Of a stretch of 64,000 nt of DNA, positions 1-64,000 are shown piece by piece. Both the position numbers and the translations under genes were made by a program. The notes under the pieces are model-generated. The model was not told the origin of the DNA, made no database searches, and worked only from the letters and a program-made list of their open reading frames with translations. Numbering within the stretch: position 1 is the stretch's first letter; the number at the start of each line of letters is the position of its first letter. This DNA is from a virus, in the IMG/VR virus record IMGVR_UViG_3300037840_000333, positions 23,121 to 87,120 of that record. One strand, written 5' to 3'.

Positions 1-1144
1 TGTCATCGGCCACCTGGGGCGGTACGCCGTCGGGGATGGCCTCCTCGTCCCCTGGGGGCGGCAGGGCACCTTCCGTGGGGGGTTGGGGCTCGGGTGGGGC
101 TCCGTCCGCTCCTGGGGCCGCTGAGGACGGCTCCTGGGCGTCCGGCGTCGGTAGCGTCGGCTGCTCGGGCTGGCCCTGGGGGGCGTGCCGGTCGGCGGTC
201 TCCTGGGCCGCCTCCTGGCTGCTCGCGTCCCGGCACTCGACCAGCAGGGCTCGGTACTCGGCCACCTGGACCTTCTGCACCGGCAGCGGGAGCACCTTCG
301 TCGGGTCGGCCGGGTCGGTGTACTCGTGCTCGATGCACCACGCCCGCACCCTGGCTTTCTGCCGCTCGCTGGTGATGGCCTTCAGAATGTCCCGCAGGCT
401 GGCGCTCACGCTGCGTAACTCGTCCTCGTCGGTGTAGCCCAGGTCCCGCCAAACGGCCGGGGTCGGGGGCGCCTGGTCCTCGGGGCTCCCTCGCCGGGCT
501 GGCGGCGTGCGGTCGTCGCCCTCGCTCTCCAACAGGTTCTTGCTCCACAGGCTCAGGGCCACGCCGAAACGCATGGCGGCGTTGCGGAGGGCGTCGCCGA
601 TGAGCTGCTTCTCGGCGTCGAACTTTCTGCTCTCGACGCTGCCGAAGCCCTTCCGGGTGATGCCGCCGACGGTGAGCGTGATCCACAAGCCGATGGGCTG
701 GCCGTCCCGGTCCCGCTCAAAGTGGGGCGGGCTGTTCTCGATGAGCTGGTCCATCAGGAGCGGCTGTATGGCGTGCTCGGCGCTCGCCACCGCGGCCAGC
801 GCGGCGGGGTCGATGTCCCGGCTGAGGAAGTCCCAATCCCACCCGGGGTCTACGTTCAGCAGGCGGTCGGTGACCTCGGCGTGCCCCACGTAGTCAAGGT
901 GCATGTGGGCCGTGGTGATCCAGTTGCCGCACAGTTGGCACTCCCGCTTGGCGTGGTCGGTGCAGACCTTCCCCTGGGCGTCCCGGCACTTGAAGCACGT
1001 GATCCTCGGCAGCTTCCCGACCTGGGCCTCGGCGAACGGGGCCCGCAGGGCGGAGAGCATGGGCACTAGCTCGCCGTACTGCTCGGCCGCCCACGTGCTC
1101 GGGGCGGTGCCGTTCTGGCTCTCGGTGGTGGTGGTCTCGGTCAC
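1..1144 (-). CDS. Rad52/Sak-like single-strand annealing protein (runs off window edge)
   Basis: Own translation from GTG 1144 (GTGA overlap with the Gam stop): LRAPF..GKLP, Cys-rich insert, HLDYVGHAEVTDRLLNVDPGWDW, GLWITLTVGGITRKGFG, KQLIGDALRNAAMRFGVALSLW. Absent from the ORF track because it has no stop in the window. Confidence 0.8.
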   Translation of the reverse strand, partial: MTETTTTESQNGTAPSTWAAEQYGELVPMLSALRAPFAEAQVGKLPRITCFKCRDAQGKVCTDHAKRECQLCGNWITTAHMHLDYVGHAEVTDRLLNVDPGWDWDFLSRDIDPAALAAVASAEHAIQPLLMDQLIENSPPHFERDRDGQPIGLWITLTVGGITRKGFGSVESRKFDAEKQLIGDALRNAAMRFGVALSLWSKNLLESEGDDRTPPARRGSPEDQAPPTPAVWRDLGYTDEDELRSVSASLRDILKAITSERQKARVRAWCIEHEYTDPADPTKVLPLPVQKVQVAEYRALLVECRDASSQEAAQETADRHAPQGQPEQPTLPTPDAQEPSSAAPGADGAPPEPQPPTEGALPPPGDEEAIPDGVPPQVADD

Positions 1145-1845
1145 TGGTCGTCCTCCTCGGTGGTGAGTGTGATGCTGAATCGTTCCTGCACGGGCTCGGC
1201 GTAGACGACGCCGGGGACGCTGACGGTCTCGGCCTTGAACTCGCCGGTCTCCAAGTTGGCTCGAGGTGCCGTCTTCGCCATCAGGCGCCACGTCTGGACT
1301 AGCTCGCCGCCGCGCTCGGGGTCGTTCACCTGCACGCCCTCGTGCCGGGTGATCTTCTCCTCGTCGGCCAGCTCGGCCTTGCGGATATGGGGCTCGTAGC
1401 GCAGCAGGTCCTCGCGGCCGTTGGCCTTGCACCAGGCGATGAACGCCTGCTCATCGGTCACGAGGATCTTGCCTCGGCCTGGCTTCCGTAGGGCCAGGGC
1501 GCCGTTCGGCAGCTTCAATGTCTTGGTCCTCGGGTTGGCCCGCAGCCACGCCCGGTGGAACGCTTCCAGTGAGGTGCCGATGCGCTCCTCCTCGCGCTCG
1601 ATGCCGCCGGTGCGGTCCCGCTCCCAGCGGGTGATGTCCTCCCGGCGCCGGGTCGCCAGCTCCATGATCTTGATGGCCTCGGCGCGCAACCGGCGCCGCT
1701 TGTAGAGCAGACGGTCGGCCATGTCGGCGTCCTCCGCCGGCAGCACGACCTCGTGGTCGGGATCCTCGGGGTCCGGGTGCTCGACGGGGACCTCGATGGC
1801 GAGGTACTCATCCAGGTCGGCCTCGATCAGCTCGTCGTCCGGCAT
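1141..1845 (-). CDS. Mu Gam-like host-nuclease inhibitor
   Basis: Coiled-coil N-half then RTKTLKLPNGALALRKP; SD AGGAG before ATG 1845 (TTG 1881 is an alternative start); next to the SSAP gene. Confidence 0.7.
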   Translation of the reverse strand: MPDDELIEADLDEYLAIEVPVEHPDPEDPDHEVVLPAEDADMADRLLYKRRRLRAEAIKIMELATRRREDITRWERDRTGGIEREEERIGTSLEAFHRAWLRANPRTKTLKLPNGALALRKPGRGKILVTDEQAFIAWCKANGREDLLRYEPHIRKAELADEEKITRHEGVQVNDPERGGELVQTWRLMAKTAPRANLETGEFKAETVSVPGVVYAEPVQERFSITLTTEEDDQ

Positions 1846-1914
1846 ATGCAACTCCTGTCCGTGGTTGGTCGGGTGCGCCAATCGCTAACGCTAGCGCCTA
1901 CCCTATCCGCGGGG

Positions 1915-2037
1915 TGTGTTGCTCACCGGGCAAGCGAATGGCCGCCGGTGATCGAGGGCATCACTCCTCGGCCGGCGGCCACTCTGTCCCGACCAACCAC
2001 GACCGGGATCGTTGCTACTGCGTGAGCGGTGCGCTCG
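1915..2037 (-). ncRNA. Candidate structured ncRNA A (three-way junction, ~120 nt)
   Basis: -10 TAGCGT at 2044-2049; closing stem 1921-1926/2022-2027; 13-bp stem 1936-1948/1972-1984; 8-bp stem 1987-1994/2001-2008; no credible ORF; the next gene has its own -10. Confidence 0.55.
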
Positions 2038-2075
2038 GCTCTAACGCTAGCGCGTGGCCGGCGCCGTCGCGTCGG

Positions 2076-2402
2076 CTACTGCGCGGCGTGCGCTCCGGGT
2101 GCGTTGCCGAGTCCGACGCCGGGGGCGATCTTGGCGTTGACCGTGACCGCTGGCTTCCACCATCCGACGTAGCCGGCGACGGCCGTGATCCACGCCACGC
2201 CGATGCTGAGGGCGATCTGCTCCCACTCCCTCGTGCCGCTCGGCGGCGTGATGAGGTAGCCGCTCAGGCCGCCGGTGATGGCGGCCAACAGCCCGGTGAG
2301 GAGCGCCTTCAGCTTGGCGCTGGCGACCTCCTTCGTCACGAGGGCGATGGCGGCTGGGATCACGGTCCCGACCAACAGGCTGATGACGACGGCGAGGTTC
2401 AC
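2076..2402 (-). CDS. Holin-like membrane protein
   Basis: 108 aa, three hydrophobic segments, directly after the peptidase gene. Confidence 0.65.
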   Translation of the reverse strand: MNLAVVISLLVGTVIPAAIALVTKEVASAKLKALLTGLLAAITGGLSGYLITPPSGTREWEQIALSIGVAWITAVAGYVGWWKPAVTVNAKIAPGVGLGNAPGAHAAQ

Positions 2403-3436
2403 TGGTCCTCCTCCTCGGGCTGGGCGGTCACGTCTCCGCCGGCGTGCTTCACGAGGGCGATGATGGCGTCGATGGCCTCGTGTGCCAGCTTCTCCAACTC
2501 GGCGATCCAGTTGGGCGGGGTCGGTGGGGGCGCTGGGGGAGCCGGTGGCGGGCTCGGTGGTGCCGGTGGCACAGGTGGGTCCGGCGGTGGCTCCGGGGGC
2601 GCTGGGGGAGGCTGGGGAGGCGCTGGGGGTACCGGGACGGGTGGCACGGGGACGGGTTCGGGTGCCGGGGCGTCGCCTCCGCCGATGGCCTGCAGGTCGG
2701 CCAGCAGGGCCGGCTCAAACTGTGCAAGCTGCTCGTCCGTCGTGACGGCGAGGTAGGCCTCGCCGCCGGGGTTCTGATGCAGGCAGGCGTTCATCCACGG
2801 GATGGTGGCGCCCTGCCACACGGCCCACGTGCCCACTTGGTCGGTCCCGCTGTCGAGCGCCTGGGCCTCGCCCCACAGCACGCAGTGGCCCTCGTTCGGG
2901 TCCGGGCTCTGGCCCGGGGTCACGTCGAACGGCTGGCCCGCGTTGAACTGGTCCTCGTTGTTGTCGAACAGGTTGACGCCGATGAGGAGCCCGAAGCCGG
3001 CGCCCATCAGCCCGATGCACGTCGCCCGGTCGGTGTGATCCACCGGGCACCACGCCTTGATCTTGCCGTCGAGGTACAGGCTGTGCAGGTAGCTCGGCAT
3101 GTCGGTGCCGTTCCCGGGCGGGCTCGTGGCGCCGGTGTAGTGCTGGTAGTCCTCCACAGCCTGGGGACTGTCGGGGGACAACACGGGCGTCCCGGCGGCG
3201 ACCGCCGTGGTCATGTCGTAGTGGGCCTTGCCGGCCTCGACGCAATCGCCCCACTGGTCGTTCCCCATCATGCCGAGGTTCGTCAGCCCTTCGGTCCGGT
3301 TCACCGGGTAGGTCACGGCCACGGGCACGAGGAGGTACTGGTGGGCCCACCGCAGGTTGAATCGGTCCTCGGGGGCCCGGCGCGCCTGGCGCCCTCGCAG
3401 GCCGGACTGGCGCGGGGTGTCGAGGGTGTCCGTCAT
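2399..3436 (-). CDS. Cysteine peptidase-like protein (possible endolysin) with Pro-rich tail
   Basis: MMGNDQWGDCVEAG (Cys), EGHCV (His), TW motif of papain/C39-like phage proteins; upstream of the holin. Confidence 0.55.
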   Translation of the reverse strand: MTDTLDTPRQSGLRGRQARRAPEDRFNLRWAHQYLLVPVAVTYPVNRTEGLTNLGMMGNDQWGDCVEAGKAHYDMTTAVAAGTPVLSPDSPQAVEDYQHYTGATSPPGNGTDMPSYLHSLYLDGKIKAWCPVDHTDRATCIGLMGAGFGLLIGVNLFDNNEDQFNAGQPFDVTPGQSPDPNEGHCVLWGEAQALDSGTDQVGTWAVWQGATIPWMNACLHQNPGGEAYLAVTTDEQLAQFEPALLADLQAIGGGDAPAPEPVPVPPVPVPPAPPQPPPAPPEPPPDPPVPPAPPSPPPAPPAPPPTPPNWIAELEKLAHEAIDAIIALVKHAGGDVTAQPEEEDQ

Positions 3437-3654
3437 GGCTGGCGCTGGTCCTGGCGCCGGCCCCATGCTCCGCTGGCGTAGCCCCAGCCGCCGACGAGGA
3501 GGTCAACGAGGAAGCTGAGGAAGCCGGCGATGAACCAACTGATGTAGCTCACGCCGAATAGCTGGCCGGCGTCGGCGCCGGTGGTCTGTGCCGTGGCGAT
3601 GATGGCGAACACGGTCAGGACGACCGCGGCGACGATGAAAATGGGGAATCTCAT
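3433..3654 (-). CDS. Small 2-TM membrane protein
   Basis: MRFPIFIVAAVVLTVFAIIA..; ATGA overlaps on both sides. Confidence 0.6.
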   Translation of the reverse strand: MRFPIFIVAAVVLTVFAIIATAQTTGADAGQLFGVSYISWFIAGFLSFLVDLLVGGWGYASGAWGRRQDQRQP

Positions 3655-4112
3655 GGTGCTTCCTTTCGGGTGTCCGGCGGTTTGGTCAGGTCGATGCCGT
3701 CGTGGGTCTCGTTCGGGATGGCCTTCGTGTGCTCGATGATGTGGGCGTTCTGGCGGATGATGTGCTCCCGCTGTTTGGCCGCCTCCTCGTGGTGTTGACG
3801 GATCACAGCCAGGTGCTGGTGCACCGGGGCGAGCTTGGCGTCGGCGAAATGGTGGATGCGCCGGCGGGTCGGCGGCCAGATCAGCGCCGCCACCATCAGG
3901 ACGAGGGCCCACTGGATCAGGCTGGCGACGAGGTTGGGGGCCACCCGGGCCGCGTCCGGCGGGTAGAAGTCGGCGCTGAATCGGCCGTGCCAAAGGATGA
4001 CGATCACTAGGACGCCGGCAGCGACGATGACAGCGAGGATCTTCTGATACCTCGGGATCGGCTTGTCCTCGTACTGGTGAGGGGCCGTCGCGGCCGGGTC
4101 TAGCTCGGGCAT
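3651..4112 (-). CDS. 2-TM membrane protein with His-rich coiled tail
   Basis: Two TM segments; leaderless -10 TAGGCT 7 nt before ATG. Confidence 0.65.
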   Translation of the reverse strand: MPELDPAATAPHQYEDKPIPRYQKILAVIVAAGVLVIVILWHGRFSADFYPPDAARVAPNLVASLIQWALVLMVAALIWPPTRRRIHHFADAKLAPVHQHLAVIRQHHEEAAKQREHIIRQNAHIIEHTKAIPNETHDGIDLTKPPDTRKEAP

Positions 4113-4151
4113 GGGCGGGAGCCTATCGACGCAGGCCAGGTCGCTCGCGGA

Positions 4152-4511
4152 TCATGCGGAACACGGGGTCGGGGTGTTCTCCTCGGTGGCGATGCGGAGC
4201 AGCTCGGCGCGCTGGCTGGCCGTGAGCGAGGGCAACCCGTCGATGGTCGCCTGCCACAGGCGCAGCTCGTCGGCGCGGTATTTGTTGCCCACCACGCAGC
4301 GGGCGGCGATCCCGTGGCTGGCGCTCGTCGCACTGGCCTGGGCGTCTTGCACCCGGGCGAAGCCGAACCCGAGGATGGCCGTCAGGGCCACGTCGAGGGC
4401 CAGCGACAGCCAAAGCCACCGGCGGCTCGTCCGGGCCCGGGCAGCGTCCTGGCGGAGCCCGGCTATCTCGTCGGCCAGCCGGCCCATCGAAGCCTGCGCG
4501 CTCTCGGTCAC
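4152..4511 (-). CDS. Single-TM protein, paralogue of 4656-5087
   Basis: SLALDVALT..CVVGNKYRADELRLW. Confidence 0.65.
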   Translation of the reverse strand: MTESAQASMGRLADEIAGLRQDAARARTSRRWLWLSLALDVALTAILGFGFARVQDAQASATSASHGIAARCVVGNKYRADELRLWQATIDGLPSLTASQRAELLRIATEENTPTPCSA

Positions 4512-4654
4512 TTGTCCTCGTCCTCCTTGCCGTTGAGCATCAGCTCCAACCGGACCTCGGCCAGCAGGCGCTCGGCGCGGTCGGCAACGGTCTCCTGCTC
4601 CTCGGGTGAGACGAGGAGGCGAGGGCGTGCGTGTCTACTCCGCCAAACTGCCAC
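4508..4654 (-). CDS. Small hypothetical protein, weak paralogue of 5065-5274
   Basis: AEVRLEL motif; GTG start just after the upstream stop. Confidence 0.45.
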   Translation of the reverse strand: MAVWRSRHARPRLLVSPEEQETVADRAERLLAEVRLELMLNGKEDEDK

Positions 4655-4655
4655 G

Positions 4656-5087
4656 TCACTGAGGCGCCTTCCCGCAGTCTCGTGGGGCAAAGATCGTGTG
4701 GATCTGCTGACTGAGACCCGTGGCGATCTGCTCATCGTGCGGGGTCGTGGTCGGTATCAGCGTTAGGACGAACCCCCAAAGCCGAAGCTGATCGGCCCTG
4801 GCCTTGTTGCTCGCCACGCAGGTTTGGTAACTGGCGACCTCCGCCTGGTGGCTCGCCTTGTTCGCCTGGTCGCTGACGTGCGCCGTCTGCAGGGCGTTGA
4901 AGCTGAGCCCGAAGGTGAGCAGGATGTCGAGGACGAGGCTGATGGCCAGCACCCGGTTCCGGCTGCGGAGCTTGCGGATCTCGCTGTTCAGCCGCTCGAC
5001 GGCTCCGATGGCTGACTGGGCGATGGTGATGGCCCGGTCTCGGCGCTCCTCGAGAGTCAGGGCCTCATCGTCGGGGGTATGGGTCAT
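4656..5087 (-). CDS. Single-TM protein, paralogue of 4152-4511
   Basis: SLVLDILLT..CVASNKARADQLRLW. Confidence 0.65.
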   Translation of the reverse strand: MTHTPDDEALTLEERRDRAITIAQSAIGAVERLNSEIRKLRSRNRVLAISLVLDILLTFGLSFNALQTAHVSDQANKASHQAEVASYQTCVASNKARADQLRLWGFVLTLIPTTTPHDEQIATGLSQQIHTIFAPRDCGKAPQ

Positions 5088-5274
5088 CGCGTTGTCCTGC
5101 CTTCCGTCGGTCCGGCAGGGGTCTCCTCGGTGGCGGTTCCAGCCCGAAACCGTCGTCGTTGAGGGCCTCTGCCAGCAATGCCAGCTCTAACTCGACCTCG
5201 GCCTTGGCGGCCTCGACGTTCCTCACCATCTCATTGACCGATGTGCGCCGCTGGCGGCGCGTCCGTTGTCCCAC
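5065..5274 (-). CDS. Small hypothetical protein
   Basis: AEVELEL motif; fills the gap in a coupled operon. Confidence 0.45.
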   Translation of the reverse strand: MGQRTRRQRRTSVNEMVRNVEAAKAEVELELALLAEALNDDGFGLEPPPRRPLPDRRKAGQRDDPYPRR

Positions 5275-5940
5275 TCACGGGTGCCCATGGACGAGGATGT
5301 TGACGACGACGGTGGCGGCCACGCTGAGGAGGGCGACGCCGATGGCGATCCAGCTATTGGCCTGGGCTCGCCGGCCGGACACCTGCAGGTCCTCCTGGCG
5401 CTCGATGTAGCGGTCGAACTGCTCGTTCGTGACTCGATTGGCAAGAGCGACGACCATGGGTTGAACCTCCCGGCTTCGGCTCTCCCTCTCAGCGTAGATC
5501 CGCGAACCCAGGTCCTCTCGCATCTGGCCCAGCCGCACGTCGAAGTCGGACAGGCGGGACTCCACGACCTCCCGGCTCGGGAAGGTGGACATCTGCTGGC
5601 CCAGGAGCTCCCGGTAGCGGGCCTGCTCGGCGTTCGTGGCGTCTTGCTGGTGTTCGGCCTTGTCAACCGCCTTGGTCGAGGCATCGAGGGCGGCCTGCAG
5701 CCGGGTGATGGCGGCCTCGGTGGCGTCGCGTAGCTGCTCGGCGAGGGCCTGGAAGCGAATGTCGGCCTCCGCCCGGGGCAAGAACAGGTTGTTGTTATCG
5801 CTGAGCGCCTGGCGGATCTCATTGAGGGCGTCGAGGCGCTTCTCGTTGGCGGCCAGGGCCGCCGCCACCCGCTCGTCATTGTCCGCAAACCGCTGGTGAA
5901 AGTGGTCGAAGAGTGTCTCAGGTGTCCATCCCTTGGCCAT
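5275..5940 (-). CDS. Coiled-coil protein with C-terminal TM
   Basis: Helical repeats (FLPRAEA/FPSREVV) and a C-terminal hydrophobic helix. Confidence 0.65.
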   Translation of the reverse strand: MAKGWTPETLFDHFHQRFADNDERVAAALAANEKRLDALNEIRQALSDNNNLFLPRAEADIRFQALAEQLRDATEAAITRLQAALDASTKAVDKAEHQQDATNAEQARYRELLGQQMSTFPSREVVESRLSDFDVRLGQMREDLGSRIYAERESRSREVQPMVVALANRVTNEQFDRYIERQEDLQVSGRRAQANSWIAIGVALLSVAATVVVNILVHGHP

Positions 5941-5994
5941 GGTCGATACCCTTCTCGTCACGGAGCGTAGCCGTTCATTCCGAGGGGCCGGTGG

Positions 5995-6612
5995 TTAGGG
6001 GTCCGTGCTGAAGGTCAGGCCGTCGAGCGCCACGCCGCTCGGGCTGCCGGTGTAGGTCGGGGTCACGACGCCGGTCGAGGCGATCAGCAACAGGGCGCCG
6101 ACCGGCGAGGCGAAGGACGTGAACCCGGCCGTGTTCAGCACCGCCGTGGCCGGTGGCCGGGCGCCGACGGGGAGCGTGAAGGCGGTCGCGGCGTTCGTCC
6201 CGGCGGTCATCGCCCCTCGCATCCACACCCGGTTGGCCTGCCGTCGGTAGGCGGGGGTGATCGTGCCTCCGCCGAGGTCGGCCCAGCCGTTGCTGTAGCC
6301 GAGCCCGGCGATGGACTGCCAGCCGGTGTCGTCGCCGACCGCGCCGATGATCCACAGGTCGGTGCCGACGCCGGCCGCCACCACCACGTCACCCACCCGG
6401 GGCGTATACGAGGTCTCGCACTGGATCCCGTTCAAGATCGACGTGGCACTGCCCTCGGGCTGCAGGCTCACCGTGATCGGGTTGGTGGGCGCTATGCCCG
6501 TCACGACGCCCCAAATGGCTCGCAGCACGTGCTCCTGGCGGAGCTGCTGGCTGATCGTCTTGCGGACCACGGCCGCGCCGCCGGCCGCTTCCTTCCCGCT
6601 CGGGGCGCTCAC
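5995..6612 (-). CDS. Minor tail protein
   Basis: YTPRVGDVV, DTGW..NGW..AYRR..V.MRG..FTLP.GARP typical of actinophage tail-tip/fibre ends. Confidence 0.75.
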   Translation of the reverse strand: MSAPSGKEAAGGAAVVRKTISQQLRQEHVLRAIWGVVTGIAPTNPITVSLQPEGSATSILNGIQCETSYTPRVGDVVVAAGVGTDLWIIGAVGDDTGWQSIAGLGYSNGWADLGGGTITPAYRRQANRVWMRGAMTAGTNAATAFTLPVGARPPATAVLNTAGFTSFASPVGALLLIASTGVVTPTYTGSPSGVALDGLTFSTDP

Positions 6613-7976
6613 GACACCACCCGGAACGCCTCTAGCGTGCTGAGCGTCGAGACGCCGAGGTCGAGCGTCCCTTTCTGGATGATGTACGGCGCCGCCGCCA
6701 CCTTGGATGGCCCTCGGGTGACGGTCACCACGCAGCCGGCGTCCATGGCCGGGTCTCCGAGGTAGGTGATCTGCATCCCGTCGAAGGTCCCGAGGGCCGC
6801 CGTGCCGAGGGCCTGGGCCATGGCGTCCACCTGGGGCTGGGTGGTGGCGAGGGAGGTCTGCACCACGACCACGGTGGTCGGGTAGGGCCCGAAGATGTAG
6901 CTCGGGCTCGCCGGGTTCACGTCATACCAGTCGCCCCGCAGCGGCGTCGGGATGTTGCTCCCCTGGCTGATGACGATGATGTGGTTCGGCACGCCCTTGT
7001 TGCTGAGCGTCCGCTGCAGCTCGGTGAAGGTGCAGCTCGGTCCCTCGCTGTAGCTGGCGGTCGGGGCGATGCTGGCCGGGTCCGCTATCGGCTCGGCGAT
7101 GAACACGCCGGCCTGGTCGAAGAAGCACTCGTAGCTGGCGGCGAGGGCCGACGAGGCGATCAGGGCGGTCGGGTCGTCGCCCATGTTGAAGGCGGCCGGT
7201 GCCAGCAGGTAGCTGCTCGGGGTGATGCTCATGGGCACGCCGGGCAGCCGGTTCTGCACGATGCCGGCAATGGTCACGTCGGCCGTCGTCACGATGTAGG
7301 CGCCGATCGAGTGGGCCGCCTGGGTGGTCCCGTTGTAGCCCCGGTCGGCCGCGCTCACATAGAGGATCCCGGTGCTCGGGTCCACGAAGGTCACGAGCAT
7401 CTGCTCCAAGTCGATGTAGACCACGAACGGGGCGACGCCGGTGATGGGGAAGTACGGCGTCAGGTTCACCGCGCCGCTGCTCGGGACGCTGGTGCTGTTC
7501 TGCATGATCGGCACCGTGCTGTACCCGTCGGTCCATTCGTTCCGGGCGATGGTGGCCATGCGGTCGCTCCCGTCCACGGCCACCGTCAGGTTGTAAGTGC
7601 CTCCGCTGTTGCTGTCGAGGGTCACCGCGTTCTCGATCAGGAACCTCCCCTGGGGCGCCGTCTCCGTCGTGCCGTCCGGGTAGACGAACCCCTTGTGGAC
7701 CTCAATCTCCGCTCCGTCGGGGAACAGCAGGTCGGTGCCGGTGTTGGGCACAATGTCGAGCAGCTCGGGCGTCGGTACGAACGTGACCTGGCTGGCGGTC
7801 CTCCGCACGCTGGCCGTGCTGTCGAAGTTCACCGTCCCCGAGATCACCAGCATCGGGGTGGTGTTGAGCGGGGCGCTGCTCTTGTAGTTCTCGAACACGT
7901 CCACGTAGCTGTAGGGCGTGAAGATATCGGCCGTCAGCGCCGGGCCCCACTTGTCGCTCACCGGCCAGTAGCTCAT
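6609..7976 (-). CDS. Minor tail protein (baseplate hub-like)
   Basis: True start MSYWPVSDKW at 7976 (ATGA overlap); SGTVNFDSTASVRRT, GAEIEVHKG, FFDQAGVF, GPYP motifs. Confidence 0.75.
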   Translation of the reverse strand: MSYWPVSDKWGPALTADIFTPYSYVDVFENYKSSAPLNTTPMLVISGTVNFDSTASVRRTASQVTFVPTPELLDIVPNTGTDLLFPDGAEIEVHKGFVYPDGTTETAPQGRFLIENAVTLDSNSGGTYNLTVAVDGSDRMATIARNEWTDGYSTVPIMQNSTSVPSSGAVNLTPYFPITGVAPFVVYIDLEQMLVTFVDPSTGILYVSAADRGYNGTTQAAHSIGAYIVTTADVTIAGIVQNRLPGVPMSITPSSYLLAPAAFNMGDDPTALIASSALAASYECFFDQAGVFIAEPIADPASIAPTASYSEGPSCTFTELQRTLSNKGVPNHIIVISQGSNIPTPLRGDWYDVNPASPSYIFGPYPTTVVVVQTSLATTQPQVDAMAQALGTAALGTFDGMQITYLGDPAMDAGCVVTVTRGPSKVAAAPYIIQKGTLDLGVSTLSTLEAFRVVS

Positions 7977-10516
7977 GTCGGCGGGGTGACCTCGATGTAG
8001 TTGAAGGTGATGACGGCGAACTGTGTCGGGGCCGTCATGGTGTTGTAGATCGGGCTCTCGATGGGGTCGGTCTGCGGGTCGTGGGCGATGTAGGTGGTCA
8101 CGCCGCTCGGGTCCTGCAGCAGCAGCGTGCCGTCGTACTCGATGAGGTTCCGCAGCATGGCGAGCCCGCCCTGGCCGGTCAGGCTGCTCACGCGCATGCT
8201 GAGGATGCCGGCCCGGCCCTTCACGCCGTCGGTCATCTTCACCGGCCGGTTCCTCCCCAGCGGGTAGTTGACGGTCGCAACCTCCTTCGGCTTGAACTGC
8301 GGGTCGGCGTTGCCGTGGAAGCCCACGGCGCTGTCGAGCTGGCCCGGGATCTGCAGCCACCACATATCGTGGGCGTCCGTCATCACCGGGCCCGGGTAGC
8401 CCCAGGCCGACAGGTAGGTCAGCCCGTCGTCGGCCAGGGCGCTGATCTGCGCCCGGTAGTAGACCCAGTTTCCGGGGGGCGGCGAGCGGTCGATCAGCGT
8501 GTAGGGCACGGGCGGGTTGGGGATGGGCAGGGCGGTGAGCCCGCTCACGTCGGTCCAGTTGATCCCGTCGGTGGACTGTTGGACCTCCAAGCTGGCCTCC
8601 GCCACGTAGCCGCCCGGGGTCCACGTCGGGCTCGTGGTGGCCTGGAACACGCCCGCCTCGTCTAAGAACGCCTGCACGCCGCCGAAGCCGGCCGTGGTCG
8701 TGAACTCGTAGCCGATGGTGTAGCTGACCGCGTTGGCGGGCACCAGCACGTTGTTCTGGCGGAACACCGTCCAGCTCCCGACGACGCCGGTGTGCGATGC
8801 GGTCACGAAGCTGGTCGGGCTCCCGGCGGCGTTGTAGAAGATGATGCTCGTGGTGATGGCGGTCGGTCCTCCGGTCGGGACGTACCAACCCATCTGCATG
8901 CTGATCGGCAGCCCGACGCTCGGGCAGGGGTACTTGTTGGTGATGTCGCTCCCGGTCAGCCCGCTGCTGCTGGCCGAGATGGCCATCGAGCTCCCGCCCT
9001 CCAAGCTCTGCGCCGTGCCCAGCGCCACGGTGAGGTTGCTGAGGTTGCCGCCCACGCCCCACGTGCCGGTGCTGTTGTTCAGCCCGGCGTCGTCCTGGTC
9101 GAGCAAGTTGTTCACGTTCTGCAGGGAGAGCTGCACCTGGGGGGCGCCCGTGTCGAGGTCGTTGTTGGCGACCACGCTGAAACTCGGGGGCAGCGGCTCC
9201 GCCACGAGGATCGTGAAGGTGCCGGTGCAGGTGCCGAATAGGTCGTTGCTGTCCTCGACGATGATGGTGGCGGTGTAGGTGCCGTTCGCCAGCGGTCGGA
9301 TCGTCTTGTACGAGGTCGCCGAGGAATAGATCTGGCCGCTGATGTAGACGTTGCCCTCGCCGGGCAGGCTGAGGACAATGTCGTGCACGACGGGGGTGGC
9401 TCCGCTCGGGCTCACGAAGGACCACCGCAGGGTGGGCTCGGGTATGTCCAGCGTGCCGGTGGGCCCGAGGTAAGTCAGCGTCATGGCCGGGGCGGTGTGG
9501 AACAGGGCGTCGCTGGCGAACGGTCCCTGCAGCCCGGCGCTCGCCTCCTGGGTGGCGAAGCTGTAGTCCCAATCGCCGCTGTTCACCGGGCCGTGGGTTG
9601 CCCCGATGGTCGGGAGCACGAAGAACTCGCCGCCGGGGTTGACCGTGGGCCCGGTCCACGTCACCCACGTCAGGGTGGTGCTCCACGCGCTCCCGGTCCA
9701 GTAGTAGTAGCTCCCGCCGGTCGCCTTCAGCCGCAAGCTGTACGCACTCATCGGCTGGCCGTTCGTCGGGTTGTAAACGGCGCCGAAGGCGATCTGCTGG
9801 GTGGCGTCCCGATACTCGCCGGCGGCCGGGTCGTTGAGGGTCGGGGCGAGCGGGGTGGCGCTGACCTCGTTCAGGGCGAACGCCACGTTGGCCCAATAGA
9901 CCTGCTCGTAGTCGCCGACCGGGGTGTTGAAGTAGTAGGGGCCGGTGGTCGCCAGGGTGGCGCCGACGTAGAGGGAAATCTGCTGCAGGTAGTCGCTGGC
10001 GTCGCCGTAGCCGCCCGAGTCCGTCCCGATCATGGCCATGGCGGTCATCGTGCCGAAGATGTTGGCGAACATATAGCCGGTGAAGGCCGCGCCGGTGAGG
10101 GCGTTGCAGATCAGCTCGGCGGCCGAGGCGCCCATGTTGGCGCCCCTGGTGGCGACGTTTGCCAGCGCGGCCGATACCTGCACGATGTGGCCGCCAATGT
10201 CGCTCTGCAGGGCCGTGACGGAGATAGTCACGTCGAACAGGGTGTTGAACTTGAACGTGAACGTGGCGCCCACGTCGGCCGGGGCCGCCACCTTGGTCGC
10301 CACGAGCACGTTGGCCGGCGAGCCGTCGCCGCCGGTCGGCTGCCACAGCGTCCAGCCCGCCGGGACGGACGTGACGTTGCTCGGGCCGATGGTCTCGGCG
10401 CTGAAGATGGCGGCCACCAGCAGGTCGCCGGCGCTGTAGCCGAGCGGGGTGGCGGTGATCGTGTTGGACGAGGACACCGAGCCGTTGAAGACGTAGGTAA
10501 TGGCGGAAATGGTCAT
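7973..10516 (-). CDS. Minor tail protein (distal-tail-like, with FN3/CBM-like domains)
   Basis: Immediately after tape measure; beta-rich; C-terminal PLGRNRPV..TLLLQDPSG. Confidence 0.75.
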   Translation of the reverse strand: MTISAITYVFNGSVSSSNTITATPLGYSAGDLLVAAIFSAETIGPSNVTSVPAGWTLWQPTGGDGSPANVLVATKVAAPADVGATFTFKFNTLFDVTISVTALQSDIGGHIVQVSAALANVATRGANMGASAAELICNALTGAAFTGYMFANIFGTMTAMAMIGTDSGGYGDASDYLQQISLYVGATLATTGPYYFNTPVGDYEQVYWANVAFALNEVSATPLAPTLNDPAAGEYRDATQQIAFGAVYNPTNGQPMSAYSLRLKATGGSYYYWTGSAWSTTLTWVTWTGPTVNPGGEFFVLPTIGATHGPVNSGDWDYSFATQEASAGLQGPFASDALFHTAPAMTLTYLGPTGTLDIPEPTLRWSFVSPSGATPVVHDIVLSLPGEGNVYISGQIYSSATSYKTIRPLANGTYTATIIVEDSNDLFGTCTGTFTILVAEPLPPSFSVVANNDLDTGAPQVQLSLQNVNNLLDQDDAGLNNSTGTWGVGGNLSNLTVALGTAQSLEGGSSMAISASSSGLTGSDITNKYPCPSVGLPISMQMGWYVPTGGPTAITTSIIFYNAAGSPTSFVTASHTGVVGSWTVFRQNNVLVPANAVSYTIGYEFTTTAGFGGVQAFLDEAGVFQATTSPTWTPGGYVAEASLEVQQSTDGINWTDVSGLTALPIPNPPVPYTLIDRSPPPGNWVYYRAQISALADDGLTYLSAWGYPGPVMTDAHDMWWLQIPGQLDSAVGFHGNADPQFKPKEVATVNYPLGRNRPVKMTDGVKGRAGILSMRVSSLTGQGGLAMLRNLIEYDGTLLLQDPSGVTTYIAHDPQTDPIESPIYNTMTAPTQFAVITFNYIEVTPPT

Positions 10517-13500
10517 GGCAGCGGCACCATCCTGTTCGGGTTGGCCCCTCGCAACAGCGCGCTCGACAGCTCCGTGATGCCGCTCCGCACCGCGGCCGTG
10601 CTGGCGTCGGCGACGGCCGGGGAGACCGCTCCGTGGTTATGCACCTGGAAGGCGCCCTGCTGTACGTAGATGGTCGTCGCTCCGCCGGCCGCCTGGGTGG
10701 GCGCTCCCGGTGCGGCGAGGGCGGTCGGCAGGGGCGCCTGGGGCTGTAGGGCCGGGGCCGTCACCTGCACGGCGCGCAGGTCGGCGGCGACGCCGGTGAG
10801 GGCGCTCACGGGGAGCTGGGCGCTGGCCTGGATGCCGTTCGCCAGTCCCTCCATCATGTTCTTGCCGATCTCGTGGAAGATGGTGCTCGGGCTATGGGTG
10901 CCGGCCGCGGCCTTGGCGCTCGTGACCGCGCTGTTCACGATGTTGGTCAGCGTCGTGCTCACCTGGCTCCCCTTGCTGTTGATCCCGTTGATGAGCCCCT
11001 GCACCATCGCCTCGCCGGTGTTGTAGAGGTAGCTGCCCGGGTCGTTCCCGAACACGCTCGTGATGGTCTGGCCCATGGCCTGCCAGTCCGAGTCCCAATC
11101 CGTTTTGAGCTGGCCGATGGCGGTGTCGAGCGGGGTCAGCCCCTGGTCCTTGATGTTCTGGAAGGTCCCGCTCATCGTGGTCCACACCGAGGACGTGGCC
11201 GTGGTGATGTCCTGCCAGTCGTTCCCCCAATCCGTCTTCAGGGTGTCGGTGCTCGTCCGTAACTGGTCCTCGGCGGTGCGGAGCTGGTTGAAGATCGGGG
11301 TCACCGTGCTGTTGAAGGTCTGGACGACGGTCTGCATCTGCAGCCACTCGGTCTGCCAGAAGGAGACAAACGCCTGCAGGTTCGTGCGGAGCATGTCGAG
11401 CCCGAGCGTCTTCGTCTGGTTGAACACGATAAGGAAGTTGGCGCCCGTCGCCAGCAGCACCTTGTTCATGTTGCTCAGGTTCGTTACCACGTCGCCGGTG
11501 TCCTTGACGCTGACGCTCAGCTCGTCGTTCAGCTTGGCGAGGACGGTCTGTGTGGCCGTGCTCTGGATGCCGAATGTCTTCATCCCGGCGCTGGCGCTGG
11601 TGGCGCTGGTCTGGAAATCGCTGAGCCCCTTGTCGCCCAGCTTCAGGCTGGCGTCGAGCAGGACCATCGGGGCATTGCCGAGGGTGAGGGCGTGGAATAG
11701 CTGGGTCATCCCGGTGGCCGCCGTGGTGCTCTCGTGCGATACCGCCAACAGGTCGTCGCCGAGCTGCCGGCCCTTCATGGCCGCCGTGGTCAAGCTGGTG
11801 GCGATCTGCTTCACGTCGGTGTCGAAGCGGGCGACGCTCGTGAGGGTGGTGTCGATCTGATGGCCGAACGCCGCCCAATCGGCCACGGTCGCCCGAACCT
11901 TGGCGCTCCCGGCCTGGACCTCGGTCGCCACCTTTTGGAACGCCGGGGCAATCCGGTTGGCCGCCTGCTCGTCGTCGGTCAGCGCCTTCACGAGCTGGGT
12001 GCCGAGGGCGTTCTCCGCCGCGGTCACCGCACTCCGCATGCTCGCCAGCGCCGTCTCGATGGTCTTCAGGATGCTGGTCAGCTTGCTCCCGGCGGTGTCG
12101 GCCTTGTCGAACGCCTGCACGATCTTCTCCGCCTCGGTGGCGCCCTTGGTGAAGCCGGTGGACGCCTCGGCGATGGCGGTGCCGAGCTGGCGGGCCACCG
12201 GGTCCACGAGCTTCAGCGTCGCCGTGAACGCCTTCAGGGCCGCGTCGTCCCGGGTGATCCCGGCCACCAGCCCGCCGCTCGACGCCAGGCTGTCGAAGCC
12301 GGCCCTGATGGCCGCTATGGCCGCCGTGATCGGTCCGGGCTGCAGGCTGGTCGCCAAGGTGGCTAGGGACTTCAGATCGGTCTGTAGGCCCGGGGGCAGG
12401 CGGACGTTGCCGGCCTTGGCGAGGGCCTGGGCGATTTGCTCGATGGCCTGCACGACTGGCACCACGCCTTGCTGCGCCGTCCTCCCGGCGCTCGCCAGCT
12501 CGATCAGCCCGGTCACGATGGCGTGCAGGGCGTTGCCGACCTTGGTCCCGGCCGCCTCGATCTTTTGCAGCTCGGGCACCAGTTGCTCCGCCAGCTTCAG
12601 CGCCTTCATCTCCTCCTGGGCGAGCTGGGCGTTCTCCTTGATCCCGTTCGCCAGCCCCTTCATGCTGTCGGCGCCGATCTGATGGAACACGGTGCTCGGG
12701 CTGAACACGCCGAGAATGTCCTTCGCCACGCCGACGATCCCGTGGGCGATCTTCTCGACCGCCTTGGCCGGCTCCGCCGCCATCGACTCGACGCCCTTTA
12801 CCAGCCCGTTGATGATGTCCTTCCCGACGTTCAGGAGCCACTGGCCTGCTCCCGCTAGGGCGCCGAGGATCTTCTCGGGCAGGCCGACGAACAGGAACTC
12901 GACCACGCCGATCCCGGTGCGGACGGCGTTCTCTAGCTCCTGCACGCCGTCCATAAAGATGTGGAACGCGCCGACGGCCACGCTCATCGCCGACTGGACC
13001 ATCGCCACGAATGCGCCGAATATCGCCTCCGCCGCCTGTATGTCGGCCGAGATGACGCCCTTGGCTATGTCGAGCACGCTGGTGATGGCGTGCCAGGTGG
13101 CTTGCCAGTGGGTGGCGACGAACACGATCCCGGCGAGCCACGGGGCGAAAATGGCGACGATATCGAGGTGGCCCTTGATCCAGTTCACGGCGTCGCTGAC
13201 GACGGTCTCCATGATCTGCCAGGTCTCTTTCCAGTGCAGGGCGAGGTAGACGAGGGGCGCAATCGGGCCGAGCAGCAGGATGGCGAACTGGCCGAACCCG
13301 TGGGTGAGGAAGCCAACGACGTCGTCGAATATGCGCTTGATTTCGCCCCACACGGTGCTCCAGTGGGCGACCAGCTCGTAGATGGCGATGCCGAGGGCCG
13401 CTACCGCCACGACGACGATGCCGATGGTGGCGGCGATGGGCAAGGTGGCGGCGTCGGCCACCGCGGCGCTGGCCGCCTCGGCGTCGAAGCTGGCCGCCAA

Positions 13501-15561
13501 CCCGTCGGCCCCGATGGCCGCGGCGGCGTCGCTGGCCGCCATGTCGCCGGCGAGCGCGGCTAGTTCGGCGCTGCTCCCGCTGGCCTCGGCCTCGGCGATG
13601 GCCATCTCTCGGGCTCCGTCGATCACGGCCTGTTGGGCTGCCGCCGTCGCCTCTAGGGCGGCGCTCAGCGCCTCCTGGGGCGCGACGGCCTCCGTCGTGG
13701 CCGCGCTGGTGGCCTCCGTCCCGCCCAGCAGCTTGCTCAGCGAGGCGATGGCCCTGCCGGTGGCGTCCACCATCTTCTGGCCGGTGTTGACGACGTAGAC
13801 GGCGATGGCCGCGGCGAGCACGGTGCCGATGGCGGCCGCCACCACGTACAGCACCGGCTTGTGATCCTCGAGGAATGCGAAAAACTTGCCGAAATCGCCC
13901 AGGGCGTCCCGCACGATGGGCAGCAGCTCGGTGCCGAAGCTCGTCGTCATGTTGGTCACCTGGACCTTGATGGCGTCGAACTCGTGGCCGAGGGTCTGCT
14001 GCTGCACCACCAGCGCGTGGTGGGCCGCGGCGGCGCTCTCGACCGCTTTCTGCGCCTTGTCGTAGGCGGCCGGGCCGGCGAGGATCGTGTTCAGCAGGGC
14101 CTTGTTGGCGGTGGTCCCGATCAGCGTCGAGAGGGTGGCGAGCTGCTGGGCCTGGCTCATCCCTTGCAGCTTCGGTTGGAGCTGGGCGATCACGCTCCCG
14201 AGCCCCACGAACTTGCCCTGGGCGTCCACGACGTGGATGCCGGTGTCGCTCATGGTTTGGTTGGCCTTGGTCATGGCCGCGTCCGCCGTGGTGAACGCCT
14301 TCCAACTGTCGGCCTGGCTCTGCGTCAGTCCCTTCGTGGCCGCCGTCACCTGGGTGGCTGTCAGGTTGCCGGCCTGGTACTGGGTCGCCAGTTTCTGCAG
14401 GCTCGGGGGCAGCGCGTCGATGGCCGTCTTCATGTCGAGCTGGGCCTGAGCGACGGCCGTGCTCGGCTTCAGCAGCGTGGTCATGGCCGTGTTGAGGGTC
14501 ATCAGCCCTCGGCTCCCGGTGACGCCGTGCTCGCCGGCGTCCACCATGAGCGTGCTGAGGTCCTGGATGCTCGGGGCGGTCACGCCGAGTCGGGCCTTCA
14601 GCCGGTCCACCGTTTGGGTCAGGCTGTCGAGCCCGACGTTCGTGATCCGACTGGCGTTGAACAGGGCGATGCTCGTGGTGCCGGCATCCTTCAGCGGGAC
14701 CGAGAAGGTCTGCATCACCTGGCTCAGGTCCTTCGTGGTGCTGCTGAGGCTGTTGCCGCTCTCCTCGGCCAGGTCCATGCTCGTCTTCATAAAGGCGACC
14801 GACTGCGTGGTGGTCAGCGCCTTGCCGTTCATCGCCCCGAGCTGGCCGGCCACGCCGCCGAACGCCGACACCATCTCCTGGGCGCTGTAGATCGTGTCGC
14901 TCCCGCTGTGGAGGAACGCCTGGCCGATGTCGTTCGCCGTCTTGATCGGGATGTTCCCCTGGGCCGCCATCTTGGTCACGGCCGTCTGGAAATCGACCCC
15001 CATCTTCAGGGCCGCCGCGCTGAAGGCCACGAACCCGGCCACGCCGGCGATCAGGCTCACCTTGCCGAGGGTGTTGAAGAATCCTCCGCTCTCGGCCGCC
15101 TTCCCTCCCACGTTGTCGAGGGCATTGCCGGCGCCGCCGGCCGCCTTGGAGAAGTCACCGAACCCGACGCCGGTGAGGGCGGTCGCCAGCCCGCTGAGCC
15201 CTTGCTTGATCTTCCCGGTGAAGCTGGCCCCGGCCGTCTCGCCGGCGCCCTCCATGTCCTTCTCGACGCCCTGTAGGCCCGGCTGCATCTCATCGCGGAC
15301 GCCCTTGCCGGCCTCGTCGCCGGCGCCCTTCGTCCCGCTGACGAACTGCTCGTGGCCTCGCTGGCCGCTGGCCCCGAGGTCCGCGGCGAGCCCGTCCAGC
15401 TCGGGGGCGGCTCCGTCCCGCAGGGCCACGCCGGCGTCGGCGCCGGCTAGCTCGGCGTCGGCCGCCAGCCCGTCGAGCCCTGGCTTCGTGCCGTCCTTCA
15501 GGCTGGTCTCAAAGCCACTCTCGTCCGCGAGGATGCGTACCTCGGCCTCACCGACGATCAT
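10513..15561 (-). CDS. Tape measure protein
   Basis: 1682 aa Ala/Gly helical; MIVGEAEVRI start; TP901-type core (GVTGSRG..LNTAM); Trp-spaced repeats; SPST.F..IG motifs. Confidence 0.95.
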   Translation of the reverse strand: MIVGEAEVRILADESGFETSLKDGTKPGLDGLAADAELAGADAGVALRDGAAPELDGLAADLGASGQRGHEQFVSGTKGAGDEAGKGVRDEMQPGLQGVEKDMEGAGETAGASFTGKIKQGLSGLATALTGVGFGDFSKAAGGAGNALDNVGGKAAESGGFFNTLGKVSLIAGVAGFVAFSAAALKMGVDFQTAVTKMAAQGNIPIKTANDIGQAFLHSGSDTIYSAQEMVSAFGGVAGQLGAMNGKALTTTQSVAFMKTSMDLAEESGNSLSSTTKDLSQVMQTFSVPLKDAGTTSIALFNASRITNVGLDSLTQTVDRLKARLGVTAPSIQDLSTLMVDAGEHGVTGSRGLMTLNTAMTTLLKPSTAVAQAQLDMKTAIDALPPSLQKLATQYQAGNLTATQVTAATKGLTQSQADSWKAFTTADAAMTKANQTMSDTGIHVVDAQGKFVGLGSVIAQLQPKLQGMSQAQQLATLSTLIGTTANKALLNTILAGPAAYDKAQKAVESAAAAHHALVVQQQTLGHEFDAIKVQVTNMTTSFGTELLPIVRDALGDFGKFFAFLEDHKPVLYVVAAAIGTVLAAAIAVYVVNTGQKMVDATGRAIASLSKLLGGTEATSAATTEAVAPQEALSAALEATAAAQQAVIDGAREMAIAEAEASGSSAELAALAGDMAASDAAAAIGADGLAASFDAEAASAAVADAATLPIAATIGIVVVAVAALGIAIYELVAHWSTVWGEIKRIFDDVVGFLTHGFGQFAILLLGPIAPLVYLALHWKETWQIMETVVSDAVNWIKGHLDIVAIFAPWLAGIVFVATHWQATWHAITSVLDIAKGVISADIQAAEAIFGAFVAMVQSAMSVAVGAFHIFMDGVQELENAVRTGIGVVEFLFVGLPEKILGALAGAGQWLLNVGKDIINGLVKGVESMAAEPAKAVEKIAHGIVGVAKDILGVFSPSTVFHQIGADSMKGLANGIKENAQLAQEEMKALKLAEQLVPELQKIEAAGTKVGNALHAIVTGLIELASAGRTAQQGVVPVVQAIEQIAQALAKAGNVRLPPGLQTDLKSLATLATSLQPGPITAAIAAIRAGFDSLASSGGLVAGITRDDAALKAFTATLKLVDPVARQLGTAIAEASTGFTKGATEAEKIVQAFDKADTAGSKLTSILKTIETALASMRSAVTAAENALGTQLVKALTDDEQAANRIAPAFQKVATEVQAGSAKVRATVADWAAFGHQIDTTLTSVARFDTDVKQIATSLTTAAMKGRQLGDDLLAVSHESTTAATGMTQLFHALTLGNAPMVLLDASLKLGDKGLSDFQTSATSASAGMKTFGIQSTATQTVLAKLNDELSVSVKDTGDVVTNLSNMNKVLLATGANFLIVFNQTKTLGLDMLRTNLQAFVSFWQTEWLQMQTVVQTFNSTVTPIFNQLRTAEDQLRTSTDTLKTDWGNDWQDITTATSSVWTTMSGTFQNIKDQGLTPLDTAIGQLKTDWDSDWQAMGQTITSVFGNDPGSYLYNTGEAMVQGLINGINSKGSQVSTTLTNIVNSAVTSAKAAAGTHSPSTIFHEIGKNMMEGLANGIQASAQLPVSALTGVAADLRAVQVTAPALQPQAPLPTALAAPGAPTQAAGGATTIYVQQGAFQVHNHGAVSPAVADASTAAVRSGITELSSALLRGANPNRMVPLP

Positions 15562-15565
15562 CGGT

Positions 15566-15904
15566 CTACCTGTTCACCGGCTGGGCGAGGAACGGGTCGT
15601 CCTCCTCGCCCATGCCCTGGGCGCTGGCGGCTGCGACGTTCTTCTCCGCCCACAGCTCCCGGTCGTAGGCCTCGGCCTCCTCCTCGCCGAGGGGACGGAA
15701 CAGGTGCTCATCGAGGTGCTGGCGGGCCTCGTAGCGGCTGGCTCCCATCGGGGTCGCGTCGTCCAGCATCAGCGAATAGATCAGGTCGAGACTGTCTGCG
15801 GTGTCCGCCGTCGTGAGGGTGTGGCCCGCCCGGAGGATTCTGCCGTTGACGTCGGCGAAGAACGCCGCGGCCCACCACGCCTCTCGGACCGCGGCGCAGA
15901 AGGG
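15566..15904 (-). CDS. Tail assembly chaperone, -1 frame extension
   Basis: Open -1 frame overlapping the chaperone end, without a good start, ending just before tape measure. Confidence 0.55.
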   Translation of the reverse strand, partial: PFCAAVREAWWAAAFFADVNGRILRAGHTLTTADTADSLDLIYSLMLDDATPMGASRYEARQHLDEHLFRPLGEEEAEAYDRELWAEKNVAAASAQGMGEEDDPFLAQPVNR

Positions 15905-16329
15905 CGGAGCCCGTACCGCTCGCTCAGGGCCTCGGCAATGGTCCCGAGCAGCGCCGCCTGGAACTCGACCTCGGGGTCGCGGATCGTCTTGAACCACTCC
16001 TCCCGGTCGTCGGCCACCAGCGCGTCGCCGATGAACTGCACGGCCGCCGTCATCGGGATCACGCCCTTCGCGTCCGCCTGCTGCAGGACGTTGAACGTCG
16101 GGCCGAAGCTCTGCGTGGGGCGGACGTGGAAGGTGTACTCCCGTTTGGCGTGTCCCTCCCGGTCGAACTCCTCGGCGTCCTGGTCGTCCAGCCGGAAGCC
16201 GTCGGTGTCGAGCTTGCTGCGCTTGACCTCGTAGCCGACGAGGGTGAACGGGATCGGTTCCAGATCGAGGTCGGCTAGCTCCTCGTCGGTCTCTACCTCG
16301 CCGAACGTGCCGAGTGATTCAGGGCTCAT
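15781..16329 (-). CDS. Tail assembly chaperone
   Basis: Position before TMP; ERYGLRPS followed by low-complexity tail; SD AGGAGG. Confidence 0.75.
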   Translation of the reverse strand: MSPESLGTFGEVETDEELADLDLEPIPFTLVGYEVKRSKLDTDGFRLDDQDAEEFDREGHAKREYTFHVRPTQSFGPTFNVLQQADAKGVIPMTAAVQFIGDALVADDREEWFKTIRDPEVEFQAALLGTIAEALSERYGLRPSAPRSERRGGPRRSSPTSTAESSGRATPSRRRTPQTVST

Positions 16330-16406
16330 GGTGCCTCCTGTAGTGGTGGTGGAGGCATCGAACCACGGCGAGGACCGCGAATCATGGTTGACGCTAGTGT
16401 GACGCC

Positions 16407-16955
16407 GTGGCCTGGCCTCCTACGTGTCACGTACCTGGGTGCGGGCGCCCGGTCCACGCCCGGGGCCTGTGCGGGCGCTGCACCATGCGCCTCCGCCGTA
16501 ACGGGACGACGGATGATCCTCCGGCCCCTGAGGAGCGTTTCTGGCGCCTCGTGGACCCCGATGGGCCGGTGGCCGCCCACCGACCCGACCTCGGCCCCTG
16601 CTGGCGCTGGGGCGGTCCTGTGGGACACGCCGGCTATGGGGAGATGTGGTGGCGCGGTCGGAAGGTCCACGCCCACCGGATTGCCTGGGAGCTGGCCTGG
16701 GGCGCTCCTCCGCCGGCTGGGATGCCCCTGGCTCACTTCGCCTGCGACCTGCGCTCGTGCCCCAACCCGGCCCACGTGCGGCCGGCTGGGGCAGTCGAGG
16801 ACGTGCTAGGGCGCCGCGGGGTGGCCGCCTGGAACGGTCGCCACTCCCACTGCCTCCGGGGTCATCCGCTCACGGCGCGCAACTCGATCTTCGTCCCTGG
16901 GGGCATCGCCTGCCGGGAGTGCCGGGCCGAGGTCGCTCGGGCTCGCCGCCGCTGA
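16407..16955 (+). CDS. HNH (HNH_3/His-Cys type) homing endonuclease, possibly degenerate
   Basis: CxxxxC..ARGLC, ERFW.LVD, CWRW, GYG, AHRIAWEL, H..C...C.NP.H, HCLRGH..CREC; leaderless -10 TAGTGT 6 nt before GTG. Confidence 0.85.
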   Translation: MAWPPTCHVPGCGRPVHARGLCGRCTMRLRRNGTTDDPPAPEERFWRLVDPDGPVAAHRPDLGPCWRWGGPVGHAGYGEMWWRGRKVHAHRIAWELAWGAPPPAGMPLAHFACDLRSCPNPAHVRPAGAVEDVLGRRGVAAWNGRHSHCLRGHPLTARNSIFVPGGIACRECRAEVARARRR

Positions 16956-16961
16956 ACGCGA

Positions 16962-16997
16962 CCGAGGACCCCAGGCGGCGGATCCCGGGGCCCTCGG
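16962..16997. terminator. GC-rich hairpin between convergent genes
   Basis: CCGAGGACCCC...GGGGCCCTCGG imperfect inverted repeat, no U tract. Confidence 0.35.
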
Positions 16998-17027
16998 CGG
17001 AGGTTGCCTTCGCAGGCGCTTGTTACC

Positions 17028-17165
17028 CTACCCAGCCGCCCGGCGGTGAATCTGCCAGATCACGCCGAGGGCTCCGCCTACGACGAGCGGTGCCCACCAG
17101 GTGTGGGTGATGACCCCGACGGTAGCGCCGGCGACGGCCGCGGTGACCAGCAGGAGGGCGCGCAT
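17028..17165 (-). CDS. 45-aa 2-TM protein
   Basis: MRALLLVTAAVAGATVGVITHTWWAPLVVGGALGVIWQIHRRAAG; TGATG coupling; below the ORF-track cutoff. Confidence 0.6.
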   Translation of the reverse strand: MRALLLVTAAVAGATVGVITHTWWAPLVVGGALGVIWQIHRRAAG

Positions 17166-17878
17166 CAGAACGGTGGTCCTGCGTAGTCGTCCCGGTCCAT
17201 CGCTATCGGGATGCCGAGGAAGTCAGCCCAGGTTACGGTGACGCCGCTGATATACAGCGGCACCAGCCAGCAGCCGGCTCCCGCGTCGCAGAACTTGTCC
17301 CACTGCGCTCCCGGTGTGTTCAGGGCGTAGCAAAGCCACTGGCCCGGTCCGCACAGCGCGGCGATATAGGTCGGGTGGGTGACGACCGCTCCGATCCAGG
17401 CGTTGAACACCGCTGCACCGACGGCGATGGCGGGCTCGCAAGCTAGGGCGAACCAGCCGGTCATGGCGCACATCGTCACCAGCTCGGCGGCTGCTCCCGC
17501 AAAGAACGCGGTGTAGAGCAGGCCCCGAAGGTCCTGGCGGGTCAGTGTCAGCACGCTCAGCGGGAACCCGAAGTTGAACGTGGCATGCGGGATGCTCGCT
17601 CCGCTCGGGCAACCCTGTCCGGGGTGGGCCTGCATCCACATGGCGGCGAAGGTGTACTCCGCCACCGGCACGCTCATCCCGGACACCAGCGAGATGCCGT
17701 TCGTGTCCGGCATGGCGCCTGGGCAGAGCCCGGTCATGTAGCTGGCGCTGCTGTCCACCACGTACATATTCGGCTGGGGTGTCGCCGCTCCTGCCTGCCT
17801 GGGCACCGCCAGCGTCAGCGTGCCCAATGCCGTGAGCGCGATCAGCGCCACGGTTGCCCCTCGTCGGATCCGTCTCAT
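17165..17878 (-). CDS. Exported Cys-rich hydrophobic protein
   Basis: Signal peptide MRRIRRG..AGA; SD AAAGGGGG; hydrophobic central hairpin; 8 Cys. Confidence 0.7.
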   Translation of the reverse strand: MRRIRRGATVALIALTALGTLTLAVPRQAGAATPQPNMYVVDSSASYMTGLCPGAMPDTNGISLVSGMSVPVAEYTFAAMWMQAHPGQGCPSGASIPHATFNFGFPLSVLTLTRQDLRGLLYTAFFAGAAAELVTMCAMTGWFALACEPAIAVGAAVFNAWIGAVVTHPTYIAALCGPGQWLCYALNTPGAQWDKFCDAGAGCWLVPLYISGVTVTWADFLGIPIAMDRDDYAGPPF

Positions 17879-17926
17879 GGGCGGACCCCCTTTCCTCAGC
17901 CGGCGCCCGATCTGAGCGCCGGACAC

Positions 17927-18280
17927 CTAGAGCAGGCCTTCCAGGCCGGCGTCCCTCCGCCGGGTGACGCTCACGGTGTAGGCGGTGAGCGGTCGGTTCG
18001 GCTGGCCGTCCCAGCGGATGCCGTAGTCCTGGCGCCAGACCCGCATGGCCTCGCCGGCCGTGCGGAATCCCTTGGCCTTGTCCACGTCGTCGGTCGTCAC
18101 GATCTGATCCTCGTAGCGGTCGGCTCCTGGGTGGAAGCGCACGAGGAAGCGGTCGAGGTGGCTGGCGGCGAGGGCGCCGTCGGGTCCCTCGATGCTCCGG
18201 GGGTTGGCGAAGGCCAGGAGCCGGATCACGTACTCGTCCTCTAGGGCCAGGTCCACGTGGATGCGCCTCGGGCCGCTCAC
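17927..18280 (-). CDS. Hypothetical protein
   Basis: GTGA overlap; ..DGQPNRPLTAYTVSV. Confidence 0.6.
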   Translation of the reverse strand: MSGPRRIHVDLALEDEYVIRLLAFANPRSIEGPDGALAASHLDRFLVRFHPGADRYEDQIVTTDDVDKAKGFRTAGEAMRVWRQDYGIRWDGQPNRPLTAYTVSVTRRRDAGLEGLL

Positions 18281-18534
18281 CGCGACACCAGCGTCCAGCC
18301 GCCTCGGGCCATGAACACCCAATAGTGCGCCTCCGTGAGTCGGAAGGTTCCGGGGTCGTCGCCGAAGCTGGGGCGCACGCCCACGGGCAGCGGGCCGCCG
18401 TCCGCTCGGGTAAGCACGACGGAGTAGATCGCGTCGTTGCCGTCCCGCCGCACGACCTCCCACTCGCCGGTGCCTCGGTTCTCGGTGTGGATCAGGCGGT
18501 CGCCCGCCTTCAGCTTGCCGCTCGGGGTCGGCAT
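18277..18534 (-). CDS. Hypothetical SH3-like small protein
   Basis: LKAGDRL..WEVV; coupled. Confidence 0.55.
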   Translation of the reverse strand: MPTPSGKLKAGDRLIHTENRGTGEWEVVRRDGNDAIYSVVLTRADGGPLPVGVRPSFGDDPGTFRLTEAHYWVFMARGGWTLVSR

Positions 18535-18773
18535 CAGCCCGGCACTTGGATCGGGTCGCCGGGCTCGCCGGTCCAGTCCACCTTGCCGTTGCCGCCAATC
18601 TCGCGGGCCCGGATGCCCACCCGGCCGTTCGGCCAGGTGTTGGCCTGGGTCACCCGGTGGGGGCGCATGGCGCCGTTAGAGAACCACAGGATCGTGTCGC
18701 CGGTGCCCTCGGGGCCGCCGTCGCTCACCTGGCCGGCGGGTACCGTGCGGTTGTACTTGCGTCGGGCGGTCAT
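18534..18773 (-). CDS. Hypothetical protein
   Basis: ATGA overlap; MTARRKYNRTV. Confidence 0.55.
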   Translation of the reverse strand: MTARRKYNRTVPAGQVSDGGPEGTGDTILWFSNGAMRPHRVTQANTWPNGRVGIRAREIGGNGKVDWTGEPGDPIQVPG

Positions 18774-19192
18774 GGCTGGTCGATTTCTGTCGGCAGCCCG
18801 TAGTGCTCCCGCAGGACGCGGCAGCGGGGGTCGGCGAGCTGGCGGGCGAGCGACTGGCGGGCACTGGCGATGTGGTCCTGGGCGAAGGTCTCGGCCTCGT
18901 CTCGGGTGGCGAACGCACGCTTGCGGAGCTGGGTCGTGTACGACTTGCCCTCGGGTGGCGTGTACCGGATCACCGGGACGTAGGGCCACCGCGGGTTGCG
19001 TCCGCGCTTGGCGGCCGTGGGCTCGCCGAAGTTGGCGCCGGCCGCGGCCTCTGCGATCTGCTGCTCGATGCGGTCCGGGTGGACGTAGCTCGGGCACTGC
19101 TCGCCCGTCTCGCCCTCCCGCAGGCAGTCGCCGTCGTCGTCCACGACGTAGCCGCAGGTCTCGCAGGTGGTGGTTTCGGTGTGTGTGCTCAT
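18770..19192 (-). CDS. Hypothetical protein with Cys-rich N-terminus
   Basis: Leaderless start 7 nt after TAGAGT; CETCG. Confidence 0.65.
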   Translation of the reverse strand: MSTHTETTTCETCGYVVDDDGDCLREGETGEQCPSYVHPDRIEQQIAEAAAGANFGEPTAAKRGRNPRWPYVPVIRYTPPEGKSYTTQLRKRAFATRDEAETFAQDHIASARQSLARQLADPRCRVLREHYGLPTEIDQP

Positions 19193-19199
19193 GGGTGTA

Positions 19200-19238
19200 A
19201 CTCTACTCCCTCCGGTCGCCGATTGCTAGCGTTTGGCG
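19200..19238 (-). promoter_or_regulatory. Conserved promoter copy 1
   Basis: CCAAACGC-TAGCAA-17 nt-TAGAGT. Confidence 0.8.
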
Positions 19239-19354
19239 GGGGTTTCCTCGTCGTCGGGTTCCGGCTCGGGGTCGTCGGCGCGCTCGGCCTCGGCGTGCAG
19301 CGCCTCGATGTGCTTCTGATTGTGACGGTGCGCCGCCTCCTCCCACGCGCTCAT
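19226..19354 (-). CDS. Small acidic protein
   Basis: MSAWEEAAHRHNQKH; its stop codon lies inside the promoter repeat. Confidence 0.45.
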   Translation of the reverse strand: MSAWEEAAHRHNQKHIEALHAEAERADDPEPEPDDEETPAKR

Positions 19355-19527
19355 CGCAGAATGTCCTCCACCGTGAGCGGCGCCTCGGCCGCCAGCCCGC
19401 ACGAGATGTTGCCGGTGGCCGCGTGGACGATGCTGTCGTCCTCGGGGTCGGTGGCGAGCGGCAGGCCGCAGCCGGGGCACGGCTGGTGGATCTTCGCCCG
19501 CTGGCGCATGTACTCGGGCTCGCTCAT
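19351..19527 (-). CDS. Small Zn-finger-like protein
   Basis: CPGCG..H..C; ATGA overlaps. Confidence 0.55.
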   Translation of the reverse strand: MSEPEYMRQRAKIHQPCPGCGLPLATDPEDDSIVHAATGNISCGLAAEAPLTVEDILR

Positions 19528-19715
19528 GGCCGTGTCCAGATGGTGACCTGCCAGCCCGAGGAGGTCGGGCGCGGCGGCCACCGCTTGTGGCTCCGCTTGG
19601 CGTAGGCCTTGGCCCTCTCCACGCACCGAGGGTCGATGTCGTCCAGGGTCAGCTCGCCGCCCAACTCCTCGGCAATGTCGGCGTAGTCCTCGGCTCCTCG
19701 GCTCGGGGCGCTCAT
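19524..19715 (-). CDS. Hypothetical protein
   Basis: MSAPSRGAEDY; ATGA overlaps. Confidence 0.5.
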   Translation of the reverse strand: MSAPSRGAEDYADIAEELGGELTLDDIDPRCVERAKAYAKRSHKRWPPRPTSSGWQVTIWTRP

Positions 19716-20002
19716 GCCTGCACCGCCTTGCGGGCGTAGTGCTGGCCGAGGAACTCGCGGGAAACGTCGTGGTTGTAGAAGCTGGTCACCTGGCGCAGGG
19801 CGCCGTCCTTCTGGATGGCCCGGCCGTACACCTGCACGTCCTGGGTGGTCGCCGTCTCGCCGTCGGTCTCGGTGATGACGACCCTGGTGAGCACGTAGCG
19901 GTTGAATCGCTGCGCAATGGTGCACACAGCCTCGGGGCCGTGGCCCTCGGGAAAGTCATAGGTGGTGACTGTCTTGCGGCTGGCCTGCTCGGGGAGGTTC
20001 AC
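19712..20002 (-). CDS. Hypothetical protein
   Basis: GTGA overlap; YGRAIQKDG. Confidence 0.55.
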   Translation of the reverse strand: MNLPEQASRKTVTTYDFPEGHGPEAVCTIAQRFNRYVLTRVVITETDGETATTQDVQVYGRAIQKDGALRQVTSFYNHDVSREFLGQHYARKAVQA

Positions 20003-20496
20003 GACGCCACCGCCGTCGCCTCGTGCATCCACCCGCCGGGGATGAACCAGGTCCCGCCGCCCCACTCGCTGGCGGGGTCGCGGGGGTACATCGGCTTGAT
20101 GCGCCCGCACGAAGCCATGCGGGTTGCGAAGCCGAACCAGCCCTGCTCGATCGGACGGTCATGGGCGTCGTACAGCCAGCCGCCTTGCTTGCCGGTGATG
20201 TGGAGGGTGGCGGCGAGGGCTCGGGCTGCCTTCTCCCGGCCATCGCGGCTCTTGGTCGTGCGGTACACGCCGGGCCGGGGCAGGTGCGCCCACCGGGGGT
20301 CGGTGTCGCTGCGGACCATGTAGTGGTGCTCGTGGAGCCGGCTGCCCAGGATGCGCCGCTGGTCGTCCAGCTTGTCCCACTGCGCCTGGGCGCTCCGCCA
20401 GTCGGTGGCGGGGGAGACGATCCGGTACAGCCAGTCGCCTTGCCCTCGCTGCCGCTTGGCCTCGATGACGATGTGAAGGTCGGGGGTTGTGCTCAC
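19999..20496 (-). CDS. Hypothetical protein
   Basis: SD GGAGG; first gene after promoter copy 2. Confidence 0.65.
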   Translation of the reverse strand: MSTTPDLHIVIEAKRQRGQGDWLYRIVSPATDWRSAQAQWDKLDDQRRILGSRLHEHHYMVRSDTDPRWAHLPRPGVYRTTKSRDGREKAARALAATLHITGKQGGWLYDAHDRPIEQGWFGFATRMASCGRIKPMYPRDPASEWGGGTWFIPGGWMHEATAVAS

Positions 20497-20533
20497 GGTG
20501 ATGCCTCCGTGTGTCTCGTGGTTGGTAGTCCCA

Positions 20534-20570
20534 ACTCTAGTCGCTCGGTGCGCCGATTGCTAGCGTTTGG
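20534..20570 (-). promoter_or_regulatory. Conserved promoter copy 2
   Basis: CCAAACGC-TAGCAA-17 nt-TAGAGT. Confidence 0.8.
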
Positions 20571-20574
20571 TCAC

Positions 20575-20843
20575 TATTTCTCGCCGGGTACTGAGGAGGG
20601 CGCCCCGGCTGAGGAGCTGGTCATGTCGCCGGCGCTCAGGTGCCCGATAGCGACACTGCCGCGTAGCCCACTGGCCCAGCACATCAACCTGCTCCCCTTC
20701 CGGGGCCCTGCCGGAGCGCCCAAGCGGGGTAGGTCGCTCCCTGTCTAGCCCTCGGATCTGACGCCTCACCGAAGCGGAATCGCTACTAGGTCCACGGCCA
20801 CTCCTCCGAAAGGTCAACCGATCTGCGCTGTTCGCTCTCCAAC
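20575..20843 (-). ncRNA. Candidate structured ncRNA C (~270 nt)
   Basis: Sole content between promoter copies 3 and 2; many hairpins with UUCG and GGAA loops; no protein-like ORF. Confidence 0.55.
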
Positions 20844-20848
20844 GCCCA

Positions 20849-20887
20849 ACTCTAATCGCTCCGCCCGCCGATTGCTAGCGTTTGGCG
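20849..20887 (-). promoter_or_regulatory. Conserved promoter copy 3
   Basis: CCAAACGC-TAGCAA-17 nt-TAGAGT. Confidence 0.8.
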
Positions 20888-20925
20888 CAAACTTTCTCAC
20901 ATTTCTGCGGATGGCCCAGCTCGTG

Positions 20926-21408
20926 CTACACGAACATCAGGTAGAGGTTGTCGCTGAGGTAGCGGTTCGGCTTGCTCGTGGCGACGCTCGGGGTGATGAC
21001 GGCGCGCCCGCTGGCCCTCGCCGCCGCCCACCCGGCCGGGTCGGTCGGGCGCTCGCCGCTGGTGACGAAGGCGAGGAACCTGGCCCGCTTCGGGAAGATG
21101 CGGCTCCCGGGTGGCCCGTTGCCCTCGTGCACCCAATAGGCGTAACTCGGGTCGAGCCCGGCGCCGGCGACGATAGACATGACCGGCCCGACGTCGCTGG
21201 TGGAGAATCGCTTGACGATGCTCATGCCGAGGCGCCCGGATTTCTTGTTGACGGTCCACCGGCTGCGCTTGGTCTCGATCTGATCCCTGGCGCCGGCGAT
21301 GACGCGGTCGCCGCCCTGGATCAGGTAGCGCATCACCGGGCCGTCCGGGCCGCGTAGAACCTCCTCCATCACCGCGCCGTCGATGATGAGCGTGACCTCG
21401 CCGGCCAT
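20926..21408 (-). CDS. Neck/tail-completion protein (HK97 gp10-like)
   Basis: GPDGPV, SGRLGMSI, YAYWVHEG, KPNRYL. Confidence 0.7.
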   Translation of the reverse strand: MAGEVTLIIDGAVMEEVLRGPDGPVMRYLIQGGDRVIAGARDQIETKRSRWTVNKKSGRLGMSIVKRFSTSDVGPVMSIVAGAGLDPSYAYWVHEGNGPPGSRIFPKRARFLAFVTSGERPTDPAGWAAARASGRAVITPSVATSKPNRYLSDNLYLMFV

Positions 21409-21935
21409 CAGTACAGCTCCGTCACGCCGGCCTGGAAGCTGATCGGGAGCCGGACGCCGGCTAGCACTCCCTCGGGGCCGAGGGCGCTCAGTGGTCCGTA
21501 CTTGAAGGGGATGCGCCGTTCGACCACGGCGCTCTCTAGGTGGAGCGTGATGACCGTCGCCAGCAAGATCGGCCCGTCCGCCATCAGCGTCAGCGCGTCG
21601 TCGCTCAGCTCCACCGGCGTCGGGATGCCGCCCGTCCTCCCTCGGCCGGTCAGCGTCCGCACCTGGCGGAGCAGGTTGATCTCAAACTCGTAGAACAGGA
21701 GGATCTGATTCGGGTCCACCGACCGGGTGCTCTCCTGGCCGGGCACGCCCACGCTCATCCCGAGCCAGTTCACGGTGAGCTGGTCGCCGTCGAATGCCAC
21801 CTGGGCGCCGGGCACGAAGCCCACCCGGGAGGGGAACACGAAGCCCTCGACGGTGCCGAGGAGCGCCACGATGGCGTTGAACAGTGCCTCGCCGGCCGCG
21901 GTCGGGTTCTGCGGGGCGACCGCGAGCCCTGGCAC
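21408..21935 (-). CDS. Tail terminator-like protein
   Basis: PGAQVAFD..QLTV, GPEG motif; neck position. Confidence 0.55.
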   Translation of the reverse strand: MPGLAVAPQNPTAAGEALFNAIVALLGTVEGFVFPSRVGFVPGAQVAFDGDQLTVNWLGMSVGVPGQESTRSVDPNQILLFYEFEINLLRQVRTLTGRGRTGGIPTPVELSDDALTLMADGPILLATVITLHLESAVVERRIPFKYGPLSALGPEGVLAGVRLPISFQAGVTELY

Positions 21936-21938
21936 CGG

Positions 21939-22583
21939 CTAGCTCTTGGCGGCGCGAGCCTTCGCGTCCGCGGCGTTCTTGGCCGCCTGAACGGCCGCGA
22001 GGTCCGCCGGGGTGCCGGTTGGCGCCGGTGGGGGCGCTGCCGCCGGTGCGGGGCTCTCGGGGGCGCTGGGGGCGGCTGGTGCCGGTCCTCGTCGCTCCGC
22101 CAGCATCTGGCGTAGGGCGCCGTCGCTCAGGCTGTCGATACGCTGGCTCAGCGCCTCCTGGCCGGCCGCTCCGAGGAGACTGAACTCGGTCGCCAGCTCC
22201 GCCATCTCGTGATCGGTGGCGCCGGCTCGGGCCCATCGGCCGCTGCGGAAGTTGGCAGGTATCTCGACGGGCGCCGGTGGCAGAAGGTCGGCCGGGTCCT
22301 GCTCGACGGGCTGGGGCGCCGGCGCTTCGACGGGCTCGGCTGGCGCCGGCTCCGCCTCGGGTACGGACGCCGCTGGCTTGCTCACTCGCTGCTCGATGTC
22401 TTCCACTAGGGCCTCCCGGCTGGGCGCCACAAGGTGGAACCCGTCTTGCTCGTCTCCTACTCTGGCCCCTACCCACCCGCCATCAAGATCGAAGGCGGGG
22501 TACTCCACACCGCTCACCGTGAGCGGGTCGCTCGGGTGCCACGGGCCCCGGATGGCGGCCTGCTCGGCGGCGTCGTCTTGCAT
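21939..22583 (-). CDS. Pro/Ala-rich hypothetical protein
   Basis: Leaderless -10 TAGCAT 6 nt before ATG. Confidence 0.6.
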   Translation of the reverse strand: MQDDAAEQAAIRGPWHPSDPLTVSGVEYPAFDLDGGWVGARVGDEQDGFHLVAPSREALVEDIEQRVSKPAASVPEAEPAPAEPVEAPAPQPVEQDPADLLPPAPVEIPANFRSGRWARAGATDHEMAELATEFSLLGAAGQEALSQRIDSLSDGALRQMLAERRGPAPAAPSAPESPAPAAAPPPAPTGTPADLAAVQAAKNAADAKARAAKS

Positions 22584-22592
22584 GGCGCGATG

Positions 22593-23450
22593 CTAGCCAG
22601 CCGGCATGCGCCGGGTGTCGGATATGTCCGGGCTCCACACCAGCGGTCGGTGCCGGCTCTTGGTCGGGTTCACCAGCTCGACGAACAGATCGACCTCGTA
22701 CAGCCCGAGGAGCCCCTTGCTGAGGAAGTCCATCACGTCGGGCACGTCCACCGTCACGCCTTGGCGGCTGATGTGGGCCAACCGCTGGGGGAGCGTGTTC
22801 GGCTCGTCCATGGCGTTGAGGGTGAGCTGAGCGGCGAGCACCTGGGCGGCGAGGACGCCGGCGCTCGGGGGCGGGCTCCCGTACATGTAGGTGATGCTGA
22901 AGGTCCCGGGCTGGGTGTCGGGCAGGTCCTTCAGTTGATTCACCGGCCACCCGTACCGGGCCGTTGCGGTGGCGCCCGCCGTCGGCCGGGCCCGGATGAG
23001 ATTGCGCCGGCTCTGCAGGTAGTACTCGTCGCTCGGGATCAGCAGCCCGTCGATCTTGACGCTGAGGATGCTGGTCACCGGGTAGGCGCCAAGGTCAACC
23101 TCGGGCGGCTTGCTCGTGCCGTAGGTGTTCACGATGGCGCCCGGCACGCCGTAGGCGCTGGCCGCCTGGCCGGCCGACTGGTAGCCCTGGGGCACGCCGC
23201 GGTGGCCGAACCTCGTGTCGATATCGGTCGGCCGACTGTCGGGGCGCACCGTCACCGGGCCGCAGTTGCCGGTGAACTGGCGGGCGCTGGCGATGTAGAG
23301 GACCTCGCTCGCCACCGTCGCCATCTGCGCCGCCATCGCCTCGGTCGGGGGCGTCGCCAGGTTCTCGACCGCCACCGCATCGAGCACGTCGCTCGCCGCG
23401 ATCCACGGGGCGCAGGGCCCGGTGCGGGGCAGGTCGAATGTCTGCGTCAT
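22593..23450 (-). CDS. Head-to-tail adaptor
   Basis: CAPW, RQFTGNC..VRP, YGSPPP, LPQRLAHISRQGV, GLYEVDLF..NP. Confidence 0.8.
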   Translation of the reverse strand: MTQTFDLPRTGPCAPWIAASDVLDAVAVENLATPPTEAMAAQMATVASEVLYIASARQFTGNCGPVTVRPDSRPTDIDTRFGHRGVPQGYQSAGQAASAYGVPGAIVNTYGTSKPPEVDLGAYPVTSILSVKIDGLLIPSDEYYLQSRRNLIRARPTAGATATARYGWPVNQLKDLPDTQPGTFSITYMYGSPPPSAGVLAAQVLAAQLTLNAMDEPNTLPQRLAHISRQGVTVDVPDVMDFLSKGLLGLYEVDLFVELVNPTKSRHRPLVWSPDISDTRRMPAG

Positions 23451-23471
23451 CGGGGGCTCCTCGCCCCGACC

Positions 23472-24695
23472 TTATGCCGTGGCCGGTATGGGTGCCAGGC
23501 CGCTGACCGGCAGGGTGGCCCGGCCGGCTCGTGCGTACTGGAAGACGCGGGAGCTGTCGAACTGCCAGTCACCGAAGGGTCCCGACCCAAAGCTCGGGTT
23601 CTCGAACGCCTCCCCCTGGTACATGTTCGGCAGCAGGGCGGCGTCGAAGGTCCGGGCGTCCTCCCGCAGGTTCCGCACGCCGGGGATCACCCAGCGCCAG
23701 TACGGCAGGTAGTTGACCTGGGTGCCTCCGTTGATGGCCTTCCCCCATACCTCGATGCCCACGCCGTCGGGGTTCCCGACGATGCCGAGGGGCGGGGACT
23801 GGTAGCCGGTGTCGTTCCCGGGGCCGGCCGTCGTGTCGCTGGCCTGGTAGTGGCCTCTCGGGGTGAGGACGCCGGTGTCCACGAACACCGGGTCGATCGC
23901 TCCGGGGGCGATGGTGGTCGTGATGGTCTGGCTCTCGCTCACTTCCAATGCCACCGCGCCGACGCCGGCGGGCGCGGTCGTCGTGAACACGATCTTCGGC
24001 GTGTTCGTGTCGCCCGCGATCTGGAACGTGGTGCCGGACGGGACCGAGGAGGTCAGCGCCGTCACGGTGAGGCTGGTCGGGGTGCCGGTGCCGCTGGCCG
24101 CGCTGGTGGCCTGGGTGCCGATGTTCGGGATCGTCCCGAGCAACTGCTCGCCGCCGGGGGAACGACCGTAGACCTTCAGCCCGAGGGCGCCGGCCGCCGG
24201 GGTAAGCCCGCCGACCACGGCCAATCCGGCGGTGCCGCTCGCCACCGTGGCGGTGACCTCGGTGCCGATGGCGCTCTCGCCGTACTGGTTGAACTGGCTC
24301 TGACGGTAGCCGTAGGTGCCGGCGGCGAGGGAGCCGAGCGTGATCTGCCCGGTGGCCGCGGCCGTCCCGGTCGGGGCCGTCAGGGCCACGGTGTTGTCGG
24401 TGAACACGGTGCCGCCGGCGAGGATGGCGTGGAGGACCGGGTCGGGGTTCGCGACCTCGATCTGCACCGTGTAGTACTTGGGCATATCGCCGTGCTTGTA
24501 GTGCTGGGCGATGTCGCCGTTGGCCTTGATCGTCACGAGGTCAACGCCGGTCTCCATCGCCGGCGTGAACGTGAGCTTCAGCATCTGGTCGGTGACGAAC
24601 ACGTTGCTTCCCACCGCGGGGAACCCGTCCGAGTCGAGGGTGGAGAACCTCGTCACGTCGGAAAATACCTGGGCAGCACCATCAGGAATAGGCAT
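23472..24695 (-). CDS. Major tail protein with inserted FN3/Ig-like domains
   Basis: TRFSTLDSDG, KANG, GIEVWGKA, YWRWVIP, ENPSFGSGPFGDW; central insertion. Confidence 0.8.
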   Translation of the reverse strand: MPIPDGAAQVFSDVTRFSTLDSDGFPAVGSNVFVTDQMLKLTFTPAMETGVDLVTIKANGDIAQHYKHGDMPKYYTVQIEVANPDPVLHAILAGGTVFTDNTVALTAPTGTAAATGQITLGSLAAGTYGYRQSQFNQYGESAIGTEVTATVASGTAGLAVVGGLTPAAGALGLKVYGRSPGGEQLLGTIPNIGTQATSAASGTGTPTSLTVTALTSSVPSGTTFQIAGDTNTPKIVFTTTAPAGVGAVALEVSESQTITTTIAPGAIDPVFVDTGVLTPRGHYQASDTTAGPGNDTGYQSPPLGIVGNPDGVGIEVWGKAINGGTQVNYLPYWRWVIPGVRNLREDARTFDAALLPNMYQGEAFENPSFGSGPFGDWQFDSSRVFQYARAGRATLPVSGLAPIPATA

Positions 24696-24713
24696 CGGTT
24701 GTGATTCTCCTCG

Positions 24714-26231
24714 CTAGGTGGAAAGGGTGACTCGGACGGCCGCCAGTCGGTTCTGATCCCACGTGGCGGCCGCATACCGCTGGGCTCGGATGGTCACCTG
24801 ATTCGGTGCTCCCGCTTCGCTCCGGTCCAGGGCCTCGGCGAATACAGGCGGCGTGACGAATGGCTCGTCCAGCCGCACCGATACCAGGTCCGTCGCGAAC
24901 ATCCAGGCCGTGCCGGCCGTCGGGGTGGCGTTGGCATTGCCGATGGGCCCGGTGGCGCCGCTCGTCGGGTAGCCGCTCCCGGGCACGATGATGTTGTCCA
25001 TCACGCTGAGCAGCAGGCTTCCCACCCGTCGGGCGCCGAGCAGGTTGGGGCTCGTCTCGGGGGCGACGTGCAGCACGCCCTGGCCGCCGAACCCGGTGTT
25101 GGCGAGGTAGTCCTCGAGGATTTGGATGCCCCGGGTGATGGTCGGCGGTCCTCCGCCCGGGGTCAGGTCGCTGGCCGCCAGCGTGCCGCCTCCGCTGCTC
25201 GGGGTGCCGCTTTGGGTCAGGAAGGCGTTGAGCCCTCCCGCCGGCCCGGTGGCGTCGTACATGGGCCCGGTGAGGGTGTTCTGAGCGAAGGCGCCGCTCC
25301 AAAACTCCCGTTCGATGGCGTTCGGCGTGGCGTTGTCGAGCAGGCGCAGGGCCCGGCCCGTCCAGTCCCTTACCTGCCAGTTGAAGGCGGAGCAGGTGTC
25401 CTCGACCTGGATCAGGAATGGGACGAATCCGACCTGGGCCAGGTTCGTGTAGGTCCCGGGGCCGCCGGTCGTGTTGCTCACCGGCACGGTCACGCCGCTC
25501 GGGGTGGCGGTGCCGTCGTCCAGGTAGCTGTTCGTGGCGGTGCTGGCGAGGAAGTGGACCGTCGAGGAGTGGGTCCGGCCGTAGACGTTGTAGCTCGTGG
25601 CGCCGGCGATGGCCGGCCAGCTCAGCGCGGCACTCCCGGTGGTCACGGCCACGGTCACCGTCGAGCTGCCGACCGTCTCGCCGTTCGCGTTGACGGCCGT
25701 CACCTTGTAGTCGTAGCTGGCGGTCGTCAGGCTATGGCTTCCGCCGGCGCTGTTCACTCCCACCGGCACGGGGACGCCCAGGGCGGGCAGGTCGATGGTC
25801 TGGCCGCACGGGTCCGCCAGCACGCCCTGGGACTGATTCTCGGGGGCGTAGGCGAAGCCACCCGTCCACCGGCTGCCTCGGGTGGCCGGGTAGATGCTCG
25901 CCGGCAGGGTGTCCACGGTGACGCCGACGTTCTCCTCGGCCTGTTTCAGCTCCATGTCGTCCATGACGCCGACGGCCGCCACGAGGGCGTTGCGCTCCTC
26001 GACGGCCTTCCGCCAGGCCTCGTCGCCCGGCGGCTTGTCCCACACGTGGCCCTCTAGCTCCAAGTCGAAGCGGCGCAGCCAGCCGGCCGCGCTGAGGCTC
26101 GGGCCGCCGCCTGGGCCGAAGGTGTCCGTGTTGACGTCCGGCATCAACGCGCTCGCCACGATGTTGAGCTGCGGTGGTTTCGGCGGGGGCGGCGCCGCCA
26201 CCGGGGCGTACAGCCTGGGGGCCATCGCCAT
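24714..26231 (-). CDS. Capsid pentamer-type protein with inserted FN3-like domain
   Basis: RWTGG, PF....CS, AIEREFWSG, ILEDYLA, GVLH, IVPGSGY, WMFAT; follows the hexamer gene as in cluster-B-type phages. Confidence 0.7.
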   Translation of the reverse strand: MAMAPRLYAPVAAPPPPKPPQLNIVASALMPDVNTDTFGPGGGPSLSAAGWLRRFDLELEGHVWDKPPGDEAWRKAVEERNALVAAVGVMDDMELKQAEENVGVTVDTLPASIYPATRGSRWTGGFAYAPENQSQGVLADPCGQTIDLPALGVPVPVGVNSAGGSHSLTTASYDYKVTAVNANGETVGSSTVTVAVTTGSAALSWPAIAGATSYNVYGRTHSSTVHFLASTATNSYLDDGTATPSGVTVPVSNTTGGPGTYTNLAQVGFVPFLIQVEDTCSAFNWQVRDWTGRALRLLDNATPNAIEREFWSGAFAQNTLTGPMYDATGPAGGLNAFLTQSGTPSSGGGTLAASDLTPGGGPPTITRGIQILEDYLANTGFGGQGVLHVAPETSPNLLGARRVGSLLLSVMDNIIVPGSGYPTSGATGPIGNANATPTAGTAWMFATDLVSVRLDEPFVTPPVFAEALDRSEAGAPNQVTIRAQRYAAATWDQNRLAAVRVTLST

Positions 26232-26330
26232 CGCTAGCTCCTCCGCCTGGCACGGCCGCGCCTCAACGCACCACCACCAGGAGCGTCAAGGCGGGCCGAA
26301 GCCAGGAAGGTGTCTCGCATGCTTGTCCGG

Positions 26331-28244
26331 CTACTCGTGGTAGGTCGGGGATCCGGCCGCCGAGCTGATGCCCGTCGGGAGGACCGTCTGTTGGACCTGA
26401 TATGCCTCGATGCCTCGGAAGGCCAGACCCTCAAAGGTCTCGGTGAAGGTCTCGTAGTCGTTGGTGGCGTCGAGCAGCGAGTCCCGCACGACCCCGAGGT
26501 CGAGCCGGCCGCCGTCGAGGAACTGGAACGTGCCCTCCACGTAGAGGAACCACACGAGCTGGAACGCTCCGTCGCTGGTCTGGCCGGGCCATTGCGGCTG
26601 GGCACCGGCGGTCATCACCGGGAAGAACTGCGCCGTGATGGCGCCGCCGCCCGTCCCGTAGGTGCCGGCCTTCAGGCCGTCGAGCGTCCAGATGATGTTG
26701 CTGATGCCTCGGGCGCTGAACCAGTCCTCGATCTCGGCGTCGCTGATGGCGAGCACGTTGATGGAGCCGGCGTTGTCGTGCGCAGCCTCTCGGGCCATGT
26801 CGCTGCGGAACAGCCCCTTGGCCCAGGCCGGGAAGATGGCCGTCAGCCCGATGTTGTCGGGGAATCGGTGGCTGTACCGATACTGCTCGACGGTCAGGTC
26901 CACGGTCGGGAGCAGGTCCCGCACCGCACCGAGATAGTGCTGGGGGACAACCTGCTTCGTGTTGGCCGCCAGCAGGGTCAGCAGCTCCAACTCGGCCTCT
27001 CGGGCGGTGACCGCCACGGCCTGCTGGGTGTTGGCCGCCACCTGCTCGGGGGCGAAGCGGCTCTGCATGTTGCCGAACTGCACCCGGGTGGTCACGGCGT
27101 TCACGTAGACCAACTGCTCGGCGCCGCAGGCGACCGTCCACACCGGCTTGGTCGCTCCGCCCGGGCTGGCGTCGGTCGCCTCGGTCCAGATTCCGGTCGA
27201 GAGTCCGGCGCCGCTGGCGGTGCCCTGCAAGCTGGGCACGCCGATGTCGGGCGGGCTCACGAATCGGATACCGCCTCGGGTCGCCTGGAAGGCGGGCAGG
27301 CCGTCACGCAGTGGGCGGTCGGCCGTGCTCCACGTCGGGACGGCGTAGTCCACGTTGACCGGGAGGCAGATGCCGCCGGTCGCGACGAGGGCGCCGGTCT
27401 GGCGGTCGGCCCGGGGGGCGCCGAAGTCACACACGGCGTTGATGCGCTCCGTGTTCACGTCGGCGTCTCCGCCAAGCTGGCGCTCCTTCGGGTACTCCCA
27501 ATGGGCGCTCGCCACGAGCTGCTGGCTGAAGTCGTGGGCGCTCTGCAGCGTCCGCAGACGCTCGGCCATCGCCTCGGCCAGTGCCGTCGGGTCCTCCAAG
27601 GGCGTCCCGGGCGGAATGTGATGGTTGCCGGCGGTGGCGACGATGCTCGCTCCATACGGGGCCGGGGTGGGCTGGTCGGGGCTGGCCTGGGCCGGCCCGG
27701 TGGCCGCGGCCATGGCCGGGATCATGCCGCTGCTCCCGATGGAGCCTCGGGCCGGCTGGGCGCTGGCCGCTACGGGCACGAGCGGGTTGCCGGCGTCGTC
27801 GGTCGCCGGCTGGCCCTCGCCCTCGGGCGCCTGCTCCTTGGCCTTGGCCGCCTTGGCCCGCTTCTCCTCGTCGGTCTCCTCCTCGCCCTCGGCGGGCGCC
27901 TCGCCCTCGACAGGTGCCGGCGCTCCCTCGGGGGCAACCTCCTCGGGTGCCGTCTCGGGGGCCTCGTCCTTCGGCGGGTTGCGCAGGGCGTCGGCCCGCT
28001 CCCGCATGTCGGCCCGCTTCTGAGCGGTCTCAGCGGCCTCGGCCTCGCGCCGGGTGACCTCGCCGCGCACGGACTCCATGCCGTTGATGAGGTACTCCAT
28101 GTCGGACACGGAATCGGCGGTCGCCTCGGCGTCCGGCACCTTCGCCATGTCATCGAACGTGGTGTCGATGAGCCCCTGGAGCTCGGTCAGCTCCTCGGGG
28201 GTCAGATTCTGCAGGTTTTCGAGAAGCTGCCGGATACGGTCCAT
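26331..28244 (-). CDS. Major capsid (hexamer-type) protein with N-terminal scaffold
   Basis: SD AAGGAG then MDRIRQ; acidic coiled-coil; ALVATGGICLP, LPAFQATRGGIRF, GNMQSRFAPE, LDLGVVRDSLLDATNDY. Confidence 0.85.
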   Translation of the reverse strand: MDRIRQLLENLQNLTPEELTELQGLIDTTFDDMAKVPDAEATADSVSDMEYLINGMESVRGEVTRREAEAAETAQKRADMRERADALRNPPKDEAPETAPEEVAPEGAPAPVEGEAPAEGEEETDEEKRAKAAKAKEQAPEGEGQPATDDAGNPLVPVAASAQPARGSIGSSGMIPAMAAATGPAQASPDQPTPAPYGASIVATAGNHHIPPGTPLEDPTALAEAMAERLRTLQSAHDFSQQLVASAHWEYPKERQLGGDADVNTERINAVCDFGAPRADRQTGALVATGGICLPVNVDYAVPTWSTADRPLRDGLPAFQATRGGIRFVSPPDIGVPSLQGTASGAGLSTGIWTEATDASPGGATKPVWTVACGAEQLVYVNAVTTRVQFGNMQSRFAPEQVAANTQQAVAVTAREAELELLTLLAANTKQVVPQHYLGAVRDLLPTVDLTVEQYRYSHRFPDNIGLTAIFPAWAKGLFRSDMAREAAHDNAGSINVLAISDAEIEDWFSARGISNIIWTLDGLKAGTYGTGGGAITAQFFPVMTAGAQPQWPGQTSDGAFQLVWFLYVEGTFQFLDGGRLDLGVVRDSLLDATNDYETFTETFEGLAFRGIEAYQVQQTVLPTGISSAAGSPTYHE

Positions 28245-28387
28245 GAGGGTCTGTGCTCCTTTTGAGCTGGCGCGTGGTGCCTGTGATTGAGGGCGACCGG
28301 GCGCTAAGACCCTGCATCTCGATAGCTCGGCGCTAAGACCGCAGCTACTTGGATCGAGAGTCTGACCTGTCCGAAACGTGAAATCAA
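28245..28387 (-). promoter_or_regulatory. Capsid promoter and structured 5' leader
   Basis: TTGATT-17-CAGACT; two GGTCTTAGCGCC hairpin loops (28300-28311, 28329-28340). Confidence 0.6.
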
Positions 28388-28599
28388 GCACCCTCGCTCG
28401 GGGGGGCCTGGTCGGCGGCGTCGCACTGGCTGCACCAACCGTCGATCAGCTTCGTGCCGCAGTCGGGGCAGTGGGTCAGCCCGGGGGGTCTCGGCCATCG
28501 CTCCTGGGGCTCGCCCGTCCACCACGGGCGCAGGTCGGGCGGCTCGCCTCGTGTGCTCCAACCGGATAGATCGGCGCCTGGGTGACGGCGCCGTGGCAC
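28384..28599 (-). CDS. Small Zn-ribbon protein
   Basis: CPDCG..WCSQC. Confidence 0.45.
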   Translation of the reverse strand: MPRRRHPGADLSGWSTRGEPPDLRPWWTGEPQERWPRPPGLTHCPDCGTKLIDGWCSQCDAADQAPPSEGA

Positions 28600-28600
28600 G

Positions 28601-31567
28601 TCAGGCCCGGATGGACTCCGCCCGTGCTCGCAGGCGCTCCATCGCCAACCCGAACACAGGGCGTAGCCCTCGCTCCATCCGCTCTAGCCGCTCCTCGATG
28701 GTCGGGGTGTGCAGCTCCTCGGGCAGGTGGAACATGGGTACGCCGGCTGCCACCAGTCGGGTGACCTCGCCGCTGTGCGGGTTCTTGGTCGCCATCACCA
28801 TCGGGAACCCGGCGTTGTTCACGAACAGCACGTTCGTCAGCTCCCGGCCGGCTCCCCACGGGCGCCAATCGCCGCTCGGCGGGTTGGCCCGCAGGGTGAA
28901 CACCTGCTCCTCGGTGGCGCTCGGGTGCAGGGCACCGTGGATCCAGATGCCGAACTTGTCCTCGCCGGCCCGCACGAGGGCGGTCGTCAGCCCGCTGTTG
29001 TCGTAGTGGGCCATGGCCCGGTGGTAGTCCATGCTCTCGCCGGCGTGGCCGGTGTCCGCCGTCATCCGTCCGACGCCGATGATCTGGCCCTCGGCCGTCA
29101 CCACCCGTCCGTCACCGTGGAATCGCTCGTAGTTGCTTCGGCTCCTCGGCGCCATGATGCACTGGCCGTTGTTGAGGAAGGCGGGCGACTGGTGGCACAC
29201 GCCCCACTGAGCGATGTGGCCGAAGACCTCGCCCTCCTCCGTCACGGTGATCGGACAGGCGAACTTTCCGCTCGGCTTGCCGGTCTTCGGGTTCACGGTC
29301 TCGCCCACCCGGGGGTCGCCGTCGATGAACGCCGGGTCGTCGAACCACACCGACGGGGGGTGGAGCAGGCTCGGGCCCTGGGCCGTGACGCTGGCGACCA
29401 GCGCCTCCTCCTCCGCCTCGCTGCACGGCACACAGGGCTCCTCGTCCACGTAGCGGATCGCCATCTGCGCCTCCGCCGGCGCCTTCGGCAGCGTGCCCTC
29501 GGGCACGTTCGTGCCGTCGCCGAGGACGATGAACGCGCCCTCAAAGGCAGCGAACGGGCAGACGGTGATGCCCATTACCTGGCCCTCGACCAGGTGGTCC
29601 ATCAGCGGCACGTCGAACACGTCCACGCCGGCCTCGACAGGTCCGGGGGTCGTCTGCACCGTGGCGTTGCCCACGTCGATGCTGACGCCCATGCGCCCCA
29701 TCTGCTCCAAGATGCCGGCCCACTCCACGCCGTCGTCGGTGGTGAGCAGGTGGCCCGTCGCCTTTCCGGTCGTCCCGTCCCGCTCGATAGCGTCCACCCG
29801 GCCGATGAGGACGGCCGGATCGTTCGGGCTGAATCCGCTCGGGTCGTGGGGGCTCGTCTTCAACCCCATCAGGGCCAGCGGGGGCGTGCGCCAGGTCAGC
29901 CCGCTCGTGTCGGGGGTCGGCGCGTCGATCATGCGCCCGTCGCCGGTCGGCGCTCCCTCGATCCAGGCCACCGGGATCGTGAACTGCGGGCCGAGGGTCA
30001 TGCTCGGGGTCGGGTCGAGCGGGGGCAGGCCCGTGGGCTCGGGCGGCATGGCCGGGGCCTTGGGCGGTCCGTCGGAAGGTGGCGGGGGTGGCGGGGCGAA
30101 CGCCTCCGCCTCGGCGCCGGCTTTCTCCTCACCCGCGGCGACGGGTGCCGGGGTCGGGGCCACGTCGGGCTGGCTCACCACGTCACCGGCCGGGATCATG
30201 CCGGGGCAGTTGCAGCTCGTGCAGGGTCCACTGTTGCCGCCTAGCTCGGGGTCGTCCTCGTGCTCGGCGCCGGTGTGGCCGCACTGCGGGTTCTGGCAGA
30301 TTTCGGCGTCCTCGATGTCGCCGGGCCCTGGCCCGTTGTCATCGGCGTCGTTCGGCACGCCGTCGGCGTTGCCGGGGGTCGTGTTGCCGCCGGGGGTGGG
30401 GGCGAATCCCGTCTGGCCGTTCGTGCTGGCCGCGGCCGGCGGTGGCGGTGGCGGGCCCTTGGCCGGCGGTGGGGGCGGCGTGGGTGCCTTCGGCGGTGGC
30501 GGTGGGCCCTTCGTGGCGTCGGGCTCGCTGGCGTCGGCCGCCTGGTCGGTCACCACGCCGTCCATTATCTTGCTGGCCTGCTCCAACCCGGCGAGGACCT
30601 TGGCGTCCTTCGGATCGCTCTTGGAATCCGGGTCGCCCTGCTGCAGCTCGACAGCGTGGTCCACGGCCGCCTTGGCCGCGGCCACGGCCTCGGTGATGGT
30701 GCTGTCCGCCTTGGCGTCCGCTGGGGAGCCCGGTGCCGCCTTGTCGGGCGGGGCTGGGGGTGTTGGCGCCTTGCCGCCCGGCGGGGGCGGAGGGGCAGCA
30801 GGAGGGGCGTGTGGCGGCGGAGGGGGCGGTGGAGCGAACTGCGCCAGGAGCTGGCCGCGCTCGTCGTCGTTGAGGTCCGCGAGCCGCTGGGCGAACTCCT
30901 CGACCTGGGCGCTGGCCTTCAGGCTGCCGTCGCTGTTCCAGTTGTCGGGGATCTTGCTGGCACACCCGAGGGAGCTGGCCCGGGACATGATGTGCTTGCG
31001 GATGGCGTTGTGGCCGGCGCTCCCCCGGCCCACGGCGCTGATGGCGGTGCTCACGCTGTTGTCGCCGTCGCAGGTAGTGATGGGATAGCTGCCATCGGGC
31101 ATGGCCGCGCCACTGCTCGCCGCCTTGTCCCGCTCGGCCTGGCTGATGAACGTCCAGTAGGGCTCGGTGCCCAGCCGCTCCCGGGCCTCGGCCGTTACGG
31201 CTTCGTAGCTGGCCTGCAGCTCGACGGCTAGGGCCTCGGCCTGCTCGGCGGTGAACGACGCAATCAGCGCGTCTCGGGTCATCGGCATGGCGGCATTCTC
31301 CCCCATCTTGGTTGCGGTGTCACGGACGGTATGGTCCTCGCTCCCGGCCGGCCCTCCGCACACGCTGATGTGCCGAAGCTGGCAGAAGCCCTCGGGGCTG
31401 TCGAGGTGCTCGGACATGACGCTCACGCAGTCATCGAAGTCACCCGGGCTGCACCAACTGATCTGGCCGTCGGCGCCGTCCTCGACCCACTTGATGAGCG
31501 GTGCCGCATCGCCGCCGGCGAAGGCGGCCATTACCTCGTCAGGTGGTCGGCGGGCTGGCGTCGTCAC
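28601..31567 (-). CDS. Capsid maturation protease, multidomain
   Basis: EGAPTGDGR, IGRVDAIER, GVSID, PFAAFEGA, VFGHIAQWGVCH, VRAGED.FGIW, PSGDWR, VNNAGFP; N-terminal GDFDDC..GFC.LRH and AMPDGSYPI domains. Confidence 0.8.
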   Translation of the reverse strand: MTTPARRPPDEVMAAFAGGDAAPLIKWVEDGADGQISWCSPGDFDDCVSVMSEHLDSPEGFCQLRHISVCGGPAGSEDHTVRDTATKMGENAAMPMTRDALIASFTAEQAEALAVELQASYEAVTAEARERLGTEPYWTFISQAERDKAASSGAAMPDGSYPITTCDGDNSVSTAISAVGRGSAGHNAIRKHIMSRASSLGCASKIPDNWNSDGSLKASAQVEEFAQRLADLNDDERGQLLAQFAPPPPPPPHAPPAAPPPPPGGKAPTPPAPPDKAAPGSPADAKADSTITEAVAAAKAAVDHAVELQQGDPDSKSDPKDAKVLAGLEQASKIMDGVVTDQAADASEPDATKGPPPPPKAPTPPPPPAKGPPPPPPAAASTNGQTGFAPTPGGNTTPGNADGVPNDADDNGPGPGDIEDAEICQNPQCGHTGAEHEDDPELGGNSGPCTSCNCPGMIPAGDVVSQPDVAPTPAPVAAGEEKAGAEAEAFAPPPPPPSDGPPKAPAMPPEPTGLPPLDPTPSMTLGPQFTIPVAWIEGAPTGDGRMIDAPTPDTSGLTWRTPPLALMGLKTSPHDPSGFSPNDPAVLIGRVDAIERDGTTGKATGHLLTTDDGVEWAGILEQMGRMGVSIDVGNATVQTTPGPVEAGVDVFDVPLMDHLVEGQVMGITVCPFAAFEGAFIVLGDGTNVPEGTLPKAPAEAQMAIRYVDEEPCVPCSEAEEEALVASVTAQGPSLLHPPSVWFDDPAFIDGDPRVGETVNPKTGKPSGKFACPITVTEEGEVFGHIAQWGVCHQSPAFLNNGQCIMAPRSRSNYERFHGDGRVVTAEGQIIGVGRMTADTGHAGESMDYHRAMAHYDNSGLTTALVRAGEDKFGIWIHGALHPSATEEQVFTLRANPPSGDWRPWGAGRELTNVLFVNNAGFPMVMATKNPHSGEVTRLVAAGVPMFHLPEELHTPTIEERLERMERGLRPVFGLAMERLRARAESIRA

Positions 31568-31700
31568 TCTTGCCTCCGAACAGAACCCGGAACACCTTTT
31601 GCCGCACGGCCTGGGCTGAGACCGGGCTCAGGGGAACGCCGGCGCGCATCTGGCGAATCCTCGCCCGGGTCTGTTGCAACTGCTCGGTGGTGAGTGCCAC
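31539..31700 (-). CDS. 53-aa basic protein
   Basis: Leaderless TAGGAT 6 nt before GTG; MALTTEQLQQTRARIRQMRAG..; not in the ORF track. Confidence 0.45.
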   Translation of the reverse strand: MALTTEQLQQTRARIRQMRAGVPLSPVSAQAVRQKVFRVLFGGKSDDASPPTT

Positions 31701-31709
31701 GGGCGAATC

Positions 31710-34700
31710 CTATCCCTGCAACCCGGCGATTTGAGCTATCTGCTGCGCTTGCAGCCACAAGTCGTAGTAGTTGGCCGTCTGGCCCTCGGACACCAGCGCC
31801 TCGGGCAACAGGCTGTTGTAGCGGGCCTCGGCCGCCTCGACGCTGGCGCTGTAGGTGTCGCCGAACTCGGGGTCGCTGGTGATCGGGACGGCGCTGTCGA
31901 TGATGTCGGCCAGGGAAGCCATCTCGCTCTCGTAGTCCTGATAGCTCATCTGCCAGATGCTCGGTCCGCCGGTGCCCTTCAGCTCCCGCTCCGCCAGGTC
32001 GAACGCTTCGGATTTCTGCGCCTCGCTGAGGTACGCCGTCGCCTCGGCCTTGTTGGTGAACAGGCTCTTGACGTCCACGTTGCTGTTGGCGAGCTGATTC
32101 CAGTTGAAGTTGCCGAACCGCTCCAAGTTGTTCGGCACCCGGCCCGTGTTCTCCAACAGGTTCCCGGCGTCCACGATCCGGGTCTGATCGAGCCAGTAGG
32201 ACATGGCCTCGTCCACGTTCGCATCGCTGCCGGCGCCGGTCGCCACCTGGAAGCCGGCCACCAGCTCGTCCGGCTTGGCGAGCGTGCCGGTCGTGTCGGG
32301 CAGCATCCACCCGTTAGTTCCCAACCGCTCCTGCTCGGACAGGGAGAGCTGGCGATACCAGTCGTAGGTGCCGCTCGTGTCGCCTCGTGCCGGCGTGGCG
32401 ATGACGTTCGCGCCCATGCTCTCGATCTGCCCGTAGGCGGTGTCCCGCGCCTCGGTGATCTCAGGCATCAACTCCGCCTTGGCCGCCGCGAGGTCGGAGG
32501 AGTCGGTGTCACCGTTCAGCAGGTCGCTCACGGCCTGGCTCAGGTAGCTGCTCCCGGTGTCGGCGCTGAAGTCGGTCGTGGGCTCGCCCTCCTCGCCCGT
32601 CTCCTCGCCCTCCTCGCCGGTGTCGCCGCCTTCCTCGCCGGTATCGTCGCCGGTGTCGGCCGGACCCCACACGGTGTTGAAGTCACACGAGCAGCCGTCG
32701 TGGTCGCCGGGGAAGAAGAAATCGTTCTCGGGCCAGTCGTCCGGGTTGGCGAGCACGTCGTCGGTAAAGCTGGCGAACGATTCGCCGTCGAGGTCCTCGT
32801 GGGGCTCAAACGGCCGCAGGGTCGGCCCGTGCACCCACTCGTAGCTCACGGCCTCGACGTCCGGGGCGGCGTTGAGCATGTCGGTCACGGCGTCGCCGGT
32901 GCCGATCTGCCCGGCCACGTCGGTCGCCTCAAACGTCGCGCTCACCTGAGCGCTCTCGGGGTCCTCGCCCACCTGTATCGGATTGTCCGCACTCACGTCG
33001 GTCACGTCCACCGGCTCGTCCATGGCGCCCACGTCGGCGGTGAGTCCCTTCCCCTGGCCGCTTCCGCCGCCGGCGATGGCGAGGGCGCGCCTTACCGCTC
33101 CCACGGGGACGATGGTGTTCGGATCGATGGTCGGGGCGTCGGGAGCGGTCGGGCTCGGGTTGTATAGCAGCCCCTCGGCGATGGTGTTCAGCTCGTCCAC
33201 GAAGCTCTGCCAAGCCGGCTGCAGTGCCGTCGCCATGCGCTGCTCCGCCTTCCGCACGGCCGGGCTGGTCATCTGGTAGCCGGCCAGCCTGGCCGCGCTG
33301 CGCAGGGCCGCATGCTGGGCAGCGTCGGTCCACCCGAGGAACTGGCCCTTCAGCTCGCTCCAATCCGGGTTGAGCAGGGCATGGGGGTCGGTGTAGCCGA
33401 GGCTCGCCACGACGGCCTGACCGAGGTTCTGCGCCACCTGCCGGTTCGGCACGCCTTGCACCTGGCTCCGCAGGCGGTCGTCCTTGTTGAACTTGCGGCT
33501 GGCGACCCGGGTGTGCAGCTTCGCTCCCGCCCTGTCGAGCAGCCGCACCATCGCGCTGCACGCCGCCACCTGGATCTTGGCCCGGAGCTGGGCGTCGAGC
33601 TGGGCCAGGTTCCGGCTCTCCCGGGCGTACATGGTCTGGCGCTTCGCCTTGGCCTCGGCGAACGCCGCATCGACCTGCCGGGCGAGCCCGGGGACGCTCG
33701 GGCTCGGGGGTGTCGCGGCCGGCGTCGCCGTGACGCTCGGTGGGGGCGGTGGCGCCGGGCTGGTCGTGTCCGCTGGCCCGGGGGGCAGCGCCGCGGCCGG
33801 CCCGGTCGGCAGGGGTTCCACGGCGCCCTTCGGTCCCATGCCCGGCACCTGGCCGCTCTGCTGGATCGGCGGGATCACGAGGTTCGGGTCGAGGGCGTGG
33901 ATCAGGGCCTCCAACACGTTCGGCGGGAAGCTCCGCAGCTTCTGGATCATGCGGATTTCCTTCTCCAACGCGTCCGGGGCGTCCTCCTCGGTGAATCCGC
34001 CGGCGTCCCGCAGGGCCATGTCGCTGATCGCCATGCGGTCGTGCAGCAGCACTGCGTTGCCCATCGGGTCCGGCTTGCTGATGAGGTCCACCGGGTTGTA
34101 CCAAATGCAGGCCCGGTCGATCCAGTACTTGTTGTGGCCCTTCGCCAGCAACCACGGCCGCATGAAGGCGATGGTCATGGCGTCGGCCTGGGTGATGACC
34201 TGGGGCTCGATGTGGTGGCGGAACGTATCGTCGCTGACGAGCCAGGCGCCCCAGTGGTTCGGGTCGCTCATGCCCTCTAGGACCTCTCGGGGCACGTCGA
34301 GCCCGGTGGCGAGCCGGCCGATGGCCTCCGCCCGCAGCTCCAAGGCCAAGCTGCTGTACGGCCGGTCGATCACCAGGTGCTCGAGCCCAGCGAGGCTCTC
34401 GGGCTCGCCGCTGATGGCGATGGGCACGACGGCGCTCGCCACTCCCTCGTCCGCCAAGGGGGTCATCATCGCCTCGGCGAACTTGCCGAACCACGAGTCG
34501 TTGAGCCCCGTATCGTCGTCCTCGGTCATGGCCTCCATGCGGAGCCCGTCGGGGATCTTCAGGATGCCGCCGCCGGCGAGCCGGCTCCTCGCCGTCGAGC
34601 GGACGTCCCGGCTCAGCAGCATCAGCTCCTCGCTCACGTCGAGGAGGCTGCGCATCGGGCTGGTGGCCATCTGGCTGAACCGCCACCACGGCACCCACAT

Positions 34701-35318
34701 GCGGGCGGCGTAGGCCGTCCTCGGGTCGATGTCTACCCAGCCGAGCGTGCCCTGGGGGTCGAGCGGGACCTCGCGCAGCTTGTACGTGTCATCGAAGATC
34801 ATGAACTCGTCGATGCTGCGGACCTTCCACGTGTCGCCGCCGTTCGGATCGTCCTGGCCCACGAGGTAGCACTCGCCCGGCACGCCGAACTGGTAGCTGA
34901 GGCTCTGCTGTATCGGGCTCAACGCCTGCCGGCCGACGCCGAGACTGGCGAGCGCCGCCTCCATGTCGTCGGCCAGTCCCGGTGGGGCGTCGGGGTGCTC
35001 GCGCACCGGGATCGGTGGGCCGTCGGGCTCCTCGGGGTTCACGATGGCGGCGAAGTAGCGCATCCGGCTCGACGCATGGGCGAGGAAGCGGTAGGCGAAG
35101 CTCAGCTCGGGCAAGTTGTCCACGTAGGCGCCGGCGTCCTGTTGCCACCCTTGGCGGAGTACCCGCATCTTCCGGGCCTCGACCTTGTTCGTCAGGTCGA
35201 TGGGCTGGGCCGAGGCTGTCATCGGCCGGTGCGGTACCGGCGCCTCCCGGCTGGCGGCGCGGCGGAGGAAGTTGCGCCCGCTCGGCGTCAGGCTCGTGCC
35301 GGTGCTGACTATGGCCAT
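31710..35318 (-). CDS. Portal protein fused to MuF-like domain and acidic C-terminal domain
   Basis: WQQDA, VPGECYL, SRLAGGGIL, SAVVPI, RLATGLDVPREVL, NHWGAW; then WVHG..RPFEPH..LDG..PGDHDGCSC. Confidence 0.85.
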   Translation of the reverse strand: MAIVSTGTSLTPSGRNFLRRAASREAPVPHRPMTASAQPIDLTNKVEARKMRVLRQGWQQDAGAYVDNLPELSFAYRFLAHASSRMRYFAAIVNPEEPDGPPIPVREHPDAPPGLADDMEAALASLGVGRQALSPIQQSLSYQFGVPGECYLVGQDDPNGGDTWKVRSIDEFMIFDDTYKLREVPLDPQGTLGWVDIDPRTAYAARMWVPWWRFSQMATSPMRSLLDVSEELMLLSRDVRSTARSRLAGGGILKIPDGLRMEAMTEDDDTGLNDSWFGKFAEAMMTPLADEGVASAVVPIAISGEPESLAGLEHLVIDRPYSSLALELRAEAIGRLATGLDVPREVLEGMSDPNHWGAWLVSDDTFRHHIEPQVITQADAMTIAFMRPWLLAKGHNKYWIDRACIWYNPVDLISKPDPMGNAVLLHDRMAISDMALRDAGGFTEEDAPDALEKEIRMIQKLRSFPPNVLEALIHALDPNLVIPPIQQSGQVPGMGPKGAVEPLPTGPAAALPPGPADTTSPAPPPPPSVTATPAATPPSPSVPGLARQVDAAFAEAKAKRQTMYARESRNLAQLDAQLRAKIQVAACSAMVRLLDRAGAKLHTRVASRKFNKDDRLRSQVQGVPNRQVAQNLGQAVVASLGYTDPHALLNPDWSELKGQFLGWTDAAQHAALRSAARLAGYQMTSPAVRKAEQRMATALQPAWQSFVDELNTIAEGLLYNPSPTAPDAPTIDPNTIVPVGAVRRALAIAGGGSGQGKGLTADVGAMDEPVDVTDVSADNPIQVGEDPESAQVSATFEATDVAGQIGTGDAVTDMLNAAPDVEAVSYEWVHGPTLRPFEPHEDLDGESFASFTDDVLANPDDWPENDFFFPGDHDGCSCDFNTVWGPADTGDDTGEEGGDTGEEGEETGEEGEPTTDFSADTGSSYLSQAVSDLLNGDTDSSDLAAAKAELMPEITEARDTAYGQIESMGANVIATPARGDTSGTYDWYRQLSLSEQERLGTNGWMLPDTTGTLAKPDELVAGFQVATGAGSDANVDEAMSYWLDQTRIVDAGNLLENTGRVPNNLERFGNFNWNQLANSNVDVKSLFTNKAEATAYLSEAQKSEAFDLAERELKGTGGPSIWQMSYQDYESEMASLADIIDSAVPITSDPEFGDTYSASVEAAEARYNSLLPEALVSEGQTANYYDLWLQAQQIAQIAGLQG

Positions 35319-35620
35319 CAGCTTCGCTCAGCCAGGAACCCGGCCACGCCGCTGCACACGAGGACGTAGGCGGCGTACTGCCACTGGTGGGGGTAGAACA
35401 CGGTGAGCAGGACGACTCCTATCGCCAGCCAGATCGAGACGCACCACGCACAGGTGATGAAGTCGTGAGCCCTGTTTCCCAGGTGCCGCTTGATCCATTT
35501 CCGGGGTGCCTCGGTGATCGTGTCCCGGGTGACCAGCATGGTCGCCCGATAGACCGCCAGCGTGTCGAGGGCCAGCCACAGCGGCGCCGTGAGCTGGAAC
35601 GCGACGACGGTGGCGGTCAT
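35318..35620 (-). CDS. DUF1360-like membrane protein
   Basis: LAVYRAT.LVTRDTITE..R, CAWCVSIW; directly before portal. Confidence 0.75.
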   Translation of the reverse strand: MTATVVAFQLTAPLWLALDTLAVYRATMLVTRDTITEAPRKWIKRHLGNRAHDFITCAWCVSIWLAIGVVLLTVFYPHQWQYAAYVLVCSGVAGFLAERS

Positions 35621-35683
35621 GGTGGCCCTGATGCTACCCACCACGCTCCTCCGTGGCGGGGAGTGTCGGGCTGCTCAGCGCCC

Positions 35684-36529
35684 TTAGACCGACCCCTGGC
35701 GCTCCGGTCGTAGGTGGCCCGCGGCGTTGATGGCGTCCACGATCCCGGCCAGCAGCAGGTCGGGGTTTCCGCCGTAGCCGTTCTTGCCCCAAAGCTGCTG
35801 GGCCTGCGGCAGGTTGTAGAACGCACGGAAGGTGTCCTGCACCGGGGTCGTCATGGGGTTGGTCGAGTACTCGTTGTAGGTCTCTCGGATGAACGCGTTG
35901 ATGGCGCCCGTGTCGGTGCAGCCGGTCGGCAGTCCCATGATGATCGTCTCCTGATTGGTCGGGTTGGGGTTCGGCGCGCCGAACAGGGAATAGAAGTGGG
36001 CCGGCGGTCCGATCCAGATCGAGGCATCGACCTGGCCGCCGATCCCGGCCACGGTGGCGGCGTCGGTGTTCTGCCACACGTCGCCGAACCCGAAATCCTT
36101 CCCGTAGCTGGCCGGCCACAGCATGGCCCGCAGGATGGTGGTGCCGGCTTGCAACGTGCTGGCGCTGCCGTAGTCCAGCTCCTCGGCCAGCGGGAGGTTC
36201 AGCTCGGCGAGGAACTGATTCTGCCAGGCGAAATCCTGGCTGGTCTCGCTGTCGAGCACTCGGGCTCGGGTGCCGGCGACCGCGAGGAAGTGAGCCGCCT
36301 CGGCCGCTACGTCACCGAACTCGGCGAAGTGGTAGGCGAGCGTCGGGATGCCCACGGCCGCGAAGCCGGCGGCGTCCTGGCCGTAGTAGGGGTTCGTGTA
36401 GCCGACGCCGTCCGTCGCCTTGATGAACACGGCAATCACGCCGGCGCTCGCTGCCGCCTGGTAGTCGATGGGGTGCGGATTGTTGCTGCTCAGGTCGATC
36501 AGGATGCCGGGGATCGTCTGGCTGCTCAC
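35684..36529 (-). CDS. GH25 muramidase (endolysin)
   Basis: IDLSSNN, IKATDG.GY.NP, AYHFA, LDSE, WQNT, VDAS. Confidence 0.9.
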   Translation of the reverse strand: MSSQTIPGILIDLSSNNPHPIDYQAAASAGVIAVFIKATDGVGYTNPYYGQDAAGFAAVGIPTLAYHFAEFGDVAAEAAHFLAVAGTRARVLDSETSQDFAWQNQFLAELNLPLAEELDYGSASTLQAGTTILRAMLWPASYGKDFGFGDVWQNTDAATVAGIGGQVDASIWIGPPAHFYSLFGAPNPNPTNQETIIMGLPTGCTDTGAINAFIRETYNEYSTNPMTTPVQDTFRAFYNLPQAQQLWGKNGYGGNPDLLLAGIVDAINAAGHLRPERQGSV

Positions 36530-36738
36530 GGGCCCTCACCGTAGCCCCGGCCTCCGTGGCGGTGCACGATGCCGCCGAGGAGCCACGACACCACGCTCAG
36601 CCCGGCGACGGTGAGGACGTAGGCGATGCAGGCCCAGCCGAGGATGCCGGTCGGGGTGTCGGTTAGCTCCTCCACGGCGAGGTAGACGGCCGCAGCGAAG
36701 AAGACGGCGACGAGGAACGTCGGCCACCGCTCCCTCAT
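36526..36738 (-). CDS. Small 2-TM protein (holin candidate)
   Basis: 70 aa, 2 TM, coupled to the lysin. Confidence 0.5.
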   Translation of the reverse strand: MRERWPTFLVAVFFAAAVYLAVEELTDTPTGILGWACIAYVLTVAGLSVVSWLLGGIVHRHGGRGYGEGP

Positions 36739-37016
36739 AGCTTGGTCGCCCGGCCCTTGAACGCCACGGCGCGCACCGCGGTGTGCTTCTTGCTGCTCGT
36801 GGCGCTCCGCTTCGGGCCGACGGTTTTGGCGTGGTGCACGGTCAGGTGCTTTGCCTTGGCCTTCACCGGCGCCTTCACCTTTTTCGGCTTCGGGGGTGCT
36901 TTCGGCTTCTTCGGTTTGGGCGGCGCCTTCGGCTTCGGGGGTTTCTTCGGCTTCGGCGCCTTCTTCGGCGCCTTCGGGGCCTTGGCCCTCGTGCTCCTCG
37001 TGCTGTGCTTGCTCAT
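36735..37016 (-). CDS. Lys/Pro/Ala-rich histone-H1-like basic protein
   Basis: KAPKAPKKAPKPKKPPKPKAPPKPKK; no acidic residues; ATGA overlaps on both sides. Confidence 0.65.
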   Translation of the reverse strand: MSKHSTRSTRAKAPKAPKKAPKPKKPPKPKAPPKPKKPKAPPKPKKVKAPVKAKAKHLTVHHAKTVGPKRSATSSKKHTAVRAVAFKGRATKL

Positions 37017-37318
37017 CGCTCCGCCGGCGGGTCGAGCGCCCTTAGCGGGCTCCCGCAGCCGCAGCCGTGGGCCCGCTCGACGTGGATCATCCCGGTCTCC
37101 GTCTCGATGGTGAACGGGCCGCCCTGGGTGCCGCGGTGGGCCTCGGGCCTCGGGCCGGTTATCGGCTCGTCCACTAACAGCTCGGGCGTGCCGGCGCCGT
37201 TCACGGTCCACACCCGCACCCGCTGGTCGGTCACGAACACCCGGCTCACGTGGGCGTGCGGACTGTGCTCGGGGGCGAAGACCTCGCTCGGGAACTCGTC
37301 GCGCAGCAGGCGCTCCAT
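37013..37318 (-). CDS. Hypothetical protein with GCGCGSPL motif
   Basis: RVFVTD, GCGCGSPL; TGATG coupling. Confidence 0.6.
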   Translation of the reverse strand: MERLLRDEFPSEVFAPEHSPHAHVSRVFVTDQRVRVWTVNGAGTPELLVDEPITGPRPEAHRGTQGGPFTIETETGMIHVERAHGCGCGSPLRALDPPAER

Positions 37319-37662
37319 CAGAACGGGGGCGCCTTCACGCCGAACTGACGGTTCATCGTGGCCTGGCAGGTCGGGGTCGGGGTGCCGTCCGGGTCGCCGA
37401 TGATCTTCACGGTGCAGACGTTGCCGCCTCCGCCGGGCCGGCCGCCCTTGCCGCTCGTGTCGTAGGTGCATCGGTACTGGCCCGTGCCGGTCCGGGTCAC
37501 CGCTGCATCGACGCCGTATGTCAGCGTCGTCGGCGTCACCTGGCCGAAGAACTGGCTCTCAAACTCGACCACGCTCGGGTCCACATTCGTGCCGGCCTCG
37601 TTCTGGAAGCCCTGGGGCGCCGTGTCCACGATCACGAGCTCGCCGTCGTCGTACCAGTTCAC
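37318..37662 (-). CDS. Small Ig-like virion protein
   Basis: VDPSVV..TYGVDAAVTRTGTGQY. Confidence 0.55.
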   Translation of the reverse strand: MNWYDDGELVIVDTAPQGFQNEAGTNVDPSVVEFESQFFGQVTPTTLTYGVDAAVTRTGTGQYRCTYDTSGKGGRPGGGGNVCTVKIIGDPDGTPTPTCQATMNRQFGVKAPPF

Positions 37663-38543
37663 GCGTGGTCTCCGATCAGGGTCGTGTCGGCCGGGTGGTC
37701 GCTGGCCGTCACGCTATCGGCCGCATGGTCGCTGAGGGTGACACGGAACGCTGGGTGGTCGCTCAGGGTCACGGTGCCGTTGATCGGCCGGGTGATGGTG
37801 AACGCCTCGACGCCGCTCCCGGTCTCGATCAGCACCACGGCGACGCCGGTGGCCGCGTTGTCGCTCCCCTGGCCGGTGTCGGTCATCAGGATCGTGATGC
37901 CGACAGTCAGCTCGTCGTCGCCGGCGCCGGTGTCGCTGACGATCACCGCCTCGCCGGTGGTGATGGCGTCGTTCCCGGTCCCGGTGTCGCTGTCGCTCAG
38001 GGATATGGCTGGGAGCCCGTCTGCGCCGGCTCCTGTCTCGCTGAGCCCTATCCCGACGCCCGGAAGGGTGTCTGTGCCGGAACCCGTGTCCGAGGCGCTG
38101 AGGGCAATCTGAGCGGCCGTGTCCGCGCCACTCCCGGTGTCGCTCGTGCTGAGGCTGATGCCGGGCAGGGTGTCGCTGCCGGTGCCGGTATCGGTGGCTG
38201 TCAGAGCCGCCGTGAGGGCCGCGCTTTCGCTGCCCGTCCCGGCCTCGGTGGCGGTCAGGGCAATCCCGGTCACGGTGTCGGCTCCGCTGCCCGTGTCGGC
38301 AAAGGTGATGGCGATGCCTTCCGTCAGCAGGTCCGCTCCCGATCCCGTGTCGCTCGTGCTGAGCGCCACGCCGGTCACGGTGTCCGCTCCGCTCCCGGTG
38401 TCGCTCGCCGTGAGGGCGATGGCCGTCAGGGAGTCCGTACCGCTGCCCGTGTCGCTGAGGCTCACCGGGACGTTCTGTGTCCCGAGCCCGCGGATCGTCA
38501 GCCCTCGCAGCTTGACGCCGCGGAGCCCGGAGTAGACCGCCAT
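37659..38543 (-). CDS. DTGSGxD-repeat fibre protein
   Basis: Start MAVYSGLRGVK; 13 repeats of 17-18 aa, then 4 SDH/GDH 10-mers. Confidence 0.75.
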   Translation of the reverse strand: MAVYSGLRGVKLRGLTIRGLGTQNVPVSLSDTGSGTDSLTAIALTASDTGSGADTVTGVALSTSDTGSGADLLTEGIAITFADTGSGADTVTGIALTATEAGTGSESAALTAALTATDTGTGSDTLPGISLSTSDTGSGADTAAQIALSASDTGSGTDTLPGVGIGLSETGAGADGLPAISLSDSDTGTGNDAITTGEAVIVSDTGAGDDELTVGITILMTDTGQGSDNAATGVAVVLIETGSGVEAFTITRPINGTVTLSDHPAFRVTLSDHAADSVTASDHPADTTLIGDHA

Positions 38544-39874
38544 CAGTGCAGGCCGATCCCGGGGGCGCTCCGGGCCGCCGATACCGTCAGGTCGTCTCCG
38601 CCGCTGGCTCCGCCCACGCTCCCGGTCAACACGCCCGCCGGCGTCCCGAGGTAGAGCTGGTGGCAGCCGACGCCGACCATGTCGCTGTTCACCTGGGTCC
38701 ACCCGGCCCCGGGCACGTACAGCCGGGGGAACACGGCGCCGAAGCTGAAGAACCCGATATCGCCGGCCAGCACCGCCTTGGCCGTCGCCACGCTGCCGGT
38801 GTTGGCGAACACGACGGCGCCCTGGCTGTCGAGGGTCAGCGCCGGCGGGCAGCCGGCCAGCTCGAGGAGCAGGCACGCCGGCGTGCCGATGGGGACCTCC
38901 CACGTGGCGGTCAGCGTGGTCGTCCCGCCCTTGCAGCCGTTGACCACCCACACGGACCAGTCGAGCCCGCCATTGTTGTCGATGCCCTGGTCGGCAATCT
39001 TGCGCCAGACGTTCCCGGCGGTGTCGGTGACGGCGCTCACCTTGGCGCCGGTGATGATCGGGCTGTTCGACCCTTCGTAGTTCGCCCCGGTCACGAAGGC
39101 GACGAGGGTGTTGCCGGCCGTCGGGTTCACCGGGTAGCCGATGAGGGCGTTGCTGAGGGCCTGGCCCGTCTGGATCGGGGGCTCGTAGTAAGCGCTCTGC
39201 AGGACGTGGGGGCTCGTGGCGGCCACGCCGGTCTGGCGGAAGGCGGCGACGATGGCGGCGTTGTGGGTGGCGCCCGTGAGGGAGGTCCAGGCCGCCGTCT
39301 GCACGCCGGTCGAGGCGCCGCTGTCAACCTCCGCCACCCATAGGTGCTGGGTCGTGTCGGCTATGCGGGAGGTCCAGCCGCTCGGGACGGTGGCCGCCGA
39401 CTGGTCGCCCACCAGGGCCGAGAGCACGAGGTCGTGGGTCGCCGTCGTGGCGTAGTTCGTCGCCACGCTCAGGCTGGTGGTCGAGCCGTTCGTGGTGCCC
39501 ATGGCGTCGGTCAGCTCGTAGCCCGAGCCGCCGCTGTACTCCATGATCGCCATGTTCATGCCGCTGATGGCGTTGAGCGGGAACCCGTTGAGGCTGGCCG
39601 TCACCGTCGGCTGGTTACCTCCGCCGGCGCTCTCGCAGCACCACATATCCAGACCCCGGCTGGTGCCGTCGATGACCTCGGTCACCTGGCGCCACTTGTT
39701 GCCATGATTGTCGGTCACCTGGCCTACGGTCGGCGGGATGGATGCGCCGGTCCGGCTGATAATCGCCACCAGCAGGTTGCCGGCGCCGACGTTGCTGGCA
39801 TAGGTGGCGCTGATGGTCGTCCCGCTGGTCACTCGGGTGCCCTCGGCCGCGGCCTGGGCCTGGGCGTAGCTCAT
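38543..39874 (-). CDS. Two-domain beta-rich virion protein
   Basis: Internal duplication (AGNLLVA..VTDNHGNKW / AGNTLVA..VTDTAGNVW). Confidence 0.7.
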   Translation of the reverse strand: MSYAQAQAAAEGTRVTSGTTISATYASNVGAGNLLVAIISRTGASIPPTVGQVTDNHGNKWRQVTEVIDGTSRGLDMWCCESAGGGNQPTVTASLNGFPLNAISGMNMAIMEYSGGSGYELTDAMGTTNGSTTSLSVATNYATTATHDLVLSALVGDQSAATVPSGWTSRIADTTQHLWVAEVDSGASTGVQTAAWTSLTGATHNAAIVAAFRQTGVAATSPHVLQSAYYEPPIQTGQALSNALIGYPVNPTAGNTLVAFVTGANYEGSNSPIITGAKVSAVTDTAGNVWRKIADQGIDNNGGLDWSVWVVNGCKGGTTTLTATWEVPIGTPACLLLELAGCPPALTLDSQGAVVFANTGSVATAKAVLAGDIGFFSFGAVFPRLYVPGAGWTQVNSDMVGVGCHQLYLGTPAGVLTGSVGGASGGDDLTVSAARSAPGIGLH

Positions 39875-40356
39875 CGGCTGACCTGCAACAGGGCGAGCGT
39901 GTGCGGCGTCGCCAGGCGCACGCACTCCCAGCCGGGCGGGTCCTCCCCGAGCAGGCTGGCGGCGTCGTGCACCGCCACCACGGCGCCTGGCCCGAGGAAC
40001 GGCTTGATCCAGTCCAGCTCCCGCCGGCGCTGGCCCGAGATGTCGGAATCGAGGAAGGCCAGCCCCACCGGGTGGGTCGGCGTGAATCGGGTGGACGGAC
40101 AGTGGTGGACGTGCACGGGCAGCCCGATCACCGCCTCCTCGGTCAGCTCGCAGGCGCGCTCGTCGGTGTCGAAGGTGTCGAGGCGCCCGCCGTGCTCGGC
40201 CAGCGCCCGGCCAAGCGTCTTCGCCGTGCCGCCGTGGAAGCTGCCGGTCTCGATGACGAAGCTGGGCCGCAGCGCCCGCACGAGGGCATCGAGCAGCCGG
40301 TGGACCTCGGGCTCCGCCTCAAACGCCGCAGCGCAGGCGGGGTCGTGGCTGAACAC
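39871..40356 (-). CDS. Class I SAM methyltransferase (Methyltransf_24-like)
   Basis: VIETGSFHGGT, TFD, AFLDS, LGPGAVVAVHD. Confidence 0.8.
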   Translation of the reverse strand: MFSHDPACAAAFEAEPEVHRLLDALVRALRPSFVIETGSFHGGTAKTLGRALAEHGGRLDTFDTDERACELTEEAVIGLPVHVHHCPSTRFTPTHPVGLAFLDSDISGQRRRELDWIKPFLGPGAVVAVHDAASLLGEDPPGWECVRLATPHTLALLQVSR

Positions 40357-40361
40357 GGGGG

Positions 40362-42638
40362 TCAGACCAGCTCGACGCCCATAAGGCAGTTGACGTAGGC
40401 CGAGCCAATCGTCAGCGTGCCGGCCGCGCTCTGCTGGACCTCGACGGTGGCGACGTAGGTGCCGGGCGCCAGGGATGCCACGCCCTCGGGGTGCATCGGC
40501 TGGCCGTCGCCCGCCACCGCGGCGATCTTCTTGTAGACCGACACGCCGACGGGGGTGCCGTTCAGCACTACCTCCGCCGTCACCGAGGTTCCGGCCGTGG
40601 CGTTCGACGTGTCGATGTAGGAGATGTGTGCCCAGCACTTGACTCGCCGGGTCGGGCCCGGGGGGACGACGAACTGGCACGTCAGGGTGGGCATCGGGAC
40701 GGCGTTCGTGCCGGTCGTCGTCTGCGCCGAGCCGAGGACGCGGTAGCCGATGAGCCCTGGCCTCGGGGTCGTCGGGAAGATGATGTTGCCGAGCCCGTCG
40801 CTCACCGTGTTCAGCGTCACCTGGGCCACGGCGCCGCCGGTCGCCACGTTGCCGCTGCCGACGAGGACGGTGACGCCGGTCAGTGTGGTCGTCCCTCCTC
40901 CGCCGGTGTAGCTGATCAGCGCGCCGAAGTTGCCGCCCGTCCCGATGGTCGTGTCCACGGTCGCCAGGCCGGCCGGGGCAAGGCTGTTCGCCGCCACGGA
41001 GAGCTGGTTGCTGGTGAGCCCGGTAATCGACTGGCCGTTCGATCCGGCCGCAACCGTGGTGGTCGCCAAGCTGGCGCCGTTCGTCGGGGGGCTGGCGATG
41101 CCTTGGTTCACGCCGGCGATGGAGCTGGCGCCGACGGTCATGATGGCGAGCCGGATGGTGTTCAGGGCGTTGCCGCTGCTCGCCAGCGCCGGGCTCTGCG
41201 CGTTGTTCGCCACGCTAGAGAAACTGCTTTTGGCCGTGCCGTCGCCGTTGTCCTGCAGGTCATGGTAGGTGTCATCGTTGGCGGTGAACTTTTGCCCGAG
41301 CACGACGGCCGCGCCGCTGGCGACGGTGTCGGTGCCGGTCCGGCTGTAGGTGCAGCCGGTCAGGGTGCTGCCGCTCACGCCGGTCCACGTCACGGTCCCG
41401 GTGCCGCCGCTGCTCACGATGGTCCCGGTGCCGCTCGTCGGGACGTTCGCCACGCTCGCCACCGGCAGGGTCCCGAGGGCCGAGAGGGCGGTGCCGTTCG
41501 TCCCGTTGAAGGTGGTCGTGACTCCGACGGCCGCCACCGTCAGCAGGATGCCGTTGATCATCACCGTGCCGGCGGTGAGCTGGGCGCCGAGGCTCGATGC
41601 GATGGCCGTCCACACGCAGCCGGTCACCACGAACGGCATCGCTCCGCCGGCGGTCTGGCCGACGGTCGCCGCCTGGCCGGCCGTAATGGCCTGCAGCAGG
41701 TTCGTGAAGTTGAATCCGCCCATCGACACCGGGGCCGCCGCCGCGCCGAGCTGGTCGAGGGTGATGTCGGTCGCCGGGCTGTAGCCGGTCAGCACCCGCA
41801 CGTTCGACCCGTCGCCCTGGAACGCGTAGCTCTGCCACTGGCCGGTGATGCTGAAGGTGCTGGCGCCGTTGATGGTGCCGGCGCTCGGGGCCACCACGAC
41901 GGCGTTCGTGCTGCTGTCTGTCTTGATGACGTAGGTCAGGGCGCCGGCTGCGTTGCTCACGGTGATCGGCGTCCCGCCGGCGATGCCGCCGGCCGCGTTG
42001 TTGGCCTGCACGACCTCGCCGCTGTTGGCGGTGTAGGCGCCCGTCTTGGTGACGGAGCTGAACCCTCCCGCCGGGCTCGGGGGGTTCGTCTTGTCCACCA
42101 GGTTCCCGCTGGTCGGGGTGACGATGGTGGTCGTCGTCCCGGTGAGGGCCGTCGTGTTGAAGGCGACGTAGCACTCGCTCAGCACCACGTCGGTCGTGTA
42201 GTTGACGCTGGTGCTGCTGGTGCTCGTGCTCCAGTTCATCGGGCCCTTCATGGGCGCCAGGCACGTCGTGATCGGCGTGTTCCGGGTCCACGCTCCGGTG
42301 AGCCCGGTCGGGATGGTGCCGGCGATCACCGTGGCGGTCACCGAGCCGCCCGACAGGCGCAGGATGATGGTGTCCCGGCGGTCGCCGGCGCCGGCCGCGG
42401 TCACGGTCAGCGGCGTGCCGCCCGTGCCGGCGTAGAGGTAGTAGTTGCCGAGGATCTTGACCACGCCCGAGCTGATGGCGACCTTCATGTCGCTGCCGGT
42501 GTCCTGGGTCACCAGGCACCCGCTCACGACGCCGGTTCCGAGGTCCGGGGCGACGCCGACGTAGAGGTCCACTTCGTCCTCGACGGTCATCCCGTCGAAG
42601 GTCGGGGCGTCCTGCAGGGCAGGCATGACGGCAGCCAT
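40362..42638 (-). CDS. Large Gly/Thr-rich fibre-like protein
   Basis: GVVSGCLVT..MKVAISSG..RRDTI anchor-type N-terminus; multiple beta modules. Confidence 0.7.
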   Translation of the reverse strand: MAAVMPALQDAPTFDGMTVEDEVDLYVGVAPDLGTGVVSGCLVTQDTGSDMKVAISSGVVKILGNYYLYAGTGGTPLTVTAAGAGDRRDTIILRLSGGSVTATVIAGTIPTGLTGAWTRNTPITTCLAPMKGPMNWSTSTSSTSVNYTTDVVLSECYVAFNTTALTGTTTTIVTPTSGNLVDKTNPPSPAGGFSSVTKTGAYTANSGEVVQANNAAGGIAGGTPITVSNAAGALTYVIKTDSSTNAVVVAPSAGTINGASTFSITGQWQSYAFQGDGSNVRVLTGYSPATDITLDQLGAAAAPVSMGGFNFTNLLQAITAGQAATVGQTAGGAMPFVVTGCVWTAIASSLGAQLTAGTVMINGILLTVAAVGVTTTFNGTNGTALSALGTLPVASVANVPTSGTGTIVSSGGTGTVTWTGVSGSTLTGCTYSRTGTDTVASGAAVVLGQKFTANDDTYHDLQDNGDGTAKSSFSSVANNAQSPALASSGNALNTIRLAIMTVGASSIAGVNQGIASPPTNGASLATTTVAAGSNGQSITGLTSNQLSVAANSLAPAGLATVDTTIGTGGNFGALISYTGGGGTTTLTGVTVLVGSGNVATGGAVAQVTLNTVSDGLGNIIFPTTPRPGLIGYRVLGSAQTTTGTNAVPMPTLTCQFVVPPGPTRRVKCWAHISYIDTSNATAGTSVTAEVVLNGTPVGVSVYKKIAAVAGDGQPMHPEGVASLAPGTYVATVEVQQSAAGTLTIGSAYVNCLMGVELV

Positions 42639-42642
42639 GCCG

Positions 42643-42873
42643 CTAACTCACCGTGTCGGTGCCGCTCCCCGCGTCGTCCATCGCCACCTGCTCCTCGGTG
42701 GCCGGGGCGGCGTGGGGGTTGTCGGCGATGTTCTTGTGGCCGCAGGGGGGCTCAAACACGACGGACTCAAAGCTCGCCGGGACGCTGATCGTGCCCTCGG
42801 CGCCGCACTCGCCGCAGGTGACCGCGACGGTGACGTACTCCCCCTCGGGGCCGCTCACGCCGGTCAGGCTCAT
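42643..42873 (-). CDS. Small Zn-binding protein ending in one DxGSGTD repeat
   Basis: CGECG..PPCGH; MDDAGSGTDTVS. Confidence 0.55.
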   Translation of the reverse strand: MSLTGVSGPEGEYVTVAVTCGECGAEGTISVPASFESVVFEPPCGHKNIADNPHAAPATEEQVAMDDAGSGTDTVS

Positions 42874-42874
42874 C

Positions 42875-43438
42875 TCAGCTCTCCGTGATCGTGGCCGTGG
42901 CCGTCCAGGCGCTGGCGCTCGTCTTGGTCCCGAGGGCCACGCCCTTGTGATTCAACAGGCCGCTGGCTGCGCCGCCGCTGCTGGCGCCGCCGTTGTCGAT
43001 GCCCCACTCGTTCCAGGCGAAGTTGGCGTTCCCGCTGGCGAACACGGAGATGAACGTGACCGTCTGCGCCGATACCGTCGGGCTCCCGCCCTGGGTGGCT
43101 TGGTTGTAGCGGTTGCTCGTCGCCACGAGGGTCGTGTCGGTGGCCGCCACCGTCGGTACCGTGCCGCCTCCGTCGCCCACGCAGATCCGGGCGTTGCCGT
43201 TCGCGTAGCTGGTCCCGCCGGCGGCGATGAGCAGGTTCAGCATCGTCGTGATGCCGCCGTTCAACATCAGGTTCCGCTCGGCCTCGACGGAGTCGTAGGG
43301 GTCGATGCCGGCCGCCCGTATGTCGGCCAGGGTGGCGATGCTCAGGCCGGCGTGCTCCGCCTCGGCTAGCTCCTCCGCCCGGAACTTGTCTACTCGCAGC
43401 ACCGTGAACAGTCCGAATCGGTCGAGCGCCGTGGTCAT
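42875..43438 (-). CDS. Virion fibre-anchor-like protein
   Basis: NLMLNGG, NARICVGD, ANFAWNEWG, LGTKTS; leaderless TACACT. Confidence 0.65.
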   Translation of the reverse strand: MTTALDRFGLFTVLRVDKFRAEELAEAEHAGLSIATLADIRAAGIDPYDSVEAERNLMLNGGITTMLNLLIAAGGTSYANGNARICVGDGGGTVPTVAATDTTLVATSNRYNQATQGGSPTVSAQTVTFISVFASGNANFAWNEWGIDNGGASSGGAASGLLNHKGVALGTKTSASAWTATATITES

Positions 43439-43476
43439 GCTGGGAGTGTAGGCGATGGCCTGGGCCGGGTGGCGGT

Positions 43477-43998
43477 TCATGGCAGGGCGAGCTGCGGCGC
43501 GCTAGAGAGGTCCTGCCAGGGGATGCTCTTGCTGAGCCGCACGCCGTAGGTCACGGGCTCGATGGTGCCCAGGTGCTCCTCCACGATGTAGAAGGTGTTG
43601 ACCGGGATGGTGGCCAGGTCGTCGTTCGCCATCAGGTGGGTCACCAGCACGCCGGCGCCGCTCAGCTCGACCTGGACCGGGGTGGCGGCGACCTCCTGGC
43701 CGGGCTGGCGCATGGCGGCCGTGAGCGTGAAGATCACCGTTCCCTCGGCCGGCCGGCCGTTCGGCGTCTGATAGAGGGCCGTGACGAGGATCGAGGTGTA
43801 GCCAATGGCCGCCTCGCTCACCACGGTCATCGCATCGGCGCCGCTGCCCGTGTCGGTGTCGGCGAGGGCGATGGCCAAGAAGGTGTCAGTCCCGCTCCCG
43901 GCTTGGGTCAGGCTGACCGCTCCGGGGCCGCTCGTGCCGAGTCCGCGGACGGTCAGCCCTCGGGCCTTGACGCCTCGGATGCCGGACAGGACAGCCAT
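43477..43998 (-). CDS. Chimeric adaptor: RGVK/RGLT tag + 2 repeats + ANDD domain
   Basis: N-terminus matches 38543; C-terminus matches the N-terminus of 46923. Confidence 0.7.
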   Translation of the reverse strand: MAVLSGIRGVKARGLTVRGLGTSGPGAVSLTQAGSGTDTFLAIALADTDTGSGADAMTVVSEAAIGYTSILVTALYQTPNGRPAEGTVIFTLTAAMRQPGQEVAATPVQVELSGAGVLVTHLMANDDLATIPVNTFYIVEEHLGTIEPVTYGVRLSKSIPWQDLSSAPQLALP

Positions 43999-44004
43999 GG
44001 GGGC

Positions 44005-46923
44005 CTAGATCGGGTAGCGGACGGCTACCTGCACGCCCTTCTGGCCGCTGGCGGTCCAGGGCACCGTGCCGTAGGTGCTGCTCGGGCCGTAGGTGATCCC
44101 GGCCGCGGCGGCCACACTGTCGGTCGTCGGGGCCGAGTAGGTCACGCCGGTCAGCACGAGTCCGCCCGACACGCCGGTGTAGGTGAAGGTGTGGACCGTT
44201 CCGCCGGCGAGGATCGTGCCCTGGCCGGCGGTCGGGGCGTTGTTCGGGATGGCCGAGGCGAGGGACAAGAGCGACCCCAGCGAGGCCAGGGTGCCCGGTG
44301 ACCCGTTGAAGCTGGTCGTGGTCCACTCGCCGACCTTGTTGAACGTGATCGTGTTGTTGTTGCCGGTCACGTTCGCCTGCGCCCTGCAGCCGAGCCCGTT
44401 GTCCTCGGCGAGCCCCACGGCGAAGCCGACGTCGGCCGGCGTGATCGGGAGCGTGCCGGTCAGCGTCGTGGCGTTGGACACGCCGTTGCCGCCGGTGCTC
44501 ACCGTGTCGAGCGTGACCTCGCAGTAGCCGTTGTTGATCGACCACCGCGCCACGACCGCCACCGGCAAGGTGCTGTAGCCGGTCAGGGCGATGTTCGACC
44601 AGGTGAAGTAGCTCGGGAAATCGGGGGCCCGCTGGTAGCTGTAGACGTTCGTGTTCTGATCCGGGTCCGCGCCGACGGTGTAGTCGGTGGTCGGGACGAG
44701 GTTGAGGAGCATGTTCAGCGGTGTCGCCGTACCGCCGCCGTTGTAGGTGCCGGTGCTGGTGGTCGGCACCGTGAAGGTGTTGGCGCCGGTGACGGTGATC
44801 GTCCACCGGCCCGCGATGCCGGAGATGCCGGCGGCGAAGCCTTCCAGGTCCACTTGGTCGCCGGTCGTGAACCCGTGGGCCGTGGCGGTCACGGTGGGCG
44901 TGGCCCCGATGGTGACGTTCGTGATCGTCTGCGTCAGCCTCGGGCTGTAGGTGGAGCTCGCCACCACGCCGTACTTGACGATGCCGCCCTCCGCCCACCG
45001 CAGCTTGGTTCCCTTGGCGTATTTCTGGCTGAGGTCAACGAGGGTCGTCATCGCCAGCTCCGTCGCCGACCACCGCAGCCACGGCAGCGGCTCGCTCGTC
45101 CAGCCCGGGGCGATGGGTTGCGCCTGGGGGCCCTTGTCGAAGCGCAGGCGCTCCCGCATCCACAGGGCGAAGGCTCGGTGGGTGTCGCCGCCGGCCGGGT
45201 TGTTGAGATGGTCGGCGGGGTGCAGGTGGTCGCCGGTGAACCCATACGGGTCGGCCGGGCCGCTGGCCGGGTTGGTCGAGACGTCACCAAACCGCTCGTA
45301 CAGGTCGAGCAGGGTGCACGGGGCCGCCACCGCCACCGCGGCGTAGGCGGCCTGCAGCGTGGGCCAACTGGCCGCCGCAAGCTGGCACGGACTCCCGGCC
45401 CGCCACGGGGAGATCAGCACTATCTCGGTCAGGGGGCTCGCCGCTCGGGCCAGGTTCACGATGGTCGTTATGTCGCCTTGAATCTGGCTGACGGTGCGCC
45501 CGATGTTGTTGACGTCGTTGATCCCGACCAGCACGTAGAGACGCCTGGGGAGGATCATGCCCATCAGGGTGTCCCAGCCGACATACGGCGTCCCGCTGCC
45601 GCCGGCCCACTCCTGGGCGGTCGAGCCGCCCTCGGCGATGTTCAGCAGGGCGTGGCCCTGCTCGCCGCTCCCCTGGCTGTAGATGGCCCCGACCACGACG
45701 ACGCCGCCCGCTGCTCCGCTCACCTGGGACACGAACAGGCTCCGGGTGGCCGCCGTGCCGAAATCGCCGGTGTCCACGATGACGTAGCCGCTGCTCCCGG
45801 CCGAGACGGTGGTCGGGCTGCTGTAGTTGAACTGGTAGCTGTCGCCCGTCACCGGGCCGGTGCCTCCGCCGGCCAGGTTGACCGTCACGACGTTGTCGGT
45901 CACGTCGGTGATCGGGGCGCCGCCGGTGATCCCGGTGCCCTGGCACACCTGTCCGATCTGCAGGCCGGTCACGTCGGCCAGGGCAATCGTCCACAGCGTC
46001 CCGCTCGGGTTCGCCACCGCGCCGGCCTGGTAGTTCGCCACGCCGGCGGACACCGTGAAGGTGGCGCCGGTCGTCTGCCGGGCGACGATGACCCAGGCTC
46101 GCCGGAACTGACGGGTATCCCACACGCTGCCACCGCTCGTGTTCACGCTCACGTAGGGCTGGGGCCCGATGGTCGTCGTCGCGGAGCCCGGGTTGCTCCA
46201 CGGCGTTCCCGGCCACAGCCAGAACGGGCTCTGGCAGGGGTGGAAGCCGCGGCCGTTGTCGATCAGCCCGGCGTCCCGGTTCTCCCAGTTGGACAGCGTG
46301 CTCGACCAGTCGGTCAGCCCGATGCCCGAGGTCGCTCGGTTCGGGTCGGACACGCCCTGGCCGAAGGCAATCGAGTCGCCGATCACCATGTCCACGACCA
46401 TGCTGCCGATGGTGCTCGGCGGGTAGCCCTCCATCACCACCGGCCTCGCCGTGGCGCCCTGGGAGGTGCCGTCCTGGAACGTCGCCGCCGTCACGAAGGC
46501 ATTGCTGACGATGCTCCCTGGTGGACCTGGGGCTCCCGGTGCGCCCGGTGCTCCCGGCGCTCCTGGTGGGCCGGGGGCATAGGTGGTCGGCGTGCTCGGG
46601 TTGAGCCGCTGGGCGCTCGCCAGGTCGAGGGTGCCGCCCGGGGCGGCGTGGGGCACGGCGATGTAGTAGATGTTCGGCGGGCCCGTGCCGAAGTACTCGC
46701 TCACCATGTAGGCCGCGCCGTCCGGCAAGGTGGTCGGGTCGTCGGTGGCGAACAGCTCGACCGACAGCGCACCGTCCACCAGCTCGACGGCTACTGGGAG
46801 GTCAGCGATGAACTGGCCGGGCTCCCGCAGGGGCTCGGTGAGCTGGAAACTGACGATGCCCTCGGCCGGGTCGCCGTCCGACGTCTCGTAGTTGGCCGTG
46901 ACCGTGATCGGGGTGAACGGCAT
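44005..46923 (-). CDS. Fibre/spike protein with collagen repeats and SGNH hydrolase
   Basis: (GXP)n; IGDSIAFG, NIAEGG, VGIND, DHLHP. Confidence 0.8.
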   Translation of the reverse strand: MPFTPITVTANYETSDGDPAEGIVSFQLTEPLREPGQFIADLPVAVELVDGALSVELFATDDPTTLPDGAAYMVSEYFGTGPPNIYYIAVPHAAPGGTLDLASAQRLNPSTPTTYAPGPPGAPGAPGAPGAPGPPGSIVSNAFVTAATFQDGTSQGATARPVVMEGYPPSTIGSMVVDMVIGDSIAFGQGVSDPNRATSGIGLTDWSSTLSNWENRDAGLIDNGRGFHPCQSPFWLWPGTPWSNPGSATTTIGPQPYVSVNTSGGSVWDTRQFRRAWVIVARQTTGATFTVSAGVANYQAGAVANPSGTLWTIALADVTGLQIGQVCQGTGITGGAPITDVTDNVVTVNLAGGGTGPVTGDSYQFNYSSPTTVSAGSSGYVIVDTGDFGTAATRSLFVSQVSGAAGGVVVVGAIYSQGSGEQGHALLNIAEGGSTAQEWAGGSGTPYVGWDTLMGMILPRRLYVLVGINDVNNIGRTVSQIQGDITTIVNLARAASPLTEIVLISPWRAGSPCQLAAASWPTLQAAYAAVAVAAPCTLLDLYERFGDVSTNPASGPADPYGFTGDHLHPADHLNNPAGGDTHRAFALWMRERLRFDKGPQAQPIAPGWTSEPLPWLRWSATELAMTTLVDLSQKYAKGTKLRWAEGGIVKYGVVASSTYSPRLTQTITNVTIGATPTVTATAHGFTTGDQVDLEGFAAGISGIAGRWTITVTGANTFTVPTTSTGTYNGGGTATPLNMLLNLVPTTDYTVGADPDQNTNVYSYQRAPDFPSYFTWSNIALTGYSTLPVAVVARWSINNGYCEVTLDTVSTGGNGVSNATTLTGTLPITPADVGFAVGLAEDNGLGCRAQANVTGNNNTITFNKVGEWTTTSFNGSPGTLASLGSLLSLASAIPNNAPTAGQGTILAGGTVHTFTYTGVSGGLVLTGVTYSAPTTDSVAAAAGITYGPSSTYGTVPWTASGQKGVQVAVRYPI

Positions 46924-46985
46924 CTAGCTCCTCGCTGGCCCGGTCATGGGCTGAGTGTAGGGCCTGCCGGTTCGGCGGTTGAGGA

Positions 46986-49697
46986 CTAGCTGATGGTCAC
47001 GACGCTGGTGTCGAGGCTGCCCAGCGGGTACGGCGTCGGCCCGTAGTAGTTCCAGTCGGCGTTCTTGCCCGAGTCGCTGGTGGACGGGATGCTCGTGACC
47101 GGCTTGCTGAACGGGGTCGGGCTGCACTTGTAGGTCACGCCGGCATAGCCGACGTAGTCGTTGCCGTGGTAGGTGACCGAGCTGCTCCACGCAATCGAGC
47201 CGGGCAGCGGTGTCCCGTTGTCGTTCTGCCCGTCGCCCTGGACGCAGGCCACGCCGTCGAGGGTGCAGGTGTGCAGCGTCAGGTGGGCGCCGGCGACGCC
47301 GAAGGCCACCTGCAGCTCGCCCTCCACCGTCGCCTCCTGCACCACCCACGCCGGTCCCGGGCTGCCGGCTCCCGCCTGGGTGTGGAACGCCACGTTGTTG
47401 AAGGTCACCTGAGCGCCTCCGTCGAGCCAGATCCCGGCCGGCGGGAAGGTCGGCGCTCGCACGATGTAGATGGTCCCGCCGTTGACCGTCACCAGTTTCT
47501 GGCTCACGCCGGCGCTGGCGTGGACCGTGAAGTACCGGCCCTGGCCCGCCTGGCCCAGCACGAGGTTCGTGAAGTTGATCGGGCCGGCCAGCGGGCTCGT
47601 GAAATCGATCCCGGCGTCCAGGCAGGTGAAGTTGTCCACGTCCACCCAGCCGCAGCCGCCCGAGGTGTCCGACTGCCAGTTCATGGCCTGCTCGGTCGGG
47701 TTGATGATGGTGATGTTCTGCAGTACGCAGTGGGTGCCGGTGACGCCTTGCAGCACGCCCGGTGTGATGCCCTGGCGGCCGGCCGTGTCGCCGGTGAAGC
47801 CGTTGAGGTTGACGAACGACGGCGTTCCCAGCACTTGGTCGTTCCCGAAGGTGATGCTGTCGCCGCAGGTGTCGAGCGCCGAGCAGTTGAGCATGGTCAC
47901 CGGGGACGTCGGGGTGCCCGAGGAGTCGATCTGGAATCCGGCCTGGGCCACCACCGGGGCCTGGTAGCCGGTCTGGCCTCGGTTGCCGCCGATGCTGTTG
48001 ATGTTGCTCAGGGTGACGCCATTGGCGTCCTGCACCCGGACCAGCGGCTTCGGCCCTAGCTCGCCGGCTCGGCCGTGGGGTGATCCCGGCTGGGCGGCGA
48101 ACTTGGTATGCGTGATGACGTTGAACTTGACCGGGCCGGCCACGAGCCCGGTGATGCTCGCTCCTCCGGTCGGCGTCAGGGTGATCGTGTTCGTGGCCGT
48201 GTCCACCGCCGTGATGACGACCTCGCCGGCTCCGGAGTGGATCCCGGGTCCACCGATGTACTGGATGGCCTCGACCAGCCCGCTCGAGGACGGGATGGAG
48301 AAGGGGATCGGGAGGATGCTCACCAGGTCGGCAAGCTGCAGTTGATTCGGGGCCGGGACGGCGACCGCCGTGACCTGGCCGAGATAGGGGTTGGTGAACG
48401 TGGCGTTCTGGATGGTGACGTTGGGATTGGTGATCCAGATGCCGCCCGGCGTCAGGTAGGTCTGGCCTCCTCCGTCCCATACCGTGCCGGCGCTGTTCCA
48501 GCCGTGGGCGCTCGGGGTGATGTTGGCGATATAGCCGCTCGGGTCCGGCTGCACCGCGCCGCTGGGCACGGTCAGCGTGAAGTCCTGGATCACGTCGGCG
48601 TCGATGCCGTTGTGGGCGGTGAGCACGAGGTTGTAGGTGCCGCCGGCCGTGGTCGTCCCGATGATGAGCAGGTTCCCGTTGCCGTAGGGCGTGTACGTCA
48701 GCCCGGCGGGCAGGGCGCTCCCGCCCTCGGTGAAGCTGATCGTCCCGTTGCCGGCCGCCGACACCAGGAACGCTCCGTGGACGCCGTTGCCGAACGTGGT
48801 GCTGGCCGCGGTGGTGAAGGCCAGCGTCGAGGCCACGTTGAACTGCACGGCCTGGTTGGCGGTGCCGCCGCTGTTCGTGGCCGTGATGGCGACGCTGTAG
48901 CTGCCCGGGGTCGTGGGCGTCCCGGTCAGCGCGCCGGTGGTGCCGTTCAGGGAAACGCCGGGCGGCAGGGTGCCGATGGTGAAGGCGTAGGTCGGGGCCG
49001 GGTTGCCGGCGGCGCTCAGCGCCACGTTGCTCAACGCCGTGCCCTCAGTGAAGTTGAACGTACTCGGGCTCGTCATCGTCGGCGGCGTCGTGTTGCTGTT
49101 CACGATCACGATGAACGGCTGGGTCACGGTGCCGAACCCATTGTTGGCCTGCAGGGTGAAGCTGTACGTTCCGCTGGCACTCGGTGTCCCGGTCAGCACC
49201 CAGGCGAATCGCTGCACCAGCGTGATCCCGGGCGGCAGGCTCCCGCTGATGACGCTGACGGTCGGGTAGGGCGAGCCGGTGTTACCGATCACGAACTGCT
49301 GGGGGATGCCCTGGGTGCACGCCCACGCCGGCGCCGTGGTGAACGTGGGCGGGGTCGTCGCCGGCAGCACCGCGAGGGCGATGGGCTGCGTAACGGAGCT
49401 GACGACGTTCGTGGCGGTGACCGACGTGGCGACGTTGCCGGCCTGGGTCGGCGTGCCGGCGATGCTCCCGGTGCCGTCGCCGTTGTCGGTGAAGGTGAGC
49501 CCCGGGGCCAGGGCGCTCGCCGTTAGCGTCGCGGTCGGCTTCCCGGTGGTCTGCACCGTGGCGTCCGCCGGCGTCCCGACCGTGAACACGAACACATTGG
49601 CCGACTGGAAGCCTGGGGCGAACTGCTGGGCGGGGGGCGGCGCTCCGCTCGGGCTCAGCGTCGCGCGCCGGGCGACGGGCAGGCCGGCCGGGCTCAT
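46986..49697 (-). CDS. Ig (He_PIG) repeat + beta-helix + CBM5/12-like protein
   Basis: Four LPPG.T....G.L.GTPT..G.Y Ig units; GDSI/GRQGI parallel beta-helix; AWSSSVTY..NDYVGYAGVTYKC. Confidence 0.8.
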   Translation of the reverse strand: MSPAGLPVARRATLSPSGAPPPAQQFAPGFQSANVFVFTVGTPADATVQTTGKPTATLTASALAPGLTFTDNGDGTGSIAGTPTQAGNVATSVTATNVVSSVTQPIALAVLPATTPPTFTTAPAWACTQGIPQQFVIGNTGSPYPTVSVISGSLPPGITLVQRFAWVLTGTPSASGTYSFTLQANNGFGTVTQPFIVIVNSNTTPPTMTSPSTFNFTEGTALSNVALSAAGNPAPTYAFTIGTLPPGVSLNGTTGALTGTPTTPGSYSVAITATNSGGTANQAVQFNVASTLAFTTAASTTFGNGVHGAFLVSAAGNGTISFTEGGSALPAGLTYTPYGNGNLLIIGTTTAGGTYNLVLTAHNGIDADVIQDFTLTVPSGAVQPDPSGYIANITPSAHGWNSAGTVWDGGGQTYLTPGGIWITNPNVTIQNATFTNPYLGQVTAVAVPAPNQLQLADLVSILPIPFSIPSSSGLVEAIQYIGGPGIHSGAGEVVITAVDTATNTITLTPTGGASITGLVAGPVKFNVITHTKFAAQPGSPHGRAGELGPKPLVRVQDANGVTLSNINSIGGNRGQTGYQAPVVAQAGFQIDSSGTPTSPVTMLNCSALDTCGDSITFGNDQVLGTPSFVNLNGFTGDTAGRQGITPGVLQGVTGTHCVLQNITIINPTEQAMNWQSDTSGGCGWVDVDNFTCLDAGIDFTSPLAGPINFTNLVLGQAGQGRYFTVHASAGVSQKLVTVNGGTIYIVRAPTFPPAGIWLDGGAQVTFNNVAFHTQAGAGSPGPAWVVQEATVEGELQVAFGVAGAHLTLHTCTLDGVACVQGDGQNDNGTPLPGSIAWSSSVTYHGNDYVGYAGVTYKCSPTPFSKPVTSIPSTSDSGKNADWNYYGPTPYPLGSLDTSVVTIS

Positions 49698-50050
49698 GGC
49701 GTCAGGTCTCCGCTCGCCACCCACACGTCCTGGGCGCTCGGGCTCACGACGATGCCGATGGTCGAGTACTGCGCTCGGGTGCTCAGGCCATTCGGGCTCA
49801 CGACGGTCACGCCGGTGTCGCCTTGGATCGTGACCTCGCCGGTGCCCATCTGCCGCAGGATAACGGTGCTCGCCGTCGGGAACGGGACATTGGCGAAGGT
49901 GGGCACCGTCACGGTGACGTCGGTGGACGCGTTGAACTCGATTTCGGTGCCGGCGTCGGTCAGGGCGAGGGTGTAGGCCGTCCCGCTCTGCTGGGTGATG
50001 GTGCCCGCGAGCAGGGCGATGATCTTGCCGGCAATGTCGGTCGGGTTCAC
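49694..50050 (-). CDS. Small fibre-tip-domain protein, paralogue of next gene
   Basis: QQSGTAYTLALTDAG..WVASGDLTP; GTGA overlap. Confidence 0.7.
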   Translation of the reverse strand: MNPTDIAGKIIALLAGTITQQSGTAYTLALTDAGTEIEFNASTDVTVTVPTFANVPFPTASTVILRQMGTGEVTIQGDTGVTVVSPNGLSTRAQYSTIGIVVSPSAQDVWVASGDLTP

Positions 50051-50745
50051 GGGGTCAGGTCTCCACTGGCGACCCAAACGTCCTGGGCGACGGAGCTGGC
50101 GATGACGGCGATGGTCGAGTACTGCGCTCGGGTCGCCAACCCGTTCGGGCTGTTCACGGTCACGCCGGTGTCGCCGATCACGTTGACCTGGCCGGCGCCC
50201 ATCGCCCGCAGGATGATGGTGCTCCCGGGTGGGAACGGCGCGTTGACGAACTTGGGCACGGTCACGGTGATGTTGCCGCTCCCGTCGCCGGCGCTGGTGA
50301 ACTCGATCTCGGTCCCGGCGTCGCTGAGCAGGAGCGTGTAGCTGGTCCCGCTCTGCTGGGTGATGGTGATCGGCTGGGTGTAGCTCGGCGGTCCGCCCGC
50401 TCCGGGCGAGCCTCCGATGCCCTTGGCGAAGATGGTGTAGATCCCGTTCGCCCGCATGACGGCCAGCGCGCCGCCGAGGTCGCCGTCCGATACCGCATCG
50501 ACCACGGCCGCCTCGGCGTACTGCGCCTGCCAGTAGGGCCAGCTCGGGGCCGCGGCCCAAAACGCAGCCGCCAGCGCGGCCAGCTCAAACGCGTCCGCTC
50601 CTACCCGGGCCCAGCGGTCGCCCGGGAACAGGTTGGCGGGCTCGGATGCGACGGTCAACGGATCGCCCATCCGCTCGCCGTACACCTGGCCACGGGGTCC
50701 TCTCGTCGCCGGCCTTGTCGCAAGCTGGCCTCCTCGGCTCCGCAC
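50047..50745 (-). CDS. Protein with C-terminal fibre-tip domain
   Basis: QQSGTSYTLLLSDAG..WVASGDLTP; TACACT 7 nt before GTG (ATG 50670 is an alternative start). Confidence 0.7.
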   Translation of the reverse strand: MRSRGGQLATRPATRGPRGQVYGERMGDPLTVASEPANLFPGDRWARVGADAFELAALAAAFWAAAPSWPYWQAQYAEAAVVDAVSDGDLGGALAVMRANGIYTIFAKGIGGSPGAGGPPSYTQPITITQQSGTSYTLLLSDAGTEIEFTSAGDGSGNITVTVPKFVNAPFPPGSTIILRAMGAGQVNVIGDTGVTVNSPNGLATRAQYSTIAVIASSVAQDVWVASGDLTP

Positions 50746-50767
50746 CGGCCCGAGTGTAGCGAGCGCG

Positions 50768-51247
50768 CTAGAAGCGGCCTGTGATGGCCCCTGTGCCGGC
50801 CCGGCGCACTTGGCTCACGGTCGCGCCGCAAAGCGTACAGCGGGGCCCTGAGCGTTGCCTGGGCGGGTGTACGCAGTCCCTGGGGTTGGGCCGGGGCCGG
50901 GTTGGCGGTCTCGGGCCGCCGACGACCATCGGGTCCGCTTTCCGGCGCTCGTCGCGGATGGCTCGGGCGTCGGCTCGCACCCGGGCCTCGTACTCCTCGA
51001 CGGTCTCGCCTTCGGGCTCCTGGGCGACCTCATCGAACTCGACGCCGGCCAGCGCCAGGCGCTCCCGCTCCTCGTGCAGCTCGACGGCGCTGTCGAGCAC
51101 GGCGCGCTCCCAATCGGACTCGGCCAGCCCGCAGTCGTCCGCCGCCCGCTGGATGCGCGTCTTCAGCGTCTTGCTGCACCGGAGCTGTATGCGCTCGGTG
51201 AACGGCTGATGGTCCGCCAGGACCTCGCGGGCGCTGCGCTCAGCCAT
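50768..51247 (-). CDS. Ribbon-helix-helix DNA-binding protein with C-terminal Zn finger
   Basis: RIQLRCSKTLKTRIQRAADDCGLAESDWER; CVHP..CTLCG. Confidence 0.6.
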   Translation of the reverse strand: MAERSAREVLADHQPFTERIQLRCSKTLKTRIQRAADDCGLAESDWERAVLDSAVELHEERERLALAGVEFDEVAQEPEGETVEEYEARVRADARAIRDERRKADPMVVGGPRPPTRPRPNPRDCVHPPRQRSGPRCTLCGATVSQVRRAGTGAITGRF

Positions 51248-51536
51248 GCCGGTTCTGCGCTCGGGCTCGGGCGACCCGGGCTCGCTGCTCGGCTTTCACC
51301 GCTCGATTCCATGGCGCCTTGGTCGCCGGACCGGCCGGCTTCCCTCGGAGTCCTGGCTGGCGGTGCCGCCGGCGGTAAATGGCTCGCTCGGTGCTCGGCT
51401 GTAGGCGCCCGATGTGGCTCGGCGGCGTGGCGACGTTCCGGGGCCGGCTGAGGATGGCGAGCGCCCGCCGGTCGGCTTCGGCCTGCTTCGCCTCTCGGAT
51501 GCGGGCGTTGCGCCCTCGGATGGTGGTGGTGGTCAT
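51240..51536 (-). CDS. Basic Arg-rich protein
   Basis: Leaderless TAGCGT 6 nt before ATG. Confidence 0.5.
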   Translation of the reverse strand: MTTTTIRGRNARIREAKQAEADRRALAILSRPRNVATPPSHIGRLQPSTERAIYRRRHRQPGLRGKPAGPATKAPWNRAVKAEQRARVARARAQNRHG

Positions 51537-51564
51537 GCCGCCACGCTAGCGGACGGCCCGGAAA

Positions 51565-51715
51565 CTTCAAGATCCCCGGCCGGTGGGCTCGGGGCTCTTG
51601 TGAGGCTTGCGGCCTCGGGTGTTCTGGCGATGGTCCCGGTGGGGTTGCAATGACCCTGCACACATCGGGTAGGGGTGCGCCGTTCTCTGGCCCCACCGGG
51701 TGGTGTTGGCGCTCT
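51565..51715 (-). ncRNA. Candidate structured ncRNA D (~150 nt)
   Basis: -10 TAGCCT 51722-51727; perfect 10-bp stem 51635-51644/51691-51700; two further hairpins. Confidence 0.4.
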
Positions 51716-51724
51716 CGGGGGAGG

Positions 51725-52195
51725 CTAGCTGGCCTCCCTGTGGCGCTCCACCAGCAGGTCGATGACCTCTCGCCGGGTGTGCCGCCAGTTGATGAACGGG
51801 CCGTTCGGTCCCTCGCCGCGCCACTGGCCGCTGAAGTAGATGTGGACCACGAGCCCTGGGCCGGCAACCTCATCCAGCCGGGCCGCCTCCTCCAACGCCA
51901 GCCAGTCCACGAGGTCGTCGCCGGGGGCGAAGGCTTCGCGGCTGGTGGCCGGGCGGCTGGCGGTCCGCACGGTGACGGTCCGGGTGCCGATTTCCGCCTT
52001 GGCGTTCCGGGGCACGTCGCCGTCGGTCCGCTTCACCAGCTTGCTCAGCAGGCGCAGGCGCCGCAGCGCCTCGGTCTTGGTGAAGGTCCCGAACTCGGGC
52101 ACCGCGACCGCCGGCCAGTGCGGCTCGGGGGTCGGCGCCGTCTCCTCGGGGTCGGGGGCGTCGAGGGCTGCGAATGTTAGCTGGCGGGCGCTCAT
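51725..52195 (-). CDS. Hypothetical protein
   Basis: ATGA coupling. Confidence 0.55.
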   Translation of the reverse strand: MSARQLTFAALDAPDPEETAPTPEPHWPAVAVPEFGTFTKTEALRRLRLLSKLVKRTDGDVPRNAKAEIGTRTVTVRTASRPATSREAFAPGDDLVDWLALEEAARLDEVAGPGLVVHIYFSGQWRGEGPNGPFINWRHTRREVIDLLVERHREAS

Positions 52196-52452
52196 CGCAC
52201 GACCTCGTCCTCGACCATGTCGAAGATGAACTGATCGAAGTGGCCGCGGTTGCGGAGCCGGCGGTCCTCGGCGCGGACGGTGGCCTCCGAGTCGGAGCCA
52301 CGGATGATGACGATGCGCCGGGGGAGACCGGGGATGCCTTCCATCGGCAAGCCACGGGTGGGCTCGGCGACGCGGGCCAAGATGAACCTGCTGGTCCGGG
52401 TGGTCCGCTTCACGGTGCCGTCGGGGGCGGTGATTTCGCGTGTGCTGTTCAT
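52192..52452 (-). CDS. Hypothetical protein
   Basis: Leaderless start after promoter copy 4. Confidence 0.6.
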   Translation of the reverse strand: MNSTREITAPDGTVKRTTRTSRFILARVAEPTRGLPMEGIPGLPRRIVIIRGSDSEATVRAEDRRLRNRGHFDQFIFDMVEDEVVR

Positions 52453-52459
52453 GTGTCGA

Positions 52460-52498
52460 AGTCTACGCTCTCCGCCGGCGGATTGCTAGCGTTTGGCG
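52460..52498 (-). promoter_or_regulatory. Conserved promoter copy 4
   Basis: CCAAACGC-TAGCAA-17 nt-TAGACT. Confidence 0.8.
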
Positions 52499-52613
52499 CA
52501 CATTTCCTCGGCCGGGCGCGCAGCAGCCCTGGGGCCAACGAGGGGCAACAGGTTGGGGCTCCCAGGGCTGCTGAACACTCGCCGTGCGGCGAGCTGGTGG
52601 TGCCTCGTCCGGG

Positions 52614-52940
52614 TTACTTGTGGACGGGTGTCCCTGGCACGAGTCCGATGCCGGTGGCGGGGCTGGTGGTCACGTCAACGGCCAAGGTGGCCGTCACTGG
52701 CGCGGCGTTCAGCGTTCCGGTCACCGTCACCACGGTTCCGACAGCCTCGGGTCCCTCGGCGGTCACCTGGACCGCGGACTGGTCGGCGCTGACCACTGCG
52801 GTCAGGATCGTGGCGTCCGAGACGGAAGCTGCGGCGCTACCCGCGTCGAGGCTGACACCGGGGACGCTGTTGCCGGCGTCGTCGGTGGCCTGGATCGCCA
52901 CGGGTACGGTCTGATCGTCCTGCAATACGAAGTCAGGCAC
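52614..52940 (-). CDS. Small Ig-like protein
   Basis: SD AAAGGA; all-beta pattern DDAGN..SVSDATILT. Confidence 0.65.
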   Translation of the reverse strand: MPDFVLQDDQTVPVAIQATDDAGNSVPGVSLDAGSAAASVSDATILTAVVSADQSAVQVTAEGPEAVGTVVTVTGTLNAAPVTATLAVDVTTSPATGIGLVPGTPVHK

Positions 52941-52958
52941 GGCGGGTTTGTCCTTTCG

Positions 52959-53159
52959 CTACTTGTGCCGGGGCGTTCCTGGCACGAGCTTGATGCGTGT
53001 GGCCGGCGGCGTGGTCATTTCCAGTCGGATCGCCCCGGTCGCGTCAACGATGAGCCCACCGCTGACGGTGACCGGGATGCCTTCAGGGAAGTGGTGGTAC
53101 ACGTCCACCCGGATGCGTTGTGCCGCCCCGGGGTCCGTGACCTCCTCGTCGCCGTCCAC
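52959..53159 (-). CDS. Small protein sharing its C-terminus with the next gene
   Basis: Leaderless TAGGGT; PATRIKLVPGTPRHK. Confidence 0.55.
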   Translation of the reverse strand: MDGDEEVTDPGAAQRIRVDVYHHFPEGIPVTVSGGLIVDATGAIRLEMTTPPATRIKLVPGTPRHK

Positions 53160-53205
53160 GCGCCGGACCCTAGCAGGTGGGGGCCCGGCGCGTGGGGCGT
53201 TGTGC

Positions 53206-53727
53206 CTAGAAGCCGGGACCGCCCACAGACGCCGAGCCGGTGCTCGGGCTGCAGTCCTCGTAGTAGTAGACGAACGGGTTGCCGCCTGAATCGAAGCAGG
53301 GCATGTTCTCCGTGCCGAACAGATTGACGTACTGCGTGCCGTAGATGAACGCCGCCCCGGTGGTGCCAGGGAACACGCCCGATCCCATCTGCGTCGTGCT
53401 GTTCCCGGCTGAGCTGCCTGCTACCTCAGCGTAGATCTGGACTGAGGGGGTGTAGGTGAACGACGACGTGAAGGTCGATTGCGGCCAATAGCCGATGGCG
53501 GTCCCGTTGTAGGTGAGCATCCACAGGGAGCCATATTCGACAATGCCGTACTGTGCGGTTGTCCCTGGCGTCACCACACTGCCCACTTGCATCCCGGTGC
53601 CGAGCGGGACGTAGTTTGAGCAGTTGCCACCGGGTGGACCGTTCGCATCGCAGCCGCCGCCGTTGCCGAAGTCTTGCGCCGAGAACAGGTGGGCGTTCGT
53701 GTCTCCGTAGTAGCTCGGCGCCGCCGG
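53206..53727 (-). pseudogene. 5'-truncated neprosin-like glutamic peptidase domain
   Basis: Frame upstream of ATG 53592 reads PSYYGDTNAHLF; IGYWPQSTF; YAEV..TQMGSGVFP; blocked by TGA at 53728-53730. Confidence 0.65.
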
Positions 53728-53774
53728 TCAGGGGCAACTCCTGCTGCTCCATGCTTGCTGATGCTAGCAGCCAG

Positions 53775-55433
53775 CTAACGCATGTCCTCGGGGCGCACCC
53801 GCCGGCCGCCAAGCTGCTCGCTGATGATCCGGCCCTGCCTCGTGCTCGGGGGGATGCTGCCCACCCGGGGGCGGCTGGTCTGGCTGCTCCGCTCGACCTT
53901 TTGCTTCGGGATCCGGCCGTCGGCGACCTCGACCTTGCCGGTGCCGGCGTTCGCTCCCAGCAGCAGGTCGGTGGCGGCGAACACCACGGCATCGAGTCGG
54001 TCCGGGCTCCACGTGCTCGGCTCCTCGCCCTCGGCGCCGGCGGTGTACTCGGGGTCGCCCGGGTCGCCGGCGTCGTCGTGCTCGGGTGGCACCCAGTTCG
54101 TGAGCTGGAACTCCAACTGCGCCAGGTGGCCGACGTGGTGGACCTTGCCCTGCTCGTAGAGCTGGTGGACGGGCTCGGCCCGAAGGCGCTTGCCCTTGCT
54201 GGCGAACACCAGCCCGAACGGGATGCGGATGCCGAGCTCTCGGCTGGTCGAGCGCATCACCAGGCGCACCTGCTCGGCCTGGAAGTTGCCCTCCCCCACC
54301 ACCCGCTCGCTCCGCCGGCCGTAGTACTCCCGGGGCTCGGGGGGCACGTAGTTGCCATCCTCGTCCCGCTGGTGCAGGTCGTCGTGGGTCGGCATGTAGC
54401 CGAGGGCAGCGAGCTGGCCCCACTCCATCGGCGTCACCCGCCGGCTGAGGTCCGCCAGCACGTACACGTGGCGGTGCCGGCTGATGCCGGCGACGATGAT
54501 GCCGCACTCGTCGTGGGTCGTGCCCCAACTCGGGTCCACGTAGGTCCGCACCCGCAGCAGCGCGGGTACCTCCTCGGCGCTCACCCGGTGCTGCTCGATC
54601 AGCTCCTGAGCCCACAGGGCGCCGGTGACCTCCTCGAGGATCAGCCCTTTCAGCTCTTGCAGCCCGAGTCGGGTGTTGCCGTACTGCTCGTAGAGCTGGT
54701 GGCGGATCTCCTCGGGCAGGTACGGATTGTCGTCGGTCTCGGCCGTGCTCAGGCAGACGATGCTGCTCGTGCTGAGCTTCCTGATCGTTGGCCGGGGCCT
54801 CGGCGTCGTGGCGCCTACCCAGCGCGGGTGGGGGCCGCTGCGGAGCCCGAGGTCGGCCTGGGCCACGCCCTCACGCAGGTAGCGCCAGGCGGCCAGCTCC
54901 TCCCGCACGTCGAAGCAGCGGTTCCCCTTGGCTCGCAGGCGGTCCACGTCGGACAGGGTGTGGACGCCGAACAGGAAGGCGAAGGCGCCGTTCGGCCATT
55001 TGGCGACGGTGCCGCCTTTCTGCGTGACCTCCTTCACGTCCGGGTTGATCGTCACCAGCCCGTCCACGCCGTGCACGATGGAGGCGCTGGCGTCGCCGAA
55101 GGTCGGGGCGATGATGCCCATGCGGTGGGGCACTCGGCCGGGGAAGCACGCCGGGCCGTTCGCGTGCTCGTCCATGGCGTGACACACGGCCGCTGTCTTG
55201 CCGACGCCTCGCCCGCCCATCAGGAGCCACCCGTGCCACCGCTCCTCGATGTTCGGATGCCGCTGGTGGGGTAGTGGCTCCCACGGCGGCCTGGGCGGTT
55301 CTAGGGCCTCGATGCGCTCCCACAGCGCCTCGCGCTCCGCCGGCGGGTAGCTCTCGACCAGCGCCACGATCTGCTCGGGCGTGACGTCATCGCCGAGCAT
55401 CCATTCCAGGTCGTCCTCGGCCGCGAGCGCCAC
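53775..55433 (-). CDS. terL: Terminase large subunit
   Basis: GGRGVGKT Walker A, EELAAW, TTPR, DNPYL, YVDP, GKRLRAEP, SPDRLDA. Confidence 0.95.
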   Translation of the reverse strand: MALAAEDDLEWMLGDDVTPEQIVALVESYPPAEREALWERIEALEPPRPPWEPLPHQRHPNIEERWHGWLLMGGRGVGKTAAVCHAMDEHANGPACFPGRVPHRMGIIAPTFGDASASIVHGVDGLVTINPDVKEVTQKGGTVAKWPNGAFAFLFGVHTLSDVDRLRAKGNRCFDVREELAAWRYLREGVAQADLGLRSGPHPRWVGATTPRPRPTIRKLSTSSIVCLSTAETDDNPYLPEEIRHQLYEQYGNTRLGLQELKGLILEEVTGALWAQELIEQHRVSAEEVPALLRVRTYVDPSWGTTHDECGIIVAGISRHRHVYVLADLSRRVTPMEWGQLAALGYMPTHDDLHQRDEDGNYVPPEPREYYGRRSERVVGEGNFQAEQVRLVMRSTSRELGIRIPFGLVFASKGKRLRAEPVHQLYEQGKVHHVGHLAQLEFQLTNWVPPEHDDAGDPGDPEYTAGAEGEEPSTWSPDRLDAVVFAATDLLLGANAGTGKVEVADGRIPKQKVERSSQTSRPRVGSIPPSTRQGRIISEQLGGRRVRPEDMR

Positions 55434-55477
55434 GGCCGGATGCTAGGCGCGCCCGGACCTCGTTGAGGCTACCCGGG

Positions 55478-55589
55478 GGCGAGACGCCTGGGCCGTGGTG
55501 TTGTGCGCTCTCAGAGCACCCCGTTCGCCGCTCACGCCTTCACCGTTCCGTATCCGCGGCCGTCGGGTCAACTGCGTGGACGTCTCGGG
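55478..55589 (-). ncRNA. Candidate structured ncRNA B (~110 nt)
   Basis: -10 TAGCGT 55595-55600; ends pair (55480-55486/55581-55587); inner stem 55491-55498/55554-55561; terL has a separate -10. Confidence 0.5.
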
Positions 55590-55611
55590 TGCGAACGCTA
55601 GCGCCTATCGG

Positions 55612-56085
55612 CTAGCCGCGCTCGTCGTAGTGCAACAGCACCGCCTCGCTCACCGGCTTGCGCTTCCGGCGGATGACGACGCGCCGGCTCAGCTCCGCCG
55701 CGAGGGCGGATCGAGCAGCGAAGGCGCGCCGGCGATACAGGGATACCTGGCGCTGCAGGTCACGTGTCCGGGCGGCCAAGCCCTCTAACTCCTCCGCCCG
55801 CCGGCGGTAGCGGTCCGTCTCCCAACTGTGGCCGCCGCGGTGGTTCGGCGGTCGGTCGCACTGCTCCCGGCGAGGGCTCGTGGTCGGGCACGCCTCGCGC
55901 CGGGCGAACGTGGTGATGGTGGCTCTCTGCTCCAACTCCTTGGCCAGATCGGTGAGCACGTCGGCCCACGCCAGCATGGCGACGTCCTCGTCCTCGCCGG
56001 CTCGCTGGGCGATGGAGTCTGCGATCCACGTCAGGCGCTCGCTCGGGGGCCAGTGCTCAAACGGGTCGCCGCGCTCAGCCGGCAT
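55612..56085 (-). CDS. Hypothetical protein with C..C...H.G.H motif and coiled coil
   Basis: CPTT..CDRPPNHRGGH. Confidence 0.6.
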   Translation of the reverse strand: MPAERGDPFEHWPPSERLTWIADSIAQRAGEDEDVAMLAWADVLTDLAKELEQRATITTFARREACPTTSPRREQCDRPPNHRGGHSWETDRYRRRAEELEGLAARTRDLQRQVSLYRRRAFAARSALAAELSRRVVIRRKRKPVSEAVLLHYDERG

Positions 56086-56443
56086 CGGCGTCTTCGCCCT
56101 GGGCCAGGTCTAGCTCGGTGAACTCGTAGGTGTTGAAGCGTCGGGCGTGCAGGTCCTCGGCGCTCAGCTCGTCCATGCCCGGTGGGATCGGGATCGGGCC
56201 CTCGTACAGGATCTTGCCGTCGTGCCTCGTGCAGGTCACCCAAATGTCGCCGGCCGGCGGCTGGTCGAGCGTCCGCAGCACCCGCTCGATGGTCGGGCTC
56301 AGCAACGGGTGCGGGCGTATCTCCCAACACGCCGGGCGCTGGCACCGCCTCGTCCCTTGGTGGTCGGTGTGCCAGCGGTGCAGCCCGAGCCGGCAGCGCA
56401 GCGGTCTCGGTGGCATGGCCCACGCCTTGTGCCGTCGCCTCAT
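56075..56443 (-). CDS. Hypothetical protein
   Basis: LRCRLGLHRW..CQRPAC; ATGA overlap. Confidence 0.55.
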   Translation of the reverse strand: MRRRHKAWAMPPRPLRCRLGLHRWHTDHQGTRRCQRPACWEIRPHPLLSPTIERVLRTLDQPPAGDIWVTCTRHDGKILYEGPIPIPPGMDELSAEDLHARRFNTYEFTELDLAQGEDADAG

Positions 56444-56649
56444 GCCGACTCCCTGGTCCTCCTGGCCGGGCGGAGGTTGCCCGTGAGGGCGCTCTGCTCC
56501 CATCCGGCGCTCTCCGCCAAGTGAAGCAGGTTCGGCGGCTCCTGGGCATCTATGGGGCTCGTGAGGACCAATGCCTCGTCGCCGGTCTCTAGGTTCCGGG
56601 CGTGTAGCACGGTCGTCGGGCGCGCCGTGGCCTGGCTGACGCGTGTCAT
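56440..56649 (-). CDS. Hypothetical protein
   Basis: MTRVSQ; ATGA overlaps. Confidence 0.45.
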   Translation of the reverse strand: MTRVSQATARPTTVLHARNLETGDEALVLTSPIDAQEPPNLLHLAESAGWEQSALTGNLRPARRTRESA

Positions 56650-56945
56650 TCTCGCTCGGCCCAGCGCGGACGTCGGGGCGGATGCGGGTCGCCGGCGTGG
56701 ATGGCCTCCCAAAGATCCGGCGCCACCGTTGCGGCCCAGCCGATGGCTTGGCCTGGCTTGACGACCCTCACGGTGTCGGCCGTGATCCGGTCGGCCGTAA
56801 TGGCCAGCTCGGCTATGACGAAACGGTTGCCCTCGTATTGAAACCGAGTCCTGGCGCGCACGGGCTCGCCGTGCTTGTCCCACCACGTGAACGTCGCCCA
56901 GCCGCCGGTCTCCATCTCCGCCAGACACGCACGGGCGACGGTCAT
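56646..56945 (-). CDS. Hypothetical protein
   Basis: MTVARACL; ATGA overlaps. Confidence 0.5.
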   Translation of the reverse strand: MTVARACLAEMETGGWATFTWWDKHGEPVRARTRFQYEGNRFVIAELAITADRITADTVRVVKPGQAIGWAATVAPDLWEAIHAGDPHPPRRPRWAERE

Positions 56946-57424
56946 GCCGTCGCCTCCTCGGGCACACTTAGCTCGTACAGCGCGGTCCACCCGCCCTCGC
57001 GCAGCTCGGCCCGGGTCAGGCCGTCGTGGCGCCACTCGTGGCCCGTGGTCATGCCGGCGGTCACATGGGGGCGATAGAAGGCGACGCGCTTCAGCGTCAC
57101 GTTCTGCATGCCTGGGAACGGGTCCTCGTAGGTCTCGTCCTGCTCGGGGTCCTCTTGGAAATGCTGGCGGAACTCCTCGTCGCCGAACACCTGCCACACC
57201 CACAATCTGCCGCTCCCACCGTCGCTCGGCTCCCGCCGCACGATCCACGCTCCCTTCGGCACGGCCAGGCTGGCGCCGGCCGTCATCAGCATCACGCCGA
57301 GGTCGTCGCTCTCGTCTCGGACCACGGGCGCGCCCCAGGCTTGCAGCTCCTCGTACTTGACCTCGCCGTAGGGGCCTTCCCAATGCCTGGCTTCGACGGG
57401 TATGGCCTTCGTGCTGTATCTCAC
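56942..57424 (-). CDS. Hypothetical phage protein
   Basis: RYSTKAIPVEARHW..GAWIVR..EEFRQHF; SD GAGGAG. Confidence 0.65.
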   Translation of the reverse strand: MRYSTKAIPVEARHWEGPYGEVKYEELQAWGAPVVRDESDDLGVMLMTAGASLAVPKGAWIVRREPSDGGSGRLWVWQVFGDEEFRQHFQEDPEQDETYEDPFPGMQNVTLKRVAFYRPHVTAGMTTGHEWRHDGLTRAELREGGWTALYELSVPEEATA

Positions 57425-57456
57425 GCTGCGGTCTCCTCGCTCTGTACGCTTCCCCT

Positions 57457-57852
57457 GTGGCGCTCACTCCAATCACGATCACCTTCGGCACCGGCCTGGC
57501 GCCGGTGGTCAATCCCGACAGCTCGCTCGCCTCGGGGGCACTCACCTTCACGCTCATGCTGGCCGGCGTGCCGGTGACAATGCAGGACTCGGTCTCGGGC
57601 GAGCTGGTCCTGCCGTCGCCCATCGTGGCCGCCATCGACCAGGGCCAGCTCCTCTCCAACCCGGCCGGCGGTGCAGGGTACGAGCCGTTCACGCTGCTGG
57701 CGAACGACGATTCCACGACCCTGCCGGTCGGGACGTACTACAACGTCCACGAGGAGCTGGTCGCCGGCTCGCTGCCCGACTGGCCGTTCACCGTGCATCA
57801 CGCCTCCGCCGGCGGCGTCCAGTCCATCGCCTCGCAGCGTCCCGTGCCGTAA
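57457..57852 (+). CDS. Stand-alone ANDD-domain protein (paralogue of fibre N-termini)
   Basis: TPITIT..ASGALTFTL..LLANDDSTTLPVGTYYNVHE; leaderless TACGCT. Confidence 0.7.
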   Translation: MALTPITITFGTGLAPVVNPDSSLASGALTFTLMLAGVPVTMQDSVSGELVLPSPIVAAIDQGQLLSNPAGGAGYEPFTLLANDDSTTLPVGTYYNVHEELVAGSLPDWPFTVHHASAGGVQSIASQRPVP

Positions 57853-58256
57853 GCCGGGCACCGGGTCTGTAGCGCCGCCGTCAGCCTGCCAACCTCGCCC
57901 TCTAGCTCGGTCACCAGCTCGCGCAGCTCGGCGTTGCGGACGGTGATCTGCTGCGGGTCGCCGGCGCCGGCTTCGCCCACGCGCCACTCCCACACCGCTC
58001 CGCTCCCGCCTCGGCGTCGGCTCGCCACGTCATAGGCGCCGAACCTGGCCTTGCGGAGGTCTCGCAGCCGCGCCTGCACGCTCGGGGCCGGTGCGCCGGT
58101 CAGGATGGCGACCTCGCTGGCCGTGCGCCACCGACCGTCCTTCATGGCCTCGTAGACCTTGGCGAGCTGGCGGTTCATGCGCGGCTTGTCCTGGCCGGGG
58201 TCGTAGGTCTCGCCATCGAACTCGGGCTCGCCGTCGAACGGGAATGGCAGCGTCAT
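57798..58256 (-). CDS. Winged-HTH DNA-binding protein
   Basis: FDGETYDP, MKDGRWRT.SEV..TG...SVQARLRDLRKARFG. Confidence 0.75.
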   Translation of the reverse strand: MTLPFPFDGEPEFDGETYDPGQDKPRMNRQLAKVYEAMKDGRWRTASEVAILTGAPAPSVQARLRDLRKARFGAYDVASRRRGGSGAVWEWRVGEAGAGDPQQITVRNAELRELVTELEGEVGRLTAALQTRCPAYGTGRCEAMDWTPPAEA

Positions 58257-58504
58257 GGCCGGCCGTTCGCCGCAGCGGCGAGGCGCGCCTGGCGGGCCTG
58301 CTCCCTTACCTCGGCCCGGCTGGGCGGCTTCCTGAACGCCTTGGCCTTCCGCTTGCCGACCTTCGCCTCCAAGGTCAGCTCGACGGCCATTGCCATCCAC
58401 TCCGTCTTGTCCAGGTCGAGGCGCTCCATGTCCTTCTCGACGCGCCTCACGCGGTCGGGTGGGTGTCGGGTGCCAATGGTCTCGGCTGGCTCGCGGTCTC
58501 GCAT
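58253..58504 (-). CDS. Small basic protein
   Basis: Leaderless TAGCGT 7 nt before ATG. Confidence 0.55.
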   Translation of the reverse strand: MRDREPAETIGTRHPPDRVRRVEKDMERLDLDKTEWMAMAVELTLEAKVGKRKAKAFRKPPSRAEVREQARQARLAAAANGRP

Positions 58505-58543
58505 ACCGCTAACGCTAGCGCGTGGCGCCGGCGCGCTGCACGC

Positions 58544-59221
58544 TCACCCACCCTTCCCGCAGCCGGCGCCGTTGTTCCACGCACCCGGGCCGAACCCACC
58601 GTTCGCTGCGTAGATCTGCAGGGCCACCTGGGCCTGGGTGTCGGCGCTGTAGTCGCCGGGGACTCCGCTCATGCCGTAGCTCTGCCACGTACTCACCAGG
58701 ATGCCGTAGCCGCCGCTCGTGTCGCCGAAGTTGCCGCTGCTCTCGGGCTCGATCACGCAGCGGTACCAGTCGGCCGTGAACGCGTCGGTGGCGTCACTCC
58801 CGGTTGAAGTGGGGGTCGGCGGCGATGGTGGGGCCGTCGTCGGGGTGGGCGCCGGTGGCGGTGGCTCCGTCGTGGGCGTAGGCGTTACGGGCGCAGGTGC
58901 CGTAGTGGCCGGGGGTGCGGTGGCCGCACTCGGGGCAGTAGGCGGAGGCGCGGCCGAAGTGGGCGGTGAGGTCGCTGCCGTCGGTGTCGGTGGTGTCGGG
59001 AGGATCGGTGTACGGGTCAGCGGTTCCAGCGGCATCAAGAAGGCCGACGAGTCGGCGGAGTGCAATCGCCGAGCTAATCGCGCCGGCGTGACGCTCCGCG
59101 TAGCGGATGTGTCCTTCAAGCTCCTGGTCGATGTGGATGGTGGTGCTTTCCATTTTGCGGCTCCGAGGGTTGCGAATGCCAATAGGACGATCAGCCCTAT
59201 GCGGGCTGTTGTGCGGTACAT
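58544..59221 (-). CDS. Exported Rpf-like lytic transglycosylase
   Basis: Signal peptide, Pro/Thr linker, CVIEPESSGN..GYGI..STW..Q..A..W..C. Confidence 0.8.
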   Translation of the reverse strand: MYRTTARIGLIVLLAFATLGAAKWKAPPSTSTRSLKDTSATRSVTPARLARRLHSADSSAFLMPLEPLTRTPILPTPPTPTAATSPPTSAAPPPTAPSAATAPPATTAPAPVTPTPTTEPPPPAPTPTTAPPSPPTPTSTGSDATDAFTADWYRCVIEPESSGNFGDTSGGYGILVSTWQSYGMSGVPGDYSADTQAQVALQIYAANGGFGPGAWNNGAGCGKGG

Positions 59222-59392
59222 GAGATGGGGGCGTTTCCTTCGTTCGGTCGGCCGGGTGGTTCCGGCTCTCTGTCAGTTGGGGTGGACGCCCCGAATCGCA
59301 TGTAGGGCTGAGTCCGACTGGTGTATGCCTGGTCGGCCTTCGCGTGAACGCGGTCAGCTATGCACGGGGGGTGGGTGTCCGGGTGGCGGTGA

Positions 59393-59773
59393 TTAGCTCG
59401 TGGTCGGTCCTCCTCGGGTCGCCGTCAAGGTTAGGCGCTCTCGGCCGGGCTGGGGGCGCAACAAGTGGCGCGGCGGTGTCCTGGGGCCGATCCCTGGGCA
59501 GCGGCCGTCGAGGCAAGCCCTGCACGCCTCTGAGGTGCTTGCAGGGCTCATCTGGCAACCCCAACACGGGTGCTCGGCGCCGCTCAGCTCCATCGCCTGC
59601 CAGATCACCGCCAGCTCGTGCTGGTCGGGCAGGCCCCAGCGGAAGGTGACCCGTATCTGCAGTTCGGGGTCGTCTCGGTGCGGGCTCAGGCTGACGGTGG
59701 TCCGCTCGCCCAGCCCGACCTCGGCGAGAGCCTGGCGCACGCGCTCCGCCTGCTCCGCACTGGCTTGCTCCAT
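59393..59773 (-). CDS. Hypothetical Cys-containing protein
   Basis: CWGC..CRAC..C. Confidence 0.5.
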   Translation of the reverse strand: MEQASAEQAERVRQALAEVGLGERTTVSLSPHRDDPELQIRVTFRWGLPDQHELAVIWQAMELSGAEHPCWGCQMSPASTSEACRACLDGRCPGIGPRTPPRHLLRPQPGRERLTLTATRGGPTTS

Positions 59774-59777
59774 GCCG

Positions 59778-60137
59778 CTAGCCGCCGGTGCTCGCGCTCA
59801 GCGCCGCGGCGAGCTGGGCGTGGTCCTGGGCAATCTGCTGACGCACCCGGGCCGTAAAGGCCGCGGCCTGGGGCGTGCCGGCCTCCGGGCAATCGAGCTG
59901 GTGTACGAAGGACGGGTCAGGGTGGCACGGGCCCCAATAGGCGTTCCCGACGACCTGGCCGCCCGGCTGCACCTGCAGGTAGCCCTCCTGGGGGATGGCC
60001 GAGTCCTGGGCGAGCTGGGCCCGCCAGTGGGCAACCGCCGCCGTCTCGCCGGTGCTCGGCGGCGCTCCCTGGGTCGTCGCCAGCAGGAAGCCGGCGGTGA
60101 CCGGCAAGGTCACGAGGATCTTCCGCAGGTGTCTCAT
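59778..60137 (-). CDS. Exported small protein
   Basis: Signal peptide; leaderless TAGCGT. Confidence 0.6.
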   Translation of the reverse strand: MRHLRKILVTLPVTAGFLLATTQGAPPSTGETAAVAHWRAQLAQDSAIPQEGYLQVQPGGQVVGNAYWGPCHPDPSFVHQLDCPEAGTPQAAAFTARVRQQIAQDHAQLAAALSASTGG

Positions 60138-60174
60138 TCCGCTAACGCTAGCGGATGGCGCTCCGCCCGTCTAG

Positions 60175-60663
60175 CTATCCCGTGGGCAGCAGGAAGGCGA
60201 TGGCGGTGTAGCCGTCTCTCGGGTCGGGCCCGCTCGTCGGCCGGTTGTTGATGACGACGGCGCTCGGGTCCTCGGGGCTGTTGCCCTCGATGCTCTCAAA
60301 GCTGCCGGGGCTGGCGGCCAGCACGATCCCATCGTGGCCGGCCTCGCCGGGCGCCATGCCCGGAATGTTGAACTCGACCACGTCGCCGGGCTGGGGTACC
60401 GGGCTCGGGTCGGGGCGCAGGTAGTACGTGAAGGTCCCTGGGCCCGTCGCGTCCTGCCAGCCGGGGATCGTCGCCTCCCCGATGGCGTTGACGAACTTGT
60501 AGCACCAAAATCCGCCGGCGGCATAGGGCGGGTTCTGCCAGCCGACCTCGGCGTTGGCATAGCCGACGAAGTTGCCGGTGGGCGTGTCGGGCCACGGGTA
60601 GCAGGCGGTGGCGGCCAGTGCGAGACCGACCGCCACCACTCCTGCCGCTAGTCGTCGCCTCAC
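60175..60663 (-). CDS. CHAP-domain lipoprotein
   Basis: Lipobox ATAC; WCYKFV, PQPGDVV, GHDGIV, IEGNS. Confidence 0.8.
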   Translation of the reverse strand: MRRRLAAGVVAVGLALAATACYPWPDTPTGNFVGYANAEVGWQNPPYAAGGFWCYKFVNAIGEATIPGWQDATGPGTFTYYLRPDPSPVPQPGDVVEFNIPGMAPGEAGHDGIVLAASPGSFESIEGNSPEDPSAVVINNRPTSGPDPRDGYTAIAFLLPTG

Positions 60664-61101
60664 CTAGCAGGTGATGTACTTCGTGTTGCTGGCGATGAAG
60701 GCGCCGTTCCCGAACAACGACGCAGCCGCCAGCGTCCGGTAGTCCAGCGTGCCGCTCTGACAGTCGCCGTACCCGTACAGGTGGCCGCCGTCCTCGCTGT
60801 TGTTGCACGCCGCTCCGTCCACGCCCTGGTACGAGTCGTTGTACCAGCCGCCGAACACGTAGACCTGCACGCAGGAGTCATACAGAATCCAGCCCTGGTG
60901 CGGTGCCGGGCATTCGGTCGTGCCGAGCACGATGTAGTACCAGACGGGCGTGTCGGGGAAGACGTTGGAGCAGGTCAGGTCTGCGCCCGCCGGGCTCGCC
61001 GGGGCCGAGGCGACCGAGCCGGCGATAGCCAGCCCTCCCGCTCCGATCAGCCCGGCCACGCTGATAACGGCGACGGCCAGCCATCGCTTGATCTTTCTCA
61101 C
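60664..61101 (-). CDS. Exported Cys-rich protein
   Basis: Signal peptide ending AGA; 6 Cys; SD AGGGAGG. Confidence 0.7.
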   Translation of the reverse strand: MRKIKRWLAVAVISVAGLIGAGGLAIAGSVASAPASPAGADLTCSNVFPDTPVWYYIVLGTTECPAPHQGWILYDSCVQVYVFGGWYNDSYQGVDGAACNNSEDGGHLYGYGDCQSGTLDYRTLAAASLFGNGAFIASNTKYITC

Positions 61102-61146
61102 GGTGCTACCTCCCTTTTGGTGGTGGTGACCGTCAGCCTGTCACAT

Positions 61147-62994
61147 CTACAGGCCGAACGCCGCTTTCAGGTCGCTGGCCGTGCTGGCCGCGTTCAGGTG
61201 GGCCACGCCGGCGTTGTCATCGAGCCACCGGCACAGGGAGTAGTGGTTCGCCGTCAGCGTCACGACCTTGTGGCTCAGCCTCGGGTCGATCGCCACGAAC
61301 TGCACGAGGTTGCCCTGGCTGCTGTCATCCTCGTCGAACGTGATGATGATGGTCAGATGCCCGCTGGTGTAGTCCGGGCCCGCCATGATGACCGGGATCC
61401 ACTGCTGCAGCCAGGTGTTGGCCTGGGCCAGGGTGCCGTCGTGGGCATCGTCCTGCAGGTTGGGCGTCAGGTCGCCGGTCACCGGCAGGTTGCCGCTCGC
61501 CACGTCGGCGGCGAAGGCGCCGCTCGTGCTCGTGCCGGCCGGGACGTCATAGGTGTTGCACTCGCTGCGCTCCGTCGCGTCCAGCCAGAACGGCCACGGG
61601 GCGTGCCGGGGCACGTAGTTGCCGCTCCCGGTCGTGAAGCAGTTGCTCGGCATGCTCTCGGCGTATTCCTTCGCCGTCTTGCCGGCCGCAATGGTCTGGC
61701 CAAACACGCTCGGCGGGGTCGGCACGCAGCCGCTCGATGCCACCGGGCAGTCGCCTCCGGGCACCGTCTGGCCGCCATAGATGGCGAGGTAGTTGGGCAG
61801 GCTCGGGTGGCCGATCCCGAAATAGCTCGTAGCCGTGCCGTAGGTGTTGCCCAGCCCGGTCAGGTAGGGCATGCCGGCGGTGGACTCGGCCTGGCTGTGA
61901 TTCTCCTCGGGGATCACGAGCACCTTGTGCTGGCCGCCGGTCGGCTTGGTCGTGCTCGTGGTGCTGGTGCTCGTGCTGGTCGATGTGGATGTGGACGTGC
62001 TCGTGCTCGTGGAGCTGCTGGTCGTCGTGGTCGTCGTCGTGGTCCGGGCCGGGATGATGTTGTGCATGGCGTCGATGTAGTCGCCGTAGCCGCTGGCGCT
62101 CTCCCAGCCGTGGCAGTCCGCTCCGCCGGCCGCATCGGCGTCGCCGGTCGAGCTGCACCCGGCCGTGCTCTCCACCTGGGTCCCCTCGCCGTACTCGTTC
62201 CACGTGGTCACGAGCTCTAGGGGGGCCTGGCTCGCCACCATCGCCGTCAGGTTGCTCTGCCACGCCGTGAGGCTCCGGGGCAGTCGGGCGCTGGCTTCGT
62301 TCGCCTTGTTGTACCCGGGGCTCACGGTGTAGCTCTGGCCGGCCTGACTATCGGTGGCGACGGCCGGGCCGTACTGGTGCCACCCGTTCGGCTGGTGGGC
62401 GCAGCTCGTGTACCCGGGGAACACCCGCAGCGTCACGTAGAACGGCTGGGCCTGGGCCGCGTTGGCCTGGGACCAGTTGGCGGCGTCGGTGCAGTTGTTG
62501 TCGCTGTAGACGTAGATGGTCGGTTTGTTGTCGATCCACAGCCACCGGCTGCTCCCGGTGTATTGCTTGCCGATGTAGGCGAGGTCGCTCTGGATCTGCG
62601 CCTCGGTGGCGTTGCGGACCTCGTAGTACACGCTCCACTTGAACCCGGTGTCGGCCGCGGCGGCGAGGTCCGTCGGCACCACCTTGTCCTCCTGGCTGCC
62701 CTGGCCCCACCAGCTCGTGAACGCCGCATCGAGGTGGGCGTACTGCATCGCCTTGATCTGGCCCTTGATGACCGGCTCGCTCGTGCTGTCATAGAAGCCC
62801 TGGCTCGGGGCGTACTTGGTGAACGGGCTCAGCGATTGCTGGGTCCACCCGGGCCCGCTGGCTCCGCCGGCGCCGTACCACTGGTAGATCACGGCCGCCC
62901 TGATCGGCGGCGTCTCGTTGGGGCTGGTCTGGCAGGCGGTGAAGATCCCGGCCAGCACGAGTAAGGACGCGAGGACTGCCCATCTCCGTCTCAT
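61147..62994 (-). CDS. Lipoprotein: GH99/GH71-like glycoside hydrolase + Thr/Ser linker + phosphoesterase (SapM-like acid phosphatase)
   Basis: Lipobox FTAC; YQWY, GFYDS, SWWG, TTWNEYGEGTQVE; EENHS, HPSLPNY, RHAPW, AHDG, TFDE, NHYSL. Confidence 0.8.
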   Translation of the reverse strand: MRRRWAVLASLLVLAGIFTACQTSPNETPPIRAAVIYQWYGAGGASGPGWTQQSLSPFTKYAPSQGFYDSTSEPVIKGQIKAMQYAHLDAAFTSWWGQGSQEDKVVPTDLAAAADTGFKWSVYYEVRNATEAQIQSDLAYIGKQYTGSSRWLWIDNKPTIYVYSDNNCTDAANWSQANAAQAQPFYVTLRVFPGYTSCAHQPNGWHQYGPAVATDSQAGQSYTVSPGYNKANEASARLPRSLTAWQSNLTAMVASQAPLELVTTWNEYGEGTQVESTAGCSSTGDADAAGGADCHGWESASGYGDYIDAMHNIIPARTTTTTTTTSSSTSTSTSTSTSTSTSTSTTSTTKPTGGQHKVLVIPEENHSQAESTAGMPYLTGLGNTYGTATSYFGIGHPSLPNYLAIYGGQTVPGGDCPVASSGCVPTPPSVFGQTIAAGKTAKEYAESMPSNCFTTGSGNYVPRHAPWPFWLDATERSECNTYDVPAGTSTSGAFAADVASGNLPVTGDLTPNLQDDAHDGTLAQANTWLQQWIPVIMAGPDYTSGHLTIIITFDEDDSSQGNLVQFVAIDPRLSHKVVTLTANHYSLCRWLDDNAGVAHLNAASTASDLKAAFGL

Positions 62995-63019
62995 GCGGGC
63001 CACCGTAGCGGCCGGAGGC

Positions 63020-63409
63020 TCAGGCTCGGGTGATCCAGTTCCGGAACGCCTGCCAGCGCCACCACAGGCGCAGGCGGTCGCTCGGACGCCTGGGCCTCAC
63101 GTCGGCCGTCCGGCCGTCCTCGTGGATGCGGGTCACGACCTGCTCGTGCTCGCCGATGGTGACGAGGAACGGCACCGTGGGCGGTTCTCCGGTGAAGCTG
63201 ACGCTCATCGTGGCCGGGGCTCGCTCGGGCTGGCTCGGGTGCTCCCGCCGGCCGAACGCTGCGCCGGTGATGACCCCGAGGTCGAGCAGTGCTGCCGATG
63301 CGGTAATCCAGTGCGGGCCCGTGGCGGCCGTGATCCCGGCCAGCACAGCTAGAGCGGCCTGCAATACGGTTCGCAGCCCCTTCGCCGCGTTCGGCTCCTC
63401 CTCGCTCAT
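63020..63409 (-). CDS. Membrane protein
   Basis: Two hydrophobic segments. Confidence 0.55.
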   Translation of the reverse strand: MSEEEPNAAKGLRTVLQAALAVLAGITAATGPHWITASAALLDLGVITGAAFGRREHPSQPERAPATMSVSFTGEPPTVPFLVTIGEHEQVVTRIHEDGRTADVRPRRPSDRLRLWWRWQAFRNWITRA

Positions 63410-63603
63410 TCCGGCTCTCCGACTGGGCCGATGAACACTTCATGCTGGCCGCACCACGATCCGACGTACAGGTGGGTGGCGATGCCCGCCCATCGACTGC
63501 CATCTAGGCCGGTCATGTGGTGGGTCACCATCACCCGCTGGCGACAGACTGGGCAGACTGCCATCTCGGGCTGGTATTCCACGTCGGGCAGGATTCTGGT
63601 CAT
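63406..63603 (-). CDS. Small Zn-finger-like protein
   Basis: CPVC..H..C; flanked by a 22-bp repeat. Confidence 0.55.
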   Translation of the reverse strand: MTRILPDVEYQPEMAVCPVCRQRVMVTHHMTGLDGSRWAGIATHLYVGSWCGQHEVFIGPVGEPE

Positions 63604-63621
63604 TCCGGCTCTCCGACTGGG
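63406..63621. repeat. 22-bp direct repeat flanking one gene
   Basis: TCATTCCGGCTCTCCGACTGGG at 63406-63427 and 63600-63621. Confidence 0.9.
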
Positions 63622-63998
63622 GGGTGAAGGGCGGCAACCAACGAATCCCACCACTGACGCACAACCTCTCGCTTCCCTACTTCGGGATGCGCCGTGCGGA
63701 CTAGTCCTGCCGCCTTCGTTTCGATGAGCGTCAACCGCTCTACCTCGCCCCGGAGCCGTTGGACCTCGGTTTGCAGTTGATCCCGTTCCACGTCACAGTC
63801 ATGCGCGTTGCTGGCACGGATGAAAACATCGCTGCCGACATAACCGCCGATGTCAAGCAGTAGCCGTTCCAGCTCCTCCACTCGCTGGCGTAGGGAGTCG
63901 ATGGTGAACGCGCACCGACGTTCCAGTGGCGTATAGCGATACCAGTTGCGCGGCTTACGGATCGTCGCCACTTCCGCGTCGCTCAGCGGCGCGGACAA
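63600..63998 (-). CDS. Coiled-coil hypothetical protein (start at or beyond window edge)
   Basis: LRQRVEELE, EVQRLRGEVERL. Confidence 0.55.
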   Translation of the reverse strand: MSAPLSDAEVATIRKPRNWYRYTPLERRCAFTIDSLRQRVEELERLLLDIGGYVGSDVFIRASNAHDCDVERDQLQTEVQRLRGEVERLTLIETKAAGLVRTAHPEVGKREVVRQWWDSLVAALHPPVGEPE

Positions 63999-64000
63999 TG

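Follow-up and report, generated by a model that had tools for sequence, protein, structure and literature searches.

The window, the whole stretch of 64,000 nucleotides analysed here, is the last 64 kb of an 87-kb soil virus contig of 70% GC, all genes of which are carried by the minus strand. Four gaps devoid of open reading frames, A (1915-2037), C (20575-20843), D (51565-51715) and B (55478-55589), are indeed present on this gene strand, as described in an earlier note that took them for a set of stand-alone, promoter-driven structured RNAs. With a GC3 of 0.60-0.79 in the gap frames compared with the 0.82-0.97 typical of the genes of this virus, the gaps are non-coding. Gap A is flanked upstream by a gene with a weak holin match and downstream by a Gam-like gene (Pfam PF07352, Mu Gam), which is followed by the gene for a single-strand annealing protein. 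The individual features of the four gaps are collected in Table 1.

Table 1. Sequence features in and around the four gaps (positions in the window)
Gap	Feature	Position	Strand	Remarks
A	Class 1 promoter, upstream copy GCGCTAGCGTTAG	2041-2053	-	-10 TAGCGT 2044-2049; 22 nt past the stop codon of the holin-like gene
A	5' arm (anti-leader) UCCCGGUCGUGGUUGGUCGGG	1988-2008	-	Complementary to the Gam-like leader with its Shine-Dalgarno sequence
A	Strong hairpin (pair I2)	1936-1984	-	Terminator-like without U-tract; tail AUUCGCUU; -40.3 kcal/mol, rank 23 of 1425
A	Class 1 promoter, second copy	1885-1897	-	-10 1888-1893; serves the Gam-like gene; extra TAGGGT 1900-1905
A	Gam-like leader CCCGACCAACCAC	1843-1873	-	Shine-Dalgarno AGGAG 1852-1856, ATG 1843-1845; 3' arm of the long-range helix
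C	Class 2 cassette, upstream copy (family D8)	20845-20885	-	-10 TAGAGT 20849-20854
C	GGAGGAG, then GTG and 9-codon open frame (MDLVAIPLR)	20766-20807	-	Without coding signal
C	Long imperfect hairpin	20602-20706	-	Immediately before the next promoter; significance confined to the gene strand
C	Class 2 cassette, downstream copy	20530-20570	-	-10 20534-20539; then leader ACCAACCAC...GGAGG, GTG 20494-20496
D	Hairpin at the head, 7 bp	51719-51738	-	Upstream stop codon TAG 51725-51727 in the loop; TAGCCT 51722-51727
D	Three hairpins (51634-51700, 51602-51616, 51568-51600)	51568-51700	-	The last followed by AAGUUUCC
D	Class 1 promoter CGCTAGCGT	51536-51551	-	-10 51543-51548, 6 nt before leaderless ATG (first base 51536)
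B	Class 1 promoter motif, no ORF behind	55595-55603	-	Match to the motif family
B	18-mer GAGAGCGCACAACACCAC	55495-55512	-	Sole other genome copy in gap D, 51700-51716
B	TAGCAT, -10 55440-55445	55431-55445	-	6 nt before GTG of the large terminase gene (terL), first base 55433

The common denominator of the gaps is the hexamer TANNNT, which, as the earlier note had described for the -10 element, is found at the start and at the end of each of them. In the window, this hexamer occurs 92 times where 245 copies are expected, a 2.7-fold depletion, and 40 of its 69 gene-strand copies in the 87-kb genome are intergenic. In 21 cases, a high-GC3 ORF has its start codon 5-8 nt downstream of the hexamer in the absence of a Shine-Dalgarno sequence, as in leaderless -10-only promoters of the actinobacterial type. 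These cases include terL and the gene at 51536, both with the hexamer 6 nt before the start codon. In the RNA library, which was examined over 41000-60999 of the window with gaps D and B inside and consists of assembled contigs of depth 2.5 whose starts, ends and strand are not readable and which may include DNA carry-over, one contig begins 8 nt (53151 vs 53159) and a second 18 nt (60119 vs 60137) downstream of a predicted transcription start.

Beyond the bare hexamer, two extended motifs recur. The class 1 motif CGCTAGCGT is present in six copies in the window, all on the minus strand (0.37 expected), and the class 2 motif AACGCTAGCAATC in four (0.00 expected); as repeated cassettes they stand ahead of small accessory genes. 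Usually, such a promoter follows a stop codon at a distance of about 30 nt and precedes a leaderless ORF; A and B have the promoter but no ORF. A and B do share their promoter context, both beginning with GCGCTAGCGTT, and a repeated cassette copy heads A, B and C, but not D, where the hexamer TAGCCT includes the stop codon of the upstream gene and no repeated motif is found. As the promoters of A, B and C belong to repeated motif families restricted to the gene strand, non-coding transcription from these promoter-like signals is plausible on the grounds of their sequence. A standard sigma-70 scan returned no site in any of the four gaps, and a terminator scan no canonical U-tract terminator. 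Stem-loops are nevertheless located in A, C and D, with tails AUUCGCUU in A and AAGUUUCC in D that do not qualify as U-tracts by the rule of the scan; for lack of the canonical signal, termination at these hairpins is what we infer.

Extensive folding, described by the earlier note for all four gaps, does not set them apart. On the minus strand, z-scores are -2.86 for A, +1.32 for B, -0.20 for C and -3.47 for D; A, D and the 3' part of C thus fold better than their shuffles, while B and C as a whole do not. Folding no better than shuffled sequence, which the earlier note itself had named as evidence against its reading, was therefore found in two of the four gaps. Strong local folds are common genome-wide, with 719 non-overlapping structures of at most -24 kcal/mol per 70 nt, and the best structure of A ranks 23rd of 1425, that of D 167th, that of C 249th and that of B 665th. 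The likeness between A and B beyond the promoter is at chance, as 81 of 300 shuffles score as well. The sequence CACGCAGT does occur in both gaps at the positions pointed out (2017-2024 and 55571-55578), but has nine copies in the genome, and AACAC, pointed out in A, B and D, has 129. Pairwise alignments of the gaps are at chance except for the 18-nt element common to B and D. The suggested comparison with Rfam gave no match in the whole window (4227 models, gathering thresholds), and in scans of the individual gaps at E <= 10 the matches scored just 9-23 bits, where the thresholds are 45-111 bits.

These observations bear on the original proposal of a single repertoire of stand-alone structured RNAs that would work in trans, be it as sponges for proteins, as anti-defence decoys or as packaging RNA. 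The hexamer at the head of each gap, the folding of A, D and part of C and the unique 18-mer would be in line with it, as would the abundant non-coding RNAs known from actinobacteriophages. The small RNAs of Cluster A mycobacteriophages, the function of which is unknown, were recognised by their abundant RNA-seq signal and on Northern blots (PMC5712189); common to both cases would be promoter-driven transcripts from ORF-free stretches, predicted here from sequence signals. Within 41000-60999 only D has RNA-library cover, and this is continuous with a gene. As, in addition, B and the whole of C fold like shuffles, no sequence or structure is common to the four gaps, no Rfam family matches, the shared words are common in the genome and A pairs with its own downstream leader, one such repertoire is considered highly improbable. 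Thus, of the layout put forward in the earlier note, the gaps, the bounding hexamers, the repeated promoters and the promoter-like signals before non-coding segments are retained, but not the special folding or the shared family.

The reading that we favour, and hold to be probable without being assured, is that the four gaps represent four different non-coding operon junctions and not one RNA family, in a genome in which, as part of the same reading, most transcription units are started from no more than a -10 hexamer (TANNNT), in many cases right at the start codon. The exact match of the upstream promoter copies in A and C to their families argues against it, suggesting retention for a reason that this reading does not need.

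Gap D is probably the structured 3' untranslated region of the upstream gene. It folds strand-specifically (gene-strand z -3.47, opposite strand -0.17), and a metatranscriptome contig (51573-51798) spans the stop codon at 51725 and ends within the last hairpin; its continuity with the upstream coding sequence counts against a stand-alone RNA. In this reading, the upstream operon would end in the gap with its 3' untranslated region and a terminator block, behind which the leaderless gene has its promoter.

Gap B, on the other hand, is probably an unstructured 150-nt spacer that extends from an orphan promoter copy to the leaderless terL promoter. Its folding is at z +1.32 alone and -0.87 in context. 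With respect to a packaging RNA of the phi29 pRNA type next to the terminase gene, B gave no Rfam match, and its folding does not surpass that of its shuffles. Among the pieces listed, no exact RNA-library contig covers B, which is uninformative either way.

In gap C, a 41-nt promoter cassette forms a direct repeat of 90% identity with copies 315 nt apart, the downstream copy being the promoter of the next gene. C is probably a tandem duplication of the cassette flanking around 270 nt of non-coding DNA. While the gap as a whole (z -0.20 on the minus strand) and its 5' 100 nt (+0.54) fold like shuffles, the 3' 145-nt stretch (20601-20745), which holds the 105-nt hairpin, has a z-score of -2.66 on the minus and -0.44 on the plus strand. 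The last 105 nt would thus contain the sole significant strand-specific hairpin, sited where a terminator for incoming transcription would be expected. Complementarity of C to the downstream leader does not exceed 6 nt, and no SRP family is among the Rfam matches of this gap at E <= 10. A second copy in C of the leader and start region that belong to the next gene was considered and rejected, as the alignment is at chance and the likeness ends with the promoter.

In gap A, an inverted repeat (2008-1988/1873-1853, pair I1) of 21 nt with 86% complementarity connects the anti-leader with the leader of the Gam-like gene; its perfect core of 14 nt was reached in none of 1000 shuffles (maximum 11). 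This longest-perfect-complement test was used instead of the duplex energy of the whole gap with the downstream mRNA start, which did not discriminate in this GC-rich sequence. For the read-through RNA (2037 to 1819), the predicted folding energy is -110.6 kcal/mol (z -5.05; none of 200 shuffles as good), compared with a lowest z-score of -4.18 among 395 background windows of 140 nt, and the predicted helix spans the leader, AGGAG and the spacer. Gap A alone has a z-score of -2.86 and the short mRNA from the proximal promoter one of +0.87. Among 112 gene starts, the own leader ranks second in pairing with the anti-leader. As the strongest feature of A is the pairing with the downstream leader, the gap is tied to the next gene and not set apart from it. 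As the helix consists of Watson-Crick pairs, it could equally be an inverted repeat on the DNA level.

In the favoured reading, gap A is a translational insulator (anti-RBS). The hairpin would stop most incoming transcripts; in a transcript that reads through from upstream, the anti-leader would pair with the Gam leader and Shine-Dalgarno sequence and bury the ribosome site, while the mRNA from the proximal promoter, lacking the anti-leader, would stay open. This arrangement resembles ribosome-binding-site-sequestering 5' leaders combined with tandem promoters, in that a segment of A is predicted to pair with the leader, Shine-Dalgarno sequence and spacer of the next gene and only transcripts begun upstream would carry it, whereas the long-range helix of A, unlike in those systems, encloses a terminator-like hairpin together with the proximal promoter and spans 114 nt. 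Firing of the distal promoter and termination at the hairpin would, on the other hand, also release the anti-leader in an RNA of about 100 nt, so that gap A may be modelled as an anti-RBS insulator or, possibly, as a c4-like antisense RNA.

C4 RNA acts by pairing over the ribosome site of its target. In phage P1, c4 shares an operon with icd and ant, and full repression of ant requires C4 RNA (PMC8198154). As in c4 of P1/P7, the anti-leader of A (1988-2008) is located upstream of the target leader (1853-1873), at a distance of 114 nt on the same, minus strand, and its complementarity covers the ribosome site, with the predicted helix lying over AGGAG and spacer. Gap A has, however, no match to the C4 model RF01695 at E <= 10, and host type and GC content of this virus differ. 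In an alternative reading, at least A, and perhaps C, would be a true small-RNA gene, in which a dedicated promoter is followed by a single-stranded 5' portion and a terminator hairpin at the 3' end. As c4 RNA does in P1, the A RNA, about 100 nt long, would act antisense on the adjacent Gam-like leader and ribosome site encoded on the same strand. The exact class 1 and class 2 copies 22 and approximately 40 nt past the preceding stop codon, the usual position, agree with such genes, as do the order of promoter, 55 nt and hairpin in A, the complementarity of the anti-leader (14 of its 21 nt perfectly matched) and the strand-specific hairpin of C. As no U-tract terminator is present, C begins with 100 unstructured nt and lacks complementarity to the downstream leader (longest match 6 nt) and the pairing of A is equally good in cis, this alternative is possible, but rather unlikely. 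Nor does the anti-leader pick out the other ACCAACCAC leaders; its action in trans on all four of these was likewise discarded, as only its own leader ranks high. In its full form, an A RNA from its own promoter, c4-like without being related to c4 in sequence, would pair with leader and ribosome site in the adjacent Gam-like/annealing-protein operon and time the recombination module, and C would specify another non-coding transcript of its own, about 250 nt long; in this form the proposal is unlikely. If true, it would mean same-strand antisense control in an actinophage-like virus.

For the additional promoters of A, B and C, a different origin is suggested by the PeSL of T4-like phages, short repeated intergenic cassettes in which a promoter is joined to a stem-loop that halts transcription coming from upstream, located mostly ahead of small genes of unknown function (PMC2839356, PMC4122927). 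In A, C and D and at 52520-52572, hairpins equally end just upstream of the next promoter, and this genome has two repeated promoter families, with the hairpins adjoining the promoter at four junctions outside of the repeated sequence. The promoter consensus of this virus is, in contrast, unrelated to sigma-70 and has only around 15 copies. By analogy, the extra copies would be leftovers, empty or decayed gene cassettes from recombination between repeated promoter cassettes, with functionless DNA in between. The small accessory genes behind such cassettes and the promoters without ORF in A and B are compatible with this view, as is the stretch of A past the anti-leader, which is weakly similar to the Gam-like gene around its Shine-Dalgarno sequence and start (18 of 500 shuffles as good). 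As the gaps show no remnant coding signal or protein similarity, yet the promoter copies are intact, C is unlike the downstream unit beyond the promoter and the 14-nt perfect complement in A looks maintained, decayed cassettes are improbable.

With respect to significance, the proposed four-RNA phage family appears to be absent and need not be pursued as a new RNA class. What the junction reading offers instead is a clean and statistically strong promoter grammar of bare TANNNT, two extended cassettes and many leaderless genes, which aids the annotation of an otherwise unknown 87-kb soil virus, and, in gap A, a concrete and testable junction predicted to block the translation of read-through transcripts of the early recombination module.

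No relatives of the proteins that flank A and C were found in IMG/VR, and neither A nor C matched any of 50,697 phage records by blastn. Scans of IMG/VR for the promoter pattern returned chance matches only, on unrelated and mostly low-GC contigs, and GTDB genomes yielded nothing by protein or by promoter pattern. Sequencing run X3 (DNA) contains the same phage with zero differences and thus provides no natural variants. The nearest terL in IMG/VR is 46-47% identical and located on contigs with neither promoter motif, and JGI metagenome contigs contributed two loci with 39-54% identity. Further terL relatives, from a protein database, are 60-66% identical and reside on ENA and Logan contigs of 67-95 kb.

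The four ORF-free gaps A to D, which an earlier note had read as a set of stand-alone, promoter-driven structured RNAs, are non-coding, as GC3 amounts to 0.60-0.79 in every frame of every gap versus 0.82-0.97 in the genes, and the promoter signals described for them are real. In the window, the hexamer TANNNT is depleted 2.7-fold, with 92 copies versus 245 expected from dinucleotide shuffles. Of its 69 gene-strand copies in the whole genome, 40 are intergenic, and it constitutes the -10 element of two extended motif families. The class 1 motif, (G)CGCTAGCGT(TAGCG), has six window copies, all on the minus strand (0.37 expected), and three further copies upstream of the window; a class 1 copy usually has the preceding stop codon 17-32 nt before it and a start codon 6-7 nt behind it. 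Class 2 is a cassette of approximately 55 nt, GAGAAA-N-CCAAACGCTAGCAATCGGCG-N-TAGAGT, with four copies in the window (0.00 expected) and two outside. Twenty-one TANNNT copies, including those of the large terminase gene terL and of the gene starting at 51536, precede the ATG or GTG of a high-GC3 frame by 5-8 nt; as about 30% of the gene-strand copies are positioned 5-8 nt before a start codon, the virus relies heavily on leaderless transcripts. At terL, TAGCAT precedes the GTG by 6 nt without a Shine-Dalgarno sequence, and the start position agrees with 14 homologues. Many leaderless genes open with CA-rich codons (ATGACCACCACCACC, ATGAGCACACACACC). With respect to leaders, all four gene-strand copies of ACCAACCAC belong to 5' leaders and precede the Shine-Dalgarno sequence by about 3-11 nt, and two of these leaders are near-identical through GGAGGCATCACCGTG; judged by their sequence, they look like a shared leader module.

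A, B and C do have the proposed layout of -10 hexamer, non-coding segment and second promoter. A and B are headed by a class 1 copy without a frame behind it, and C by a 41-nt copy that is 90% identical to the class 2 cassette of the next gene, located 315 nt downstream. The layout applies only nominally to D, where the bare hexamer TAGCCT contains the stop codon TAG of the upstream gene.

Positions of the gaps and associated features (window coordinates unless stated otherwise)
Feature	Position	Strand	Remark
Gap A	1915-2037		
Gap B	55478-55589		
Gap C	20575-20843		
Gap D	51565-51715		
Anti-leader of gap A	2008-1988	minus	UCCCGGUCGUGGUUGGUCGGG
Leader target of the anti-leader	1873-1853		CCCGACCAACCACGGACAGGA
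Hairpin of gap A	1984-1936		
18-mer, copy in B	55495-55512		
18-mer, copy in D	51700-51716		
ACCAACCAC leader copies	20518-20526; 1861-1869; 10401 and 13679 nt before window start	gene strand	
terL	53775-55433	minus	552 aa
Small paralogous ORF	52959-53159	minus	ends LVPGTPRHK
Small paralogous ORF	52614-52940	minus	ends LVPGTPVHK
Hairpin after the paralogous ORFs	52520-52572		

The observation as a whole is thus partly confirmed, while the reading as a repertoire of four RNAs finds no support: the gaps are unrelated, and B and the whole of C fold like shuffled sequence. At 70% GC, sequence in general folds extensively. Of 1425 non-overlapping structures predicted locally within a 70-nt span, 719 reach -24 kcal/mol or less, and the best structures of A, D, C and B rank 23rd, 167th, 249th and 665th among the 1425. 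Folding z-scores on the minus strand (200 dinucleotide shuffles) are -2.86 for A, +1.32 for B, -0.20 for C and -3.47 for D, with a background of mean -0.40 and sd 1.11 in 395 gene-strand windows of 140 nt, 3.3% of which are below -2.86 and 0.5% below -3.47; several other gene junctions are among the lowest-z background windows. Unusual folding therefore holds for A and D, and the shuffle comparison, the earlier note's own yardstick, refutes B and the whole of C as structured RNAs. Comparison of the strands gives significance on the gene strand only for D (-3.47 versus -0.17 on the opposite strand) and for the 145-nt 3' stretch of C with its long hairpin (-2.66 versus -0.44); the two strands of A are alike.

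When the transcribed parts are aligned locally, the pairs A-B, A-C, A-D, B-C and C-D score no better than chance, and CACGCAGT and AACAC, put forward as shared marks, occur 9 and 129 times in the genome. The sole exception to unrelatedness is the 18-mer GAGAGCGC(A)CAACACCAC, the only two genome copies of which are in B and D; TAGCCTC is found near it in both gaps. The suggested Rfam check gave no family match, as even permissive scans of each gap returned noise only, without SRP, c4 or pRNA. Gap B holds an orphan class 1 copy; its folding is not significant either by itself or within its context, and no repeats were found.

The main feature of gap A, previously unnoticed, is an anti-leader complementary to the leader and first Shine-Dalgarno bases of the downstream gene, the product of which is Mu Gam-like (PF07352) and which is followed by a gene for a single-strand annealing protein; the gene upstream of the gap is weakly holin-like. 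The perfect core of the complement is 14 nt, with 11 nt the longest in 1000 gap shuffles, and pairing of the anti-leader with its own leader ranks second of 112 gene starts; the other three ACCAACCAC leaders are not singled out by it. The RNA from 2037, the predicted start of the distal (upstream) promoter, to 1819, 25 nt into the gene, folds at -110.6 kcal/mol with a z of -5.05, below every background window, though those are shorter (140 nt). Its predicted long-range helix covers AGGAG and the spacer up to 1 nt before the AUG and encloses a strong hairpin and the proximal (downstream) promoter, the short mRNA from which is unstructured (z +0.87).

The simplest reading would be an insulator at a module boundary. 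As sequence and prediction suggest, the hairpin would stop most transcripts arriving from upstream, read-through transcripts would be unable to translate the recombination genes, and the proximal promoter would give rise to a translatable mRNA. The c4 RNA pairs over the ribosome site of icd. As 13 nt of the distal class 1 copy agree with the family consensus, a separate RNA of approximately 100 nt that carries the anti-leader is possible, and it would resemble the c4 RNA of P1, which is in the same operon as its targets icd and ant (PMC8198154). Gap A is a well-supported candidate regulatory structure of a mechanistic kind already known. The closest known kinds, none of them homologous, are ribosome-site-sequestering leaders, c4-type same-strand antisense RNAs, the promoter/stem-loop cassettes called PeSL in T4-like phages (PMC2839356, PMC4122927) and, in Cluster A mycobacteriophages, non-coding RNAs (PMC5712189). 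In gap A, the sequence following the anti-leader has weak direct similarity to the Shine-Dalgarno/start region of the gene for the Gam-like protein, with a score reached by 18 of 500 shuffles, which hints at an old tandem duplication.

In gap C, the duplication of the class 2 cassette is convincing. The 100 nt behind the first cassette are unstructured (z +0.54) and contain GGAGG, GTG and a 9-codon frame only; C has no similarity to the downstream unit beyond the promoter and no complementarity to the next gene's leader. The 105-nt hairpin directly abuts the next promoter cassette on its upstream side, an arrangement repeated by the hairpin after the paralogous ORFs and the class 2 copy with its -10 at 52460-52465. 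As no hairpin belonging to the operon that ends at 20926 precedes the first C cassette, the long C hairpin is also the earliest structure that might stop this operon. Candidate roles of the distal cassette are a dedicated 250-nt RNA, an expression boost for the next gene or a leftover.

Gap D is filled by three hairpins, with AAGUUUCC after the last. An exact 226-nt contig from the soil metatranscriptome run X4 (51573-51798) comprises 74 nt of upstream coding sequence, continues past the stop codon and breaks off within the last hairpin. This fits a 3' untranslated region with a terminator block but not a self-contained transcript starting at TAGCCT; the contig is weak evidence, as assembled contigs show neither ends nor strand, its depth is 2.5 and DNA carry-over is possible. 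In X4, two small genes at 52600-53151 are covered by a contig 10-fold deeper, which argues that the library mirrors levels of RNA and not of DNA. At 52600-53159 (minus strand), the RNA-library contig of highest abundance in the examined stretch has a depth of 28.7 in X4, is also present in the run X5 and covers the two small paralogous ORFs. These end alike and have no family match; the first has TAGGGT in front, at 53167-53172, and is leaderless.

The source record (IMG/VR, 87,120 nt, linear, 92% complete by CheckV estimate), of which the window comprises bases 23121-87120, has a GC content of about 70%, and the genes showing a coding signature of high GC3 are all on the minus strand. The sequence is present in soil metagenome DNA runs and parts of it in two soil metatranscriptomes; neither tRNAs nor, at gathering thresholds, Rfam families were found in the window. 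The closest named relatives of terL are from Streptomyces phages (~40% identity), and unnamed metagenomic proteins reach up to 60-66%. Domains of the Hint or intein type (PF13403, PF14890) occur in several homologues, which are 690-830 aa long; the terL of the window is without an intein. Directly downstream, at 53206-53592 or perhaps from 53751, a protein with a Neprosin domain hit (PF03080, E 5e-12) is encoded, and TAGCAT with an ATG at 53766-53749 suggests a longer leaderless form. Two further stretches were absent from the earlier note: a non-coding stretch of ~150 nt within 28245-28600, with two GGTCTTAGCGCC copies, upstream of a 976-aa gene, and 59154-59392 (239 nt), of lower GC (0.64), without a called gene or a class 1 or class 2 motif. 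At 439-576 nt before the window start, a promoter-like site, CCGCTAGCAT, is followed by a non-coding leader of ~125 nt that contains CACGCAGT, a layout resembling that of gap B.
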